A stretch of 64,000 nucleotides of DNA from Fimbriimonadia bacterium (GTDB lineage Bacteria; Armatimonadota; Fimbriimonadia; Fimbriimonadales; JABRVX01). The translations under genes and the position numbers were made by a program. A model generated the notes under the pieces. The model had not been told where the DNA came from, searched no databases, and saw only the letters and a list, made by a program, of their open reading frames with translations. Of the stretch, positions 1 to 64,000 are shown piece by piece (within the stretch, counting starts at the first letter, position 1; every line of letters starts with the position of its first letter). The stretch is from NCBI GenBank assembly GCA_041483895.1, contig JBGPGO010000007.1, forward strand, positions 64,001 to 128,000. Direction: 5' to 3'.

Positions 1-2180
1 ATTCCTCCCGGACCGGTAATCCAGTCCGTTACTTTCGGCATATTCAGTCCGTCTACCGAAGCCATTATGGCAGCGGCGGCGACTGCGACTCCCGCCCCAA
101 AGTTTGCTCGCGCAAAATCCTTGTAGAAATCCGCATCCGGCATCCCACGGTCCTTGCCCGCGGATGGGATGGCACCGACTACCGTGTCGGCTTCATAGCC
201 CTCTACCTTACCGCCGCCGCAGTTAATCTTTCGGCTGAACGCCGTGCCTGTGTTCGTTCTTCCCTCAATCACAATCCCGGCTATGCACGGGAACTCGACT
301 TGACGGACGAATTCGATCCGGAGTGGATCGGCACTGACTTCGATGTCGTGAAAGACGTAGTCGAGGGCCTTGTTCCGGCCCACCTCTTTGAACACATCCA
401 AGGTATCGATCACTGTCTTGCCTTGCAAGCGCACGCCAAACACGCGCTTACCTATCGCATCGTGGAACGGCTCATTGAATTGCAGTCTCACACGGTACGT
501 GCCGTTGGGTACCGAAAGGCGATAGCCGTCCATGTCGTATCGGACAGTCTGGTACACGCCCACTTCCTCGGTACCGGTAACCGGCTCTGTAAATACGGCA
601 GCGTTCCCACCAACCGCTCCGTCCTTTGTCATTTGAGGTTTCCAGGACTTGGCGAAGAAGTTCGCGGGGACCCACGATTGATCCCACGCTGCGGCCGATA
701 GGGCGGAAACATTTAGCATCATTGCTTTGGTGCGCCAATGGATGCCAAGCAGCCCTGTGCATCCAAGCCGCCGTGCGTCGGCGGCATCGTACCGCATGCG
801 CGCCACCCAAGGCTGAGGCTGAGTCAGCATCGGATCGTTTTCCATCCATGGTATAGCCCATTTTGGACGCCCCGCAATATCCGCGAACGCGGGTTCGACA
901 GGATCATGTCCCACCTGGCGATTAATGCAACTCATGGGAGATGTCTTCGGCAGAATTCGGTCAAGCGCAGTTCGGTCGTTCTGAGGTCCAAGAACCCACC
1001 CGCACGTCGCCAGTACGAAAGGGTTCCCAAGGCATTGTAGAGCAGCAAGGGCCGCGCGTATGTCGCTTGTGGTAGCATCCAACCGCTGCTTGCTGTTGCC
1101 GCCCCACGTCCAATCCTCCGGCGTCCACAGCCAGTAGTAGTCCACCGGGCAGGCCCGTGAGATTCGCATGAAGATCCCCTCGTATATCTCCTGCACCGTA
1201 TTTGGATCGCCAGGGTCTCTTCCAAGAGCTTTGAGCCGCTCGCGCACGACGGTGGGAATGGTTAGCGGCGTCTCCGTGCCAACACATGTTTTCACACCCA
1301 ACTGCTTCGCCCGTGAAAACACGATGCGCATCATCTCGCCGACGCGCCTGAACAGCTCATTGGATTCCGTGGGAGTGGCTGGGCGTGGCATCAGCCCGGT
1401 CTGCGAGTAGTTGCCATAGCCGTCTTGCGCGAAAAGCAGCGCCGCGCCGCCCGCAAACTCTGAGGTTGCAACAGGGGCATACCCCCACGTGCCCTTCGTC
1501 GTATTGGCCCACGCGGACGGATAGCTGAACTTCACCCCTCCCCGCTCGTCGCAGTCCGAGGGGCTCCCGATCCACACCAGCGGCTCCGGACCAACGCCGC
1601 CCTCCGGGTAGCAGTGAAGGCCCAAAAAGTTCATTCGCATCTTCGGCAGTTGTTCTACATACGCAAGGTAGTCATCCTGATCCCACCAGTCAGGGCCTTC
1701 TGGGAAGTCGTGAAATGGCTGAATACCTCGTATCGTGAACAACGGCGTTGCCGTCTCGTTGAGGTGGGGAAGGGCATATGCGATCCTCTCGTCCGGAATC
1801 ACGTCGCCGTGCAGATAGAATCGCACACCCAGTTTCTCGGCGAAACGATACGCACCGTACAGCACGGCGACATCGCTCCCTCCGCTGATCATCAAACTCC
1901 CGCCTCTCGTTTTCAGACGAAATTGCTGCGGCGAGAGAGCAGGATCCACGCGCAGAACGATTCCCGTGGCGTGTGAGACGCGCGGGACTATTCGCAGCAG
2001 CTTCCCTGTCCGGAGGTAGACGTAGCGCCTTACCTCTCGCGCAGCCAGCCTGACGTTTGGAGAGGCGCCGGCGGGACAGACGATCACGTCCCCGGAAACC
2101 ATCGCAACGCAGGCAACCGCCGCCAGGACTAACGGCAACCCAAAGTGCGACTTCGTTCTTTTCCATTTGCATGTGTGCAT
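1..2180 (-). CDS. Secreted malectin-domain carbohydrate-active protein (GH-like N-terminal region); partial, runs off the left edge
   Basis: Not in the ORF track because it has no stop in the window. Manually translated segments from ATG 2180: MHTCKWKRTKSHFGLPLVLAAVACVA (signal-like), LAAREVRRYVYLRTGKLL, RGIQPFHDFPEGPDWW, then malectin-like VYQTVRYDMDGYRLSVPNGTYRVRLQFNEP..GKRVFGVRLQG; the start and the last codons at the window edge share the same frame. Confidence 0.75.
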   Translation of the reverse strand, partial: MHTCKWKRTKSHFGLPLVLAAVACVAMVSGDVIVCPAGASPNVRLAAREVRRYVYLRTGKLLRIVPRVSHATGIVLRVDPALSPQQFRLKTRGGSLMISGGSDVAVLYGAYRFAEKLGVRFYLHGDVIPDERIAYALPHLNETATPLFTIRGIQPFHDFPEGPDWWDQDDYLAYVEQLPKMRMNFLGLHCYPEGGVGPEPLVWIGSPSDCDERGGVKFSYPSAWANTTKGTWGYAPVATSEFAGGAALLFAQDGYGNYSQTGLMPRPATPTESNELFRRVGEMMRIVFSRAKQLGVKTCVGTETPLTIPTVVRERLKALGRDPGDPNTVQEIYEGIFMRISRACPVDYYWLWTPEDWTWGGNSKQRLDATTSDIRAALAALQCLGNPFVLATCGWVLGPQNDRTALDRILPKTSPMSCINRQVGHDPVEPAFADIAGRPKWAIPWMENDPMLTQPQPWVARMRYDAADARRLGCTGLLGIHWRTKAMMLNVSALSAAAWDQSWVPANFFAKSWKPQMTKDGAVGGNAAVFTEPVTGTEEVGVYQTVRYDMDGYRLSVPNGTYRVRLQFNEPFHDAIGKRVFGVRLQGKTVIDTLDVFKEVGRNKALDYVFHDIEVSADPLRIEFVRQVEFPCIAGIVIEGRTNTGTAFSRKINCGGGKVEGYEADTVVGAIPSAGKDRGMPDADFYKDFARANFGAGVAVAAAAIMASVDGLNMPKVTDWITGPGG

Positions 2181-2567
2181 CGGTATCTAGGTGAAGATTC
2201 TACGGTGGACGCCACCGACTCCTTGAAGCCGCTTCGAACGGAGTAGGCAGGAGCGGCGAACATCAAGTGGATGGCCCCAGCCCGGTTGATTATTCGTCCA
2301 CCAACAGACGCATGTTTGTGTCGCCAAAGCGGCCTTGAATGATGGATAGCAAATGGGACGCCGATTGAATTGGATCGTAGGACCGGTTAGAAATCCCTAC
2401 GCACGAAACGGCGCATTGGCGGACGGGCGAATGCAGTCACAAGTCCGATATGCCTACAATCGATAAACCCCTCGTTCCTTGAGCCTGGACTTCCAACCGC
2501 TCTTCCGAGTACCTGTCGTATTGGTATCGATAATGGCCCTTTTCGATACCAAAGGGAGGCAGAAACC

Positions 2568-3515
2568 ATGGCAATTGAACTCAAAGTTACAGAAGCCGCC
2601 CCAGCCGTACCGAACGCGCTGGAGTTCCTTCTGAAGTCCAAACGGAGCGAAGTCACGAGGCTGGCGTACCAGCGGGATCTAAGGCTGTTCTTCCGGGTCG
2701 TCGCAGGGACAGAACCAACGCCGCAAACGGTCGGCGCATTCTTCAAGCTCGATACCCCCGGCGTCGTTCGAGCGATGCTCACCTTCAAGTTGCAGCAGAT
2801 AGAGCAAGGGGTTGCCGAGGTTACGCTGAACCGGCGGCTGACGGCGATTCGCTCGCTTCTCAGCGTGGCAAGGCAGCTCGGGCTAACAGAGGTCATTTCG
2901 CAGGGACTTGTTCCCGGAGAGAAGACGATGCAGTACCGGGACACCAGAGGCGTCGACAAAGAGGCAGCGGCCGCGATGCTGATGCTGCCGAACACCTTTA
3001 CCGTCAAGGGGAAGCGCGATGCGGCGATCCTCCGGTTGTTCTGGGAACTGGCGCTACGAAGGCAGGAAATCTGCAATCTGACACGAGCCGACTTCGACCC
3101 GGAAGCAAAGACGCTGGCCGTTCGCGGCAAGGGAAAGGGAACGCAGAAGGTGCTGATGACGCTGAGCGACAAGGCAATCGAGGCGATCGGCGACTACCTC
3201 GCATGTCGGAACGATAGCCGACCGGAACTGTTTCTCTCCTGCACCAGGGACGGAAACGGACAGCTCTCCGGCATCACGGGCGTCGGACTGGCGTTCATGG
3301 TGAAGCACTACGCGAGGAAGGCCGGGATCCAGAACTTTAGTCCCCACAAGTGGCGGCACACGAGCATCACCGCCTACCTACGTGCCACAGACGGCGACGT
3401 GCGCGGCGCACAGAAGCTCAGCCGCCATGCCAAGCTGGAGACGCTGATGATCTACGACGATGCACGGGAAGACATCCAAGGCCGAGCGACGAGGCTGCTG
3501 TCGGAATTGGCATGA
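2568..3515 (+). CDS. Tyrosine-type recombinase/integrase (XerC-like)
   Basis: Catalytic residues: R (ELALRRQEI after RDAAILRL), K (RGKGK), HxxR (HKWRHT), H (SRHA), Y (LMIYD); N-terminal SAM-like domain; RBS GGGAGG upstream. Confidence 0.92.
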   Translation: MAIELKVTEAAPAVPNALEFLLKSKRSEVTRLAYQRDLRLFFRVVAGTEPTPQTVGAFFKLDTPGVVRAMLTFKLQQIEQGVAEVTLNRRLTAIRSLLSVARQLGLTEVISQGLVPGEKTMQYRDTRGVDKEAAAAMLMLPNTFTVKGKRDAAILRLFWELALRRQEICNLTRADFDPEAKTLAVRGKGKGTQKVLMTLSDKAIEAIGDYLACRNDSRPELFLSCTRDGNGQLSGITGVGLAFMVKHYARKAGIQNFSPHKWRHTSITAYLRATDGDVRGAQKLSRHAKLETLMIYDDAREDIQGRATRLLSELA

Positions 3516-3616
3516 TATTGTCAAATCAGCGCATGTTGCTGTCAATCGCCATAGCTGACGGCTTCCTAAACGCGACTTCATGAAGCGGAACAGATTCGAA
3601 AAGCAGGATCCGACGC

Positions 3617-5542
3617 TCAATCTCGACGCAGATTCTCATCGGGATGGAAATTAGGAAGATCCATATGGGGTTCAGACATAGCATGAATCAAGGTGATATC
3701 ACCAGATCCCGTGTCACCTACCATCACCCCCGAGCGCCAACCATATCCCTTCAAAATCTGTCGGGGTCCCGGGCCGTTCTGAAATTGTTTATACTCGTCA
3801 TGCGAGACAAGAAGAGAGTAATCGTAGAACGGTAAATCGATCGTTCCGTCTTCGTGATAACTGCCGCCGCCGAAAAAACAGCCGACGATGCCGGGCGCCG
3901 TTTCTTCGTAAAATGTAAGCGGATCGTCGTTCTTGATCAGGGGCGACTTGGCCGGATTTAGCCAAGGGCCGGCGCGACCATCATCTGGACACAATGCCTT
4001 GTACGCTGTGAGCGCGTCTCTCTGCATCGGGGACAGAGCACGGGCAGGAATAGACTTGTCGCTCCTCAATACGCTCTTTTGGTTTGGGCTGAGGGTCGCC
4101 CAGAATCGCATCATCGCGATTTCTTCGGATTGGCATACCGGCCCTTGGAATCCCCTCCATGTCACTTGGAGCGTATCCAGCAGCTGTCGGAACCGGCTAT
4201 CAGTCATGTGGGAAGCAATGGAGGCCAAGTCATCGAATGAGGGCACTCCGTTGAAAAGCACCCGATATAATTGATGCAGGATGGGGCGCGGACAGCTATC
4301 GTTGCCCGCGATCCGAACCGACTGACTGGCGGCTCCGACGATCCAATCTCCTGACGATTTCCAGCAAATTTCGTCCTGGCCAATCTGGTACAGCAGGTCG
4401 GCCAGCCGGCAATGACCCGTGGGCGCCTGACTTCGTAGCATGCCGTCGTTGAGCTCCACAACAATGGGCATGTTCGTCGAGCTCGATATCTGTCTGAGCA
4501 ATGGAGAAGTCACGACATCGAGCGGGTCCAGAAAGTCGTTCGCACCGTGCGAATGGACCCATTGACCATATGGTTTCCAAAGGTACAAGAGCCGCTCGGC
4601 AGTGAGATCGGATATCGGTTTCGGAACTGAAATGACTGGATTGTCCTGAATTTGCACCAACGAGGCCGGGCTGGGTTTCTCGGCGCTTGGAAGCGGCAAC
4701 ATCAGCGAATGCGACTGCAACAAAGGACGATTGTGCAAGTCGATAAGCGAAGACACGACATCGACCGAATAATCAAATGCCTTTACTGAGATCCGAAGCG
4801 ACTTACAATTGGCAAGTTTGCGACCTTCTTTGGAGCGCAAAATCGATCGGGCGTGGGTGGGGACGAAACCTTCCAGATCGTACTCTTTCGCAGCGGATAC
4901 TTGCCATGTCTTGCATGGTTCCTCGATACCGCTCAGCCCAACAATGACCTGCGCCGTAGACCCTTCCAGCACAGTCCACCACTGCGCCTCGCTCCACTGA
5001 TCCAGCACGTCGAACGCTATGTTGCTGTCGGGATACGCTTGCTCCCAACAGTCATCACTTTGCTCGGGCCCATACTCCTGGTCAGGCACATGGAACCGCT
5101 CACTGGCCGGCAGATCCCGCTCCCGTCGCCGCCGGGCCATTTCGGTCATGATCGCGGCAAGGTTCCGATCCTCCTTCGCCTTGGCGGCAGATTGGCTAAG
5201 TCGATTGCGATAGGCTCTTTGCTGAGGAGATTCCCGTAATACGTAGCCGCCACCTCTCTTGAACCAAGTGAGGTCCAGCGACTCAGCGAGCCGGTTCATC
5301 ACCTCGCGAAGCGGCCGCCCTTTTGCGCAAAGAAAGACGATCCGATTCCTGTTGGCGGCATCGGCCGACAATGGGACTTTGGTTTCCCTCGTCAGCAGTT
5401 CAAGAATCTCTGCGACGGACAGGCAAGAGCCGGCAGAATTCACCGTCAAGTTCAAGGGATTTCTTGCCGGGAGGACAGTCTTCCGTAAGGTGGCTCCCCC
5501 CAAGATTAGTGCCAAGACCCCTATTGCAGCAACAAATCTCAT
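3617..5542 (-). CDS. Hypothetical exported protein with STN/secretin-N-like N-terminal domain
   Basis: 641-aa ORF; signal-like N-terminus (MRFVAAIGVLALILGG); motif SVAEILELLTRETKVPL..PLREVMNRLAESLDLTW..GGGYVL resembles STN-type domains. Confidence 0.6.
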   Translation of the reverse strand: MRFVAAIGVLALILGGATLRKTVLPARNPLNLTVNSAGSCLSVAEILELLTRETKVPLSADAANRNRIVFLCAKGRPLREVMNRLAESLDLTWFKRGGGYVLRESPQQRAYRNRLSQSAAKAKEDRNLAAIMTEMARRRRERDLPASERFHVPDQEYGPEQSDDCWEQAYPDSNIAFDVLDQWSEAQWWTVLEGSTAQVIVGLSGIEEPCKTWQVSAAKEYDLEGFVPTHARSILRSKEGRKLANCKSLRISVKAFDYSVDVVSSLIDLHNRPLLQSHSLMLPLPSAEKPSPASLVQIQDNPVISVPKPISDLTAERLLYLWKPYGQWVHSHGANDFLDPLDVVTSPLLRQISSSTNMPIVVELNDGMLRSQAPTGHCRLADLLYQIGQDEICWKSSGDWIVGAASQSVRIAGNDSCPRPILHQLYRVLFNGVPSFDDLASIASHMTDSRFRQLLDTLQVTWRGFQGPVCQSEEIAMMRFWATLSPNQKSVLRSDKSIPARALSPMQRDALTAYKALCPDDGRAGPWLNPAKSPLIKNDDPLTFYEETAPGIVGCFFGGGSYHEDGTIDLPFYDYSLLVSHDEYKQFQNGPGPRQILKGYGWRSGVMVGDTGSGDITLIHAMSEPHMDLPNFHPDENLRRD

Positions 5543-5735
5543 TCCAACTCAATAATATCACAAATACGCAATGAGCTGTTGCGGCGGCTCCGTGGCCATG
5601 AAGACTTCGAAACGCGACAGGTGCGTGCGGGCCATTCCCTATCGAAAATCGCCATAATCGACACCAAGAACACTGCTGCGAATCGCACCGCGAGGGCTGC
5701 GCAGCATCGAGCGCCAGGATGGCGGTGAATTCCCG

Positions 5736-5846
5736 AGTGAGCGCACCGAATACATCCGCGACGGCGACGATGCTTTCGGCAAGTGGCATCCGTTCACCTT
5801 TCAAGCCTTCCAAGTAGCCGTTGCCGTACCAGCGTTCCTGATGGTA
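5736..5846 (-). pseudogene. HD-GYP phosphodiesterase C-terminal remnant
   Basis: YHQERWYGNGYLEGLKGERMPLAESIVAVADVFGALT matches the HD-GYP consensus HHERWDGxGYPxGLKGEEIPLxARIVAVADVFDALT with degenerate key residues; no upstream HD segment recognised. Confidence 0.7.
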
Positions 5847-5919
5847 TGGAAGCCTTCCTAACTGATTCTGTGCAAGAACGGGGCCGGATTAGCCGCAACT
5901 GAAGAAAGTCGAGTTCGAA

Positions 5920-6450
5920 GTGTATAATAGGGTCGGGGAGCGGCTAAGACTTGTACAAACCGATCCAGATCCGAACGCAACGCCTGTTCATAGGCGGACA
6001 CTCTTGACCGACTTTACATGGTCGGTGCGAGTTCGCGCCGCAGGTAAACAGGAAGCAACGGTTCATTCTCGGAACCACACGTTCCGCGTTGGACCGCAGC
6101 TAAGCTTCGCCCAAAGCGATTCCAATCCCACTGCCCTCGAGTTCTTCATTGGCGCCTTCGCGGCGGATATCGTCAATGGCTTTCAGCGGGCCGCCGCCAA
6201 GCGGAGAATAGCGCTCGATGAACTTGAATTCTCCGTGACCTGCCGGCTGAACAACCCGCTGGTGCACGTGGAGGTTATCGGTGAGGAAGGCCACCCCGGA
6301 ATCGAACAGATCGACGGAACGCTTTACGTCTTCGCTGATTCCGAACCGAATGTCATCGAAGAGCTTTGGAACGAAACGCTTTCAATGTCACCTCTGGTCA
6401 CTACACTGAAGGACTCGGTGACCTTAATGTTGCGTATAAATATGATCTAA
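5920..6450 (+). CDS. OsmC-family protein (true start may be later, e.g. TTG ~6004)
   Basis: PTALEFFIGAFAADIVNGF..RRIALDELEFSV..SPLVTTLK fits the OsmC/Ohr-like fold; first gene of a tightly packed operon. Confidence 0.7.
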   Translation: MYNRVGERLRLVQTDPDPNATPVHRRTLLTDFTWSVRVRAAGKQEATVHSRNHTFRVGPQLSFAQSDSNPTALEFFIGAFAADIVNGFQRAAAKRRIALDELEFSVTCRLNNPLVHVEVIGEEGHPGIEQIDGTLYVFADSEPNVIEELWNETLSMSPLVTTLKDSVTLMLRINMI

Positions 6451-6463
6451 GGGGGAAACGAGC

Positions 6464-7615
6464 ATGTATGCACTAACAGAGAAGCAAGCGTCCATCGTCG
6501 GTCAAATCCACAAGCTCGTGGAAGAAAACGTCGCTCCGCAAGCAGCCGACGTTGATCGACAAGGAAGGTTTCCGAAAGAGGCAATCGACGCGCTGGCGGC
6601 TGAGGGATTGCTGGGGTTGACGGTCCCGCAAGAATACGGAGGCATGGGTGAAGGGGTACGAGTTGCCGCCGCCGCCCTCGACGAGATCGCCCAGGGCTGC
6701 GCCTCCACCGCGATGATTTATCTGATGCACCTGTGCGGGGTCGCCTGCTACAGCGCGGCCCCGAAAGTAGCCAACGGGCAGCTTCGGGACGCCGCCAAAG
6801 GCGAGCATCTCAGCACTCTCGCTTGGAGCGAAGCAGGCTCGCGCAGCCACTTTTGGGCTCCGATCAGTCAAGCCGCGCAGAAGAACGGCCATGTGTCGCT
6901 CAATGCCAAGAAATCTTGGGTTACTTCGGCGGGGTACGCGGACGGCTACGTCGTATCCAGCCGTACCCCGGGAAGCCAAGCGCCCACCGATACCATGCTC
7001 TATCTGGTTCTAAAGGAGGATCCGGGCCTGAAAGTGGACGGCCCATGGGACGCGCTGGGAATGCGTGGAAACGCCAGCGCACCGATGATTCTTGCGGACT
7101 GCGAGGTCCCTGCAAGCCGGGCGCTCAGCGAGCCGAGCAAGGGCTTCGACTTCATGCTCTCGGTGGTTCTTCCGACGTTTCAACTCGGCAACGCGGCCAT
7201 CTGTGTCGGCATATGTGAGGCGGCGGTCGCCGCGACAACCGCCCACCTTATTGGTAAAGGCTTCGAGCACCTCAATACCAGACTCGCGGACCTGCCAAAC
7301 CTGCGCGCACGGCTTGCGCAAATGCGCATCGAGACGGATCGTGCTCGCGCACACCTTGCAAGCGCGATCAACGCCGTCGAAACCCCAGGTCCGACGACGA
7401 TGCTCATGGTTCTGGAGGTTAAGGCTGCGGCCGCGGAAAGCGCGATCACGGTAACGGACCTTGGAATGCGGGCCTGCGGCGGTGCGGCGTTCAGCAGGCA
7501 ATTGGGACTGGAGCGCAACTTCCGAGACGCGAGGGCGGCGGGTGTCATGGCTCCAACGTCGGACGTGATCCACGACTTCATCGGCAAAGCGCTCTGCGGA
7601 ATGGACCTGTTCTAG
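6464..7615 (+). CDS. Acyl-CoA dehydrogenase family flavoprotein
   Basis: VPQEYGGMG, LAWSEAGSRS, LNAKKSWVTS, LGMRGNAS, CGGAAFSRQLGLERNFRDARA motifs. Confidence 0.92.
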   Translation: MYALTEKQASIVGQIHKLVEENVAPQAADVDRQGRFPKEAIDALAAEGLLGLTVPQEYGGMGEGVRVAAAALDEIAQGCASTAMIYLMHLCGVACYSAAPKVANGQLRDAAKGEHLSTLAWSEAGSRSHFWAPISQAAQKNGHVSLNAKKSWVTSAGYADGYVVSSRTPGSQAPTDTMLYLVLKEDPGLKVDGPWDALGMRGNASAPMILADCEVPASRALSEPSKGFDFMLSVVLPTFQLGNAAICVGICEAAVAATTAHLIGKGFEHLNTRLADLPNLRARLAQMRIETDRARAHLASAINAVETPGPTTMLMVLEVKAAAAESAITVTDLGMRACGGAAFSRQLGLERNFRDARAAGVMAPTSDVIHDFIGKALCGMDLF

Positions 7616-7616
7616 A

Positions 7617-8441
7617 ATGGCGGCCCCGATCCTCGTTGGCGCGGTCGTATATGACCCCAAGGTAGTGTTGATCTGGGAAATCATCAAGGACTTCTTCGAA
7701 CAGAACGATTGCGCGATGGACACCGTGTTCTACAGCAACTATGAGTTGCAGGTCGAGTCTTTGTTGAAGAACCAAATCCATATCGCGTGGAATTCACCTC
7801 TCGCTTGGCTGGACGCCCAGCGACAATCAGGCGGGCATTGCCGTGCGATTGCCATGCGGGACACCGACCGGGACCGTGTCTCTCATATCGTCGCCCAGAA
7901 GCAAAGCGGTTTCACCAACCTTGGTGATCTTCGCGGCAAGACATTCGCCACGGGAGCGAAAGACTCTCCACAATCAACTCTTATCCCAACCGGACTGATG
8001 CAGCGGAACGGTCTGAACCCGGGAGTGGATTTCCAGGTCCGAAGATTTGATGTGCTTGTCGGAAAGCACGGGGATCACATTGGGGGGGAGCTGGACGCTT
8101 TGAAGTCCCTCCAAACCGGGGAAAGCGATGCCTGCGCTCTGCTGGACCTCAACTGGCAGAGGTGGAAGACCGACGGAACGGCCGATCCGTCGAAATTGGC
8201 CGTGATCGCGACCACCGATCGGTTCGATCACTGTGTTTTCACAGTCGGCAAGGAGTTCCCACAGGACGATCAAGAACGGTGGCTCACAGTGCTGCACGCG
8301 ATGAGCTACGACAATCCCGACCACCGCGAAATGATGGATATGGAGGGTCTTAAACAGTGGCTCCCGGGCCGGACGACACAGTTCACGGCGCTGACGGAGG
8401 CGGTGGAGAGGCAGGGCTTCTTCGAAGGGAGCTCATCATAG
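7617..8441 (+). CDS. PhnD/SsuA-type substrate-binding-fold protein without signal peptide
   Basis: YSNYELQVESLL..IHIAWNSPLAW, DLRGKTFATGAKDSPQSTLIP and FDHCVFT fit the phosphonate-binding-protein fold; no N-terminal hydrophobic leader. Confidence 0.75.
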   Translation: MAAPILVGAVVYDPKVVLIWEIIKDFFEQNDCAMDTVFYSNYELQVESLLKNQIHIAWNSPLAWLDAQRQSGGHCRAIAMRDTDRDRVSHIVAQKQSGFTNLGDLRGKTFATGAKDSPQSTLIPTGLMQRNGLNPGVDFQVRRFDVLVGKHGDHIGGELDALKSLQTGESDACALLDLNWQRWKTDGTADPSKLAVIATTDRFDHCVFTVGKEFPQDDQERWLTVLHAMSYDNPDHREMMDMEGLKQWLPGRTTQFTALTEAVERQGFFEGSSS

Positions 8442-9589
8442 AACGGTTACCTCTTTTTCCGGTCACCACAGTTGGCAGCTGGCCACGTTCGCAAGAGTTG
8501 CTCCGGGCGTTCCGGCTAAAGCAACGGGGAGAGATGAGTGCTGCCGCCTTCGATCAGATTGCCGATGTCGCAGTCCGAGAGGTTCTTAGGTTGCAAGACG
8601 AAGCGGGAGTGGACATTGTTACGGATGGAGAGCAGCGGCGCGACAACTTCTATTCGTTTGTGGCGGAGAAACTCGACGGCGTCAAGCTAATGTCCCTCGC
8701 GGAGATGCTGGACCTCGTTGATGATAAGGCAGGCTTCGAGAAGATCCTACAGACCCTCGACGTCCCCGCCTATTCCATCAAGAATCCCACCTGCGACGGC
8801 AAGATCGCTCGGCGCATGCCGCTCGCACTCGACGAATATCTATTCCTGCGCCGGCATACCGACAAGCCGATCAAAGTAACGCTTCCCGGCCCCTATCTGC
8901 TCACCCGGGCTATGTGGGTTCCCGAGGTGAGCCGAGAGTTCTATGATTCCAAGGAGGATTTGGCGGAGGATGTGGTGACAATCCTGCGGCATGAGCTGAC
9001 GGACCTCATGGATGCGGGAGCCACTTTCGTCCAGTTCGACGAGCCGGTGCTGACTGAGCTGATGTTCACGCAGGGTCAGACGCGCACGTTCATGTGCGCC
9101 GCGCTCGCGTCAAGAAACGATCCGGCGGAAGAGCTGGAATTCGCGGTTGGCCTGATCAACCGCGTCGCCGAGGGCGGTGAAGGGCTGCGGATTGGGTTGC
9201 ATGTATGCCGGGGGAACTGGAGTCGAAATGAGGAGACGCTTCTTCGAGGCTCTTACCACCCGCTCGTCTCGTACTTTGACAGGATGCACGTCCAGCAGTT
9301 CGTGCTCGAATATTCGACGCCGCGCGCCGGCGAACTGGTCGCGATTGACGGGAAGGAGATCGGCCTCGGGGTCGTCAATCCACGCACATCGGAGGTGGAG
9401 ACGGTTGATCAGATCGTCGCGAGAGTTCGAGCGGCCATGGACATTATTCCGGTGGAGCGCATGTTCCTCAATCCGGACTGCGGCTTTGGGACATTCTCCG
9501 CCCGTCCGATGAATGACACGGAGACGGCAACCCGGAAGATGAAGGCCATTGGGAGAGCCGCACAGGCATTGAGAGAGGGCGTCGCATAG
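8438..9589 (+). CDS. Cobalamin-independent methionine synthase catalytic-core family protein (MetE C-terminal/Mes-like); start uncertain (ATA 8438 or GTG 8357)
   Basis: TTVGSWPRS, GVDIVTDGEQRRD, KVTLPGP, VQFDEP, Zn ligands HVCRGN and NPDCG. Confidence 0.88.
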   Translation: MERLPLFPVTTVGSWPRSQELLRAFRLKQRGEMSAAAFDQIADVAVREVLRLQDEAGVDIVTDGEQRRDNFYSFVAEKLDGVKLMSLAEMLDLVDDKAGFEKILQTLDVPAYSIKNPTCDGKIARRMPLALDEYLFLRRHTDKPIKVTLPGPYLLTRAMWVPEVSREFYDSKEDLAEDVVTILRHELTDLMDAGATFVQFDEPVLTELMFTQGQTRTFMCAALASRNDPAEELEFAVGLINRVAEGGEGLRIGLHVCRGNWSRNEETLLRGSYHPLVSYFDRMHVQQFVLEYSTPRAGELVAIDGKEIGLGVVNPRTSEVETVDQIVARVRAAMDIIPVERMFLNPDCGFGTFSARPMNDTETATRKMKAIGRAAQALREGVA

Positions 9590-10067
9590 CCTGTCGAAGG
9601 ATGGACCGGCCGGTTGCGAGCGATACAGCACACTTGCGGTTCGGAGGCGAGGAGCGCTAATCTGTTTTTGACGCCAATCATCGACATCGTACAATAATCA
9701 GGACCGAAACTACGCGATCTCGGAACGCTCTACATCTCCCGCAACATGACGCACAGATCTCCAATAGGGTGTATAAGGCGGCGATGAGCGACAAGATGGG
9801 TTTGAAGTCCTACGCAAAGGATATCAAGCGAAGGGCGAAGGAACGGAATTAGCGTGCTCTTCTCCATGGTGGGAATATACCTCCCACAAATTCTGTCTCC
9901 AGCTATCGAAAATGTCCATTATCGATAGCAACAAAATTGCTGAGCCCTCGAAGCGGTGCTTGCGAAGAGGTGAGATGAGAGAGATCGCCTCGTTCTTCAC
10001 GAGCGGTGCCTGCATCAAGAGGCGAGCGAAACTCCGGCGACGCGATGGTGCATTCGACATGCAGGTC

Positions 10068-13000
10068 CTACGGCCCCGTGTGCAACTCCGGCGAACCGGT
10101 CGCGACGAACCGAAGGAGTACGGTCGCGGACGCGTAGCTTCTGTGCTTGGGCAAACCGGCCACGTCGACGAACGATAGTTCCACCCCAACCGGCAAGCCG
10201 TGAAGTTCTTCCGGTCGCGGCCAGTTCCCGTCTTCCCGTGTGGTTCCGGAGCTCCCCGGTTTGAGCTCCAGCCGTGCGACCAGCTTTCGACTGGCGGTGT
10301 CCTTGGATCCCACGACCACCGACCACGGAAGACTCGGTGACGACAATCCCATCCACAGCTTCGGCTTGCCTTCCTGGGCCTGGAAATACTGTTCCGGGCC
10401 ATGGTCGCCCAGCCACGACAAGTTCTCGAACGTACGGAATATGTCGGTGTCTCCCGATCCGGCCCGAATGAGTTGGGTGGCTTTGAGTTGCTTGCGTGTA
10501 TTCCCAAGCCCCTGGATGCCGCCGATGACCGGAAAGTACACTTCGCCGATGGGAAGTTCCGTCGGATTGTCGATGTGCAGGGCGAACTGCACACCGTCGG
10601 GGGTCAATTCGATGGTCTCGGTAACGGTGACTGGATATTTCTTCCCAAGGTAGTTCCGCAGCGGACCCTTCCAAACGAGCGTCACCTTCGCGCCGTCGGT
10701 ATGGAATTCAGAAAGCTTCTGGCTGTTTCCGACGATCCAATTTGCTTCAATCGTCTGCCACGGCTCTTTGCCGGGAATCACGAGCGCGAAGCGATAGCTG
10801 CCCGCGAGTCTTGGTTCGCGAATCAACTCCAACCCGGACGCTTTGTCGCGCATGCGAGTGACTGCGCCGTTCGCGCGGCTGATCTCAACGAGACACTCTG
10901 CGTTTTCCAAGCGGATCGTCGATCCACGGACGGCATTCGGAATCGGTGGCGGCACTCCACGATAGGACGCCGAGAGGTCGGCCGTGTGGACGTCATCGAT
11001 GCACAGCATAGAATAGGTCGCGGCATCAGCATCGTCGACCGCTTCAACATACACTCGCTCTCCTTTATGCCCCAAACCATCTAGGAATGCGGTCACGAAC
11101 GAGGTCGTATTCGGGGCGTACACGCGGTCCAGTTCGGTGCCGTCCGCAAGCTTTAGCGCGATGGTGTTCCACTTCCGCGGCTTTCCGGAGCCTTGGATGG
11201 AGTTCCACCCGGATATCAAAAGTTGCACGCCGTCCCGGTCGAGCAGGAACGGTTTCGATCTCAGCAATCCCTTGGCCGCCTCTCCGGCTCCACCGCTCCA
11301 AGCCCAGCACTTCCCCCGCCAGCCGGAGTAGTACCCCCGGGAGTCGCGTGCGATGACCCAGGTCGGATCCGCCGTCCACCCGGCAAAGGCGCCAGTTTCG
11401 AATCCACCGTTCGCAGGGCGCTCCACCGGTCGTTGTGCCGCTGGCATCCGTGCGCCTCCGTCACGCCCCAGCTCTTCCACGAAGGCGATGCGCTCTGCCG
11501 GTACGACCACGTTCGCCGGCAATCGAAGGACGCAAGACGGTTCAAATGGGATGCGCACACGCGCCGCGCCGCGGAAGCCCGTGAGCGTCAGCGACGCGCG
11601 CCCAAGACCGCTGTTCGTGACCACGCACACCCGCCGGCCGGTCTTGCGGTTGCGGAAGACGTTCCAATCGAGCCCGCGTCCCGGTTCGCCCACAACGCTC
11701 ACGCCGCTTTTGCCAAGGATCTCGCCATAGAAGACCGTCTCTTGCAGGCTGTCGCGGATCCGCTTGACCTCGCGGATGTATCGTGCGAGCCCACGGAATG
11801 GTACCCAGGCGGGACTGTGACAGAAGTTCATCGGCGCGACCATGACAGTGTGCCCGCCCCGCACGGCGTTGTTTACGCCAAGGAAGTCGTAGGGTTGATA
11901 CAGGCCGAGAGTCTCGGTGTTCTCGGGGAAAACCTGCCTCGTGATGATCTGGTTCCCGACCCACCAGGTCGAGCCAGTGAATTGGAGCAACCGGTCCCAG
12001 TTGCACTCGAAGGACATTGCCCACTCCGGCCGGTACTTCCGGCAGGCTGCCATAACCTCTTTGGTCAGCAGGATTGCGCCTTCCCAGGTTGCGGTGTCGG
12101 GACTCAGCGGCACGTGGGGATTGTATTCGATTGCCGCCGGGAACATTTTGTCGACATGCACGCCGTCCGCGCCAATCGCGGCCAGCTTTGCGAATTGCCG
12201 GACAAGCATTTGTCGAACTTCGGGAAATCCGAGATCCAGCCAGGTCATCAGCTTTGGATGATCCATGCGCGCCCAAAGCGTCCCCATGCCCCAACCGGCC
12301 ATCCATGTGTACCCGCCGTTTGCGGTCATTTCTCGGTAATGTTCCAGTTCCTTCTTGTACCAATCCGATTCCACCATCGCCGGTTGGTAGTTCACAAAGA
12401 AGTAGACCTTGAGGCCCAATCTGTGGCAAGCGTGGATTCCTGCCTGCAGCTCCTTCCATGTCCCCAAACGAGGGTCCGGGGTGTAGTCGGGGTAGCCGTT
12501 GTCGTGGCCCCCCTTCTGCCAGCCGCTGATCTGGACGGCACGGAGCCCACACTGCTTCGCCGCTTTGGCCCATGCAGGGATATCCTTGAAGCGGAAATTG
12601 ATGGTCCCCTCGGGCAGCATAAACATCGTCATCAGGAAGAACGACTCCCGACGGATCCAACACCTTGAGGGCTGTGCAATGCCGAAAGCGTTCTTGAACC
12701 AACTGCGATATACGCGCCCTGCAGTACGCCAACCGCCGTCCACGAAGCGAAACACTGCGGAGGAGCCGTCAAAAGCGCCGCCCGGCTTCGTGAATGGGTG
12801 GTGTTCGATGCAGGCACACACGTCCATGCCGCCGCGTTCCATGAACCGGAACTGTTTGTACCGCGCGACGCGATCTTGGGAGGCGATATAGAGGGAACGG
12901 CCCGATGACTCGATGCATGCGAACGACATACACATCTGTCCGGGGTAAGCAAATGATGCGTCGGCGAACGGCAGCCTGAGGGGCTTCACCCATGGCGTCG

Positions 13001-13484
13001 ACGTCGGAATCCAGACCTCGGCGCTTCTCATTTCGTTTAGCCCGCCGATGAATGGGTAGGCCGCACTCTGCAGCGTACCCGGCCCGTGGTTTTGGACGCT
13101 CAGCCGGAATTGCAACTCACCAAGGCGGATGGTGACCATCATGCGCGCGCTCAGTGGTTGCTCTCCCCCCGCCGTGTCCTTGAGCGGCGACGCCCACCGG
13201 AGGGTGATCGTATTTCCGGTCCGCTCGCAGCTTGCAACGCGCTGGTCCTTGCCGAGGATGGAGACCGCCCCTTTCCCGGGGAGGTCAAGTACCAGACGGT
13301 AGTTCTCCGCGAGTCCGGCTGGGGCGGCGAGCACAGTACCTGCGATCTTGTCGCGAATGGCTGCGAAGACGCCGGTCTCCGGGTCGATGCTGAGCGCGAT
13401 CCTGCTGTCTTGGAGCTCGATAGGCTGAGCTACTACCCCGCAACCGGCGAAGAGTGCGAAAAGAACCGCCGCCTGCACGTGCAT
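10068..13484 (-). CDS. Large secreted glycoside-hydrolase-like protein (DUF6259-like TIM barrel plus beta-sandwich domains)
   Basis: 1138 aa; signal-like N-terminus; barrel motifs SGWQKGGHDNGYPDY..RLGT..CHRLGLKVYFFVN and IGADGVHVD; NGGFETG carbohydrate-binding-like domain; C-terminal region resembles the N-terminal domain. Confidence 0.65.
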   Translation of the reverse strand: MHVQAAVLFALFAGCGVVAQPIELQDSRIALSIDPETGVFAAIRDKIAGTVLAAPAGLAENYRLVLDLPGKGAVSILGKDQRVASCERTGNTITLRWASPLKDTAGGEQPLSARMMVTIRLGELQFRLSVQNHGPGTLQSAAYPFIGGLNEMRSAEVWIPTSTPWVKPLRLPFADASFAYPGQMCMSFACIESSGRSLYIASQDRVARYKQFRFMERGGMDVCACIEHHPFTKPGGAFDGSSAVFRFVDGGWRTAGRVYRSWFKNAFGIAQPSRCWIRRESFFLMTMFMLPEGTINFRFKDIPAWAKAAKQCGLRAVQISGWQKGGHDNGYPDYTPDPRLGTWKELQAGIHACHRLGLKVYFFVNYQPAMVESDWYKKELEHYREMTANGGYTWMAGWGMGTLWARMDHPKLMTWLDLGFPEVRQMLVRQFAKLAAIGADGVHVDKMFPAAIEYNPHVPLSPDTATWEGAILLTKEVMAACRKYRPEWAMSFECNWDRLLQFTGSTWWVGNQIITRQVFPENTETLGLYQPYDFLGVNNAVRGGHTVMVAPMNFCHSPAWVPFRGLARYIREVKRIRDSLQETVFYGEILGKSGVSVVGEPGRGLDWNVFRNRKTGRRVCVVTNSGLGRASLTLTGFRGAARVRIPFEPSCVLRLPANVVVPAERIAFVEELGRDGGARMPAAQRPVERPANGGFETGAFAGWTADPTWVIARDSRGYYSGWRGKCWAWSGGAGEAAKGLLRSKPFLLDRDGVQLLISGWNSIQGSGKPRKWNTIALKLADGTELDRVYAPNTTSFVTAFLDGLGHKGERVYVEAVDDADAATYSMLCIDDVHTADLSASYRGVPPPIPNAVRGSTIRLENAECLVEISRANGAVTRMRDKASGLELIREPRLAGSYRFALVIPGKEPWQTIEANWIVGNSQKLSEFHTDGAKVTLVWKGPLRNYLGKKYPVTVTETIELTPDGVQFALHIDNPTELPIGEVYFPVIGGIQGLGNTRKQLKATQLIRAGSGDTDIFRTFENLSWLGDHGPEQYFQAQEGKPKLWMGLSSPSLPWSVVVGSKDTASRKLVARLELKPGSSGTTREDGNWPRPEELHGLPVGVELSFVDVAGLPKHRSYASATVLLRFVATGSPELHTGP

Positions 13485-13740
13485 TTCGTCTGCCTCCCGT
13501 TCACGTCTTCACTTTGTCGCCGCATGGGTGACGTCCTTTATTCGGCCGGCGGGCGGTTAGCGCGTAGCATCCAACTGCCACGTGCGTCATGTTCCGATCT
13601 CGTTCTCAATCGTGAATTTGTTCAGTTTCTTGAAGGCCGCTCGTCCGATTCCCATAGCGATATGTGAATTATTATATAATCTTATTGAGACACAGCGCCG
13701 GGCGCAGAGAACGCCGGGCGCTCCAAGGAGAAGGCGAGAG

Positions 13741-15042
13741 ATGATTAACGGTACCGTTAGGTTTACCTTGGTATTTGCGGGGCTACTTGGATTCAGTGGC
13801 GGTCGGGCAGCGGGGCAAGTTCCCATCCCGGACCATATCGTCATCGTCATAGAAGAAAACCACAGCTACAACCAGATCATCGGCTCGGCGAGCGCACCGT
13901 TCATCAACGGCCTGAGAATTCAAGGCGCTTTGCTGACCAACTCGTATGGCATCACTCACCCGAGTCAGCCGAACTACCTCGCCCTGTTTTCGGGTTCGAC
14001 GCAAGGAGTGACCACCGACGCGACGCCGACCAACCTTCCGTTCACAACGCCCAACCTCGGCGCGCAGTTGCTTTCGGCTGGCATCACATTCGCGGGATAC
14101 TCGGAGGGAATGCCATCGGTCGGCTATACCGGCGACAGTGCCGGCGGTTCGGGGGGTTACCGTCGCAAGCACAATCCGTGGGTGAATTGGCAGCAAATCA
14201 GCGGCGCACCGCCTAATACGTTGCCGAGCTCGGTCAATCTCCCCTATGCGCTCTTTCCCAGCGATTTCACGCAGTTGCCAAGAGTCTCGTTTGTTATTCC
14301 CACGCAACTCCATGACATGCACGATGGCACCATCGCGCAAGGCGATACGTGGCTGAAAGACAATCTCAACAACTATATTCAGTGGTCGAAGACTCACAAC
14401 AGCATCTTCATCATGACTTTTGACGAAGACAACGGCTCCAGCGGTAATCGTATTGCTACCATTCTGGTCGGCCAATCGATTCTGGCGGGCGTGGCTTCTT
14501 CGCAAAGTGTCAATCACTACAACTTGCTCGCCACCTTGGAGGACATGACCGGCCTGCCCCGGATCGGCAATGCGGTAGGCGCCCAGGCGCTGACAGGGAT
14601 TTTCGCGGAAGCGCCTTACACGATCTCCGGCCACGTGACCCTTGCCGATTATTCGGGGAGCCCGGCTGGAGTGCCGTTTACTCTGTTTATCGAAAGCGGT
14701 AACAGTGTGGTGGATACACTCCCCACAACGCTCGATGCGAACGGAAACTACTCGGTCATGACAAGCCATCAGGGCACTTATGATGCGGTGGGCAAGGGTT
14801 CACACTGGCTAGGCGTTCGCCACACGGACGTGCCCATCACAGGACCACAGACGATCGACTTCGACTTATCGCTTAACGGAGATGCCGATGATGACAACGC
14901 GGTGAACCTGGACGACCTAAACCAGATATTCGTCCACTTCGCGGAGCTGAGCGTACCGAATGTCGACCTCGACGGTTCCGGGCAGGTCGACCTGATCGAC
15001 CTAACCTTCGTACTCATCAATTTCGGACTGGTGGGTGACTAG
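13741..15042 (+). CDS. Secreted acid phosphatase/phosphoesterase-family protein with C-terminal dockerin-like domain
   Basis: PDHIVIVIEENHS, THPSQPNYLALFSG, YRRKHNPW, HDMHDG, TFDED, NHYNLLATLE; C-terminal GDADDDNAVNLDDL..DLDGSGQVDLIDL; start chosen by RBS AAGGAG and signal peptide. Confidence 0.88.
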   Translation: MINGTVRFTLVFAGLLGFSGGRAAGQVPIPDHIVIVIEENHSYNQIIGSASAPFINGLRIQGALLTNSYGITHPSQPNYLALFSGSTQGVTTDATPTNLPFTTPNLGAQLLSAGITFAGYSEGMPSVGYTGDSAGGSGGYRRKHNPWVNWQQISGAPPNTLPSSVNLPYALFPSDFTQLPRVSFVIPTQLHDMHDGTIAQGDTWLKDNLNNYIQWSKTHNSIFIMTFDEDNGSSGNRIATILVGQSILAGVASSQSVNHYNLLATLEDMTGLPRIGNAVGAQALTGIFAEAPYTISGHVTLADYSGSPAGVPFTLFIESGNSVVDTLPTTLDANGNYSVMTSHQGTYDAVGKGSHWLGVRHTDVPITGPQTIDFDLSLNGDADDDNAVNLDDLNQIFVHFAELSVPNVDLDGSGQVDLIDLTFVLINFGLVGD

Positions 15043-15204
15043 CGACCCCTCCGGTCTCTGCGTTGGTAGGCCCGTGTTATCGAAAGTGTCTGAAGTCCTA
15101 TCATAAAGAACCATTATCGATAGGTCTTTGGATTGCTCGGGCCAACCGCTTGCCTGGGTCGGCGGATGGTCCGCTACTGCCACTGACGGGGATAGGCGCG
15201 TTGA

Positions 15205-15744
15205 GTGCTCCAGCGCGCGTTCCAGGCGTCTTTGACTTCCTCCTCGCCCGGATACACCTGGACGCCTTCGTACTCGGCAGGGTTGCCTTGGACGATCTCC
15301 GCGATGGCGCGTGCCTTTTTGGGTTCCATCTACGGGACGAACTGGCCAGGAGGGGTCGGCGGTGGCGCGTGCCATGATTTTGATAAGAGTGTTCTTAATT
15401 GCATGCTAAGTTTCTGCAATGGTTTGGGGTTTGTATCGTGTAACGGCCCGGGCTGTCCCGGCGCCTGTGCTTACACTTGTCTCCTACCTCTCCTGCCGAT
15501 TTGCATGATAACATTTTGTTTTCCGCAGGCTTCTCAACCGGCGAATTGTTCTGATGTTGGAGGGGACACGAGTCTAAATCCTATTTCCTTCAATTTTCTG
15601 CATGAGCTCGGCCACTGTTGCGGAGTCCAGCATGGGAACCATCCGGATTGGGCTCAGTGTAATGATATGATGAGTTGCTGCATCTTAGAAGTGATGCACG
15701 GTGTGGGAGACCCCAGCAACAAATGTGCTCGACATATACCATGA
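15205..15744 (+). CDS. Cys-rich protein with metzincin zinc-binding motif (possibly 5'-truncated toxin domain)
   Basis: HELGHCCGVQH = HExxHxxGxxH followed by CNDMM (Met-turn-like); 16 Cys; locally AT-richer DNA; weak GTG start. Confidence 0.55.
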   Translation: MLQRAFQASLTSSSPGYTWTPSYSAGLPWTISAMARAFLGSIYGTNWPGGVGGGACHDFDKSVLNCMLSFCNGLGFVSCNGPGCPGACAYTCLLPLLPICMITFCFPQASQPANCSDVGGDTSLNPISFNFLHELGHCCGVQHGNHPDWAQCNDMMSCCILEVMHGVGDPSNKCARHIP

Positions 15745-15753
15745 GGAGTAGAA

Positions 15754-16242
15754 ATGAGCTTCATTCAAACCATATTCGGGATCGTTTTGGCGATGCTCAC
15801 CGCCAATTTGGGGGGACGGGAAACCTCGATGACTGGACGCACTGAGCTGGAGGGCGTCCTTTCGTTCGATAGTCAAACGGGCAACTTTCTACTGCGCTTT
15901 GAAAATAAGACGCGTGAGAACGTTGCGGTCCTTAGATGGAACTGGACATATGAGATCCGATTGTATGACAAATCCGGATCAAGATTGAAGAATGTTGTTG
16001 GGCAGGTCAATCAAGCGGCCGTCACTGATGGTGATTGGGTTGTACTCAGACCCGGCGATTCGTGCGGATTTCATCTCGCAGCATACGCCGGAAGTGCCCT
16101 TCTGGGCACATCGGGCGTATGGCGTGCCGAATGCGATATACGAAAGGACACTCTTTCCAGGCAGAAGGTTCCCGCCTTCGTCCGGCAGATGCGAGCGACA
16201 CCATTAGCTGTTCGGACGGCTTCTGCCGTGATTCGCGGATGA
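15754..16242 (+). CDS. Hypothetical exported protein (candidate partner/inhibitor of the upstream ORF)
   Basis: Strong RBS GAGGAG right after the upstream stop; hydrophobic N-terminus; beta-rich LLRFENKTRENVAV..WVVLRPGDS pattern. Confidence 0.6.
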   Translation: MSFIQTIFGIVLAMLTANLGGRETSMTGRTELEGVLSFDSQTGNFLLRFENKTRENVAVLRWNWTYEIRLYDKSGSRLKNVVGQVNQAAVTDGDWVVLRPGDSCGFHLAAYAGSALLGTSGVWRAECDIRKDTLSRQKVPAFVRQMRATPLAVRTASAVIRG

Positions 16243-16274
16243 GCCAGATCGTGATGGTTCGCCATGGCTGCCGC

Positions 16275-17567
16275 CTAGTGAGCTTTCTCCAGAACCGATG
16301 TGAGACCACATCCGGAAAGCCGTTCCAGGGCGACGGCAACGTAGCGCGGCTCGATTTCTATGGCGTAGACTTTCCTGCCAAGCTGCTCACCGGCAACGAT
16401 CTGGCTGCCGCTGCCACAAAACGCCTCGTAACAGACGTCCCCCTTCTTCGTGTGCTGCTCCATGGGGATCGTGAACACGCCGACCGGCTTGACCGTCGGA
16501 TGCTCGATGTCATCTTGGCCATCGCCTCGGTTCGGAAACTCCCAAACGTTCTTCGGGTAGTCGCCCGCGAGGCGCGGAGGTTCATTGCCTTTCACCCAGC
16601 CGAAGGCACACGATTCAGATGCGTTCATGTAGTAGCTGTAGCCGAGCACGGGGCAGTTCTTGATCCAGTGGATGGTCTGATGCCAGAAGGCTCCGAACTC
16701 GTTCCACACGGCTTCCAGCATGGCTTGCCTACGCTGCGCGTGCCATGTGTACCAGGCGGCATTCTTCTCGATTGCGATCTCCACGGCGCATTTGATGAAG
16801 GAGTGGTACAGACTTGAGTTGGCGTCCGCGTCGTCCCAAGAACCGCCATAGGAAGAGGACCAATCTTTGTTTTTCGGCTTCTTCTCGCCGCGATCCACCT
16901 GTTTCTGGTACTCCAGAGAGGAAGGGTGGTTTTGGGCATCGTAGTTGACCAAATACGGCGGATCGGTCGCGAACAATGCCGCCTTCTTCCCGTCCATCAC
17001 ACGCACCACGTGCTCAGGGTTGGTGCAGTCGCCGCAGAGCAAACGGTGCTCACCGATGAACCACAACTGGCCGGGCTTCGTCTTCCACTTCTTCTGAAGC
17101 TCGTCGGCTTTGTCGATCTGGGCGCCGGGATCTTCCACCACCTTCCCGTCTTCCTCGAACAACTTCAGGAGGGCCGCGAGATCGTCATCCGCGTAGCCGG
17201 TTCCAACTAGACCGCCTTCCGACTCCGCCAGTTCCTTCAGGAGCGCAGCCAGCACCTCGTCATCGTTGGTCGCCAAATCGCTGAGGCGGTTATCCGCCAA
17301 AAGGATCCGCCGAGCCTTTTCGTCGTCAACATCAACGTACACCACCGGCAGCTTGTCGATGCCTTTGGCAATGGCAGCCCTGAGGCGATGGTTGCCAGCC
17401 AGCACGTGGCCCATGGAGCGCTGCACGACGAGAGTTCCAACGAATCCGTTGGTCTCAATCGACTCTCCGATCGCATCCACATTCCCCCGCCGAGGATTGT
17501 CAGGATGCTCGGTCAGCTTTACGACCGAAACCAGTTCGTACTTTTCGTTGGTGACCGCATTGTCCAA
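16275..17567 (-). CDS. ParB-like N-terminal domain + N4/N6 DNA methyltransferase (phage-type orphan methylase)
   Basis: HPDNPRRGN..SIETNGF..VLAGNHRLRAA..LADNRL (ParB-like); HRLLCGDC, TDPPY, HPTVKP, EAFCGSGS, AIEIEPRY (beta-class MTase). Confidence 0.9.
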   Translation of the reverse strand: MDNAVTNEKYELVSVVKLTEHPDNPRRGNVDAIGESIETNGFVGTLVVQRSMGHVLAGNHRLRAAIAKGIDKLPVVYVDVDDEKARRILLADNRLSDLATNDDEVLAALLKELAESEGGLVGTGYADDDLAALLKLFEEDGKVVEDPGAQIDKADELQKKWKTKPGQLWFIGEHRLLCGDCTNPEHVVRVMDGKKAALFATDPPYLVNYDAQNHPSSLEYQKQVDRGEKKPKNKDWSSSYGGSWDDADANSSLYHSFIKCAVEIAIEKNAAWYTWHAQRRQAMLEAVWNEFGAFWHQTIHWIKNCPVLGYSYYMNASESCAFGWVKGNEPPRLAGDYPKNVWEFPNRGDGQDDIEHPTVKPVGVFTIPMEQHTKKGDVCYEAFCGSGSQIVAGEQLGRKVYAIEIEPRYVAVALERLSGCGLTSVLEKAH

Positions 17568-17743
17568 CTCGCCTCGGGACTTGCTCTACGGTTTAGCGAT
17601 GCACTTCCTGCCTTTTCGGCTCTGGTACTTCGCGAGCGAAACCCACATAATGAAGCGGTGAACCTTCACCGAATCAGTTCGCGAGTACCACTGACTGGGA
17701 GCCAGCTGTTTTTGAACCTAGTTGTAATCTTCCATCACTCCTC

Positions 17744-17784
17744 TTGACGGCCACATTGACGGCCATTGACACTCATTTTGACAC
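17744..17784. repeat. Four spaced TTGAC direct repeats (TTGACGGCCA x2, TTGACAC x2)
   Basis: TTGAC at 17744, 17756, 17766 and 17778 in the divergent intergenic region between the MTase and korA. Confidence 0.5.
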
Positions 17785-18097
17785 GCACCCAGAGATCTTC
17801 CCGTCTACCGCAAAATGCTGAATCGTGATGAGATGAATGCTATGGTCGAGTTCGTTGCCCTCATCCCATCCTCAATATCTCCGCCGCCTCGCAGATGCAG
17901 GGCAATCTGAGCGCCGCCGTCCCCGGGTGGTTCATCGGCCGGCCAGAAAAGGCGCCGGCCCCATTACCAAGCTGGGGAAATCGCGGGCCAGTATTCTTAC
18001 CGTGTAGATTCTAACTACAGGTGGGGAATTGCATCTTATGACTCAATACGGCCACAATGAGTGATACTGTGCCTGATTGCACCGAGGGGAACCTACT

Positions 18098-19882
18098 ATG
18101 AAACACGGACCTGCCGAGCGTTCCATTTGGCTAACCGGTGAATCGGGAGAGGGCATTGTCAGCCTCGGGGAGCTCGTCTCTAAAGGCGCTGTCAAACTCG
18201 GACTCCAGATATTCACCTATCGGACCTTTCCCGCCGAGATTAAGGGCGGATCGGTCCTCTACAAATTGCGAACCGGCAAGGGAGCGCAGCTTTTGAGCTG
18301 CGGCGAGAAGCCGGATATCTTTGTGGCTTTGAATCAAGAGGGTTACGACCTATATTCATCGGCGCTTGCAGACGACGGCCTTCTTGTCTACGATAGCGAC
18401 GGGGTGGAAATCCAAGAGCAGCCGGGCATACGCACGATCGGCATCCCGTTTACCACGATCGCGAAAAAAGACCTCGCTTTCCCTCTTGCAAAGAACATGG
18501 TCTGCTTCGGTTCCGTCTGGACCGCGCTCGGCGGACCCCCAGAGGCCGGCGAAACCTACGTTCGCAACCAGTTCGAGCGGAAGGGCGAAGAGATCGTCGC
18601 GACCAACATCAAAGCGTTCCAAATGGGCCGCGAACGGGTATTGGCAGGCATGGGGGTGGAGGTAGAGCCGCTGCCCGTGGGCGAACCTCTCAATGCCATC
18701 CTGATCAACGGCAACCAGGCGGTGTCGGTCGGCGCGCTGGCGGCTGGGCTGAAGTTTTTCGCCGGTTATCCCATCACTCCGTCCTCAGAAATCATGGAGA
18801 CGCTCGCCAAGGACCTGCCGAACTTCGGCGGTCGAATGGTGCAGGCAGAGGATGAGATGGCCGCGATCGGCATGTGCCTCGGAGCCTCCTATTCCGGCGC
18901 AAAGAGCATGACGGCGACCTCCGGCCCCGGACTTTCATTGATGGTCGAACAACTCAATCTGGCGGGGGTGGCGGAGATCCCGGTCGTTGTTGTCGATGTT
19001 CAGCGAGGCGGAGCGAGCACCGGAATGCCGACGAAGACCTCGCAGGGCGACCTCAATATTGCCGCGCTAGGCATGCATAATGAATCGCCACGGGTCGTGA
19101 TCGCTCCGATCAGCGTGGAAGACTGTTTCTACACCACCATCCACGCTTTCAACATCGCGGAGCGCTACCAAATGCCGGTACTGATTCTTTCCGAGCAAGC
19201 TCTTTCGGCTTCCGAAGTAACTGTTCCGCCGTTCGATCTGAAACGGATTCCATTGTGGGATCGGGTTGTAGATTATGAGGAACAGCCCGCAAATTCTGGA
19301 ATCGACGCGGACGATGGGTCCGATTGGTTCTTGCGATACCAGGACACGTCTACTGGGATTTCGCCGATGCCACTGCCCGGAACTCCGAAACACCAATACA
19401 CGTCAACCGGGTTGGAGCACAACGAGCGCGGAGACCCGATCTATGACCCCGATGGCGCGAATAAAATGGCCTCCAAGCGATTCCGGAAGATAGAACATTT
19501 TGTGGATAATTACATTGAGGACTTCATAGAGTATTTCGGAGACGAGGGCGAGGTAGAAATTGGTATCATCGGATGGGGATCCAATGTTGAGGCGATACGC
19601 GAGGGAATGGAACTCGCCGCCGAAAAGGGGATCAGCACGGCGCTGATCGCACCGCGAATATTGTGGCCCGTCCCTGTCAACGCCATGAAGCGATTCGCGA
19701 AGCGCGCCGGTCGAATCGTATGTATAGAGAACAATCACAGCGGACAGTTTGCGCACTTGGTCCGATCAAGGACGGGTATAGGCATCGTGTCTCGCACGCG
19801 CGACAGCGGCCTGCCCTTTGAGCCAAGTACCGTGTTACAACAAATCCTGAATGTGCGCGAGGAGAGTGTGGCCCATGTCTGA
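18098..19882 (+). CDS. korA: 2-oxoacid:ferredoxin oxidoreductase alpha subunit (gamma-alpha fused)
   Basis: GESGEGIVS, FPAEIKGG, FFAGYPITPSSEI, QAEDEMAAIG, TATSGPGLSLM, DVQRGGASTGMPTK; RBS GAGGGG before ATG 18098. Confidence 0.93.
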   Translation: MKHGPAERSIWLTGESGEGIVSLGELVSKGAVKLGLQIFTYRTFPAEIKGGSVLYKLRTGKGAQLLSCGEKPDIFVALNQEGYDLYSSALADDGLLVYDSDGVEIQEQPGIRTIGIPFTTIAKKDLAFPLAKNMVCFGSVWTALGGPPEAGETYVRNQFERKGEEIVATNIKAFQMGRERVLAGMGVEVEPLPVGEPLNAILINGNQAVSVGALAAGLKFFAGYPITPSSEIMETLAKDLPNFGGRMVQAEDEMAAIGMCLGASYSGAKSMTATSGPGLSLMVEQLNLAGVAEIPVVVVDVQRGGASTGMPTKTSQGDLNIAALGMHNESPRVVIAPISVEDCFYTTIHAFNIAERYQMPVLILSEQALSASEVTVPPFDLKRIPLWDRVVDYEEQPANSGIDADDGSDWFLRYQDTSTGISPMPLPGTPKHQYTSTGLEHNERGDPIYDPDGANKMASKRFRKIEHFVDNYIEDFIEYFGDEGEVEIGIIGWGSNVEAIREGMELAAEKGISTALIAPRILWPVPVNAMKRFAKRAGRIVCIENNHSGQFAHLVRSRTGIGIVSRTRDSGLPFEPSTVLQQILNVREESVAHV

Positions 19883-20747
19883 CAATTTAAACACAGACCC
19901 GCAGGTGGAACGTGGGGCGAAAGATTATCGCACGGATCTGAAACCGATCTGGTGCGCCGGTTGCGGAGACTACGGTGTGGTCAACGCCGTTGTCAAGGCG
20001 TTCATGAAACTGCAAATCGACCCTGAAAAGACCGTCATGGTCGGGGGAATCGGCTGTTCCAGCCGCCTGCCGCTGTTCGTCGCCACCTATGGTTTTCACG
20101 GCGTCCACGGACGCACGCTACCAATCGCGACGGGCGTGAAGGTCGCTCGGCCGGAACTCACCGTTGTCGCTGTCAGCGGGGACGGCGATGGGTACTCGAT
20201 CGGCGCGGGCCATCTGCCCCACGCATGCCGGCGGAACGCGAACATCACCTACATCGTGATGGACAACGCAATCTACGGGCTTACGAAGGGCCAAACTTCG
20301 CCGACGAGCGCACGGAACTTCCTGACGAAATCCACTCCCGAAGGCGCGCTGGAAAACCCGGTGGAGCCGCTGTCGCTGGCGCTTGTCATGGGCGCGACGT
20401 TCGTCGCGCGCGGCTTTTCGAGCCGGCCCAACGAGTTGGCCGACATGATCGCGGAAGGCATTGACCACAAGGGCTTTTCTTGGATCGACGTGTTCAGTCC
20501 CTGCCCGACATTCAACCGGGTCAACACGTTCGACTTCTACAAGGAACGGGTGCAGCCGCTTCCGGACGATCACGACCGGACGGACAAGCTGCATGCATTG
20601 AGCCTGGCCGATGTGGAAGACCCGTATTACTTGGGGGTCTTCTACAAGGTGGACAAGCCTACCTTCGAAGAGGGTATTGATGAGCGAGTCAAGGAACACA
20701 CGGCACAAGGCGTTACACTTGACAAGCTCTTAACTCGATACGCCTAA
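19875..20747 (+). CDS. korB: 2-oxoacid:ferredoxin oxidoreductase beta subunit
   Basis: WCAGCGDYG, GIGCSSR, HGVHGR, TPP motif SGDGDGYSIG..MDNAIYGLTKGQTSPT, SPCPTFN. Confidence 0.93.
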   Translation: MSDNLNTDPQVERGAKDYRTDLKPIWCAGCGDYGVVNAVVKAFMKLQIDPEKTVMVGGIGCSSRLPLFVATYGFHGVHGRTLPIATGVKVARPELTVVAVSGDGDGYSIGAGHLPHACRRNANITYIVMDNAIYGLTKGQTSPTSARNFLTKSTPEGALENPVEPLSLALVMGATFVARGFSSRPNELADMIAEGIDHKGFSWIDVFSPCPTFNRVNTFDFYKERVQPLPDDHDRTDKLHALSLADVEDPYYLGVFYKVDKPTFEEGIDERVKEHTAQGVTLDKLLTRYA

Positions 20748-22159
20748 TGCAGAGCCGCTCCGACTTGGCGGGCCAGCTCGATCCATGGCAACGGGTATAG
20801 GCCGATCACTGCCGTCATCAGAACACAGATTCCAATAGACAGAGACAGCGGGCGAGATACGGTGATCTCCTGGGCTCCTTCCGGCGGCGCGTGGATGTAC
20901 ATGCGCTTTGCGACCACCAGATAGTAATAGAGCGACACCGTACTGGCGATTGCGCCCAGCAGCACCAACCCCCATAACCCGGACTCCATTCCCGCCATGA
21001 ACAGATACCACTTGCCCACGAAACCCGCGAGCGGTGGAATGCCGGCCAGTGAAAGCAGGAAGATCAGGAACGCGAATGCCAATTTTGGCGCGCGGCGGCT
21101 AAGACCGTCGTAGCTAGCGAGCGAATGATCTTCATTGCGCTCCGATACCGAGTAGACGCAGAGGAAGGCGCCCACGTTGGCGAAAGCGTAGAGCAGCAGG
21201 TAGATCGCCACCGCCGTCGTGCCAAGCTGCGTTCCCGCGGCAACGGCGATCAAAATGAATCCGGCGTGCGCGATCCCGGAATAGGCCAGCAGCCTCTTGA
21301 CGTTTGTCTGGACAAGGGCGACCAGGTTTCCCAAGATCAACGTGATGGCCGCCAGCGCGACGATGAGATTGACCCAGCTTGACGACGCCAGTCCGGCGCC
21401 CATGATCAACCAACGCATCAGCGCGACGAATCCGGCTGCCTTCGAGGCGGTGGACAGGAAAGCGGTCACGGGACTTGGCGCGCCCTCATACACGTCCGGC
21501 GCCCACAAATGGAACGGTGCGGCGGCGATCTTGAAGCCGAATGCGCCGATCACAAGCACAACGCCCGCCCATGCGTACGCGGGGACGCTGGTTGCCAGCA
21601 TTCGGTGCAAGGCGTCGTAGCTCGTGGTGCCAACCGCGCCATAGACCCAACTTGCTCCGAAGAGGAGAACCGCCGATGCGGTGCCGGCAGCAGCCAGGAA
21701 TTTGAATGAGGCCTCACCGGAGCGTCGCCGCGACTTGTCGTAGCCAGCCAGGACAAACAGCGGAATCGTGGACAGCTCCAGGCTCAGATAGAGCATCAGC
21801 AGATTGCCCGAGGTCACCATGAACATCATTCCCACGGAGGAAAGCAGCGTGAGCGCGAAGAACTCGCCGCCGTATTTATCGTCGGCCGCAGCAAGGCAGA
21901 CGAGCAGCGCGACCAGCGCGAACAGCGCGCAGAAGAATGCGGAATAGGCGTCCCAAACGAACATGCCGTTCCAAAGGCTGCCCCATCGGTTGGAGGTCGC
22001 GCACAGATAGACAACAACCGCGCAGCCGAGGGCGCTGAGCCATGCGGCGACAGGCAACTTTCCCCGCCGTTCTCCCTGAACCATCTGCGCGATCAGCGGC
22101 ACGAAGCCGAGGCAGGCCATGACAATGTGCGGTCTGAGAAGCCACCAATCTGCGTGCAT
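20744..22159 (-). CDS. nuoN: NADH-quinone oxidoreductase subunit N
   Basis: LYLSLELSTIP, EASFKF, FKIAAAPFHLWAPDVYEGAP, KRLLAYSGIAHAG, SLAGIPPLAGFVGK. Confidence 0.93.
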   Translation of the reverse strand: MHADWWLLRPHIVMACLGFVPLIAQMVQGERRGKLPVAAWLSALGCAVVVYLCATSNRWGSLWNGMFVWDAYSAFFCALFALVALLVCLAAADDKYGGEFFALTLLSSVGMMFMVTSGNLLMLYLSLELSTIPLFVLAGYDKSRRRSGEASFKFLAAAGTASAVLLFGASWVYGAVGTTSYDALHRMLATSVPAYAWAGVVLVIGAFGFKIAAAPFHLWAPDVYEGAPSPVTAFLSTASKAAGFVALMRWLIMGAGLASSSWVNLIVALAAITLILGNLVALVQTNVKRLLAYSGIAHAGFILIAVAAGTQLGTTAVAIYLLLYAFANVGAFLCVYSVSERNEDHSLASYDGLSRRAPKLAFAFLIFLLSLAGIPPLAGFVGKWYLFMAGMESGLWGLVLLGAIASTVSLYYYLVVAKRMYIHAPPEGAQEITVSRPLSLSIGICVLMTAVIGLYPLPWIELARQVGAALH

Positions 22160-22160
22160 A

Positions 22161-23636
22161 TTAGAAACCCACCCCCAGGTTCTTGAGTCCGAAGCTGATA
22201 AGGTCAATGAGCGGCTTTGGGTAGAGGCCCACGACAATCAGGATCGCCGCCAACGCCGTCAATGCCACCCACTCCGGGCCCTTCGCATCCCCGATGTCCG
22301 AATACTTGTCGTTGCGCGGACCGAAGAACACCTTTTGCACCACGCGCAACACATACACCGCAGTAATGACAATGCCGGCCGCCGCAATGGACGTAACCAC
22401 CGGGTGGGATGCGAACGTGCCAAAGAACACAAGAAATTCCGCGATGAAGCCGCTGGTCGCCGGGAGACCGAACGAGGCAAAGCCACCTACGATGAATGCG
22501 ATCGCGATACCCGGCATGATCGTGGCCAGACCGCCCATTGCCGTGATGTCGCGCGTGTGTGTTTTCTCATATACTAACCCGACCAGGGCGAAGAACAGGC
22601 CCGTCATGATCCCATGCGAGAACATCTGCATCACCGCGCCGTTCATGCCGATCGCAGTGAGGCCCCCGATTCCGAGCATCACCACTCCCATATGGCTGAC
22701 GCTGGAATAGGCGATCACATATTTCAGGTCCTTCTGACCCATCGCGGAGAACGCGCCGTATACGATATTGATTGCGGCGATCACACAGACGAATATCATC
22801 ATGTCCGGAGCGGCATGCGGGAACATGCCGATGCAGGTTCGAATGATTCCGTAGGCGCCAAGCTTCATCAGGACGCCGGCGTGCAGCATGGAAACGGCGG
22901 TCGGGGCAGAAGCATGGCCGTCCGGCGACCAGGTATGGAACGGCCAGATGCCGGCCAAGACGCCGAACCCAAGATAGAAGCAAAGGAACAACAGGCGCTG
23001 CAGGTTCGCGGCAATTTGGGATCCGCCTTCGCTAAGCTGGACCAAGTTGAAACTGTGCCGCGGATCAAAATGATAGACGGCGAGGATGCCGGTCAGAATC
23101 AGCGCGCTGCCCAGCATCAGATAGAGGGTCAGCTTCATCGCCGAATATTCTTTCTTGCCGGTTCCCCATACGCCGATCAGGAGATACATCGGCAAGACCG
23201 CGATTTCGTAGAACAGGAACAGGAAGAACAGATCGAGGCTGCAGAAGACGCCGAATACCCCGGTTACCAGGAACAGAAGAAGCGTCAGAAATTCCTTGGA
23301 TCGATTTTCGAGCGTCCACGAAGCGAACACGCCAGTTGTGATGATGATGGCGGTAAGGAGGATCATCGCGATGCTGATCCCATCGGCGCCCAAATGCGCG
23401 TCGATGGAGGTGAAGGGGAGCCAGGGGTATCGCTCTTGGAACTGGAATCCGCCTCTTGAGCCATCATATTGCAAGCACAACGTTATCGATGTGACGAGAG
23501 TGATGATTCCGGCGGATAATGCGATGACGCGGGCCGCGGTCTTTCGCTCCGGCGGCACCATAAGCAACGTGATACACGCGATAAAAGGCGCTAGGCAGGT
23601 GATAGAAAGCAGGTGGCTCGTGAAGAACTCGATCAT
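22161..23636 (-). CDS. nuoM: NADH-quinone oxidoreductase subunit M
   Basis: DLFFLFLFYEIAVLPMY, WPFHTWSPDGHASAP, LMKLGAYG, DLKYVIAYSSVSHMG, GLPATSGFIAEF. Confidence 0.93.
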   Translation of the reverse strand: MIEFFTSHLLSITCLAPFIACITLLMVPPERKTAARVIALSAGIITLVTSITLCLQYDGSRGGFQFQERYPWLPFTSIDAHLGADGISIAMILLTAIIITTGVFASWTLENRSKEFLTLLLFLVTGVFGVFCSLDLFFLFLFYEIAVLPMYLLIGVWGTGKKEYSAMKLTLYLMLGSALILTGILAVYHFDPRHSFNLVQLSEGGSQIAANLQRLLFLCFYLGFGVLAGIWPFHTWSPDGHASAPTAVSMLHAGVLMKLGAYGIIRTCIGMFPHAAPDMMIFVCVIAAINIVYGAFSAMGQKDLKYVIAYSSVSHMGVVMLGIGGLTAIGMNGAVMQMFSHGIMTGLFFALVGLVYEKTHTRDITAMGGLATIMPGIAIAFIVGGFASFGLPATSGFIAEFLVFFGTFASHPVVTSIAAAGIVITAVYVLRVVQKVFFGPRNDKYSDIGDAKGPEWVALTALAAILIVVGLYPKPLIDLISFGLKNLGVGF

Positions 23637-25531
23637 CTCACCCCCACCCAAAGGGCCTCGGGCCGATCGTGCAATTGGAAGATCCATGTCGCCGCCACCG
23701 CACCGAGGACAATTATTGCGATGTAAAACTGCGGTTGGCCGCTTGTCGCGAGCCGGAAAATGCTGCCCAGCGTTCCGCAAATCGCCGCCGTCAGGTTGAC
23801 CATGCCGTCCACCACGTTTCGGTCCACCCAAGCGACAATTCCCGCGAACAGCAGCGACACCCTGGCCACGCCACGCTCATACAGATCATCCCACCACCAT
23901 TTATTGGCAAACAGCGAATAGACAGGCGCCGGCAGCTTTCGCACCGGATCGGCGTCGGTATACCGTCGATACATCCCGATGGCCACCCCGATGCCAAGTA
24001 GGGCAATTGCCAAACTGCCCGCCGCCACCGCAATCGAGAATGCCGGCGGTGTATGGGAAGGAGTTAGAAATTCGGCAAGAGTTTCTCGACCAGGCAGGTT
24101 GATCGCGCCCGCGATCACCGCGAGGATGGCGAGTATGATCAATGGCAGTGTCATGATCGCGGGCGATTCGTGCGCATGCTCCGCGTTTTGCGTACGGGCC
24201 GTGCCACCGAACGTCATGAACCAAAGCCGGAACATATAGAAGGCGGTCAGCCCGGCAACCAGAACGCCGACGCCGAACAAGACCGGGCTCTTGTGCATTG
24301 AGTTGAGCAGTATTTCATCCTTGCTCCAGAAGCCGGAAAGCGGAAAGATGCCCGCGAGGGCAAGCGCGCCGATCAACGTGGTGATCGACGTAATCGGCAT
24401 CTTGCGATGCAGCCCGCCGAGATGCCTCATGTCCTGCGTCTCGTGCGTCGCATGGATGACGCTTCCTGCAGTCAAAAACAGAAGCGCTTTGAAGAAGGCG
24501 TGTGTGCCAAGGTGGAATATGCTGACCGTGACCCCGCCGAGGCCTAGCCCCAGCATCATATATCCAAGTTGACTGATCGTCGAATAGGCGAGGACGCGTT
24601 TGATATCATATTGGACCAGCGCGATGGTTGCGGCCATCAACGCCGTGAAACCTCCCACGATGGCGACCACGTTGAGAGCGACGGGCGATGCCTCATAGAG
24701 GAAATAGAGTCGCGCGACCAAGAACACACCCGCGGCAACCATGGTCGCTGCATGGATCAGCGCCGATACCGGCGTGGGACCCTCCATCGCGTCGGGCAGC
24801 CATACGTGCAGCGGGAACTGCGCGCTCTTCCCCGCCGCTCCGATGAAGATCAGAATGGCGACGGTGGTAAGGAAGGTCGGCAGGGCCCAGAACAGCGGTT
24901 GGAGCGTCCCAGATTCGATCAATTGCCGAATGGCCGCGAGATCAAAGGTCTTTGCCGCCGTGCCGAGGAATACGATGCCGAGCAGCAAGCCCAGGTCGCC
25001 GAAACGAGTGACGATGAACGCCTTTTTCGCCGCGTTTGCCGCCGATGGCTTACGGAACCAGAAGCCAATCAGCAAGTAGGAACAGATGCCGACCAATTCC
25101 CAGAAAATGTAGATCAGCATCAGGTTGTCGGCGATGACGAGCCCCATCATCGCCGCCACGAACATACCCATAAAGACGAAGTACCGGGCGAACCCAGGAT
25201 CGTCTTGCATGTAGCCCATCGAATACAAGATCACGAGGAAGCTGACCGACGACACCACGATCATCATCGTCGCGCTGAGGGGATCGAGTATCGCGCCGGT
25301 GTTGATCGAGAAAGACCCGATTTGGATCCACGTTGTCGCCATGTGAGCGGGGCCGTGCGTCAAGAGTGTCTGAAGCGCCATCAGCGAAAGGACGACATTG
25401 GCGCCGGAGGCAAAAACGACCAGCATCGCCGATACGGGACCATTGGATCGCCGCGGCAGAAACAGGATCGCCGTCAGCAGAGCGGCCAGCGCGGGCAGCG
25501 CCGGGAGGATGCCTATTGCCGTAAACATCAC
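23633..25531 (-). CDS. nuoL: NADH-quinone oxidoreductase subunit L
   Basis: YSMGYM, FWELVGICSYLLIGFW, GKSAQFPLHVWLPDAMEGPTPVSALIHAATMV, HAFFKALLFL, SGFWSKDEIL. Confidence 0.95.
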   Translation of the reverse strand: MMFTAIGILPALPALAALLTAILFLPRRSNGPVSAMLVVFASGANVVLSLMALQTLLTHGPAHMATTWIQIGSFSINTGAILDPLSATMMIVVSSVSFLVILYSMGYMQDDPGFARYFVFMGMFVAAMMGLVIADNLMLIYIFWELVGICSYLLIGFWFRKPSAANAAKKAFIVTRFGDLGLLLGIVFLGTAAKTFDLAAIRQLIESGTLQPLFWALPTFLTTVAILIFIGAAGKSAQFPLHVWLPDAMEGPTPVSALIHAATMVAAGVFLVARLYFLYEASPVALNVVAIVGGFTALMAATIALVQYDIKRVLAYSTISQLGYMMLGLGLGGVTVSIFHLGTHAFFKALLFLTAGSVIHATHETQDMRHLGGLHRKMPITSITTLIGALALAGIFPLSGFWSKDEILLNSMHKSPVLFGVGVLVAGLTAFYMFRLWFMTFGGTARTQNAEHAHESPAIMTLPLIILAILAVIAGAINLPGRETLAEFLTPSHTPPAFSIAVAAGSLAIALLGIGVAIGMYRRYTDADPVRKLPAPVYSLFANKWWWDDLYERGVARVSLLFAGIVAWVDRNVVDGMVNLTAAICGTLGSIFRLATSGQPQFYIAIIVLGAVAATWIFQLHDRPEALWVGVR

Positions 25532-25851
25532 TACCCTCTCATCCTATCCAGCTCATCCAAATCGACGCTGCGGATCTGCCGGAAGATATTCAGGATGATC
25601 GCGAGGGCAACGGCCGCCTCGCACGCCGCTACGAGAATGATGATTGCCACAAAGACCGGGGCTTCGAGACTGTCACTCCACTTATACCGCCAGAAGGACA
25701 GCAGATTGATGTTGGCCGCAGCCAGCATCAACTCAAGCCCGAACAGCACGGCAATCGTGTTTCGACGCGAGATTACGCCGTAGAGTCCGATGCTAAACAG
25801 GCACGTCGCCGCGATCAGCCAGTGCTGGAGCGGTATCGCCTCCATGACCAT
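25531..25851 (-). CDS. nuoK: NADH-quinone oxidoreductase subunit K
   Basis: FSIGLYGVISRRN, ELMLAAANINL, VAACEAAVALAI. Confidence 0.93.
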   Translation of the reverse strand: MVMEAIPLQHWLIAATCLFSIGLYGVISRRNTIAVLFGLELMLAAANINLLSFWRYKWSDSLEAPVFVAIIILVAACEAAVALAIILNIFRQIRSVDLDELDRMRG

Positions 25852-26389
25852 TCTCCTCCATGAGTAGTTCTTTTGATGGGGCGGTTATGCTCCGCCTCTT
25901 TTCCGAGTGGGCCAGGTACACGGCCCCGATCAGCGCGGCGACCAACAACAGCGAAGCGACTTCAAACGGCAGCACGTAGTCGGCCAGAAACGCATTTCCG
26001 ATCGCCTGCGTGATGTCCTCCGACACTCGCGGAATTCGCTCCGGCTGCGCAACCCCCGCAATCCTCGGCAGTGCGAGAATCAGGAACGCGACCGCGGTCG
26101 CAAGCCCGAGGGGCCAGAGGCGGCCCTGCTCCGTTCGCCGCTCGTCCATCACCTCACGGGTCAGCATAAGCACGAACAGGATCAGAATCGGTACCGCGCC
26201 CGCGTAGATCAGCAGTTGGATGACGAACAGCAGGGGGTTGTCGAGCAGCAGGAACAGGCAGGCGACGCCGAGAAAGCAGGGCATCAGCCAGAACCCCGAC
26301 CGTACCAGATTCTTCGACCCAACGACCAACAGGCCGGTGATTAAGACCTCCGCGACCAGGCCGTAGAAGAGAAAGATTTCCGACGTCAT
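25793..26389 (-). CDS. nuoJ: NADH-quinone oxidoreductase subunit J
   Basis: KNLVRSGFWL, QLLIYAGAVPILILFVLML, YVLPFEVASLLLVAALIGA. Confidence 0.93.
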   Translation of the reverse strand: MTSEIFLFYGLVAEVLITGLLVVGSKNLVRSGFWLMPCFLGVACLFLLLDNPLLFVIQLLIYAGAVPILILFVLMLTREVMDERRTEQGRLWPLGLATAVAFLILALPRIAGVAQPERIPRVSEDITQAIGNAFLADYVLPFEVASLLLVAALIGAVYLAHSEKRRSITAPSKELLMEENGHGGDTAPALADRGDVPV

Positions 26390-26931
26390 TCGCTCTCCTC
26401 TTCCTTAGCGCTCTCTTCGCCGGGCTTTGCCTTTGCGGCCGCTTTCTCCTCAGCCTCCTTGGCGAGCCGATAAATCGTCTCTTCGTTGGCGAGCGAGTCC
26501 CCTCCGCCATTCTTCGTCAATGCATGGATGTCCAGCACGCAGCCGTCCCGGTCGTACGTCGCGAACTCGTACTCGGGACCCATGTAGATCGCGTCGAAGG
26601 GACAGGCCTCAACGCATAGATCGCAGAACAGGCACCGGCCGAGGTCCATGGTGAAGATGTCCACGCCCGCGTCGGTCCCCTTCCCCACCTTGCGCATTTG
26701 GAAGACGTCGGTCGGGCATGCCTGCGCACAGAGCGTGCAGCCCACGCAGTTCAGCCGCTGCTTTTCCTCGTTCCACTTGAGATAGAACATCCCACGATAG
26801 CGAGCGCTGACGGGGCGGCGTTGGGTGGGATACTGGATGGTAACCTTTTTCTTAAGCATGTTGCCCATCGTCACGCGCATGCCTTGGAAGAAGCCAAGCA
26901 TGGCAGTCCCGATCGAGGCTACTGTGTTCAA
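26386..26931 (-). CDS. nuoI: NADH-quinone oxidoreductase subunit I
   Basis: VTIQYP, RYRG, CVGCTLCAQACP, CLFCDLCVEACP. Confidence 0.93.
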   Translation of the reverse strand: MNTVASIGTAMLGFFQGMRVTMGNMLKKKVTIQYPTQRRPVSARYRGMFYLKWNEEKQRLNCVGCTLCAQACPTDVFQMRKVGKGTDAGVDIFTMDLGRCLFCDLCVEACPFDAIYMGPEYEFATYDRDGCVLDIHALTKNGGGDSLANEETIYRLAKEAEEKAAAKAKPGEESAKEEESE

Positions 26932-27965
26932 CCCTGGCCCCCGGACTTATAGACAACGACGGCAAACGTCCACACCACGGCCAGAATGCCGGCCGGAACG
27001 AGCAGCTTCCACGCAAAGTTCAGCATTTGGTCAATGCGCACGCGCGGCAGCGTCCATCGGACCCACATCATGACGAGCACGAGGAGGAACGCTTTCGCAA
27101 GAAACCAGAGAGCGCCCCAAATTCCCTGCAGCCCATCCCATCCTCCGAAAAATAGAACGACGGCAAGCGCCGCCGCAAAGAACGTGTTGCCAAACTCCGC
27201 CAGGAAGAAGAAGGCGAAACGCATGCCGGAGTATTCCGTGTTGAAGCCGCTTACCAGCTCCGACTCCGCTTCCGGCAGATCGAATGGCGTCCGGTTGGTC
27301 TCTGCAAGCTGCCCAATGAAATAGATCAGCGCGGCGAAGAACAGTGGGAGGCTAAAGATATGCCACTTCGGCAACGGGAGGAATCCCAAGAAACGCCAAC
27401 TTCCCGACTGGGCATGGACGATGTCCACCGTGCTCAGCGAACCGACATAAAAGACGATGCAAAGGGCGGCGAGCACGACCGGAATCTCATAGCTTATCAG
27501 CTGCGCCGCGGAACGCAGACCGCCGAGCAGAGAATACTTGTTGTTCGTACCCCAGCCGGCCATCAGGATCCCCATGATAGAGATAGTGGACGCGCCGATG
27601 ATGAACAGCAGAGCCAAGCTGAAATCGCTGGCGATCCAACCTTCGCTGAACGGCATGACGGAAAAGATGACGAGCGTCGGGATGAAGACGAAGAACGGTG
27701 CGATCACCATTAGAAACCGGTCGGACTTGGTAGGAATCACATCTTCCTTGATAAGCAGCTTGATCGCGTCGGCCACGGTTTGCAAGATGCCGTAGGGTCC
27801 GGTGCGCATCGGTCCGAGACGGCTCTGGATGAACCCGGCGACCTTTCGCTCCAGATAGACCATCAACAAGACGGTATTCAAAATGAACAGCAGCAAGATG
27901 ACGCCGTGGACGACCGCAAGCATCCAGGGACTGCCGCCGATCAGGGAGTCGATCCAGCCTTTCAC
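26928..27965 (-). CDS. nuoH: NADH-quinone oxidoreductase subunit H
   Basis: YLERKVAGFIQSRLGP, GILQTVADAIKL, NNKYSLLGGLRSAAQLISYE, AETNRTPFDLPEAESELVSGFNTEYSG. Confidence 0.95.
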   Translation of the reverse strand: MKGWIDSLIGGSPWMLAVVHGVILLLFILNTVLLMVYLERKVAGFIQSRLGPMRTGPYGILQTVADAIKLLIKEDVIPTKSDRFLMVIAPFFVFIPTLVIFSVMPFSEGWIASDFSLALLFIIGASTISIMGILMAGWGTNNKYSLLGGLRSAAQLISYEIPVVLAALCIVFYVGSLSTVDIVHAQSGSWRFLGFLPLPKWHIFSLPLFFAALIYFIGQLAETNRTPFDLPEAESELVSGFNTEYSGMRFAFFFLAEFGNTFFAAALAVVLFFGGWDGLQGIWGALWFLAKAFLLVLVMMWVRWTLPRVRIDQMLNFAWKLLVPAGILAVVWTFAVVVYKSGGQG

Positions 27966-29098
27966 CGATCCACCTCGCCAAGCACGATGTCCAAGCTGCC
28001 CAGAATCACGACGACGTCGGCGATCTTGGTGCCAATCGCAAGCTTTCGGAGGACCGTGAGGTTGCAGAAGGACGGCGCCCGGATATGGAGGCGTGTGGGG
28101 TCAGTGCCGCCGTCGCTCCTCATATAGAACGACAGCTCCCCGCGCGGCGATTCGACCTGGGAATAGGCCTCGCCTGCGGGAGCCTTGAGCAGCTTTCCGG
28201 TCTTGGTCAAAATCGGACCTTCCGGCAGCTTTTCGAATACCTGTCGCAAAACTTTGACGCTCTCCCTCATCTCTTGGATGCGCACCCGATATCGCGAGAA
28301 CACATCGCCGCCCGATTCAGTGCAGACTTGAAAGTCGAGATGGTCATACGCCTCGTACGGCCGGAACTTTCGAATGTCGTGACGGATGCCCGATCCGCGA
28401 AGGGTCGGACCGCTCAGCCCATACGAGACAGCCTCGTCCGCCGAGACCACCCCGACGCCCTCCGTTCGGACGCGGAAGATGCGGTTGTTGGTCAGCAATC
28501 GATCGTTCTCGTCCAGCCGCGGCTCCATATAATCGCAAAACTCCAGCACACCCTTGTCCCAGTTCTCCGGCATGTCGGCCGGAAGACCCCCGATGCGCAT
28601 CCAATTGTAGGTAAGCCGCGCGCCGGTGATCTCCTCTAGCAGATCGAGCACGTGCTCCCGTTCTCTAAAGGCGTAGAGAAATACGGTCGTGGCGCCGACG
28701 TCGGACCCAAAGGTGCCGAGGAAGACCAGGTGACTGGCGATTCGGTTCAGCTCCAGCAGTGCGACGCGAAGGTATTGGGCGCGCTCCGGCACTTCGATCC
28801 AAGCCAACCGTTCGACCGCCTGGCAATAAGAGTGGTTGTTCGCAAGCGAGCAGAGATAATCCAAGCGATCGGTGAATGGGATGTAATGGCGATAGGGCCT
28901 GCGCTCGGCAAACTTTTCGATACCGCGGTGCAGATAGCCGATCACCGGATCGCAGTCCACGACCTCTTCGCCGTCCAGAGTCAGGATCAGCCGCAACACC
29001 CCGTGCGTCGAGGGATGCTGCGGACCCATGTTCAGCATCATCCCCTGCGTGATGATCTCGCGGGTTTCCAGCGCGGGTGCGGTCGTCATGGCTTCCAT
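27962..29098 (-). CDS. nuoD: NADH-quinone oxidoreductase subunit D
   Basis: [46 protein letters not shown]. Confidence 0.95.
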
Positions 29099-29598
29099 CC
29101 CACCTCATCCACCGGTTGCGGACCATGAAGCGGATCGCCGCTTGGGACCGAAACGTAATCTTTGCGGAACGGGAAGCCCTCCCAGTCATCGGGCAACAGA
29201 ATTCGCCTCAGATCCGGGTGGCCCTCGAATCGAATCCCGAACATATCGAACACTTCCCGCTCGTGCCAATTGAACCCGGGCCACAGATCGGAAGCGGTCG
29301 GGACTACTGGGTCTTCACGCGAGATGGAACAGTGGAGGAGCATCGCATAGCCCTTCTCGATGGAAACAAGCCGATAGACCAAGACAAACTGCTCGCCGGT
29401 ATCGAACGCCGTTAGGTCGGCTGGGAACTTCAAGAGAAGATCATCGCGAGCGAAGGAAAGGAAATCATGCAGCTTGTCCAAAGAAACGGTGAGTCGCGCC
29501 TCGTTATCGACCCATTCCACCCCAGAAATCAGTTCTCCAAACCTCTCTTGGAGAAGAGGAATGTATCCTTGTTCGGTGGGTCGAGTTTCTTCACTCAT
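29086..29598 (-). CDS. nuoC: NADH-quinone oxidoreductase subunit C
   Basis: [43 protein letters not shown]. Confidence 0.94.
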
Positions 29599-29605
29599 AC
29601 GTTCG

Positions 29606-30142
29606 TCACTGAACCACAATCGGCTCCAACTGTCTCCTTTTCGCAAGGAACGGCTCTTTTTGAATTCGTTCCTGCAGTTTCATCAGCCCATAAATCAAAT
29701 TTTCCGGCCTCGGCGGGCAGCCGTAGATGTACACGCTGACCGGGATGATCCGATCCACCCCCTTGACGATGGTCTCCGAATCCCGATACGGTCCTCCGGC
29801 GCTTGCGCATCCGCCCATCGCGACGGCATACTTCGGCTCCGGCATCTGATCCCAGAGCCTCTTGATAAGCGGCGCCATTTTTACGCTGACCCATCCCGCG
29901 ACGATCATGACGTCGGCCTGGCGTGGGGTTGCGCGGAACATGATTCCGAAGCGATCCAAATCGTAATGGGAGGCCGCCGTCGCCATCATCTCGATCGCGC
30001 AACAGGACAGGCCGAAACTAAGGGACCACATCGACGACTTGCGCGCCCAATTCAGCACGCTATCCAGCTGGGCGGTAATAATGCTTCCCCCTGGAACGTC
30101 GTGTCGCTGAACGCCGTCCGGAAGCTCCTCTACCGCTCCCAT
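29606..30142 (-). CDS. nuoB: NADH-quinone oxidoreductase subunit B
   Basis: [49 protein letters not shown]. Confidence 0.95.
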
Positions 30143-30486
30143 TCCAGCCCCCCAATCCGCCAAGCGTAAATCAGCCCCGCGACCAGAATCCCTATGAAAA
30201 TTACCGTCTCGACAAACCCATACCAGCCGACCTGCTTGGCGACCAAAGCCACCGGGAAGAGAAACAGCGCCTCCACGTCGAACAGCACGAACATCAGGGC
30301 AAAGATGTAGTAGTGCAGGTTCATCTGCCTCCAGGCCTGGGAAAACGTCGGCGGGCCGCACTCGTACGTCTCCAACTTCTCGGGAGTTGGGTTCGATGGC
30401 CGGAGAAATCGAGAAATGAGCAGCGTCACCGCCATGAAGACGGTTCCGAGGAGAGTGAATGATGTGAAAACGATCAGCATCTTCAT
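30130..30486 (-). CDS. nuoA: NADH-quinone oxidoreductase subunit A (start could be GTG 30507)
   Basis: [38 protein letters not shown]. Confidence 0.93.
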
Positions 30487-30728
30487 CAGGTAGTACCCCC
30501 GCTTCACCGCAATAGTAGCACATGGGTCCGACCATTTCAGTCTACGTAACAATCTTATGTCATAGAAAACACCGACTTTATCTTGTCAAAGGGAGACGGT
30601 ATATTGATATTGGTAAAAGAAATACGCGCCGGGGGAAGGGCTCCCTGTGGGGAGGCCGATTCTTAGTCAAATGAAGTTCCGTCAGCCTGCTCAATAGGCA
30701 AGTACCGAACCCGGTCGGGAGGTTAATC

Positions 30729-30992
30729 ATGGCCCGACTGATTACGCAAGAGTGCATTGCTTGCGGCCTTTGTGAGCCAGAATGCCCAAACGATGCCATC
30801 TCCTTGGAGGATTCCCTCTACGTCGTCGATAGCTGGCTCTGCACGGAATGCATCGGCTTTTTCGAGACGCCTCAGTGCGGTACGGTCTGCCCCGTGGATT
30901 GCATTGAAGATGACCAGACGGTCCGGGAGACTGAGGCGGAGCTTTGGGAAAAAGCCAAGAGTCTGCACCCGGAAAAGTTTCCCACGGATTAA
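30729..30992 (+). CDS. 2[4Fe-4S] ferredoxin, YfhL family
   Basis: CIACGLCEPECPN and CTECIGFFETPQCGTVCPVDC; RBS GGAGG. Confidence 0.92.
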   Translation: MARLITQECIACGLCEPECPNDAISLEDSLYVVDSWLCTECIGFFETPQCGTVCPVDCIEDDQTVRETEAELWEKAKSLHPEKFPTD

Positions 30993-31006
30993 TACGAGGA
31001 GTAGCC

Positions 31007-32017
31007 ATGACCGATCCAATTGAATCCCGCCTGCCGTACGAGGACGAGCTTGGATTCTGCAACATTTCGATGGTGGCGCTGGGCGGCGACGGCGCAAATT
31101 CCCTGGGGAAAATGCTGTTTGATATCGCCGTGATGGTGATGAACCTGGACGGCGGATATGATGCCGCCTACGGATCGGAGAAAAAGGGGACTCCCACGTC
31201 CGTTTCGATCAAACTATGCGAGGTTGGCCGGAAGGTCCGGGAGGTCGGTCCGACAAAAGCGCCGCACATTCTGGTCGTGTTTCGGGAGCATCTGCTCGAG
31301 TCGATGGTTCTCAACCGGGGCCTTCAAAAGAAGGCCACGGTGATCGTCAACACACTCAAAACGCCGGAAGAAATCCGAGAACGGCTAAGACTGCACAGCG
31401 GCAAAATCATCTGCTTCGACGCCACCGACATCGCAACGCGCACGAAGTCTCGCATCAATATCCCCTTGTTCGCGGTATTGGCCCATACTCTGGGATTTCC
31501 CGACGACATGATGATCGCGGCGATCGAAAAGAGTTGGCCTCGGGCCAAGGTGCAGAACTTGGCGGCTTACCAAATGGCGGCGTCTGAGACCCGATTTCAG
31601 AATTTCCCTGCCGACGGCAGATACCCGCTGGTTCCGTATGACCACCATCTGACCGGTGCGATTGGCTGGGACAACCAAAACGAAGGGTCTTATATCGAGA
31701 ACACGGAGTATCTCAACATGCGCTCCACCAAGCCGATGCGCGCGGGACAGATCCCCATCTTTAAGCTGGAGCCCTGCATCAACTGCGTAAAATGCTTCTT
31801 CACCTGCCCGGACCCCGGCTCGATTGTGTACAGGGACGGACAGATGATTGGGATCGATTACGACTTCTGCAAAGGATGCCTTCGGTGTGTCACGGTCTGC
31901 CCGGAGACGAAGAAGGGGCACGCGCTGGTTACCGTCAAGGAGTCGGACTACGCCGCGCTGGTAACGGAGAACCCGGTGCGGCACACGCCGGAACCGGTTG
32001 GCGCGGTTCGGGTTTAG
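31007..32017 (+). CDS. Pyruvate/2-oxoacid:ferredoxin oxidoreductase gamma-delta fusion subunit
   Basis: ALGGDGANS, YGSEKKGTP, ILVVF, VIVNT (gamma); CINCVKCFFTCPD and IDYDFCKGCLRCVTVCP (delta); RBS GAGGAG. Confidence 0.88.
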   Translation: MTDPIESRLPYEDELGFCNISMVALGGDGANSLGKMLFDIAVMVMNLDGGYDAAYGSEKKGTPTSVSIKLCEVGRKVREVGPTKAPHILVVFREHLLESMVLNRGLQKKATVIVNTLKTPEEIRERLRLHSGKIICFDATDIATRTKSRINIPLFAVLAHTLGFPDDMMIAAIEKSWPRAKVQNLAAYQMAASETRFQNFPADGRYPLVPYDHHLTGAIGWDNQNEGSYIENTEYLNMRSTKPMRAGQIPIFKLEPCINCVKCFFTCPDPGSIVYRDGQMIGIDYDFCKGCLRCVTVCPETKKGHALVTVKESDYAALVTENPVRHTPEPVGAVRV

Positions 32018-32035
32018 CGAGGAGGAAGAATAGAA

Positions 32036-34261
32036 ATGGCACTTGTCAGAGAACTGAGCATTGGAGAGCAGCGGACGATTGTCGCCAGCGGCAATCAGGC
32101 TGCGGCGGAGGCAATCGCGCAAATCGGCTATGACCTGCAAGGGTTCTATCCGATCACGCCTTCCAGCGATGTTGGCGAAGAGATCGCCGCAAAGATCGCG
32201 CGGGGCGAAGCCGACATGATCTTCGTACCGGCAACCAGCGAGTTGGCAGCGATTTCCGTCTGCACCGGCGCCGCGGCCGCGGGGGCGCGCTGTGTCGATG
32301 TGACCTCCTCACAGGGTCTGCTACTCAAATTCGAGGAGCTGCCCGTGTTGAGCGGAATTCGGTTGCCCATGGTGATGAATATCGCCGCAAGGGCCATCTC
32401 CGCGCCGCTCAACATCAAATGCGACCATTCGGATTTTCTCCAGACCCTCGGTACGGGATGGTTGACTCTGATCGCCCGCAACGTACAGGAAGTCTACGAC
32501 ATGAACCTGATCGCGCTGAAGTGGGCGGAGCGCGTAAACCTGCCCTGCTTTGTGGTCTATGACGGCTTCTTCACCAGCCACGGTACGCGCCGGATCGAAA
32601 TCTTCTCGGACAAGGCAACGGTCCAAAACTGGATCGGTCCGCAGCCGGAACGCGCCACGCTCCTCGACATCAAGCATCCGAAGACCTTCGGTCCCTATAT
32701 GAACGAAGACCTGATCAACAACAGGTATCAGCTCCGTCTCGCCATGCGGGAAGCGCAAGACGTCTTGCCGGACATGCTCGAAGACTTTTCCGAACTCTCC
32801 GGCCGCAGGTATCAGACAGTTGAGCTGTACGACATGGAGGATAAGCCGGACGTGGCGATGTTCCTCCTTGCCTCTGCCGCTGATGCCGCGGAAGACGCCA
32901 TCGACAAACTGAGAAAAGAAGGGCAAAAAGTCGGCCTCATCGCCCCTCGCGTCATTCGCCCGTTCCCCAGCGAAGAGATCGCGGCGGCATTCGATGGAGT
33001 GAAGGTGGCAATCATCGGCGAACGCGCGGATCAGTTCGGCGGCCCCGGCGGCTTTATGACGAACGAGATCGCCACGGTCCTGCAAGCCAAGGGCATCCCC
33101 ACAAAGCTGTACACGCGTGTATATGGCCTGGGCGGCATCGAATTCACTCACCTAGAGGCGCGGGACCTGTTTGAGCAAGGCCTGGCAGCCCATCGTGGCG
33201 AGCCTGTTGAGACGAATACTTACTACGGACACTGGAAAGGGACGCTCGAGCAAGAACCGCCGCATCGCTTTGAGCCGGAGCCGTCCGAGTCTCTATTCAT
33301 CAATCGTGACATGCCTGAGAAGATCAACATCAAGACTCTTCAGGCGCTTGCCTCGGACATGCCGCTGAGAGTCTGCCACCCGCAGTCCTGCCCAGGATGC
33401 GGCATCTTCACGAATCTGGAGATATTCTTTCATGGGATCGATGGGCCGATCGTGCTGCTATTCAACACCGGTTGCGGGATGGTGGTCACGACAGGGTTTC
33501 CGAATACTTCCTTCCGTATTCCCTACATGCACAATCTTTTTCACAACGGTGCATCGACCGCGAGCGGCGTCGTTGAGACCTACTTACGCATGCGCAAGAA
33601 GGGCATCATCGACGAAGAGATTACCATCATCTGCGTCGGTGGGGACGGGTCGGGCGACATCGGGCTGGACCAGATCATCGGCGCGGCGATTCGCAACCAT
33701 CCGTTCATCTATCTGGAATACGACAACAACGTGTATGCGAACACGGGGGCGCAGTTCTGTTACACTGCGCCCAAGGGGTTCGCGACTCCCACCTCCCCGG
33801 GCGGCAAGAACTTCCACCACAAGGATATGATTGAGCTGCTGCGAGGGACGCACGCCAAATACATCGCGACCTTCGCGGAGACCCATGTGGAGGACGCGTT
33901 GAAGAAGGCGCGCAAGGCCCAGGCGACCGTGCGCGCGGGAAACTTCGCCTTCCTCAAGTGCTTCTCCGCCTGCCCGCTCAACTGGCAATCACCCGACGAT
34001 TCCGGTCCCGCGATTGTTGATGCGGCGGTTGATAGCTGCTTCTTCCCGCTTGTCGAGATTGAAAACGGCAAGACCACGCTGAACTATGATCCGGAAAAGC
34101 CGGGCAGAAAAATCCCGGTAGTCGGTATCTACGAACGGCTCGGCAAAATGGGATCGCACCTGCGCGGCCCTGAGCACGAGAAAGAGCTGGCGGAGCTCCA
34201 GGCAGAGGTGGATCGGCGATGGGCGCGTCTCAAGGCGATGCACGAATCGCCGTACTTATAG
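32036..34261 (+). CDS. Pyruvate/2-oxoacid:ferredoxin oxidoreductase alpha-beta fusion subunit
   Basis: SGNQAAAEA, FYPITPSS, TSSQGLL, APLNIKCDHSD, DGFFTSH, IRPFP, YGLGG (alpha); SCPGCG, NTGC, GGDGSGDIG, YDNNVYANTGAQ, SACPLNW (beta). Confidence 0.9.
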   Translation: MALVRELSIGEQRTIVASGNQAAAEAIAQIGYDLQGFYPITPSSDVGEEIAAKIARGEADMIFVPATSELAAISVCTGAAAAGARCVDVTSSQGLLLKFEELPVLSGIRLPMVMNIAARAISAPLNIKCDHSDFLQTLGTGWLTLIARNVQEVYDMNLIALKWAERVNLPCFVVYDGFFTSHGTRRIEIFSDKATVQNWIGPQPERATLLDIKHPKTFGPYMNEDLINNRYQLRLAMREAQDVLPDMLEDFSELSGRRYQTVELYDMEDKPDVAMFLLASAADAAEDAIDKLRKEGQKVGLIAPRVIRPFPSEEIAAAFDGVKVAIIGERADQFGGPGGFMTNEIATVLQAKGIPTKLYTRVYGLGGIEFTHLEARDLFEQGLAAHRGEPVETNTYYGHWKGTLEQEPPHRFEPEPSESLFINRDMPEKINIKTLQALASDMPLRVCHPQSCPGCGIFTNLEIFFHGIDGPIVLLFNTGCGMVVTTGFPNTSFRIPYMHNLFHNGASTASGVVETYLRMRKKGIIDEEITIICVGGDGSGDIGLDQIIGAAIRNHPFIYLEYDNNVYANTGAQFCYTAPKGFATPTSPGGKNFHHKDMIELLRGTHAKYIATFAETHVEDALKKARKAQATVRAGNFAFLKCFSACPLNWQSPDDSGPAIVDAAVDSCFFPLVEIENGKTTLNYDPEKPGRKIPVVGIYERLGKMGSHLRGPEHEKELAELQAEVDRRWARLKAMHESPYL

Positions 34262-34269
34262 GTGGCACA

Positions 34270-34725
34270 GTGAAAAGGCATAAGTCGCTGGTTCCGTTGA
34301 CAGTGGACCATCATCATGGGCTGGTCCAAGCACATCGATTGATCAAGGCGGCGGAATTGCCTGCGGCGGAAGCATCGGCCGCCGCGCAGGCATTCGTCGC
34401 GTTTGCGAAAGAGCATCTTGTGGCTCACTTCGGCGCGGAAGAGGAGCATCTGCTCCCGGCACTATGCGCGCACGTAGACCCGGCGAAAGACGAACAATGT
34501 GTACGTATGATGGCGGAGCATGAAGCGTTCTGGAGGCGGCTGTCGGCGGTCGAGCAGGCTCTCGCCAAAGGTCCGCCGCCTCCGGAGTTGATGATTGCGT
34601 TGGGTCAGTCCCTCGACGATCACATTCGATTTGAAGAGCGAGAGTTCTTTCCCCGGATCGAGTCACTGCTGACCAAGCAAGAAATTGAACGCCTGGGGGA
34701 TCTGTTGCACCGGGAAGAGGGCTGA
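34270..34725 (+). CDS. Hemerythrin/HHE domain protein
   Basis: KRHKSLVPLTVDHHHGL, HFGAEEEHLLP, MMAEHE, HIRFEEREFFP. Confidence 0.85.
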   Translation: MKRHKSLVPLTVDHHHGLVQAHRLIKAAELPAAEASAAAQAFVAFAKEHLVAHFGAEEEHLLPALCAHVDPAKDEQCVRMMAEHEAFWRRLSAVEQALAKGPPPPELMIALGQSLDDHIRFEEREFFPRIESLLTKQEIERLGDLLHREEG

Positions 34726-34756
34726 CGGCGATACCCGCCGGCCCTCTTGAATACCC

Positions 34757-34785
34757 ATCCCTTCAAAGTCAGACTGTGAAGGGAT
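34757..34785. repeat. Repeat family B palindrome (ATCCCTTCA-AAGTCAGACTG-TGAAGGGAT); possible bidirectional terminator between convergent genes
   Basis: Inverted arms; related copies at 39556, 39596, 41508 and 47247. Confidence 0.8.
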
Positions 34786-34795
34786 TCAAAGCGAG

Positions 34796-37700
34796 TTAGG
34801 TGGTTGCCGCCGGCTGTGGGACTGGCGCAATCGCCAATCGGTGATTCAACCAGGCGCCCAAGGCGAGGATAGCCTCATCCGCGGCACGAAAGACCGGTAG
34901 GCCTGCCGCGCGGACGGCGGATGCCAGGGGATCGAACAGCGGACCGGCGTCACAGACAAACAGGATGGGTTTCCCGCCGCAGTCTTGCCAACCGCCGCAG
35001 AGAGAAGGAAACGCCGCCGGATCACCCAGTTGTGATTCCAGCGTCCTCAGTTCGGGGGCAAGCGGAACGCAGGAAACGATGACCGCGTCCACGCCATCAT
35101 CTTTGAGCGCCGCGCGCACGATTTCGTCATAAACGGCTTCATCCGCCATCGGGGTCAAATCCATTGGGTTGCGTACATCGACGATGCCACCCAAGTTGCG
35201 CCTCGAAATCACCGACCTCAGTTCCTCACGAAGGGAATCGCTCAGATCGGCAAATTGGGCTGTGGCCCCATCGGCGAGCATGGTATCGGCGAGGCTGACT
35301 GCTTCCATCCCCGCATTCGTGACCGCGAAGACGCGATTCCCTCGGGCGGTCCTATCCGCCAACAGAGTAGCCGTTTCAAGCGACTGGTTGAACTCCCGGA
35401 AGTTCTCGACAACGATCGCTCCCGCCGCATGCATCGCTGACTGGCAAATGTCATAGTCTCCCGCCACAGCGGCGGTGTGACCGGCCGCCGCGAGCCTTCC
35501 CGCCTCGGTCCGGCCCGCCTTATAGAAAACAACCGTCTTGCCCGACTTCGCCAATTGGCTTACGGCGCGCAAAGTCTCCAAACCGTCCAAATTGGCGAAA
35601 CCCTCCACGTAGACGCCGATCACCTGAACGTCCGGCCGGTCGTGAAGCGCCCAAAGCAAGTCTGATACGGTCACGTCCGCCTGGTTGCCGATGGAGATCG
35701 TGAACGCCGGGCGCAAATGCTCCAGGCTGCTAAGGCGCGACACGATAAACGCCCCGCTTTGGGACAGTATCGCCACCGGTTGCGCGGGGCGATCGTCTTG
35801 GCGGGCCATCTTGTTCTTAGGAATGAAGAACGTGTCATAACCTCCGGGCCGGGACTGTATACCCATGCAATTGGGGCCGAGGACCACGCATCCGCCGTCC
35901 GGCCGCTGTCTGCCCTCTCGTATGGCCTCCCGAATCTCCTCGCCGATTCCGTGCGAATCTTCCGTCTCCCCTCCACCGCCGGAGATGATTATCGCCGCAC
36001 GCGCCTTGCCGGTGGAGTTAACGGCCGAAAGGATCGAGGGCGCCTCCTTCGATGCGGTGGAAATCACGAGCAGGTCCACGGGTTCCGGCAGGTCCGCGAT
36101 GTCCGGAACGCACCGAACGCCGTCGATTTCGGTGACGTCCTTCTTTACCACCGTCACTTTGTCCTTGGGAAAACCGGATTGGAGAATGTTTCCGAGAATG
36201 ATCCGTCCGATGCTGTCCGGTTTTGAGGAAACGCCGATCAATGAGATCGAGTCCGGCTCCAGCATCTTTCGGACGTTCTCTTTTGGGCGCGCCGGGGCGG
36301 CCTTGGCGGCTGTTTGCAACCAACCGCGTCCATCGAGCGGAATGAGGCGTTGATTGCGGAAGGCGAACGGATTGACCTCCAATTCTCCGATGTCCGGCCC
36401 CTCTTCCCCGCGATCCACGCAGAAACCGCGGGCGATAGCGATGAACGCCCGGAAGCACCGGAGCAGCTCCCCGTCCGACACCCTCCGCTCATGCCCTCTT
36501 GCCTTGCCCGCCAAGATATCGTACGCGGCGGTCTCCATGAACCGCTCAAGAAACGTCTCCGCGTCCGTATCCATGGCGACCGCTTTCGCTACAGCGACGC
36601 CCGGCCGCATTTTCGTGGCAAGGTACTCCGTATCCAGACCGCCCAGCCCTGCTGCGATAACAGGTCCAAATTCGCGAGTCGCACGTATCCCCACAAATAG
36701 CTCGCCGCCGAAACCGCGGAACTTATTCTCCACAAACTCCACAACCAGCGCGCCGGCGACGGTGGCGACGCCCGTATGTCGCTCGATAAGACGGTCAATC
36801 TCAGTTCGCACCGCTTGAATCGTCTTCGGAACGAAGGCCACCGCGTGCGCATCCGTTTTGTGAACGATCTCTGGCGACACCAGCTTCACCACCACCGTGT
36901 CGCCGGGATACTGCTCCAGCGCTTCTCTGGGAATCATCGACCCCTTCGGCACAAACGAGTATCGTGGCGGCGAAATCGCGCCCACCAGCTCCACAAGCGA
37001 ATACACCTCATGCTCGTAGAGTCTCCGTCGGCCTTCTTCATAGGCGTTCATCAGGATGCTCTCAAAAGCATGAGCCTCCGCGCCGGAAAGCCGGTCCTCC
37101 CGGCCATGACACTCGCCCCACGACTCGGTCAGGAGACCGGTCGCATCAAGTGGGAGACCGGTCGCATCAAGGAAATCAACAAGCGACTCGGTCAGGAGAC
37201 CGGTCGCATCCAGTGCATCCTCGGAGGCAAGATGCTCGGGGGAGAGCGTCTCGATCCACTGCCGTACGGACTTCGGTGAACCGCCTCGTTGCAGCCCATC
37301 GACATAGGCGGCAGCCGCCGTTCGTCCGAAGCGAAAAGCGCGGAGGTTGGCGTCTACCACCCGCTCCCCTTTCGCGGCGAACAGCTCCCGGATCGCCCCC
37401 TCCAATTCCGACACCGTGAAACCGAGGAAAAGCGAAGCGGCCCCCATCGCGACGGTGTTCGCGGTCATCGTGCTGCCGGCCGCCCGCGCAAGCTGCAACA
37501 TGCTGATCGCCACATGGTTCGGGAAGCCGACAAGATGGTCGAGAACGGATTCGATGGGCGGATAGTTGCCGATGTTCGTTACCGCGTTCGTGCTCGCGAT
37601 AACTGTGCCGTTCGGCTTTAGCATCTCGGCATACCGAAGGGCTTCCAGCGGCTCGATCGCCAAGATCATGTCCGCCTCGCCCATCGGAATCATATCGCTG

Positions 37701-37879
37701 AATATCTCCGAGCTGGAGATGCGCAGATGGGAATAGACGGCCCCACCCCTCTGAGACATGCCATGCACTTCCGCCTGCTTTACGTGCATTCCCTTTCCGA
37801 GCGCGGCAATGGAAAGCCCCCTGGCGATGGTGAGGATCCCTTGCCCTCCCACTCCGGCCAAAACGATGTTGTGTTCCAT
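34796..37879 (-). CDS. iorB: Indolepyruvate:ferredoxin oxidoreductase beta subunit fused to ADP-forming acyl-CoA ligase (ATP-grasp + CoA-binding + ligase domains)
   Basis: N-terminal GVGGQGILT, AEVHGMSQRGGAVYSHLR, EPLEALR; then LYEHEVY, KLVSPEIVHKTD, FGPVIAAGLGG, ELEVNP, LGPNCMG, SQSGA, SIGNQAD, KAGRTEAG..AAAGHTAA, NPMDLT. Confidence 0.88.
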   Translation of the reverse strand: MEHNIVLAGVGGQGILTIARGLSIAALGKGMHVKQAEVHGMSQRGGAVYSHLRISSSEIFSDMIPMGEADMILAIEPLEALRYAEMLKPNGTVIASTNAVTNIGNYPPIESVLDHLVGFPNHVAISMLQLARAAGSTMTANTVAMGAASLFLGFTVSELEGAIRELFAAKGERVVDANLRAFRFGRTAAAAYVDGLQRGGSPKSVRQWIETLSPEHLASEDALDATGLLTESLVDFLDATGLPLDATGLLTESWGECHGREDRLSGAEAHAFESILMNAYEEGRRRLYEHEVYSLVELVGAISPPRYSFVPKGSMIPREALEQYPGDTVVVKLVSPEIVHKTDAHAVAFVPKTIQAVRTEIDRLIERHTGVATVAGALVVEFVENKFRGFGGELFVGIRATREFGPVIAAGLGGLDTEYLATKMRPGVAVAKAVAMDTDAETFLERFMETAAYDILAGKARGHERRVSDGELLRCFRAFIAIARGFCVDRGEEGPDIGELEVNPFAFRNQRLIPLDGRGWLQTAAKAAPARPKENVRKMLEPDSISLIGVSSKPDSIGRIILGNILQSGFPKDKVTVVKKDVTEIDGVRCVPDIADLPEPVDLLVISTASKEAPSILSAVNSTGKARAAIIISGGGGETEDSHGIGEEIREAIREGRQRPDGGCVVLGPNCMGIQSRPGGYDTFFIPKNKMARQDDRPAQPVAILSQSGAFIVSRLSSLEHLRPAFTISIGNQADVTVSDLLWALHDRPDVQVIGVYVEGFANLDGLETLRAVSQLAKSGKTVVFYKAGRTEAGRLAAAGHTAAVAGDYDICQSAMHAAGAIVVENFREFNQSLETATLLADRTARGNRVFAVTNAGMEAVSLADTMLADGATAQFADLSDSLREELRSVISRRNLGGIVDVRNPMDLTPMADEAVYDEIVRAALKDDGVDAVIVSCVPLAPELRTLESQLGDPAAFPSLCGGWQDCGGKPILFVCDAGPLFDPLASAVRAAGLPVFRAADEAILALGAWLNHRLAIAPVPQPAATT
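37121..37210 (+). repeat. Repeat family A array (two full copies + one half copy) inside the iorB fusion CDS
   Basis: Copies at 37121-37147, 37152-37168 (half) and 37183-37210; translated as DATGLLTES..DATGLP..DATGLLTES. Confidence 0.93.
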
Positions 37880-37884
37880 GGTTG

Positions 37885-39495
37885 CTACGCCTCGCCGACC
37901 GGGATGGTGGCGGCTTCCGGCCTTTGGTGGGGTCGAATATGGATGCAGGCTCGGCGGGCGACGATGACGCTCAGTCCCTTGTGCTCGATGGCACGCCGGA
38001 TGATTTCAACGTTTTCTTCATGATGCTTGGGAAGGGGTTCAAATACGTGAAGGTCTTTCACCCCAAATCCGCGGAGAAGCTCGATCAGCTCCTCTCCCGT
38101 CGCCAGCGAGTCCTGCGCCCCGGTCATGGCGGTCGTCGCATTGTCCAAAATCATGACGGTGATATCCGCATTGGTCCGTATGGCGCCGATGAGCGGCGTC
38201 AGGCCGGAATGCGTGAATGTCGAGTCCCCGATGGTGCAAACAACCGGACGCGCCCCCGCCCGGGAAGCGCCGTGAGCCATGCTGATCGAGGCACCCATGT
38301 CCACGCAGGAGTGCACCGCGCGATATGGCGCCATCGCCCCCAACGTATAACAGCCGATGTCGCTGAACAGGACCGCGCCGGGGTAGCCCGCGGTGGCATC
38401 CACGAGCGCGCTGAAAGTGTCGCAATGCGGGCAACCCTTGCACAGCTGCGGCGGCCTTGCGACGGCGATCGGATCGGCGGGCATGTGCTTCGCGGATGTT
38501 CCCCCAAGCGCGTGGGTGACCAGTTCCGGAGTCAATTCGCCGTCCATCGGCAACGTGCCGTCCAGTTTCCCCCGAACGGATTTGCCGGGAATGCCGAGGA
38601 GGCCTATGAGCCGCTGCTCGATGAACGGATAACCCTCCTCGATCACATAGATTTCATCGCAGTGCCCAAGTATCTCTCGAATCCGATCCGTCGGCAGCGG
38701 ATAGACGGCGACACGCAGGAGCGAATCCTCCGGCCTCCCTCCCAGCGCCTCCCGGATGTAGTTGTATCCCGTACCGGAGCATATCAGCGCGCGCCGACCT
38801 CCAAGGGTCAAGAGGTTGAACGGCGACTCATTGGAATATGCCAGTAGAGTCGGCTGCATCTCCAGCAGCCGCCTATAGCGTCGGCGGGCGTTGTGCGGCA
38901 CAAGCGTCCAATCGTTGGGATCGGGGATGGGCAGAGCCGTCTCCCGCCGCTCGCATTCCTCATCCGGGTGGCGGATGACGATAGATCGGCTGTGGGCGAG
39001 CCGCGTCACCAAGCGAATCATCACCGGCAGGCCGACGCGCTCCGACAGCCGGAACGCTTCCCGCGTCATGTCGTAGCATTCCTGCTGGCTGCTCGGCTCG
39101 AAGCACGGGATCTTGGCAAACTCGGCATAGAAGCGGGAGTCCTGTTCGTTCTGTGACGAGTGCATCCCTGGGTCGTCGGCGGAGACGAGGACGAGGCTGC
39201 CATTCACGCCGGTGAGGGCGGAGTTGATGAACGGATCGGCGGCCACGTTCAGCCCAACATGCTTCATGGAAACCAGCGCGCGCCTGCCGGCATAGGACAT
39301 GCCGAGCGCCTCTTCGTACGCCACCTTCTCGTTCGCCGACCAGCTGGCCCAGACAGAGGGAGCGACGGCTTGGATGGTCTCGAAGATTTCGGTTGAGGGT
39401 GTACCAGGGTAGGAGAAGGCGCCCGCGATCCCCGCGTCTATCGCGCCCCAGGCTACGGCCTCATCGCCTAAGAAGTACTCTGTCGCCATTGACAT
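37885..39495 (-). CDS. iorA: Indolepyruvate:ferredoxin oxidoreductase alpha subunit
   Basis: LGDEAVAWGA, YPGTPSTEI, NEKVAYE, MKHVGLNVAAD, ADDPGMHSSQNEQDSR, RPPQLCKGCPH, SDIGCY, IGDSTFTHSG, LDNATTAMTGAQ. Confidence 0.94.
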   Translation of the reverse strand: MSMATEYFLGDEAVAWGAIDAGIAGAFSYPGTPSTEIFETIQAVAPSVWASWSANEKVAYEEALGMSYAGRRALVSMKHVGLNVAADPFINSALTGVNGSLVLVSADDPGMHSSQNEQDSRFYAEFAKIPCFEPSSQQECYDMTREAFRLSERVGLPVMIRLVTRLAHSRSIVIRHPDEECERRETALPIPDPNDWTLVPHNARRRYRRLLEMQPTLLAYSNESPFNLLTLGGRRALICSGTGYNYIREALGGRPEDSLLRVAVYPLPTDRIREILGHCDEIYVIEEGYPFIEQRLIGLLGIPGKSVRGKLDGTLPMDGELTPELVTHALGGTSAKHMPADPIAVARPPQLCKGCPHCDTFSALVDATAGYPGAVLFSDIGCYTLGAMAPYRAVHSCVDMGASISMAHGASRAGARPVVCTIGDSTFTHSGLTPLIGAIRTNADITVMILDNATTAMTGAQDSLATGEELIELLRGFGVKDLHVFEPLPKHHEENVEIIRRAIEHKGLSVIVARRACIHIRPHQRPEAATIPVGEA

Positions 39496-39518
39496 GTCTC
39501 CGGTACCGTCCGATTGGT

Positions 39519-39613
39519 TGCGACTCGGTCAGGAGACCGGTCGCATCCTTCGAGTACCATCCCTTCAAAGTCAGACTGTGAAGGGATGGTTGCGAAGTCT
39601 GACTTTGAAGGGA
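39519..39613 (+). repeat. Intergenic repeat cluster: family A copy (39519-39547), family B palindrome (39556-39590), inverted B half (39596-39613)
   Basis: Direct sequence matches to both consensus sequences. Confidence 0.9.
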
Positions 39614-39617
39614 TTAA

Positions 39618-40577
39618 TTATACCTGCGGCCGGATGCCCTCCTTCTTCCAGACTTCCCGAATGAGCTCATACCGGTCCAGCCGCATGCCGGTATAAATGC
39701 AGTTGCTGGTGCTAAAGATATACCCAGGCGCGCTCAGGCCGGTTCGAATGGCATAGCGCGCCGATTCCACGCACTCTTCATCCGTCCCCGTCTGGAGCTT
39801 GCCGCAGTCCACGTTTCCACACAGGCAGACCTGGTTGCCGACGAGCCGCGCTACCTCCGCGATATCGACACCTCCTTGCGGATCGAGGGAATGAAGCGCG
39901 TGCGGGTTGCAGCCGACGAGCCGATCCAAAATCGGCATGATGTTGCCATCGGTGTGCTTGATCACGTAGAAACCGCGGTCCCGATATTCCTGCACGATTC
40001 GGTTGAGATGGGGAGTTATGAACCGGTCGAACCAGGGAAGGGGCAGGAAACTTCCGGAGTTGAAGCAATAGTCGGAGCAGAGCGCAAAACCGTCCAACGC
40101 GCCGTGCTCGCGCAGCCGGTCCGCCCTTCGGATGTGCCGGTCGACGTTTTCCGATGCCTCTCTGTCCACGACGCCGGGAGTTTCATGCATTCGCAGGCTC
40201 ATCTCCTCCATCTCCTCGCCGTTCGGGATGGCGAACGTGGGATCGCCGTGCATCATCAGGAAGTGCCGGCCCTGGTCGAGATCGCAAATCTCATCGAGAA
40301 GCCGCATCTCTTCGTCAATGCCGCCGGGGTTTGGATGCACGAAGATCGCGTCGTGCTCGAACCGCTCGGCGGTCGCCACGAACAGCTCCGCCATGTCCCG
40401 CCGGTGCAAGCGCCGCTCCGTCTCGGTCATCTGGCGCCATTGAGAGTAATCACGATGGGAGGGGTGCACCTTGCCGAATGCCTCCATGGTCAAGAAGAAC
40501 ACCAGCTCGAAGTGGGGCACGAGGCCGGGAGGCGAGCGGCGTTCGAGGGCGGCGACGAACCGTTCGCGCGGCGTCAT
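39618..40577 (-). CDS. Uroporphyrinogen decarboxylase/MtaA-CmuA family methyltransferase-like protein
   Basis: MTPRERF, CSDYCFNSGSFL, IKHTDGNIMPILD, LCGNVD, YIFSTSNCI; ATGA overlap with the upstream gene. Confidence 0.85.
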   Translation of the reverse strand: MTPRERFVAALERRSPPGLVPHFELVFFLTMEAFGKVHPSHRDYSQWRQMTETERRLHRRDMAELFVATAERFEHDAIFVHPNPGGIDEEMRLLDEICDLDQGRHFLMMHGDPTFAIPNGEEMEEMSLRMHETPGVVDREASENVDRHIRRADRLREHGALDGFALCSDYCFNSGSFLPLPWFDRFITPHLNRIVQEYRDRGFYVIKHTDGNIMPILDRLVGCNPHALHSLDPQGGVDIAEVARLVGNQVCLCGNVDCGKLQTGTDEECVESARYAIRTGLSAPGYIFSTSNCIYTGMRLDRYELIREVWKKEGIRPQV

Positions 40578-41497
40578 GTCTGGATCGGCAGAACCCCAAG
40601 GGCCTCGGCGACCGCCCGAATATGGTCCGGAGTCGTCCCGCAGCAACCCCCAAAGATGCGGACCCCTGCCGCGATGGCCGACACCGCGCAGTGGGCCAGT
40701 TCCTCCGGTGGTGCCAGATACACGGTCGAAGCGCCGGTAAATCTCGGTTCCCCCGCATTCGGCTGGAGCAAGACCGGCACGCCCTGAGAGGCCGCAACCA
40801 ATTCGGGCGCCAAGTCAACGTAATCCGACATGCTGAGGTTAGTTCCGCAGTTTGCCCCGACCGCATCGGCGCCCGCTGAAAGGGCGGCGGCAAGCGCATC
40901 GCGGACCGTCGCGCCCATCATCGTTCGGAAGCCTTCGCCGGTTCGCTGGAACGCATAGCTTGCCAGTACCGGCCAGTCCCCGGCCTCCCGGGCGACGCCC
41001 ACTGCCAAGGACATCTCAATCGGGTCTGCCATCGTTTCCACAATCACTCCATCCGCGCCGGCTTCTTGAAATGCCTCAATCTGCACGCGGGTCGCCGTGA
41101 GAAACTCATCCTCCGTGGTCTCTCCGTATGGTTCCAAGAACCCGCCAAAGGGGCCGATGTCGCCCAACACCCAACCGTCGTCTCCGACGGCCCGGCGGGC
41201 AATTTGGACGGCCGCCGCGCTCAGCTCGCCACAGCGGTCGGCAAGGCTATGCCGTTCCAATGCCAGGGCGCTGCCGCCGAAAGTATTCGCCGAAACGACC
41301 CGCGATCCGGCCTCCGCGTACGAGCGATGGACATCTTCGACCGCTTCCTGATGGTCGATATTCCAGAGCTGCGCGCATGTGGCGGCGGTAAGTCCGGCGT
41401 GGAGGAGCATGCTTCCCATCGCGCCGTCCATCAGAAGCACTCCTTCCGCGAATTGCTGATCGAGCCAGGCCTGCCCTGAGCTTGTCGAACGGGTCAT
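40574..41497 (-). CDS. Homocysteine S-methyltransferase domain protein (stand-alone MetH N-terminal module)
   Basis: LMDGAMGSML, HRSYAEAGS, ANTFG, GDIGPFG, VETM, GANCG, PNAGEP, GGCCGTTPDHI (Zn-binding Cys). Confidence 0.92.
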   Translation of the reverse strand: MTRSTSSGQAWLDQQFAEGVLLMDGAMGSMLLHAGLTAATCAQLWNIDHQEAVEDVHRSYAEAGSRVVSANTFGGSALALERHSLADRCGELSAAAVQIARRAVGDDGWVLGDIGPFGGFLEPYGETTEDEFLTATRVQIEAFQEAGADGVIVETMADPIEMSLAVGVAREAGDWPVLASYAFQRTGEGFRTMMGATVRDALAAALSAGADAVGANCGTNLSMSDYVDLAPELVAASQGVPVLLQPNAGEPRFTGASTVYLAPPEELAHCAVSAIAAGVRIFGGCCGTTPDHIRAVAEALGVLPIQT

Positions 41498-42714
41498 GCC
41501 GTCGCCTCACCCGCTACCATCCCTTCACAGTCAGACTGTGTAGGGATGGTAGCGGGTGGTCCGAGGTGCCAGACCTTGCCCATCGGCTTGAGGTTGATTC
41601 CATGACCCCAACGCTTGCGGGCAAGGCGGAGATAGTAAAGATAGCTGTCAAGCGGGACGTCGGGCGGGACGCGGTGGTCGCAAAACGGTATGTATCCGCC
41701 TTCCTCGACGAGCGGGGCCAGGCGGTCGATCTCCTCTCGAATGCCACGGCGGCTTCCCGCTAAGATGTGCTTGTCGAAACCGCCCATCATGAGAAGGTCC
41801 TTGCCATATTCCTTTCTGTACCGCAGAGGATCTGCCCCCCAAGTGCCGATCTCGACCGGAAACATGCAGTTCACCCCGACGCCCATCCATAGCGGGATCA
41901 GGTTCTCGATGTTGCCGTCGCAGTCCAGCCATATGATGTCCACGCCGTGTTTGTGCAGCAGGTCCGTGATTCTCCGATAGCGCGGCATCAGGAATTGACG
42001 GAAGTGGTCGAGGCCCAAAAGCGGGCCGCCGGAATAGCACATGTCCTCCCACATGCCGCAGGCGTCGAACTGAACCCCCGAATCGAACGCCTTTTGTAGA
42101 TACCCGCAGACCAGATCGGCAATCGTGTCCACCATCTCTTCGAACCACGCGGGGTCGTCATAAACGACGTAGGAGACGTTTTCGACTCCCATCCAATTGC
42201 GAATCCACCCGTACAGGCTGCCGCCAGGGAGGGTGAGAACGTTTGGCCGGTACGGGTTCTTCCACCGCTTGATGCGCTCGGACCAAGCGGGAGGGAATCG
42301 GCCCGGCGAATCGGGATTGAGGCGCGGTTTGTAGTGTTTCTCCCAACTCTCCCGGTCTGTAAGCAAGTGGCTTACGTGCATCGGGATGGAGCCCATGAAC
42401 TTGTGCCGAAGGACCCGAACGCCGTCCTCGCCTTGCACGACCTCCATGTCGCCGCGATCTTCGATGACCACTCGTTCGAACCATGGATCGAGCGATTCGC
42501 GGATGCCGACCCAGCCCTCATACCGATCCATGCCGAAGAAGTCGCAGGCTGTATTCTCGTCCAGATGCTCCGGCAGGCCCTGCCCTTTCCAAAGTTCGAT
42601 CGTTTCCGACCAAAACCCGAAGTCGCAGATGGGGACTCGGTCGGGAGAACTTGCGACTCGGTCAGGAGACCGGTCGCATCGCATGGTCGCCAGGAATCGT
42701 TCGCGGTCGTTCAT
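41494..42714 (-). CDS. Uroporphyrinogen decarboxylase/MtaA family methyltransferase-like protein with repeat-derived N- and C-terminal peptides
   Basis: MNDRERF, GFWSETIELWKGQGLP, WEDMCYSGGPL, WLDCDGN, MGGFDK, GGYIPFCDHRVPPDV. Confidence 0.87.
   Translation of the reverse strand: MNDRERFLATMRCDRSPDRVASSPDRVPICDFGFWSETIELWKGQGLPEHLDENTACDFFGMDRYEGWVGIRESLDPWFERVVIEDRGDMEVVQGEDGVRVLRHKFMGSIPMHVSHLLTDRESWEKHYKPRLNPDSPGRFPPAWSERIKRWKNPYRPNVLTLPGGSLYGWIRNWMGVENVSYVVYDDPAWFEEMVDTIADLVCGYLQKAFDSGVQFDACGMWEDMCYSGGPLLGLDHFRQFLMPRYRRITDLLHKHGVDIIWLDCDGNIENLIPLWMGVGVNCMFPVEIGTWGADPLRYRKEYGKDLLMMGGFDKHILAGSRRGIREEIDRLAPLVEEGGYIPFCDHRVPPDVPLDSYLYYLRLARKRWGHGINLKPMGKVWHLGPPATIPTQSDCEGMVAGEATA
41508..41558. 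repeat. 51-bp near-perfect palindrome (extended family B) within the 3' end of the UroD-family CDS
   Basis: CACCCGCTACCATCCCT-T-CACAGTC-A-GACTGTG-T-AGGGATGGTAGCGGGTG; encodes the PPATIPTQSDCEGMVAG tail. Confidence 0.9.
42634..42680 (+). repeat. Family A copy (42652-42680) plus adjacent half-site-like sequence (42634-42648), inside CDS
   Basis: Translated as CDRSPDRVASSPDRVP. Confidence 0.9.
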
Positions 42715-42715
42715 A

Positions 42716-43795
42716 TCAATCGTAGTTCCCGTACTTGTCCACCATCTCAATCACAAAGCGGTAGGTATCCCAGCTCACGGTCGGGGGGACGGAGTGGTCG
42801 GAATGATACGCGTAGCCGAGGGTCGCCATCCCAGCCTCCAGCTTCGACCGGACCTCCTCCTCAATCCGCTCCTTGTCATTGGTCGCCATCACCATCACGT
42901 CGATGTTGCCGAACATCGCCAGGCGTTTCCCGTATTTTGGGGCCATCTCGCGCACGTCCATTCCCGCTTTCGCCTCCAGCGGCTGCAGGCAATCGAATCC
43001 GGCGTCGATGTAGTCCGGCAGGATGGAATTGACGTCGCCGTCGGTGTGAAAAATGAAGGGTAAATTATGTTCATGCGCCCAATCGGCAAGCCGCTTGTGG
43101 TCCGGCCAGACATATTTGCGATACATGGCAGGCGAGCAAAACGGTCCCCGACGGTAGGCCATGTCGCCGAATATCCAGACGCCATCGGTGTCAATGCCGT
43201 GTCGAACCAAATTATCGAAGTCCTTGAGCACGAGGTCGGTCATGGTCTGGGAGATGTCCACCGCCCATTCCGGGTCATCGATAAGGGCTATGAGGAAAGT
43301 CTCGTCCCCCACTTGTCTTCGGGCAAGTTCAAAGGTTTCCAAGGCGCAATGAAATGTCCAGCGGCCGTTCCGCCTTCCGAGCGTCCAATAGTCGCGGCAC
43401 ACAGTCGGGTCGGCGAACGGCCATGCTTCCAGCAGTTTCGGCTTGTAGACCTTGTACCAATCCTCGCGCGTTTGGCAACCGAAGCCGGTATGTTCCGGCG
43501 TGCCAGACTTGTGCTTCCAATACTTCGTCAAATTGTCATATTGGTCGCGGAACGTCCGAGTGAATTCGTCTTCCGCTACGGTCATGTCTTGACCGGGAAA
43601 CGGCCGCGGCTCACTCCACATCGTGGGTTGAAAGTCATACCCGATGAACTCCAGCGCCGCATCGGTCATTCCCTCGGAGCGCCAACGGGTGATGGTCTCA
43701 TCCCAATGGCTGTCCCCTCGTGGGATGCAGTCTTGTGCCTCACGCCGGAGCATCCGGTTGAACCGCTCCCTCCCGGACATACGGGTGTTTCTCAT
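42716..43795 (-). CDS. Uroporphyrinogen decarboxylase/MtaA family methyltransferase-like protein
   Basis: MSGRERF, WDETITRWRSEGM, FGDMAYRRGPFCSP, IFHTDGD, LQPLEAKAGMD, FGNID, YHSDHSVPP. Confidence 0.88.
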   Translation of the reverse strand: MRNTRMSGRERFNRMLRREAQDCIPRGDSHWDETITRWRSEGMTDAALEFIGYDFQPTMWSEPRPFPGQDMTVAEDEFTRTFRDQYDNLTKYWKHKSGTPEHTGFGCQTREDWYKVYKPKLLEAWPFADPTVCRDYWTLGRRNGRWTFHCALETFELARRQVGDETFLIALIDDPEWAVDISQTMTDLVLKDFDNLVRHGIDTDGVWIFGDMAYRRGPFCSPAMYRKYVWPDHKRLADWAHEHNLPFIFHTDGDVNSILPDYIDAGFDCLQPLEAKAGMDVREMAPKYGKRLAMFGNIDVMVMATNDKERIEEEVRSKLEAGMATLGYAYHSDHSVPPTVSWDTYRFVIEMVDKYGNYD

Positions 43796-43801
43796 TGCGC
43801 G

Positions 43802-44428
43802 CTAGCCCGCCAGGAGCCGGCGGGCGGTTTCGACTCCGCTCGCGGCGTCGGAGGCAAATGCGTCCGCACCGATCTGGTCGGCAAATTCCTGAGTGATGGG
43901 GGCTCCGCCGATGATCACCTTCGCCTTGACACCCGATTCTCGTATCGCCGAAATCGTGGCTTTCATGGAGGGCATGGTTGTGGTCAAGAGGGCGGAAAGC
44001 CCTATTAGGTGAGCGCCGTTTTCTTGGGCGGCCTCGACGAAACGTTCGGCGGGCACATTGGTTCCCAGGTCAATCACATTGAAATGAGCGCCCCGCCACA
44101 TCATCGCGACCAGGTTCTTTCCGATGTCGTGGAGGTCGCCTTGGACGGTCCCGATAACGGCGGTGTGTTCCGGCCGGATACCGGCCCTGACCAAGATCGG
44201 CTCCAGCAGCGCCATGCTTTCCTTCATCGCGCGGGCGGCGATCAGCATTTCGGGTACAAACGCCTCGTTCCTTTGAAACCGATCCCCGACAACGTCCATG
44301 CCGCTGACAAGGGCGGAGAGAATGTCCTTGGGGTTGGTGTTTGCGTCTATCAATTCCTGCGTGAGGCTGGCCGCTTCTTTGCGGTCGCCTCGGATCACGG
44401 CTTCGCTCAACGATTGAAACTGTGTCAT
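43802..44428 (-). CDS. Methyltransferase-cognate corrinoid (B12-binding) protein
   Basis: Cap domain GMDVVGDRF..FVPEML; DxHxxG motif GTVQGDLHDIGKNLV; GLSALLTTT; IIGGAP; IGAD. Confidence 0.93.
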   Translation of the reverse strand: MTQFQSLSEAVIRGDRKEAASLTQELIDANTNPKDILSALVSGMDVVGDRFQRNEAFVPEMLIAARAMKESMALLEPILVRAGIRPEHTAVIGTVQGDLHDIGKNLVAMMWRGAHFNVIDLGTNVPAERFVEAAQENGAHLIGLSALLTTTMPSMKATISAIRESGVKAKVIIGGAPITQEFADQIGADAFASDAASGVETARRLLAG

Positions 44429-44575
44429 GAAGACTCCTTCGCGGATGCGCGGCCAGGGGATTTGCCCCCGACCGTGTCCTCAATCCCTATTATGAGGCAC
44501 AAGAAATCCAAATTCCAGGCGAAATTGGCTGAATCGGCAGAACCGTTTGCCAAATTCGCGATAAAATTCACACAA

Positions 44576-45412
44576 GTGACGAATCCACCCAAAACGGCGG
44601 TGATTTTGTGCTCGGTGCTGGAAACCGAGGTGGAGCATTTCGCCAGAGATCTCACTCATATCGTTCACATCGCAAAACTGCCTCAGGGGCTGCACGACGA
44701 TCCGCCGCGCCTGCGACGGGAGCTTCAGTCGCTGGTCGACCAGATCGAGTCGGAGCATAGCCCGGAGGTGATCGCCCTCGTCTACGGCCTGTGCAGCCGA
44801 GGGACTGAGGGGGTGTTCACGAAAACTTCCCGCCTCGTGATACCGAGAGCCCACGACTGCATCACCCTCCTGCTTGGGAGCAAGGAGCGGTACGCGGATT
44901 ATGTGCGCTTGCATCCCGGGACCTATTGGTACAGCCCCGGCTGGAACCGCCACCATATCCCACCGGGTCCAGAACGGCATAGGCTCCTATATGAGGAATA
45001 TCGCGATAAGTACGGGGAGGATAACGCGGATTATCTTATGCAGATGGAGCAGAATTGGTTCACCACCTACGACCGGGCAACGTATGTGGACATGGGTGTC
45101 GGGGCGACGGAAGATGACATCCGTTTCACAAAAGGGTGCGCAGAGTGGTTGAAATGGAACTTCGATCGCCAGCACGGCACGCCGGATCTTTTGAAAGCGC
45201 TGCTGACGGGCCAATGGGATGAGGAGCGCTTCCTCGTGTTGGAACCAGGCCAGACCTTCTCGATGACGGCGGACGAGCGCATCATCGACATCGTAGACGA
45301 GCGACTCGGTCGGGAGACCGGTCGCATCACGGAGCGGGAGAGCGACGAGCGATTCGGTCAGGAGACCGGTCGCATCGACATCGCGCGGGACCCCAGTGCG
45401 GATCACGATTGA
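44576..45412 (+). CDS. DUF1638-like protein (start uncertain: GTG 44576 or ATG 44492)
   Basis: VILCSVLETE, LPQGLH..P..LRRELQ, YGLCSRG, PRAHDCITLLLGS, PGTYWYSPGW; C-terminus contains repeat A peptides. Confidence 0.8.
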   Translation: MTNPPKTAVILCSVLETEVEHFARDLTHIVHIAKLPQGLHDDPPRLRRELQSLVDQIESEHSPEVIALVYGLCSRGTEGVFTKTSRLVIPRAHDCITLLLGSKERYADYVRLHPGTYWYSPGWNRHHIPPGPERHRLLYEEYRDKYGEDNADYLMQMEQNWFTTYDRATYVDMGVGATEDDIRFTKGCAEWLKWNFDRQHGTPDLLKALLTGQWDEERFLVLEPGQTFSMTADERIIDIVDERLGRETGRITERESDERFGQETGRIDIARDPSADHD

Positions 45413-45456
45413 GGATGCGACCGGTGGGGATGCGACCGGTTTCCCGACCGAGTCGC
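45301..45456. repeat. Family A cluster at the DUF1638/RACo junction: two direct copies, one inverted half, one inverted copy
   Basis: 45301-45328 (+), 45349-45376 (+), 45414-45425 (- half), 45429-45456 (-). Confidence 0.9.
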
Positions 45457-47090
45457 TCGTTATCGGTCCGGACAAACTGGGACTGCGGCTGACCCGCATC
45501 CTTCGGGGCGAGGGATTGCCGCTCAACACCCGGTGCGGGGAAAAGGATATGTGCGCCGGCTGCACGATCGAGCTGGTGCGCGGGTCTTTGGTCCATGTGG
45601 AGACGGGGGAGGTCGCGCTGCCGGGCGAAATCCGCGCCTGCCAATATATGGTGGGATCGGACGCTGAAGTCGTGTTGCGAATTCCGCCTCGGGCGTTGCT
45701 TGCCTACGCGCCGCAAGTGGTGGCCGACTATCGAATCAACGTGCCCTACGCGCGGGATCCCCTTGCCGATTCGGGGCTGGGAGTGGCGGTCGATGTTGGA
45801 ACGACGACGGTGGTGGTCCAGCTTGTCGATCTGCTCACCGGAGATACTGTGGGGAGGGCGGCGGGTTTCAATAAACAGATGCACTTTGGCGATGACGTGC
45901 TGACTCGGATCAACCTCTGCTCCACGGATGTCGCCATGTTGGCGGAACTTCAACGGGCCATCGTCGCGGAGACCCTGCGACCGCTCTTGGATGAGGCCCT
46001 CGCCGGGGCAGAACGGCAGAGGGACGAAGTGTCTTGCATTACGGTTGCCGGCAATACGACGATGCTGCATTTGCTCGTTGGCGAGGACCCAAGTCCGATG
46101 GGGATCGCTCCGTTCACGCCGAGGTTCTTGGATCGAGGTCCGTTTCCGGCCGGCGCGATCGGGTTGGAACCGGGCGACGCGAACGTCCATCTGCTGCCTT
46201 CCATCGCCGCCTACATCGGCGCGGACCTGACTGCCGGGCTGTTGGCGTCCGGATTGGCGTATGAGGAGGGACCGAGCCTGCTTGTGGACGTGGGGACCAA
46301 CGGCGAGATTCTTTTGATGCACGGCGGGGAGATATCCGGCTGCGCGACGGCCGCGGGACCGGCGTTTGAAGGGTCTCGGCTGACCTGCGGCCTGCGGGCG
46401 GGCGAGGGCGCGATTTCGCACTTGTCCCTCGAAGCCGATCCGTTCGCGGTGCGCTACGAGGTGATTGGCGACGGTGGCGGCCGGCCGACGGGACTATGCG
46501 GATCGGCGTACATCGATTTCCTTGCGGAGGGCCGACGCGTGGGTCTTCTCGACGAGATCGGGAGGTTTTCTTCCGCCTTGGGGTGCGACTCGGTCGGGAG
46601 ACCGGTCGCATCGAACGACGAGCGACTCGGTCAGGAGACCGGTCGCATCAATGGCATCAAGGAGACCGGTCGCATCAAGAGTGGGAGATGTTTCAAAGTG
46701 GCCAAAGGCCAGGGCGCCCGGGCGATCGTCGTCTCTGAGGCGGATGTGGCTTCCTTGCTGCAGGCCAAAGCGGCAATTGCGGCTGGGATATTGACCCTGT
46801 TGGCCCGGCACAAATTGGACTCGGCTGACGTCAAAACGCTCTATCTGGCGGGCGGCTTTGGCATGCACCTGGACATCGGAAACGCCATCGCATGCGGTCT
46901 GCTTCCGGGCTTTAGCGTCGAACAGGTGCAGCTGGTCGGCAATGCCTCGCTGGCCGGGGCCACCCTGGCGTTGCTCGACAAGAACCTGCTGGCGGAGATG
47001 AAGACGCTGCGAGAGAAGGTCGAAGTGGTAGAGCTCAACCTCGATCCATCCTTCGAGGACCGCTACATCAGCCAACTGTCATTGCCGTAG
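45396..47090 (+). CDS. ASKHA-type reductive activator of corrinoid proteins (RACo/RamA-like) with N-terminal 2Fe-2S domain
   Basis: CGEKDMCAGC..ACQ; AVDVGTTTV, FGDDVLTRI, AGNTTMLHL, DVGTNGEI, AAGPAFEG, GLCGS, QAKAAIAAG, LAGGFG, GNASLAGA. Confidence 0.9.
   Translation: MRITIEDATGGDATGFPTESLVIGPDKLGLRLTRILRGEGLPLNTRCGEKDMCAGCTIELVRGSLVHVETGEVALPGEIRACQYMVGSDAEVVLRIPPRALLAYAPQVVADYRINVPYARDPLADSGLGVAVDVGTTTVVVQLVDLLTGDTVGRAAGFNKQMHFGDDVLTRINLCSTDVAMLAELQRAIVAETLRPLLDEALAGAERQRDEVSCITVAGNTTMLHLLVGEDPSPMGIAPFTPRFLDRGPFPAGAIGLEPGDANVHLLPSIAAYIGADLTAGLLASGLAYEEGPSLLVDVGTNGEILLMHGGEISGCATAAGPAFEGSRLTCGLRAGEGAISHLSLEADPFAVRYEVIGDGGGRPTGLCGSAYIDFLAEGRRVGLLDEIGRFSSALGCDSVGRPVASNDERLGQETGRINGIKETGRIKSGRCFKVAKGQGARAIVVSEADVASLLQAKAAIAAGILTLLARHKLDSADVKTLYLAGGFGMHLDIGNAIACGLLPGFSVEQVQLVGNASLAGATLALLDKNLLAEMKTLREKVEVVELNLDPSFEDRYISQLSLP
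46584..46676 (+). repeat. Family A array inside the RACo CDS (two full copies + one half)
   Basis: 46584-46612, 46622-46649, 46661-46676; translated CDSVGRPVAS-NDE-RLGQETGRI-NGI-KETGRI. Confidence 0.93.
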
Positions 47091-47120
47091 CGCTCTCGGA
47101 CGTTGTGGCTCGGGCTCCGG

Positions 47121-47310
47121 ATAGGTCGTATAGGACGTATAGGACGTATGGGTCCTATCGGCAAGCATTGCGAGCCCGGTCAGGAGACCCCGGAAGAACT
47201 TGCGACTCGGTCAGGAGACCGGCCGCATCCAGTGGAAGTTCCGACCCCCTTCACAGTGCGACTGTGAAGGGATAAAGTACTTGCGACTCGGTCAGGAGAC
47301 CGGTCGCATC
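47121..47310. repeat. Composite intergenic repeat block: 9-mer tandem array (47121-47158), degenerate A, A (47201-47229), B (47247-47271), A (47282-47310)
   Basis: Lies between the convergent RACo and GH36 genes; direct matches to all three repeat families. Confidence 0.9.
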
Positions 47311-47347
47311 CAGTGCTAGACGCCTGCGACGACCTCCATCCGGTTAG

Positions 47348-49885
47348 CTAATTGGCTTTTCGATACTTGATCAGCACCGATCCGGGCGATTTGTCGCTGT
47401 CCACGCGCAGGGTCGCAAGCTCCGCTCCGGTCAGCATCAGCTTCTTCTTTGCGTCAACAAACGTCACTTCATACTTTGCTTTCCGATCGAGACCGTGCAA
47501 GGCCACCTGAACTGTCGTGTATTGGCTCTTTGGACGCCGGAACAGCATCGCGAAGCCTTGGCCAAGATCCGGCCGATCGAATTGCCAACCACACCATTGG
47601 CTTTCATCCAAATTGACCGGCAGCAGCGGGTAGTAATCGCCGAGCCAAAGCGGACGCAGGTCCTTGACTTCCTCGGTGGCTCGTTTCGCCGCGTCGAACG
47701 CATAGTCGCCCTGCCAGATGTTCCCTGGGAGCACAACGGCGGTCGTCGCGACGCTTCGAAACGCATAGGGATCATAACTCCATGCTCCGGCGGAATGGAG
47801 CGGCATATAAAGGCTTAGACCCGCAGTCTGGCACTGATCCCAAGCGGACGAGACGGGAGGCGCGCACGTGGTGTCGCTGCGCCAAAGCGGATAACTGCGG
47901 CTAATCGTTTCAATGTCGATGCGGCGGCCACCGCTCGCGCAATTGTCGATCGTCAATCCGGGCTTTCTCGCGCGCAGCTCATCCCACATCGTGTAGAGCC
48001 CTTCGATGTAATGGTTTTCCGTGATGCCCTGGCGGTCCGGTTCGTCGGCGGCTTGCCAAAATCGAAGTGGAGCGATGTTGAAATCGTTTCGATAGACATC
48101 AACGCCCCAATCCGAGAGGCTTTTGGATAGGGTATCTGTGAGCCACTTCCGCGCAGCGGGATCGTCCAGTTTGAAGAGGCCATCCCAATCGGTCCCGTTC
48201 TGCAAGCGCACCCACTCCGGAAACTCGTTCGCAATTCGACTGCCCTTGCATACGCGCTCCGGTTCGAACCAAAGGATGAACTTCATACCGTTCTCGTGCG
48301 CTTTGTCTCCGAGCGGCTTTAGACCATGAGGAAAGGCGCTTTTTGGCACCCAGCTTCCCGCGCCGCCAGGCCACTCGCCTTCGAACCAACCCGCATCCAG
48401 CCAAAACATCTCGGCCCCGGTCTTCGCGATGCGCGGAATCTGCGAGAGCTGGTTCTCTTCATTGCACCAGTTCAGGGCTTGGTCGACCGCGAGCTGGCCC
48501 ATCATCGGGACGGCGACCTTTCCGTTGATGCGAGGCACATAGTGGGCAAGAAGGAGCCGACGGAGCAGATTGTTCCCGTGCAGACTGTCCGCGCCGCGCC
48601 ACGGGATGACAAGGATGCGTGGCGTCCGGATACTCTCCCCGGGATGAAGTTTGAGATGTGTGATCTGCTGCCCGGCCTGCAGCAAAATCTCGCGGGCCGA
48701 ATCGCGCTTTACGCGCATGGCCCACTGTCCGCTCCAGCCGATCGCTCCAATCAAGCCTCCTCCGTGCCATTCGAGGTTGAAGAACGGCAACACGCCATCG
48801 GATGAGCGTCCGCCGTTCGGCGCAAGGTTCAGCTCGGCGCTGGGAGCGACAGTTGTATCGAGCGGTATGAAGTCTGTGGAGTCACACGTGGAGCCGTTTG
48901 AGTGGTGCAGGATGATGTCGCCCTTTGGGGGAGTGGCGATGCGAAGGTCGAGAGCACGGATGTTCTCCAGTATCGGCGTGTCCTTCGCGCCGCTGTTGTG
49001 GAAACGCATGACCCATTCCGCGGCGGGGAAACCGGCGAAGACAGTTACCTCGCAGATGACCTCAAGTCCGGTTGCCGGGTCGGAGAAGGTGACAGTTTCG
49101 GTGTGCTTGCCGTTCTGGGTCTTGCCAACGGAGTTCGACCGCTTCCAGGTCGGCAAGAGCTTCTCCGAGGGCACACCGTCGTAAGTGAATGAAAACGGGA
49201 GGCCGGTGGCAAGGCGCGCGGGGGGAACCCGCACTGGCATTTCATCCAGCCAAACGCTATTGCCGTCTTCCAGCGCTACCTTTGCGTTTGCCCAATCGGA
49301 TTGGTCCCAGCCGATGCCGTCGCCCGAATCTGAGATCAGAAGCGTGAACTCCTTGGCGCCACCCAGGTCCAGATCGACGCTGACCGGCTGATCGCCGCCT
49401 TTCAGCACCGATGATCGAAATCTCTCTTTGCCTCCGACATCGACTGAGAAGACGACGGTGCCGTGCTTGCCTGCCGTATCCCAGTTGTTGTCGATGCCAA
49501 CCTCCGCATGAAACGACTTGCCGGGCTTGGCCAGGCGTACAACGATCTCGCTGTTGGCGTGCGCCCCCAAACCGTGTTCATAGTGTTTCGCGCCGATTTG
49601 GAGGGGAGTCAGGCGCACGGATTGGCGCAGGAGCAACTCGCCGGCATCCTGTCTTCGAGGCTCGAGACCAGGTGGGATGGGAAAGTCCGGCATCGGTTCA
49701 CCCAGCAAGGCTACGCGCGCCCAAGCATGCGCGTACTCAACCTCATCCAGAAGAGAAGCGGACGCAAGGTCCTGCGTTGATTCTGTCATCACATGTCCTC
49801 CCCCAGGGTCCCTTGATTGGCCGACCATTGGCTGCGCAAATACTATCAGTGCCGCGAGTCCGAAACCAAGATGCAAGCTTGCCAT
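47348..49885 (-). CDS. GH36 alpha-galactosidase-like protein with NPCBM/NEW2 domain (alternative start 49789)
   Basis: NPCBM: YEHGLGAHANSEI..FHAEVGID..GDGIGWDQSDWANA; GH36: FWLDAGWF, FILWFEPE, YRNDFN, IDNCASGGRRID, LWRSD. Confidence 0.88.
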   Translation of the reverse strand: MASLHLGFGLAALIVFAQPMVGQSRDPGGGHVMTESTQDLASASLLDEVEYAHAWARVALLGEPMPDFPIPPGLEPRRQDAGELLLRQSVRLTPLQIGAKHYEHGLGAHANSEIVVRLAKPGKSFHAEVGIDNNWDTAGKHGTVVFSVDVGGKERFRSSVLKGGDQPVSVDLDLGGAKEFTLLISDSGDGIGWDQSDWANAKVALEDGNSVWLDEMPVRVPPARLATGLPFSFTYDGVPSEKLLPTWKRSNSVGKTQNGKHTETVTFSDPATGLEVICEVTVFAGFPAAEWVMRFHNSGAKDTPILENIRALDLRIATPPKGDIILHHSNGSTCDSTDFIPLDTTVAPSAELNLAPNGGRSSDGVLPFFNLEWHGGGLIGAIGWSGQWAMRVKRDSAREILLQAGQQITHLKLHPGESIRTPRILVIPWRGADSLHGNNLLRRLLLAHYVPRINGKVAVPMMGQLAVDQALNWCNEENQLSQIPRIAKTGAEMFWLDAGWFEGEWPGGAGSWVPKSAFPHGLKPLGDKAHENGMKFILWFEPERVCKGSRIANEFPEWVRLQNGTDWDGLFKLDDPAARKWLTDTLSKSLSDWGVDVYRNDFNIAPLRFWQAADEPDRQGITENHYIEGLYTMWDELRARKPGLTIDNCASGGRRIDIETISRSYPLWRSDTTCAPPVSSAWDQCQTAGLSLYMPLHSAGAWSYDPYAFRSVATTAVVLPGNIWQGDYAFDAAKRATEEVKDLRPLWLGDYYPLLPVNLDESQWCGWQFDRPDLGQGFAMLFRRPKSQYTTVQVALHGLDRKAKYEVTFVDAKKKLMLTGAELATLRVDSDKSPGSVLIKYRKAN

Positions 49886-49991
49886 ATACTTCCCGCTTCC
49901 TCTGGGCGCTGTCCACTGCCACAACGACTCCGATTGTGACACTTCCCTGGCGGGTCGGTAAAGCAGTCGTACACGAACCGCAGGATCCGTC

Positions 49992-50180
49992 GATGCGACC
50001 GGTCTCCTCACCGAGTTGCAAACATGCGACATGAATCGAACCGTATGGCTCGCCCTCCGAATAGGTCATATGGGTCGTATATGTCGTATAGGTCCTATCG
50101 GCAGCGGGGGACTGGATTTGCGTCGATGCGACCGGTCGCATTGAGGAGAACTTGCGACTCGGTCAGGAGACCGGCCGCAT
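49992..50180. repeat. Composite intergenic repeat block: inverted A (49992-50020), 9-mer array (50061-50098), A-derived perfect palindrome (50126-50141), A (50153-50180)
   Basis: Direct sequence matches. Confidence 0.88.
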
Positions 50181-50185
50181 GGAGG

Positions 50186-50959
50186 CTATGGACTGACTGC
50201 GGCCGAGCCGATCGCCAGCAGAATTCCGTGGATGATGCTCCAGGGGTGCGGTGGGCAACCTGGCACAAATGCCGCGACCTGCAGATGAGGGGTCACGCCG
50301 TTCGCTTCGGCGTAGCCGCCACGGTGCAATCCCCCGCTAATTGCGCACGTGCCGACGGCGATCACGATCCGGGGCTCCGCCATGGCGTCAAAGCACCGAA
50401 GCAGTGGTTCTCGCATCGCCTTGCCAACCGGCCCGGTCACGAGCAGCACATCCGCAAACCGGGGAGAGGCGACGAAGTGGATTCCAAAACGTGAGCAATC
50501 GAAGATTGGGTTGGTTGTGGCTGCGACCTCGAGGTCCGTTGCGTTGCACCCGGTAGAGACCTCGCGGATATCCACAGATCGCCGGAAGGGCGCTTCGGTC
50601 ATGGGTAGGAGTTCCATGTCCGCCCTTTCCGGGGTCTGCCGCAGCACCAGGTCGCTTCGGTGGCGCACCGCGGTCCGGGTGGAGCGGTCGTGCACGATCG
50701 TCTTTGTTGGACAGGATTCGACGCATGCGCCACATGTTACACAGAGACCACGATCGAGCGCAACGGAAGGCAGTCCGGCCTCTTCCGCAATGGTGATCGC
50801 GCCGGTCGGACAGGCTTGGACGCAGCGGTTGCAGGTTTCCCCAAGACAGGGTTCTGAGGTCAGACATGGCAACCCCTTTGCGCCATCCGGCAGGTCCGGA
50901 AAGTTGGCGGCATCGGTGACGTGTCGTTGTTGCACCGCAAATAGGAAGGCGCTAAGCAC
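50186..50959 (-). CDS. Ehr/Hyf ferredoxin-like subunit fused to NuoB-like small subunit (HycF+HycG-like)
   Basis: CNRCVQACP, CVTCGACVESCP; VSTGCNA, FVASPRFAD, GTCAISGG, PGCPPHP. Confidence 0.85.
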   Translation of the reverse strand: MLSAFLFAVQQRHVTDAANFPDLPDGAKGLPCLTSEPCLGETCNRCVQACPTGAITIAEEAGLPSVALDRGLCVTCGACVESCPTKTIVHDRSTRTAVRHRSDLVLRQTPERADMELLPMTEAPFRRSVDIREVSTGCNATDLEVAATTNPIFDCSRFGIHFVASPRFADVLLVTGPVGKAMREPLLRCFDAMAEPRIVIAVGTCAISGGLHRGGYAEANGVTPHLQVAAFVPGCPPHPWSIIHGILLAIGSAAVSP

Positions 50960-50971
50960 CGTTTCTCACCC

Positions 50972-52468
50972 TCATAGGTCGTTCCCGCAATAGGATAGAT
51001 TGAAACTCTTGTTGATCAGTGGAAAGTCCGCAACAAGGTTGCGCCGCACGGCAATCGCGAGGCCGGTCCAGTTCTGAAAGCTGGGGTCTCGAATCGAATA
51101 GCGGGCGATCCCGCCCAGGCCGTCCGTCGTTATCCAGTGGATCAGTTCGCCCCGCCACGCCTCGACGATGCCGATCCCCACCCTCCCAGGAGGAAGGCTT
51201 TCTGGCGTATCAATCGAAGCGGGGCCGCTCGGAAGATCCGCGGAAACGCTTTCAAGGAGATTCAACGAGGCGAACAGTTCTTTACGGCGTACACGGGCGC
51301 GGGCAAGAACGTCGCCGGCCGGTTCGGTCGCGACCTCGATCCCTTGGGCGGGATATAGAGCGTGGGCGAAATGAGCGCGGGCGTCGTAGCGGCTGTTGCT
51401 GGCCCGCGCAACCGGGCCGACCATTCCAAACTCCGCGGCTAGGCTTGGGCGCAGAACTCCGACCCCCTCCATTCGCTCTTGAACGCCCGGGTTATCGAAG
51501 AGCAACTCGCATACTTCTTGGATTCCCGGCTTGAGCTCGGCAAGCCCTCGGATGAAAAGCCGCAGCTCTGCTTCGCCAACGTCCCACGCGACTCCGCCCG
51601 GACATACAAATCCGCGCTGAAATCGGGTTCCGGTCAAAGTTTGGCCGAGATTAAGTGCCGCGCCCCGCAGCCGCGCAAAAGCAGCCGCGCCAACGGCGAA
51701 GCCGATGTCCGAGCTCAAGCCGCCGAGATCGCCGAGATGATTGGCCAAACGCTCCGTTTCGAGCGCACTCGTGCGCAGCGCGCGGGCGCGCTTCGGCGTC
51801 TCGATTTGCCAAAGGGTTTCCAGCGCTTCCGAGTGAGCCAATGCGTTCGCTAAGGCAGAGTCGGAACTGGCGCTCTCCGCAACGTGGCGCGCGTGACGCC
51901 ACGGGACCTCGGCCAATCGCGCTTCGATACCACGATGTTGGTACCCCAAGCGAATCTCCAAGTTCGCGATCACCTCGCCGAGGCAGCTGATCCGAAAGTG
52001 GCCTGGCTCTATGATGCCCGCATGAATTGGACCGACGGGAATCTCATGGACCCCTTCCCCTTCAACAACCATGAACTCCGATATTCGTGGGGACAACGGT
52101 CCGTCCGACGGAATTGCCATCGGAAACTGATCAATGGGCCAGGCTTCGTGAAGGATCAGACTCTTCCAACGAGGGTGGCCGGCGGCGCGAAGACCCCAGA
52201 GGTCGCCGATCATGCGCTCGGCCGAATGTGCGGCGGGAACAGCGCTCGTTACCGAGGGAAATTCCGTACGGCCAAACGGAAGCTCGCAAAATATGACTTC
52301 AGTCGAGCCGGTGTCGATGTTTAGCAGCAGGGCTTCGAGCAACCGAACGCCGCCCTCTGACCGCCGGACCGTGAGATGCCCATATCGCCAGCCCTGCCGA
52401 TTCCTGCGTTCCAGTAGGGCGGATTGCCAGTTTGCCAGGTCAACTGATAGGGTGGTACCGCCGATCAA
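50972..52468 (-). CDS. Ehr large subunit (HycE/HyfG-like, NuoC+D fold) lacking NiFe cysteine ligands
   Basis: AERMIGDLWGL..GHP; PVGPIHAGIIEPGHFR; LGYQHRGIE; AESASSDS in place of RxCGxC; VEAWRGE; C-terminus DFPLINKSFNLSYCGNDL instead of DPCxxC. Confidence 0.88.
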   Translation of the reverse strand: MIGGTTLSVDLANWQSALLERRNRQGWRYGHLTVRRSEGGVRLLEALLLNIDTGSTEVIFCELPFGRTEFPSVTSAVPAAHSAERMIGDLWGLRAAGHPRWKSLILHEAWPIDQFPMAIPSDGPLSPRISEFMVVEGEGVHEIPVGPIHAGIIEPGHFRISCLGEVIANLEIRLGYQHRGIEARLAEVPWRHARHVAESASSDSALANALAHSEALETLWQIETPKRARALRTSALETERLANHLGDLGGLSSDIGFAVGAAAFARLRGAALNLGQTLTGTRFQRGFVCPGGVAWDVGEAELRLFIRGLAELKPGIQEVCELLFDNPGVQERMEGVGVLRPSLAAEFGMVGPVARASNSRYDARAHFAHALYPAQGIEVATEPAGDVLARARVRRKELFASLNLLESVSADLPSGPASIDTPESLPPGRVGIGIVEAWRGELIHWITTDGLGGIARYSIRDPSFQNWTGLAIAVRRNLVADFPLINKSFNLSYCGNDL

Positions 52469-53913
52469 GAATGGCCTCCCGGCTGCAACGCCTTCCCGAT
52501 AAACTCGAGCGCGGTGGGTGTCACCGCAAGAAACGCCGCCGCCGCGACCAGCAACAGCACCGACGGGTAGATCGGTCCCGGCGATCTCTGGCTCTCCGCG
52601 CGTCCAGGATTTCCGCCAAAAACGACGCGGCCCAAGTGAATGAGCACAGCCACAAAACTAACGGCCAGGCCGGCAACGAGCGCGATACCAATGCCCCAAT
52701 GCCGTCCGTCGGCAGCCTTTGCCAACAGCAACCACTCGCTTACAAATGATGCAAAGGGCGGCGCACCCATTACCGCGAGGCCTGCCGCAAGCATGGCGAA
52801 TCCGAGCCCCGGAGTCCGCCGCATCACGCCGGTGAGCTTGGAGAGCATGACGGTCCCATGGCCCTTCATAACGTTTCCGGAAAGAAGAAATGCGGAGGTC
52901 TTTGACAAGCTGTGAGCCAGGGCGTGCAATGCAAAGATCGGGGCCGCGCCTAGTCCGACCGCAACAGCGAGCAGACCCATGTTCTCGACGCTCGAATAGG
53001 CCCACATTCGCTTGAGGTCTCGTTGTCGAATCAAGATGATGGCGGCCGCGAGAACCGAGATGGCGCCCATCGGCGCGAGCAGGCCGGCGAGGAGGATACG
53101 AGATTCCGATCGCTCGACGATGCCGGCAATGCGCCACAGGGCGACCATCGCACAGTTGAGCAGCGCGCCGGAAAGGAGCGCGGAGGCCGGGGCCGGGGCT
53201 TCGCTGTGGGCGTCGGGCAACCAGTTGTGGACGGGAAAGAGGCCGGCTTTGGTTCCGTATCCAAGGACGAAGAATACGAACCCCGCCTCCAGCAATGAGC
53301 GCTTCAGGCTCGAAGCGTGTTCACTGAGCCAAGAGATGCTAAGACCTCCCTCCGCGCCACCGGCGCCCCCTGCTGCAGCCAAGAACAGCACGGTACCGAG
53401 CAACGCAAACGCGATCCCGACGCCACACAAGATGAGGTACTTCCAGGCCGCCTCAATGGACCTTCGCGATCCTTGCAGCAGGATGAGCGGCGCTGTGATC
53501 AGCGTGGTTGCCTCCATTGCGACCCATAATGCGCCAAGGTCCGCCGCGCAGACGACGGCGTTGGCCGCAACGATAAAGAGCGCCGCCAGCCCGAACAGCG
53601 CTCGTGCGGCCTTCTTGCTTAGGTGTAGTTCGTCGGGATTGTCGAGCAACAGCGCCGCGCTGACCATCGACGCACCGAAAACGATAGAATTGACGGCGAG
53701 GATCCATGCCGCGATCCCGTCGATCTGAAACCAGTTAAGGAACAATGGCCGGGCTTCGTGTCCAAAAACCGAAACGGCTACCCAGCCCGTTGCGACACTC
53801 TGAGCGACGCCACAGATGGCTCCGATCAGACGTATCCACTTCAGATCGTGGAGCAGCAGAGCGGAGGCTGCCAGCACTATCGGAAAGAAACCCAGAGCCA
53901 GCACGGTTGTCAT
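52465..53913 (-). CDS. hyfF: Ehr/Hyf antiporter-like membrane subunit (HyfF-like)
   Basis: LWVAMEATTL, EAAWKYLILCGVGIA, GYGTKAGLFPVHNWLPDAHSEAPAP, DLKRMWAYSSVENMG. Confidence 0.85.
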   Translation of the reverse strand: MTTVLALGFFPIVLAASALLLHDLKWIRLIGAICGVAQSVATGWVAVSVFGHEARPLFLNWFQIDGIAAWILAVNSIVFGASMVSAALLLDNPDELHLSKKAARALFGLAALFIVAANAVVCAADLGALWVAMEATTLITAPLILLQGSRRSIEAAWKYLILCGVGIAFALLGTVLFLAAAGGAGGAEGGLSISWLSEHASSLKRSLLEAGFVFFVLGYGTKAGLFPVHNWLPDAHSEAPAPASALLSGALLNCAMVALWRIAGIVERSESRILLAGLLAPMGAISVLAAAIILIRQRDLKRMWAYSSVENMGLLAVAVGLGAAPIFALHALAHSLSKTSAFLLSGNVMKGHGTVMLSKLTGVMRRTPGLGFAMLAAGLAVMGAPPFASFVSEWLLLAKAADGRHWGIGIALVAGLAVSFVAVLIHLGRVVFGGNPGRAESQRSPGPIYPSVLLLVAAAAFLAVTPTALEFIGKALQPGGHS

Positions 53914-54554
53914 TCGCGCAACTCTCGCATCTTGACAACGTCCATGTGCTCGAAGCTCTCCCGAACGCGAAACAGGACGATTCCGGCCAAGAGAACCCCG
54001 ATGAAGAGGTCGAATAGGATGCCCAACTCGATAACGACAGGCATTCCCGGTGTCTGAGTGGAGGCGTATGCGAAAATGCCGTTGTCGAGCACGAGAAACC
54101 CAATCAGCATTCCCATTGCCGATCGCCGGGTCATCATGATCATGAGGCCGATCAAGACGGTGGCCATCGCCAGCCCGGCGCTGGCGGAAAGGAGCCCGGT
54201 CGCCGAAAACCGTCCGCTCTGAAAATAGCAGACTGCCGTGGCCGCCGCGCCAAACGGCATCGCCAATCCGGGTCCAATCCCCACTCCTCGGTCCCGAACG
54301 ACTTGCAACCGGCAGGCGCTCCAATTCAAGAACACGGGAATTCCAATTGCCTTCAGCGCAATGACGGCGCAGCCAAGCCACTGCTCGCCCGGAGACCCTT
54401 CACTGATTCCTCGGAAGAGCAACAGCGCGCCCAAAGCCGCGCTTTGCGCAGCCAAACCCCATAGCATGCTCCGCACCCGAGTGACACCGAGCATCCAGAG
54501 TGAAGCCATCGTCGCTAGTCCGATGAGGTCTTGGAACTGTGTCAAGCCATCCAT
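53910..54554 (-). CDS. hyfE: Ehr/Hyf membrane subunit (HyfE-like)
   Basis: LAAQSAALG, LKAIGIPVFL, IGFLVLDNGIF, MPVVIELGILFD. Confidence 0.82.
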   Translation of the reverse strand: MDGLTQFQDLIGLATMASLWMLGVTRVRSMLWGLAAQSAALGALLLFRGISEGSPGEQWLGCAVIALKAIGIPVFLNWSACRLQVVRDRGVGIGPGLAMPFGAAATAVCYFQSGRFSATGLLSASAGLAMATVLIGLMIMMTRRSAMGMLIGFLVLDNGIFAYASTQTPGMPVVIELGILFDLFIGVLLAGIVLFRVRESFEHMDVVKMRELRE

Positions 54555-55478
54555 CTAGCTTCCCACCGCCGCCACGAAGGCGGACATGACTGCCAGCGCC
54601 GTAGAAAAAGCGACGAACGATGGAACGCGCCTCCAGTTGAGCTTGACAGCGATTCCCTCCAGAATCCCCAGCAAGAATCCGAGCAGCAGAATCATTCCGC
54701 CGGTAAGCATGGCCTGGAAGACACCCGGCCCAAGCGACGGACTCATCCAACCCAGCGTCATTCGAATGCCGATGCCGAAAAATACCGCCGTACGAAGGGC
54801 AACGGTCGTTTCGATGAGCGCAAGGCTGCGTCCGCTGTTTTCGAGAATCGTCGCCTCGTGGATCATGGTTAATTCCAGGTGCGTCGTCGGGTCGTCCACC
54901 GGCATACGCGAGAGTTCCGCCAAGGCCGCGACCAAAAACGCAGACCCGGAAAGTAAGGCCACGGTACTTCGAATCGGTGATTCCAAGGCGATCGACAGGT
55001 CCGTCGATCCGCTTGCAAGCGCGACAGCGGTCAAGCTCACCAGCACGCTTGGCTCTATCAGCACCGCCAATGCGACTTCGCGGCTCGCTCCAAGACCTCC
55101 GAACGCCGAACCGGTGTCCAACGCACCCAACACGGAAAAGAACCGAGCTGCCGCAAGGAGGTAGACGATCAGAATCAGGTCCGCCGCTCCCGTCCCCCTG
55201 GCCAATGGTTCCGCGCCTGTCCAGGGTACGACTGCCGCGACCAAGAGCGCAATACCGAACCCAACCAAAGGGTTCGCGCGAAAAACCCAGGAGGTGGTCG
55301 AGCTGATGGTCTCACCCTTCCGGAACCTCTTGGCGAGGTCGAAAAACGGTTGCAAGAACGGCGGTCCGGGCCTTCCCTGCATCAGCGCTTTGGTCTTGCG
55401 GATCACGCAAGTCAGCAGCAATGGGATGAAGATTAGTTCCGTCAGGTGCAATGTCCGCAGAGGCAACCCGGTCATCAT
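54555..55478 (-). CDS. hyfC: Ehr/Hyf NuoH-like membrane subunit (HyfC/HycD-like)
   Basis: KALMQGRPGPPFLQPFFDLAK, LDTGSAFGGLGASRE, AELSRMPVDDPTTHLELTMIHEA. Confidence 0.87.
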   Translation of the reverse strand: MMTGLPLRTLHLTELIFIPLLLTCVIRKTKALMQGRPGPPFLQPFFDLAKRFRKGETISSTTSWVFRANPLVGFGIALLVAAVVPWTGAEPLARGTGAADLILIVYLLAAARFFSVLGALDTGSAFGGLGASREVALAVLIEPSVLVSLTAVALASGSTDLSIALESPIRSTVALLSGSAFLVAALAELSRMPVDDPTTHLELTMIHEATILENSGRSLALIETTVALRTAVFFGIGIRMTLGWMSPSLGPGVFQAMLTGGMILLLGFLLGILEGIAVKLNWRRVPSFVAFSTALAVMSAFVAAVGS

Positions 55479-57436
55479 AGAACGCCCGCCAGCCACCAGA
55501 GCAACCCGAGCGTGATCACCATCCACATCAAGTATTGGTGAATGCTGCCCGCCTGCAGTCGCATGATGAACCCTTCGGACAGCCGCACGGCCGCTCCCAA
55601 TGCGGGCGAATAGACCCGCGACTCCAGATACGGCTCATGGCGCGACTCGGCACGGACCTCTGTTGGAAAATGCCGTCGCCCTTTCCCCTCGACTGCCACT
55701 TCCATCTCGTAGCGATACAGCGCACCGAACAGCCGCACAATCGGCTGCGCGAAGCTCGCAGCTGTGTATTGCGCGCGCGCCGGCAGAGCGCCGAAACCGC
55801 AGTCCCATGTGACATATTGCCGTGCGGGACGCCATTTGGCCAATCGAGTCATGGTGGCCCAGACGACGCCAATGACAGCGAGACCCGCAATCGTCATCGG
55901 AATTATGGGGAGACTGTTGCCGGATGCCTGCCGCGTTTGGACGAATCCCAGATCAAACATAGCCTGCCAAACCCGAGGCGCGCCCAGGCCCAGCGCCGCG
56001 CACAGAACAGCGAGGAACCCGCACGCCGCCGCCATTGCGGGACCGGCTTCGCGGGCTTTGGCAGCCTCTCTGCTGCGCGGCTGTCCAAGGAAACAGATTC
56101 CGAACGCCTTACCAAAACAGGCAAGGGCCAATGCGCCGACAAGGCCAACCCAACCCAGAAGGAGCACAGCCACCAACCTCAGCTCGCCGCTCGGACCGGA
56201 AGCGCCCATCTGGAAGAGTCCCTTGTACAGCAGCCATTCGCTGGCAAAGCCGTTTAAGGGCGGAAGAGCGCATATTGCGGCGCTTCCGACGAAGAACATC
56301 GCTGCCGTCCAAGGCATCCGGTGGATCAGACCACCCAAGCGATCCAACTCCCTCGTGTGAGCGTTGGCATCGACTATGCCCGCGCACAAGAAGAGCAAGG
56401 CCTTGAATATCCCGTGGTTCAAAGTATGAAATAACCCCGCAGCCAATGCAACGTCCGAAACAGCACGAAGTCCCGCTCCCCGCGCCACGAGAGATATTCC
56501 CGCCGCAAGGAGAATCAGGCCGATGTTTTCTACGCTGTGATATGCCAGCAGTCGCTTTAGGTCGTGCTGCAGCAATGCAAACAGCACTCCCCAGAAGGCG
56601 GATACGGCTCCCGCCGCAATCAGCGCCCATCCCATCCACGGAACTCCGATGCCGCCTAACAAAAACAGCCGAAAAATCGCATAAATCGCCGTCTTGATCA
56701 TCACGCCGCTCATGAGCGCGGAAACCGGGCCAGGAGCAGCTGGGTGCGCAATCGGCAGCCACAGGTGGAAAGGCCATGAGCCTGCCTTCGTCAGAAGACC
56801 GACGAGAATGAGCGCCGCCGGACCCGAGGCCTCGCCGCCCCGGATGATCCATTCCTGGAAATTCCATGATCCCGTCATCGCATGCGCCCAAAGAAATCCC
56901 GCCATCAAGAACGCTGAGCCGATCCGCGTCGCCCCCAGGTAAATGAACGCTGCCCGTCGAACAGCTTGCCGTTCATGCTCCGTGGCAACCAACAGGAACG
57001 AGGACAGTGCCATCAGTTCCCAAAATGCGAAGAACACGAGCGCGTTGCGTGCGATGACGACGCCTGCCATGCTGGCGAACAACAGCGCCAGACCCGACCA
57101 GACGAGCCCCGGACGCGCCCGTCCACGAAGATGTTGCAAATAACCAGGGAGATATATGCAGATTGGAAGTCCGACGACCCCTATCAGACCAAGAAACCAT
57201 CGGCTCAACGGATCGATGACGAAGCTGATGTCCGTCCCTGCCAAACCGATTCCAGCCGGCAGGGTGACGAGACCGGTCTTTCCGATAAACGCCGACAGCA
57301 GACACAGAGCGCAACCAGCGATACTTAGTACCCCCGCAACGCCAACACGACTCGCGGAGCGGAGCAGGCCCAGCAGACTCGCGATTCCAAAGATCGCCAA
57401 CGCGCCGACGACTATGGATGGCGAATCGAAGTTCAT
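55475..57436 (-). CDS. hyfB: Ehr/Hyf antiporter-like membrane subunit (HyfB/HycC-like)
   Basis: FWELMALSSF, KAGSWPFHLWLPIAHPAAPGPVSALMSG, DLKRLLAYHSVENIG, NHGIFKALLFL, LPPLNGFASEW, TWDCGF..AQYTAASFAQP. Confidence 0.88.
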   Translation of the reverse strand: MNFDSPSIVVGALAIFGIASLLGLLRSASRVGVAGVLSIAGCALCLLSAFIGKTGLVTLPAGIGLAGTDISFVIDPLSRWFLGLIGVVGLPICIYLPGYLQHLRGRARPGLVWSGLALLFASMAGVVIARNALVFFAFWELMALSSFLLVATEHERQAVRRAAFIYLGATRIGSAFLMAGFLWAHAMTGSWNFQEWIIRGGEASGPAALILVGLLTKAGSWPFHLWLPIAHPAAPGPVSALMSGVMIKTAIYAIFRLFLLGGIGVPWMGWALIAAGAVSAFWGVLFALLQHDLKRLLAYHSVENIGLILLAAGISLVARGAGLRAVSDVALAAGLFHTLNHGIFKALLFLCAGIVDANAHTRELDRLGGLIHRMPWTAAMFFVGSAAICALPPLNGFASEWLLYKGLFQMGASGPSGELRLVAVLLLGWVGLVGALALACFGKAFGICFLGQPRSREAAKAREAGPAMAAACGFLAVLCAALGLGAPRVWQAMFDLGFVQTRQASGNSLPIIPMTIAGLAVIGVVWATMTRLAKWRPARQYVTWDCGFGALPARAQYTAASFAQPIVRLFGALYRYEMEVAVEGKGRRHFPTEVRAESRHEPYLESRVYSPALGAAVRLSEGFIMRLQAGSIHQYLMWMVITLGLLWWLAGVL

Positions 57437-57816
57437 GTCGCCCGCTTTCGGCGAGTATTCTTGACCGGATTTTTCTTCAGAGCCGTTGGTTCGAGCTGCT
57501 CCATCATCTCGGCCATTTCGGCGATGCGCGCATAGCAGAATGCCCGGAGGGTGTTGAATACTTGCGTGATCGCCGGATCGCGGATCGAATACAGGACGCT
57601 ATTTCCGACCTTTCGCGGACTGAGGATGCCCTTGCTGCGAAGGATCGTCAGGTGCTGTGAAACGTTTGCCGGCTCGATGCCAAGTTGCCGGCACACCTCT
57701 CCCGAGGACAGCTCTCCATCGCGCAGAAGTTCAACGATAGCGACCCGTGTCGGATGCGCCAGCGCCTGAAACACTTCTGCCTTGTACCTCCGGATTGCTT
57801 CATCCATATTCATCAT
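57433..57816 (-). CDS. ArsR/SmtB family transcriptional regulator heading the Ehr operon
   Basis: KAEVFQALAHPTRVAIVELL..ANVSQHLTILRSKGIL..RKVGNSVLYSI; the longer ORF-track N-terminus is translated repeat DNA. Confidence 0.9.
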   Translation of the reverse strand: MMNMDEAIRRYKAEVFQALAHPTRVAIVELLRDGELSSGEVCRQLGIEPANVSQHLTILRSKGILSPRKVGNSVLYSIRDPAITQVFNTLRAFCYARIAEMAEMMEQLEPTALKKNPVKNTRRKRAT

Positions 57817-57841
57817 CCGTCTCGGCCATCGCCGAGAGAAA

Positions 57842-57871
57842 ATCATGGCATATATATTCGCAATTTCGCAA
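57842..57871 (-). promoter_or_regulatory. Candidate sigma70 promoter for arsR-ehr
   Basis: Minus strand TTGCGA-18 nt-CATGAT with an upstream TG (extended -10), in an AT-rich patch with tandem TTCGCAA repeats. Confidence 0.3.
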
Positions 57872-57937
57872 GGGACAACTTTCGAACTTTCGCAGGAATC
57901 GCTTCGCTTTCGGTTAGACGTGGGACCTGGATGCGAC

Positions 57938-58141
57938 CTGGATGCGATCGGTCTCCTGACCGAGTCGCAACCATTCTCTAGGTCTCCTGACCGCCCACCG
58001 TTTGTCTTGTCAAGAGACGCCGGAAGAACCTGCGACTCGGTCAGGAGACCGGTCGCATCTTTGGGCATCTTTGTGGTTGTGTCAGCGAAAACCTGCGACT
58101 CGGTCAGGAGACCGGTCGCATGGAAGGAGACTGGTCTCATC
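57938..58141. repeat. Family A cluster: inverted copy (57941-57969), half (57981-57993), direct copies (58031-58059, 58094-58121), degenerate tail
   Basis: Direct sequence matches; 57938-58006 is the inverted partner of 59881-59949. Confidence 0.9.
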
Positions 58142-58175
58142 GAAGAGTGTCAGCGGATTGGACGGCTCCCGTCCC

Positions 58176-59606
58176 CTATCCGAAAGCAGGTTTGATGCCG
58201 AGCAGGCAGTCGATCACGTCGTCTGCCGTGTAGGACTTCTGACCGGGCTTCAAAAACCGGGACAGGTTTGCGAGGTCGTCTCCCGCCGTGACGATCGCGG
58301 GCTCCATGAAGCCATCCTTGCGCACCTGGCCAAAGCCTGCCGTCGTAAGCAAGCCATTACATATGCACTTGCGCCCGGCAGTAGCGGCACGATCGCCACC
58401 CTTGGCAACGTAGTCTTCGATCGGCTCTCCAGGGCAGCGGTAGCCCACAGACCCGTTCGCTTTTCGGTAGGGTTGGCGCAGGTAGCCCAAATTGCACAAG
58501 CGCTCCCGGCGCTCATAAACAACCGGGTCGGAGAGTGTGCCGGGCAGGTCGACCACCTTAAATGGAAACCCGGTGGTGGATGCGAGAGGGTCCGTGAACA
58601 CTCGAATTGTTCCATCGAGGACCTTTTGGATGACTTTCGCTTTGATGTCCGGCGCGATGCCGGACTCCTTGCAGAAGGCGAACGCCGTTCCGACCTGGAT
58701 ACCTTGCGCTCCGATGCAAAGGGCTTCGCAGAGCTTTTCCGGCGATCCGAATGAACCCGCGAGCCAAAACGGCAGCCCCAGATCGCGAATCACGGATATA
58801 TCGGGAGCATCGCGCGGACCGTATATCGGCTCGCCCGAATCGCTAAGCACGCTCACGCCTCGCGGCGGCGCATTGTGCCCGCCGGCCGTCGGTCCTTCAA
58901 TGACGAAGCCGTCCACTCGCCCGACGCTCTTTTTGGCCAAAGTGTTCGCAAGCACGGTCGAAGCGATGATTCCGAGGAACTTCGGGCGGCAAAGGCTTTC
59001 GGCGCCCTGACAATATTCCCGAGGGTCGAATTCGGAGAGAAAAACTTCGTCGGGCCCGGCGTCCGCGACGTCGATTCTCAGATCCGTTGGCTCAATCGCC
59101 GCCAGGCGGTCCAGCGCGCCAGGAATGAACCGTGGGATCCCGGCGCCCATCAGAACATAATCGACATTGGCAAGGATCGCGCCGAACAGCGCGGGAAGCG
59201 TCGGAAGCTGGATCTTTTCGAGGAGATTGATGCCGACCAACCCACTATGCCCCCACTTAGCGAGGAAAACTTCGACGAAGCTCGCTACGACGACAAGTTC
59301 CGTAAACGCTTTCGGCGGATGCAGCGAGGGGACGGGCTTGGACTTGAATGGTGCGCTTGGACGCTTGCCTCCAGGAACATAGAAGCGGGACCACACTCGC
59401 TCGGCCATGTCGCGCAAGGGAAAGGCGTCCAGCCCGAGGCGCATATTCCCGCCCACGTCGCCAAGCTGCAGCCTCCGTACAAGAATCGCATCGAGACCGG
59501 TTCCGGACACCACGCCGAGTTGGCCGCGCATGGACACCGCGCGAGCCAGCGGCCACGCCGAAACGGCCACTCCCATCCCTCCCTGGATAATTTGGGGATA
59601 TGTCAA
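58176..59606 (-). CDS. Nitronate monooxygenase / 2-nitropropane dioxygenase-like FMN enzyme
   Basis: IIQGGMGVAVS, LMGAGIP, GFVIEGPTAGGHN, WLAGSFG, GIQVGTAF, TGFPFKV. Confidence 0.88.
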   Translation of the reverse strand: MTYPQIIQGGMGVAVSAWPLARAVSMRGQLGVVSGTGLDAILVRRLQLGDVGGNMRLGLDAFPLRDMAERVWSRFYVPGGKRPSAPFKSKPVPSLHPPKAFTELVVVASFVEVFLAKWGHSGLVGINLLEKIQLPTLPALFGAILANVDYVLMGAGIPRFIPGALDRLAAIEPTDLRIDVADAGPDEVFLSEFDPREYCQGAESLCRPKFLGIIASTVLANTLAKKSVGRVDGFVIEGPTAGGHNAPPRGVSVLSDSGEPIYGPRDAPDISVIRDLGLPFWLAGSFGSPEKLCEALCIGAQGIQVGTAFAFCKESGIAPDIKAKVIQKVLDGTIRVFTDPLASTTGFPFKVVDLPGTLSDPVVYERRERLCNLGYLRQPYRKANGSVGYRCPGEPIEDYVAKGGDRAATAGRKCICNGLLTTAGFGQVRKDGFMEPAIVTAGDDLANLSRFLKPGQKSYTADDVIDCLLGIKPAFG

Positions 59607-59754
59607 GGTTTTATGTTCACCATCGGGCGGCAGCGACCGCCCACGTGGGCACTATTGAAGCCGAGCAGTTCACCACATTAGTTTACTTGATCGAAGAATG
59701 TCCGACGTCCCCAACTTAGGCCGATGACGTCCGCTCCTTGATGCAAGTCTACCC

Positions 59755-59963
59755 GTCGTATAGGACATATAGGACTTATACGACATATAGGACCGTTCTG
59801 GTTGCGACTCGGTCAGGAGACCGGTCGCATCGCATCCAGCATCGGAGTTGCGAGCAGGTTCTTTCAGGGTCTCCTGACCGGACAAACGCCGGGCGGTCAG
59901 GAGACCTAAAGAATGGTTGCGACTCGGTCAGGAGACCGGTCGCATCCAGTGACCGGTCGCATC
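59755..59963. repeat. Composite intergenic repeat block: 9-mer array (59755-59793), A (59803-59831), two half-sites, A (59918-59946), half (59951-59963)
   Basis: Direct sequence matches. Confidence 0.9.
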
Positions 59964-59968
59964 CAGTG

Positions 59969-61075
59969 CTAGTGGTGGGGCGGTGGAGTGTCGAGGATGC
60001 CCTTGAGCGTCATCAAGCCGATGAGCAGAACGACCGCCACGCCGGCATCGATCACCCACTGGCGCTTACCCGGATGGCGCGATTTCGAACGGTCGAGCCA
60101 CGGAAGGAAGAACATGCCGAGCGACACCAGCCCCGGAGCGATGACCGTCGCCACGATCTCCCACCGGGCGGGCATTAGCTTCAGGAGCTCATACAATCCA
60201 AGGAAGTACCACTCCGGCCGGGGTACGAAGTCCGTCCCGGCGGGATTGGCGACCGACTGCAACTCGGCGCCTTTCGTCAATGCCAGATAGATCACCAGCC
60301 CCATGCCTAAGAACACGACCACTGCATCGCGGAAGAGCTGAACCGGGAAAAATGGGACGGGCCTTCCTTTTTGCGGCACAACCGGCCCGGCTATGTGAAG
60401 CCGTCGGACGAGATAGAGATGGAGCGCCGTCAAAGCGATGAGCGCGGCAGGCAGGAGCATGATGTGGATCGCGTAGAAGCGGCTCAGGGTTAGCGAACCG
60501 ACCTCTTCCCCGCCGCGAATCAGGACCATCATCGCGTGGCCGACGAACGGGACGGTGTTCGCAATCCGGGTGCCCACGACCGTCGCCCAGTACGCCTTCT
60601 GGTCCCAGGGCAGCAGGTAGCCCGTGAATGAGAAGCCGAGCATGATCAGAAAGATGAACGAGCCAACGAGCCAAGTCAACTCGCGCGGCTTCTTATAGGA
60701 TCCAAAGAAGAAGACACGAAGAATGTGCAAGACGGTGACGATGACGATCATGGTCGCGCCCCAGAGGTGGACGCCACGGACGAATGAGCCGAGCGGGACC
60801 TGATAGGTTAGGTACTTCACGCTATCATACGCCGTTGTCGGTCCAGGGCTGTAGAACATGGCCAACGCGATTCCTGTGACGAACTGAAAGACCAGCAGCG
60901 TGAGCAGCAGGTTTCCGAGTGTCTGCCACCAGCCCACGCCGGGGGGCATTGGCTCATCCAGGTTCTTGCGAACAAATCCCCACCAGCCAAGCCGCAGATC
61001 CAACCAGTCCTTGAAATTTGGGCGCTCTAGTTTTAGTTGATCTTCTTGGGACAGCATTTCTTCGCTCATGATCAC
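59969..61075 (-). CDS. petB: Cytochrome b of a Rieske/cytb complex (cyt b and subunit IV in one chain)
   Basis: QFVTGIALAMFY, RGVHLWGA, HILRVF..YKKPRELTW, FTGYLLPWDQKAYWA, TLSRFYAIH, PEWYFL. Confidence 0.93.
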   Translation of the reverse strand: MIMSEEMLSQEDQLKLERPNFKDWLDLRLGWWGFVRKNLDEPMPPGVGWWQTLGNLLLTLLVFQFVTGIALAMFYSPGPTTAYDSVKYLTYQVPLGSFVRGVHLWGATMIVIVTVLHILRVFFFGSYKKPRELTWLVGSFIFLIMLGFSFTGYLLPWDQKAYWATVVGTRIANTVPFVGHAMMVLIRGGEEVGSLTLSRFYAIHIMLLPAALIALTALHLYLVRRLHIAGPVVPQKGRPVPFFPVQLFRDAVVVFLGMGLVIYLALTKGAELQSVANPAGTDFVPRPEWYFLGLYELLKLMPARWEIVATVIAPGLVSLGMFFLPWLDRSKSRHPGKRQWVIDAGVAVVLLIGLMTLKGILDTPPPHH

Positions 61076-61569
61076 ACCATCTTCAAAACATAGATCTTGC
61101 CGTTTTCGATTTTTGTCGGATGTGTCTTTAGGCCCTCCGGCGGCGGACCGGCAACAACACGGCCTTGGTCGTCAAAGACGCCACCATGGCAAGGGCAGAA
61201 ATAGCGCAACTTATCATCCTGGAATTTGATCCGGCAGCCAAGGTGCGTGCAAGCCGGATCGAAGGCGACCACCCGATCGGGGAAACGGCGTAAGTAGACG
61301 GTGTACTTTCGCTCCGTATCCAGGTATCCGTCCTTCATCTTGAACGTGAACGAGACCTCGCGCGTTTTTCCCTCCGGCAACTCATGGTCGTCCAGAATCG
61401 GCACCCATTGGCCCGTCGATTTCCGGACGATGGGCGATCCAATGAAGCCCAGCACCGGGCCGAGGATCGTGCCGGCTACCACCACGTTGATAATGCCGAC
61501 CAGCCAACCGAGGAGCCTCCGCTTGCCGGGATCCAGTGGTACAGTCTCTAACGATTGATTTGCGCACAT
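61072..61569 (-). CDS. Rieske 2Fe-2S subunit
   Basis: KRRLL + TM anchor (Tat-like); CTHLGC and CPCHGG boxes; GPPP. Confidence 0.93.
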   Translation of the reverse strand: MCANQSLETVPLDPGKRRLLGWLVGIINVVVAGTILGPVLGFIGSPIVRKSTGQWVPILDDHELPEGKTREVSFTFKMKDGYLDTERKYTVYLRRFPDRVVAFDPACTHLGCRIKFQDDKLRYFCPCHGGVFDDQGRVVAGPPPEGLKTHPTKIENGKIYVLKMV

Positions 61570-61584
61570 TGGAACACAACCTCC

Positions 61585-63504
61585 TCATGGGTAATAACGG
61601 ATCACAATCGTCTTTGCCTTGACCGGATCGACGAGATCGACCACCTGCCGCGCGATGCGGTCCGTTTTGTGATGCCGGCCGGGTGATGGCTCACGGCGGT
61701 ATCCGATCTCGACGCCTGACTCCGTGAGCGCTTCCGTGCCACGCGTGACCGCGACCAGCGCCGGCACGACCCACGCATGTGAGAAGCGGGTAAACGGCGC
61801 TGTCGCGATGAGAAGTGTGATTGAGGACAGGTGATACAGATAGATCGTGAGGATCCAGGCGGAACCGCCCAACCGGGCCAGGAAGAAGACGAAGAAGCCG
61901 CTCAATATCGTGTGGAACAGCAGGTTGACGAACAGGAAATCGCGTCCCAGCGTGACCCCGTTGTCAATGAATTCGTCTTTTTGGTACCGATACTTCACAT
62001 AGAGGATGCCAATGAACACGGCGAGGCCGGAGACGAGCGGCAGCACTTTCAGCGCGCTCCCCAGCGGCAACTCCGCGCGCATCGGGTTGTAGATCGCGAT
62101 TAGGATGTCGGCGAGCATCAGGCCGCAGAAACCGTACAGGATCAACCCGTGCATAAACCATCGCAACGGGCTGCGCCGAAACAGTGAGGCAACGAGGAAG
62201 CCGTCAACAATCATCGCGCGCAAGGCAATCAGCGCGGCCTTGCCGGTACCAAATTTGCGCAGGTATGGCCTGGCCTGCCGGATGCCCGTGCAATCAACCC
62301 AATACCAGAGCACTTTCAAACCGAACAAGAATGCGAACCCGAAGACGAATAGGAAGTAGATGGACAGCTTCTGAGGGGTGAGCAGGCTGCCGATCTTGTA
62401 GGTCAGCGGGACCTGGTCGGGAAGCCACGGTTTCAGGCGGACTTCATCTCGAATGGAATTCAGGTCGCTGTCAGACAAAGCGTCGGCCGAAAACGCCGGC
62501 ATCATGCCCTTGCCCTTTCGGACGATCGCCTGAAACTCCGCATCTGTGATTTTCGTCTTGGCAAGGGGTGGACCGAGTCCTCCCATCGCGGCGGCGCCGT
62601 GGCATCCGACACAGTTCGAGGTTGAGAAAACATCTGTTTTCGGGCCCTGCCCCATCGCGACGGCGGCAACGAGCAGAGTTAGGCCGAGGAGCGATGTAAT
62701 GCGAATAAAGGCCTTCTTGAATAGCGACAGCGACTCGGTCAGGAGCCCGGTCGCATCGACCTTCTTCAAGACTGACATCGGCCGAGTCGCGTGGACTGCG
62801 GGCCGGGCTATCTCAGTGACCCCAATCCCCACAAACGCTTCTTCCGTGCCTCCGTGCAGAGTTGCGGTCTCTTGTTCCGACATGGGTCCGAGGTAGCAGG
62901 TGGCAGGATTCGTCTTGCACTCCGGCAGCAGGTGGAACGGCTCGCGCCCGGTCCCGATCGCTTCTTCGACGATATATCTGGAGATTGCGCTATGATCATC
63001 TTCCAGGTCGCCAAAAATGCGCGCGGTGGTCGGGCAAGCGACGACGCATGCGGGATCGAGACCTTTGTCCACACGGTGAGCGCAGTACGTGCATTTGCGC
63101 GCGACGTTCTCTTTCAGGCGCGGCCGAACGTGCTTGGTTTCGTACTCCATATCGTCCTCGAGATACCAGCGGTCCACTTTCTGCAAATACACGTTGCCGT
63201 ATGGGCAGGCGGAGACGCATGCGCCCGTTCCTTTGCATCGGTCTTGGTCGATGAGCACGATGCCGTCATCGCGGCGGAAGATCGCCTTATTCGGGCAGGC
63301 CTTCAGGCACGGCGCGTCGTCGCAGTGGTTGCACAGAATGGGCAGATAGAAGCGCTTGACGGCGGGATATTTGCCGGCCTCGATATTGATTACGCGGGCG
63401 AAAAAGGTATCCACCGGCGTGCCGTTCTCCTGCTTGCACGCCACGGTGCAGGCATCGCATCCGATGCAACGCGTCATGTCGATCAGCATCGCGTACCGCG
63501 CCAT
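61585..63504 (-). CDS. DmsB/NrfC-type 4x[4Fe-4S] subunit fused to monoheme cytochrome c and a NarI-like membrane domain
   Basis: CIGCDACTVACK, CNHCDDAPCLKACP, CKGTGACVSACPY, KCTYC..PACVVACP; hydrophobic helix; CVGCH..GPPL..GMMPAF; then RWFMHGLILYGF, HTILSGF, YLYHL..PFTRFSH. Confidence 0.85.
   Translation of the reverse strand: MARYAMLIDMTRCIGCDACTVACKQENGTPVDTFFARVINIEAGKYPAVKRFYLPILCNHCDDAPCLKACPNKAIFRRDDGIVLIDQDRCKGTGACVSACPYGNVYLQKVDRWYLEDDMEYETKHVRPRLKENVARKCTYCAHRVDKGLDPACVVACPTTARIFGDLEDDHSAISRYIVEEAIGTGREPFHLLPECKTNPATCYLGPMSEQETATLHGGTEEAFVGIGVTEIARPAVHATRPMSVLKKVDATGLLTESLSLFKKAFIRITSLLGLTLLVAAVAMGQGPKTDVFSTSNCVGCHGAAAMGGLGPPLAKTKITDAEFQAIVRKGKGMMPAFSADALSDSDLNSIRDEVRLKPWLPDQVPLTYKIGSLLTPQKLSIYFLFVFGFAFLFGLKVLWYWVDCTGIRQARPYLRKFGTGKAALIALRAMIVDGFLVASLFRRSPLRWFMHGLILYGFCGLMLADILIAIYNPMRAELPLGSALKVLPLVSGLAVFIGILYVKYRYQKDEFIDNGVTLGRDFLFVNLLFHTILSGFFVFFLARLGGSAWILTIYLYHLSSITLLIATAPFTRFSHAWVVPALVAVTRGTEALTESGVEIGYRREPSPGRHHKTDRIARQVVDLVDPVKAKTIVIRYYP
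62730..62757 (+). repeat. Family A copy inside the FeS-cytochrome c linker
   Basis: GCGACTCGGTCAGGAGCCCGGTCGCATC, translated DATGLLTES. Confidence 0.9.
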
Positions 63505-63507
63505 CGC

Positions 63508-64000
63508 TTAGCCCCCCACCTTCCGGATATCGACTCGCGTGTCCTTCCAGTGCTGGCCGGGGGCGTACACCGCCGGAAGGAAGTAGTTCTCATGGGTTGG
63601 CTTCACCAGCTGATGCGTGGTGACGGTGTGGTACTTGCCTTTTGCCAGATACCGGTCCCACCATGCATGATCCACGCAGAGCACGCCCGGTTTGATGGTT
63701 TCTGTAACCAGAGCCCAGAGCTCGTAGGAGCCGTTTGCGTTGAATATCTCCACTTGGTCGCCGTCGGCGATGCCGCGCTTGGCCGCGTCGCGTGGATTGA
63801 TCTCGACCACGGGCTGTCGATTGAGGTTGAGGAGAAGAGGGTTGTTGCTGTGGGTGGAGTGGACCCGCCATTTCGAATGCGGCGTGACGATGTTGAGTGG
63901 CATTTCCTGCTCTTCCTTCGGAAGGTAATCGTATGCAGGCTTGTAGATCGGGACGCTCTCGCCGAGCTTTGCGAAGACCTCTTCCTCTTTATAGAACTCC
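63508..64000 (-). CDS. Molybdopterin oxidoreductase catalytic subunit, C-terminal (Molydop-binding) part; partial, 5' end outside the window
   Basis: Frame is open to the window end (EFYKEEEVF..PIYKP); TPHSKWRVHSTH, VEINPRDAAKRGIADGDQVEIFNANG, VTETIKPG. Confidence 0.88.
   Translation of the reverse strand, partial: EFYKEEEVFAKLGESVPIYKPAYDYLPKEEQEMPLNIVTPHSKWRVHSTHSNNPLLLNLNRQPVVEINPRDAAKRGIADGDQVEIFNANGSYELWALVTETIKPGVLCVDHAWWDRYLAKGKYHTVTTHQLVKPTHENYFLPAVYAPGQHWKDTRVDIRKVGG

Follow-up and report, generated by a model that had tools for sequence, protein, structure and literature searches.

The closest described systems are the REP, BIME and REPIN elements with their RAYT (TnpA-REP) proteins, and the REPtrons (Ton-Hoang 2012, PMC3333891; Quentin 2018, PMC6006769; PMC8266576). 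The available text of Ton-Hoang 2012 describes as unknown how, and how often, RAYTs spread REPs; cleavage by characterised TnpA-REP is reported at CT/CA (PMC8266576). TnpA-Y1 subclass 2.6 (Bertels group 5) comprises proteins of about 179 aa with the motifs NH[LIV]H and YIH[QN]NP and atypical, non-GTAG feet, and in subclass 2.4 REPs are inserted in frame in tnpA genes (PMC6006769). Di Nocera 2013 (PMC3733652) catalogues short REPs that are translated as in-frame inserts, also in essential genes, with several frames in use; there, supplement 3, part 1 holds 70 rows of in-frame REPs from Opitutus terrae, the hosts include ftsY, RF3, purL, dxr, lpxK, uvrA and dnaE2, and Rickettsia RPE-4 and RPE-6 are treated as REP-type repeats. 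Rickettsia RPE-1 (Ogata 2000, as cited in PMC3733652 and PMC3184786) is likewise a palindrome that has entered housekeeping genes in frame; it measures about 105-146 bp, and the available sources report no dedicated transposase for it.

The window (the whole 64-kb stretch of DNA analysed) contains 19 matches at ≤3 mismatches to a 29-nt element, against 0 in 100 dinucleotide shuffles. This is the number of near-full copies given in an earlier note on this DNA, from which six starts (37119, 37182, 45300, 45348, 46621 and 62729) differ by 1-2 nt; a looser scan adds 8 partial copies. The bulged hairpin described there agrees with the predicted fold (-12.2 and -12.4 kcal/mol on the two strands; z = -2.6 for a window copy). 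On the functional strand, opposite to the one first read, the element has a GATG head, whose T and G are already paired into the stem, followed by a bulged hairpin with an 11-bp stem, a one-base bulge, a TCCY loop and a weak NNGT tail. A profile of the 151 copies found in the genome (≤4 mismatches) has G in 145, A in 149, T in 151 and G in 149 at head positions 1-4 and no conserved base upstream of them. One stem pair shows two-sided change in 6/151 copies, and a common loop variant (44/151) opens the otherwise stop-containing frame. Rfam gave no match above the gathering score in window positions 36500-63500.

This element is very probably a non-autonomous REP. Like the REP/RAYT repeats, it is an imperfect palindrome of ~30 nt, within the 20-40-nt range, that folds as a bulged hairpin with a conserved 5' head, forms head-out doublets and tandem arrays, is present in over 100 copies restricted to one lineage, and flanks a HUH-Y1 gene with a Y---NP motif. 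It is unlike them in its head, which is GATG rather than GTAG/GTGG, in that head-to-tail neighbour pairs (51) exceed inverted doublets (18 head-out; a further 2 pairs are head-in), and in that ~40% of its copies are genic. Membership of the GTAG-tagged superfamily was rejected, since no GTAG/GTGG lies 5' of the stem and GATG occupies positions 1-4, and so was that of the CGTC-tagged repeats and Rickettsia RPE, as the profile has no CGTC terminus and a RAYT is present. Pattern searches found no copy in 40 relatives or in 400 genomes of the phylum, a metagenome collection held no exact match of the repeat, and in 227 other genomes of the order a loose 18-mer gave mostly chance-level matches. We saw no close strain with an empty-site allele. 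A repeated hairpin partly similar to this REP was observed in genome G234.

The earlier note had read the repeat as REP-like and proposed a search for a RAYT flanked by it. A candidate was found on contig C12 of this genome (G000, 73418-73963), an ORF of 178 aa with the motifs THVH and YMHNNP that scores 85.5 bits against NCBIfam NF047646 (cut-off 80) and matches E. coli TnpA-REP 4ER8 weakly (E = 0.011). The gene was missed by Pfam and found with a local HMM built from six PF01797 genes; none of the six Y1 genes from the PF01797 genome search has a full copy nearby. Downstream of the C12 gene lie 8 near-full copies and upstream of it 1 full and 2 partial ones, inverted across the gene and facing inward; gene and copies together constitute a REPtron. 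Among the loci of its homologues, 62/72 share a repeat, mostly a hairpin, on both sides, and of 18 with a detectable perfect hairpin 8 have a GATG/GATC foot and 10 do not. The protein resembles subclass 2.6 by motifs and length only, and no GATG foot occurs in the subclass 2.6 rows of supplement 2, part 5 of PMC6006769. The C12 gene is likely the transposase of this REP, its activity being predicted from sequence.

The arrays carry a footprint, in which a 4-nt flank and a 5'-anchored REP fragment are duplicated as one unit. Flank identity at -1 to -4 is 23/33, 21/33, 22/33 and 17/32, compared with 28-32% in 577 control GATGC pairs, and drops to this baseline from -5. Because the duplicated flanks are only ~50-70% identical beside a nearly invariant REP body, simple copying does not explain them. 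The footprint suggests a RAYT nick ~4 nt upstream of GATG, and it agrees in outline with the model of amplification by nicking and extension published in PMC3333891 (Fig. 7B). The predicted nick seems to be set by position (-4), unlike cleavage by characterised TnpA-REP, reported at CT/CA (PMC8266576); the -4 junctions, themselves inferred, have no common dinucleotide. A DDE-type MITE was rejected, as 15/19 head-out doublets are without a flanking direct repeat, 3 having one of 1 nt and 1 of 3 nt. Our literature search found no paper on a GATG REP family or a 4-nt flank-duplication footprint, although subscription papers and supplements might differ; the main text of PMC3733652, figures apart, contains no occurrence of GATG.

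We consider it rather doubtful, if possible, that the RAYT accounts only for the origin of the family and its long-range spread, the local arrays and truncated heads being nick-free products of polymerase stalling and slippage. Hairpins stall replication, and microhomology of 1-2 nt is present at some fragment junctions; by a crude skew proxy no leading/lagging-strand bias was seen (54 vs 48, with 42 ambiguous). Slippage, however, would be expected to track microhomology instead of a fixed offset, and the duplicated unit has a near-constant start at -3/-4, with an end that ranges from 5 to over 40 nt. The polarity of the fragments, 36 5'-anchored vs 12 3'-anchored, also argues against it.

We favor, with a probability of about 0.82, the account of a RAYT-driven non-autonomous REP with a nick-and-extend footprint and survival of whole-codon insertions. 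The HUH/Y1 RAYT from C12 would recognise the REP as a single-stranded hairpin and nick ~4 nt 5' of GATG, after which host polymerase would extend the 3'-OH a variable distance into the REP, and rejoining to the 5'-phosphotyrosine strand would place the 4-nt flank and the REP 5' fragment ahead of a full copy. Nicking, extension and rejoining are the steps that we infer, whereas the anatomy of the element, the REPtron, the lineage-specific insertions and the filtering by frame are observed; together the inferred steps would let head-to-tail arrays grow and seed nearby sites. Gene-breaking insertions would be purged, and whole-codon insertions in surface loops, linkers and termini would persist nearly neutrally. 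Tolerant loops would then gather further hairpin families to become disordered mosaics of 55-70 residues, even in Era, TrmD and Ffh.

Within the window, as first noted, five ORFs contain nine full copies in frame, and Pfam domains are present in all five (IorB-ligase with 2 copies, UroD 1, DUF1638 2, RACo 3, FeS-cyt c 1). The IorB-ligase ORF (34796-37879, minus strand) carries, at 37119..37210 on the minus strand, full copies 37119-37147 and 37182-37210 and a 5'-anchored fragment 37155-37168, head to tail and in the DATG frame, in a linker of 115 aa vs 86-89 aa for the same columns of 8 orthologues (net about +27 aa). At the N-terminus of the UroD-family protein (gene 41494-42714, minus), the copy at 42652..42680 (minus) is in the CDRS frame and is followed by a second, partial one, for a net +8 aa (3 orthologues compared). 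Near the C-terminus of DUF1638, whose plus-strand ORF ends at 45412, two minus-strand REPs at 45300..45376 in the RLGR/RFGQ frame add 32 aa (6 orthologues), an insert bridged by contigs from two runs. The RACo gene (45396-47090, plus) has a plus-strand REP after a 5'-anchored fragment near its N-terminus (45429..45457, DATG frame, about +7 aa). The C-terminal domain of RACo has, in a variable loop, two REPs and a fragment on the minus strand, in the CDSV and then the RLGQ frame (46584..46676), where two runs show a 6-nt in-frame length variant. The last copy, at 62729..62757 (minus, DATG frame), falls in the linker that joins the FeS part of ORF 61585-63504 (minus) to its cytochrome part; this linker varies in length (105 aa here, whereas 6 orthologues have 77-101 aa), which blurs the limits of the insertion.

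The remaining copies in the window are intergenic. A single REP with the consensus sequence lies at 39519..39547, its GATG head on the minus strand, and minus-strand clusters are found between the convergent RACo and glycoside hydrolase genes (47176..47310, two full and one partial copy) and at 59803..59963 (two full, three partial). Copies in both orientations precede the likely glycoside hydrolase start (49992..50181), the one at 49992 falling within an open ORF extension that is probably untranslated. Upstream of arsR (57941..58122, both orientations) is a 119-bp inverted doublet with heads outward, found again at three other genomic sites, together with a degenerate copy.

Genome-wide, 60/151 copies lie in 33 genes, as predicted by a dicodon model built for this analysis, and 91/151 are intergenic; 5 or 6 of the host ORFs are without an NCBIfam match. 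The 80 clusters divide into 34 in CDS and 46 intergenic, or 10 vs 71 per Mb, so that the element is ~7-fold rarer per base inside genes and the original statement that it colonises coding sequence was too strong; it is predominantly extragenic, yet its genic share is still large. Clusters are themselves grouped, 41/80 being within 5 kb of another vs 16 expected. We saw no gene evidently broken by the element in a Pfam scan of proteins flanking 20 co-oriented intergenic loci, where 8/40 proteins were without a family and one pair consisted of two PilZ proteins whose domains are near-complete; nor did coding scores of the 46 intergenic clusters give any sign of split genes. Sub-units of up to 24 nt in CDS are multiples of 3 in 13/13 cases, and units of all lengths in 22/28 in genes vs 14/31 otherwise (p = 0.015). 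The 6/28 exceptions imply that some blocks were assembled elsewhere or compensated. Depletion in CDS, whole-codon units and the lack of split genes at the 20 loci scanned together indicate survival of harmless insertions, and the genic copies are in all likelihood such nearly neutral survivors.

The four frames reported as used in the window, DATG, CDRS, RLGQ/RLGR and CDSV, are those we find, and the fifth open frame, ATRSGDRSH, is used outside it (9/60 genic copies). The DATG frame accounts for 24/34 CDS clusters; it has the best codon-model score, which explains its excess only in part. None of the 16 genic loop-variant copies uses the stop frame, as the earlier note would have it, but that claim is largely circular, since a gene is by definition an open frame, and with so strong a DATG bias 0/16 is weak evidence.

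Lineage-specific insertion extends to essential proteins. Besides the window genes, whose lineage-specific in-frame inserts sit in loops and linkers as the earlier note foresaw, Era, TrmD and Ffh carry mosaic loops of 55-70 residues that are absent from their closest relatives. An AF2 model of Era has pLDDT mostly above 90 in the core and below 50 at residues 121-178 (a single-sequence model, at pLDDT 35, was of no use). Another repeat family lies within 150 bp of 16/34 CDS clusters vs 0.23 expected. The GTAG REPs of O. terrae and the CGTC RPE-4/RPE-6 of R. conorii are similar in being in-frame palindromes that occur singly, as dimers and in clusters of 7-82 aa (PMC3733652), but they belong to another sequence family with another tag; here several unrelated families share one loop, and era, trmD and ffh, none of which is among the 70 O. 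terrae rows of supplement 3, part 1, are struck.

Were the peptides positively selected, as interaction or regulatory loops or translational pause hairpins, the element would be a domesticated peptide generator. The DATG preference, the retention of inserts in essential genes and the independent inserts of other genomes in the same TrmD and Era loops would fit. We find this improbable in view of the depletion in CDS, the functionally unrelated hosts, and the inserts themselves, which are mixed-frame mosaics, predicted to be disordered, vary in length between strains and are absent in relatives. The "peptide-insertion generator" first proposed thus stands as a neutral by-product and not as a function, the peptides being predicted ones. 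Slightly less probable still is that the hosts are genes in decay or ones that are not expressed, or that inserts are removed at the RNA or protein level. Translation of the inserts is predicted from sequence alone, and ImuB and DnaE2 are heavily loaded; but the 95%-complete genome has one copy each of era, trmD and ffh, their products keep conserved motifs and, outside the insert, align at 63-74% identity with family-level relatives, and frame is kept even in the shortest units, which RNA-level removal would not need. An assembly artefact of a repeat-rich MAG is very improbable: short-read assemblies do break or tangle at these repeats, with many two-place fits and joints, but at least 4 of 8 genic copies examined (37119, 45300, 45348, 45429) are bridged by contigs from public runs, one of them perhaps the source sample, that extend into unique sequence on either side, and misassembly would not favor multiples of 3 or variable loops.

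In-frame translation of short REPs, implied to be novel in the earlier note, is already known (PMC3733652); what is new here is the non-GTAG head and the duplication of flank and REP fragment that predicts a nick site. With a 178-aa enzyme, a 29-nt substrate and a predicted nick position, REP spread can be tested directly. The genome further serves as a map of loops that tolerate insertion, among others in Era, TrmD, Ffh, HemW and WaaA, and as a warning for annotation, since inserts split HMM matches and inflate protein lengths. More tentatively, RAYTs of this clade may act as rulers, nicking ~4 nt 5' of the GATG guide whatever the sequence and leaving an in vivo record of abortive, possibly error-prone copying that is primed at the nick, and several RAYTs in one cell, by preferring hairpin clusters already present as targets, may make a few permissive loops of essential proteins nurseries where disordered domains of 55-150+ residues are built stepwise. 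If so, the footprint would be genomic evidence for a rolling-circle-like model of REP amplification, and in these loops core enzymes would be seen in the act of growing domains de novo.

Searching the window with the 29-mer returned 19 matches at ≤3 mismatches, the number reported in the earlier note, and none in 100 shuffles; all are confined to 37.1-62.8 kb. Nine full copies lie in frame within five ORFs, as had been claimed, and the expected Pfam domains were found in each ORF. The whole genome (3.95 Mb, 57.9% GC, 95%-complete) contains 151 copies at ≤4 mismatches, grouped into 80 clusters; the window corresponds to C7:64001-128000, and the sequencing runs that contain its DNA are sediment metagenomes. 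Our own gene prediction (3144 genes; 83.6% of the sequence coding) places 60 copies within 33 genes and 91 between genes, with five reading frames used in genes. Of the clusters, 34 lie in genes (10 per Mb) and 46 between them (71 per Mb). A neighbor within 5 kb was found for 41/80 clusters, versus 16 at random, and the window is a hotspot with 13 clusters across about 33 kb. The element family was not detected in 40 relatives or in the 400 phylum genomes searched, and a metagenome collection gave no exact 27-mer match.

Neighboring genes in the window form a corrinoid methyltransferase cluster (39618-47090; three UroD-family proteins, a homocysteine S-methyltransferase-like protein, a B12-binding protein, DUF1638 and RACo) with partial synteny in L021, L016 and other loci, an ArsR-led complex-I-like membrane cluster (50186-57816), which we take to be of the formate hydrogenlyase type, and a cytochrome b/Rieske/FeS-cytochrome/molybdopterin cluster (59969-63903). 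Elsewhere, an intergenic copy (C8:15345) lies 2 nt past the rpsJ stop, ahead of rplC, and a cluster (C18:41589-41705) sits between recA and recX. Tandem arrays at contig ends (C17:48, C23:45-223, C30:64-194 and C6:31) probably break the assembly; a single glcF-like gene seems to be divided between the C30 and C6 ends.

On the strand complementary to the one given in the earlier note, the element has a nearly invariant GATG start, no conserved base upstream and a weak NNGT tail. One stem pair is changed on both sides in six copies, and inverted neighbor pairs are head-out in 18 cases and head-in in 2. A PF01797 search of the genome identified six Y1 genes, all with hairpin families other than this one at their flanks, and an HMM built from these six found two further intact genes and one fragment. 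The RAYT transposase flanked by this repeat, for which the earlier note had suggested a search, was found at C12:73418-73963, a 178-aa ORF with THVH and YMHNNP motifs that scores above the NF047646 cut-off. One full and two partial copies lie upstream of it and eight near-full copies, in the opposite orientation, downstream; this arrangement is a REPtron. A repeat common to both sides was present at 62/72 homologue loci with enough flank. Among 28 homologue loci of the phylum, 18 have a detectable perfect hairpin, eight of them with a GATG/GATC foot.

The genome's RAYT-like genes, of which at least eight are intact and one is a fragment, are paired with at least five different hairpin families; about 20 repeat families occur in total, several of them also in frame in genes. 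A sister RAYT (C6:123191-123736; L082) shares 47% identity with the C12 enzyme and exceeds the NF047646 cut-off; it is flanked by a different family with GTTG or GATG heads. The final codons of the RAYT genes on C6, C21 and C27 are supplied by their own flanking REP (…STGGPVE…). An order-level relative (G234 C1; L084) has a dispersed hairpin repeat of similar inner stem and loop, occurring at least 12 times.

The heads carry a flank footprint. A second GATGC lies ≤30 nt upstream of 33/175 element heads, versus 577/13629 in the control, and the four bases preceding paired heads agree in 23/33, 21/33, 22/33 and 17/32 cases (28-32% in controls), falling to baseline from -5. This count left out tandem arrays sharing ≥10 nt of flank and units <8 nt; the commonest duplicated unit is 9 nt. 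REP fragments are 5'-anchored in 36 cases and 3'-anchored in 12, and head-out doublets show no target-site duplication. TnpA-REP enzymes of E. coli and others bind the folded single strand, cut 5' or 3' and can rejoin ends, and a nick-primed, rolling-circle-like model has been proposed for REP tandem amplification (PMC3333891, PMC8266576). Here the RAYT would nick near -4 of the GATG head, and variable-length extension from the nick would be followed by rejoining. Against this model, the duplicated flanks are far less similar than the REP bodies and the inferred junctions have no fixed dinucleotide. Slippage at the hairpin is a possible alternative.

Compared with orthologues, the UroD-family protein has 8 additional residues, DUF1638 32, IorB-ligase about 27 (eight orthologues) and RACo about 7 near the N-terminus plus an enlargement of an already variable loop. 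These predicted residues are the lineage-specific insertions that the earlier note anticipated; the weakest case in the window is FeS-cyt c, where the copy sits in a variable-length linker. Some relatives have the FeS-cytochrome protein as one fusion, and others have it split at this REP-bearing linker. Hosts beyond the window (28 proteins scanned) include TrmD, Era, Ffh, HemW, WaaA, MutY, GspF, FeoB, ImuB and DnaE2, of which Era, TrmD and Ffh are each single copy in the genome. About 70 extra residues in Era and 55 in Ffh are missing in all five aligned relatives, and TrmD has about 60 residues more than its two same-family relatives; two more distant genomes hold their own shorter inserts in the TrmD loop. 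The DTPG-to-NKxD spacing of Era is 129 residues, versus 58-70 in 24 orthologues, and in PDB alignments the break falls between two halves that each match cleanly. The AF2 model of Era (25-sequence alignment) has a mean pLDDT of 84, with values <50 at residues 121-178 only; since a stretch without aligned sequences is expected to score low, the model speaks for an undisturbed core more than for disorder. Contigs from public runs, one of which may be the source sample, bridge at least 4 of 8 genic copies checked. A 6-nt in-frame variant of the RACo insert occurs in two runs (one contig each; one run may be the source). The insertions are both real and specific to the lineage. Among other Armatimonadota, shorter insertions of their own occur in the same loops of TrmD (L063 in genome G005, L065 in G003) and Era (L207, L214); that in G005 resembles the G-rich partner repeat.

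The 60 genic copies use the frames DATG (35), ATRSGDRSH (9), RLGQ (7), CDSV (6) and CDRS (3), and none, by our own gene calls, uses the stop-containing MRPVS frame, as the earlier note had observed. The DATG frame, present in 24/34 genic clusters, also scores highest under the genome's own codon model (1.88), followed by RLGQ (1.59); the remaining frames are negative. In each TCCT-loop copy an ATG from the head and a TGA from the loop create a micro-ORF of 5 codons (MRPVS*). In front of arsR, a degenerate copy (window 57433-58140) opens a 111-codon extension, which is probably untranslated.

Duplicated units up to 24 nt in genes are multiples of 3 in 13/13 cases; over all units the proportion is 22/28 in genes versus 14/31 between genes (p = 0.015, with units not fully independent). 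Scanning 20 co-oriented intergenic loci revealed no evident split gene, and the element is about 7-fold depleted in genes. Together, these observations fit a history in which disruptive insertions would be purged and survivors kept in permissive loops.

Occupied loops go on to gather further repeats. Another repeat family lies ≤150 bp from 16/34 genic clusters, versus 0.23 expected under uniform CDS placement, a null that ignores the scarcity of permissive sites; for that reason we regard targeting of existing hairpins by new insertions only as likely. In HemW, WaaA, Ffh, TrmD and DnaE2 the inserts combine two to six families in a mosaic, and one partner, a G-rich repeat, likewise prefers one frame (15/18). 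The most heavily invaded locus is imuB-dnaE2 (C8:63553-69256; L053, L054), where the 1502-aa DnaE2 has 15 repeat hits from seven families.

The in-frame phenomenon is largely precedented. Di Nocera et al. (2013) described intragenic GTAG and CGTC REPs, mostly from O. terrae and R. conorii, that occur singly, as dimers or in clusters reaching 82 aa; at least 70 rows for O. terrae include FtsY, RF3, PurL, Dxr, LpxK and DnaE2 (PMC3733652). The dnaE2 gene is a target in O. terrae as well as in the present genome. Quentin et al. (2018) reported REPs in frame inside tnpA genes and a subclass, 2.6, with atypical feet (PMC6006769), and repeat-ORF fusions were reviewed by Delihas (2011; PMC3184786). 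The element behaves as, and is part of, a REP/RAYT system but differs from GTAG- and CGTC-tagged REPs in carrying neither tag. Its assignment to a REP/RAYT family with in-frame survivors is well supported. Beyond that precedent, the analysis contributes a matched enzyme, a GATG head, a flank footprint and a view of how far mosaics have grown within essential proteins.
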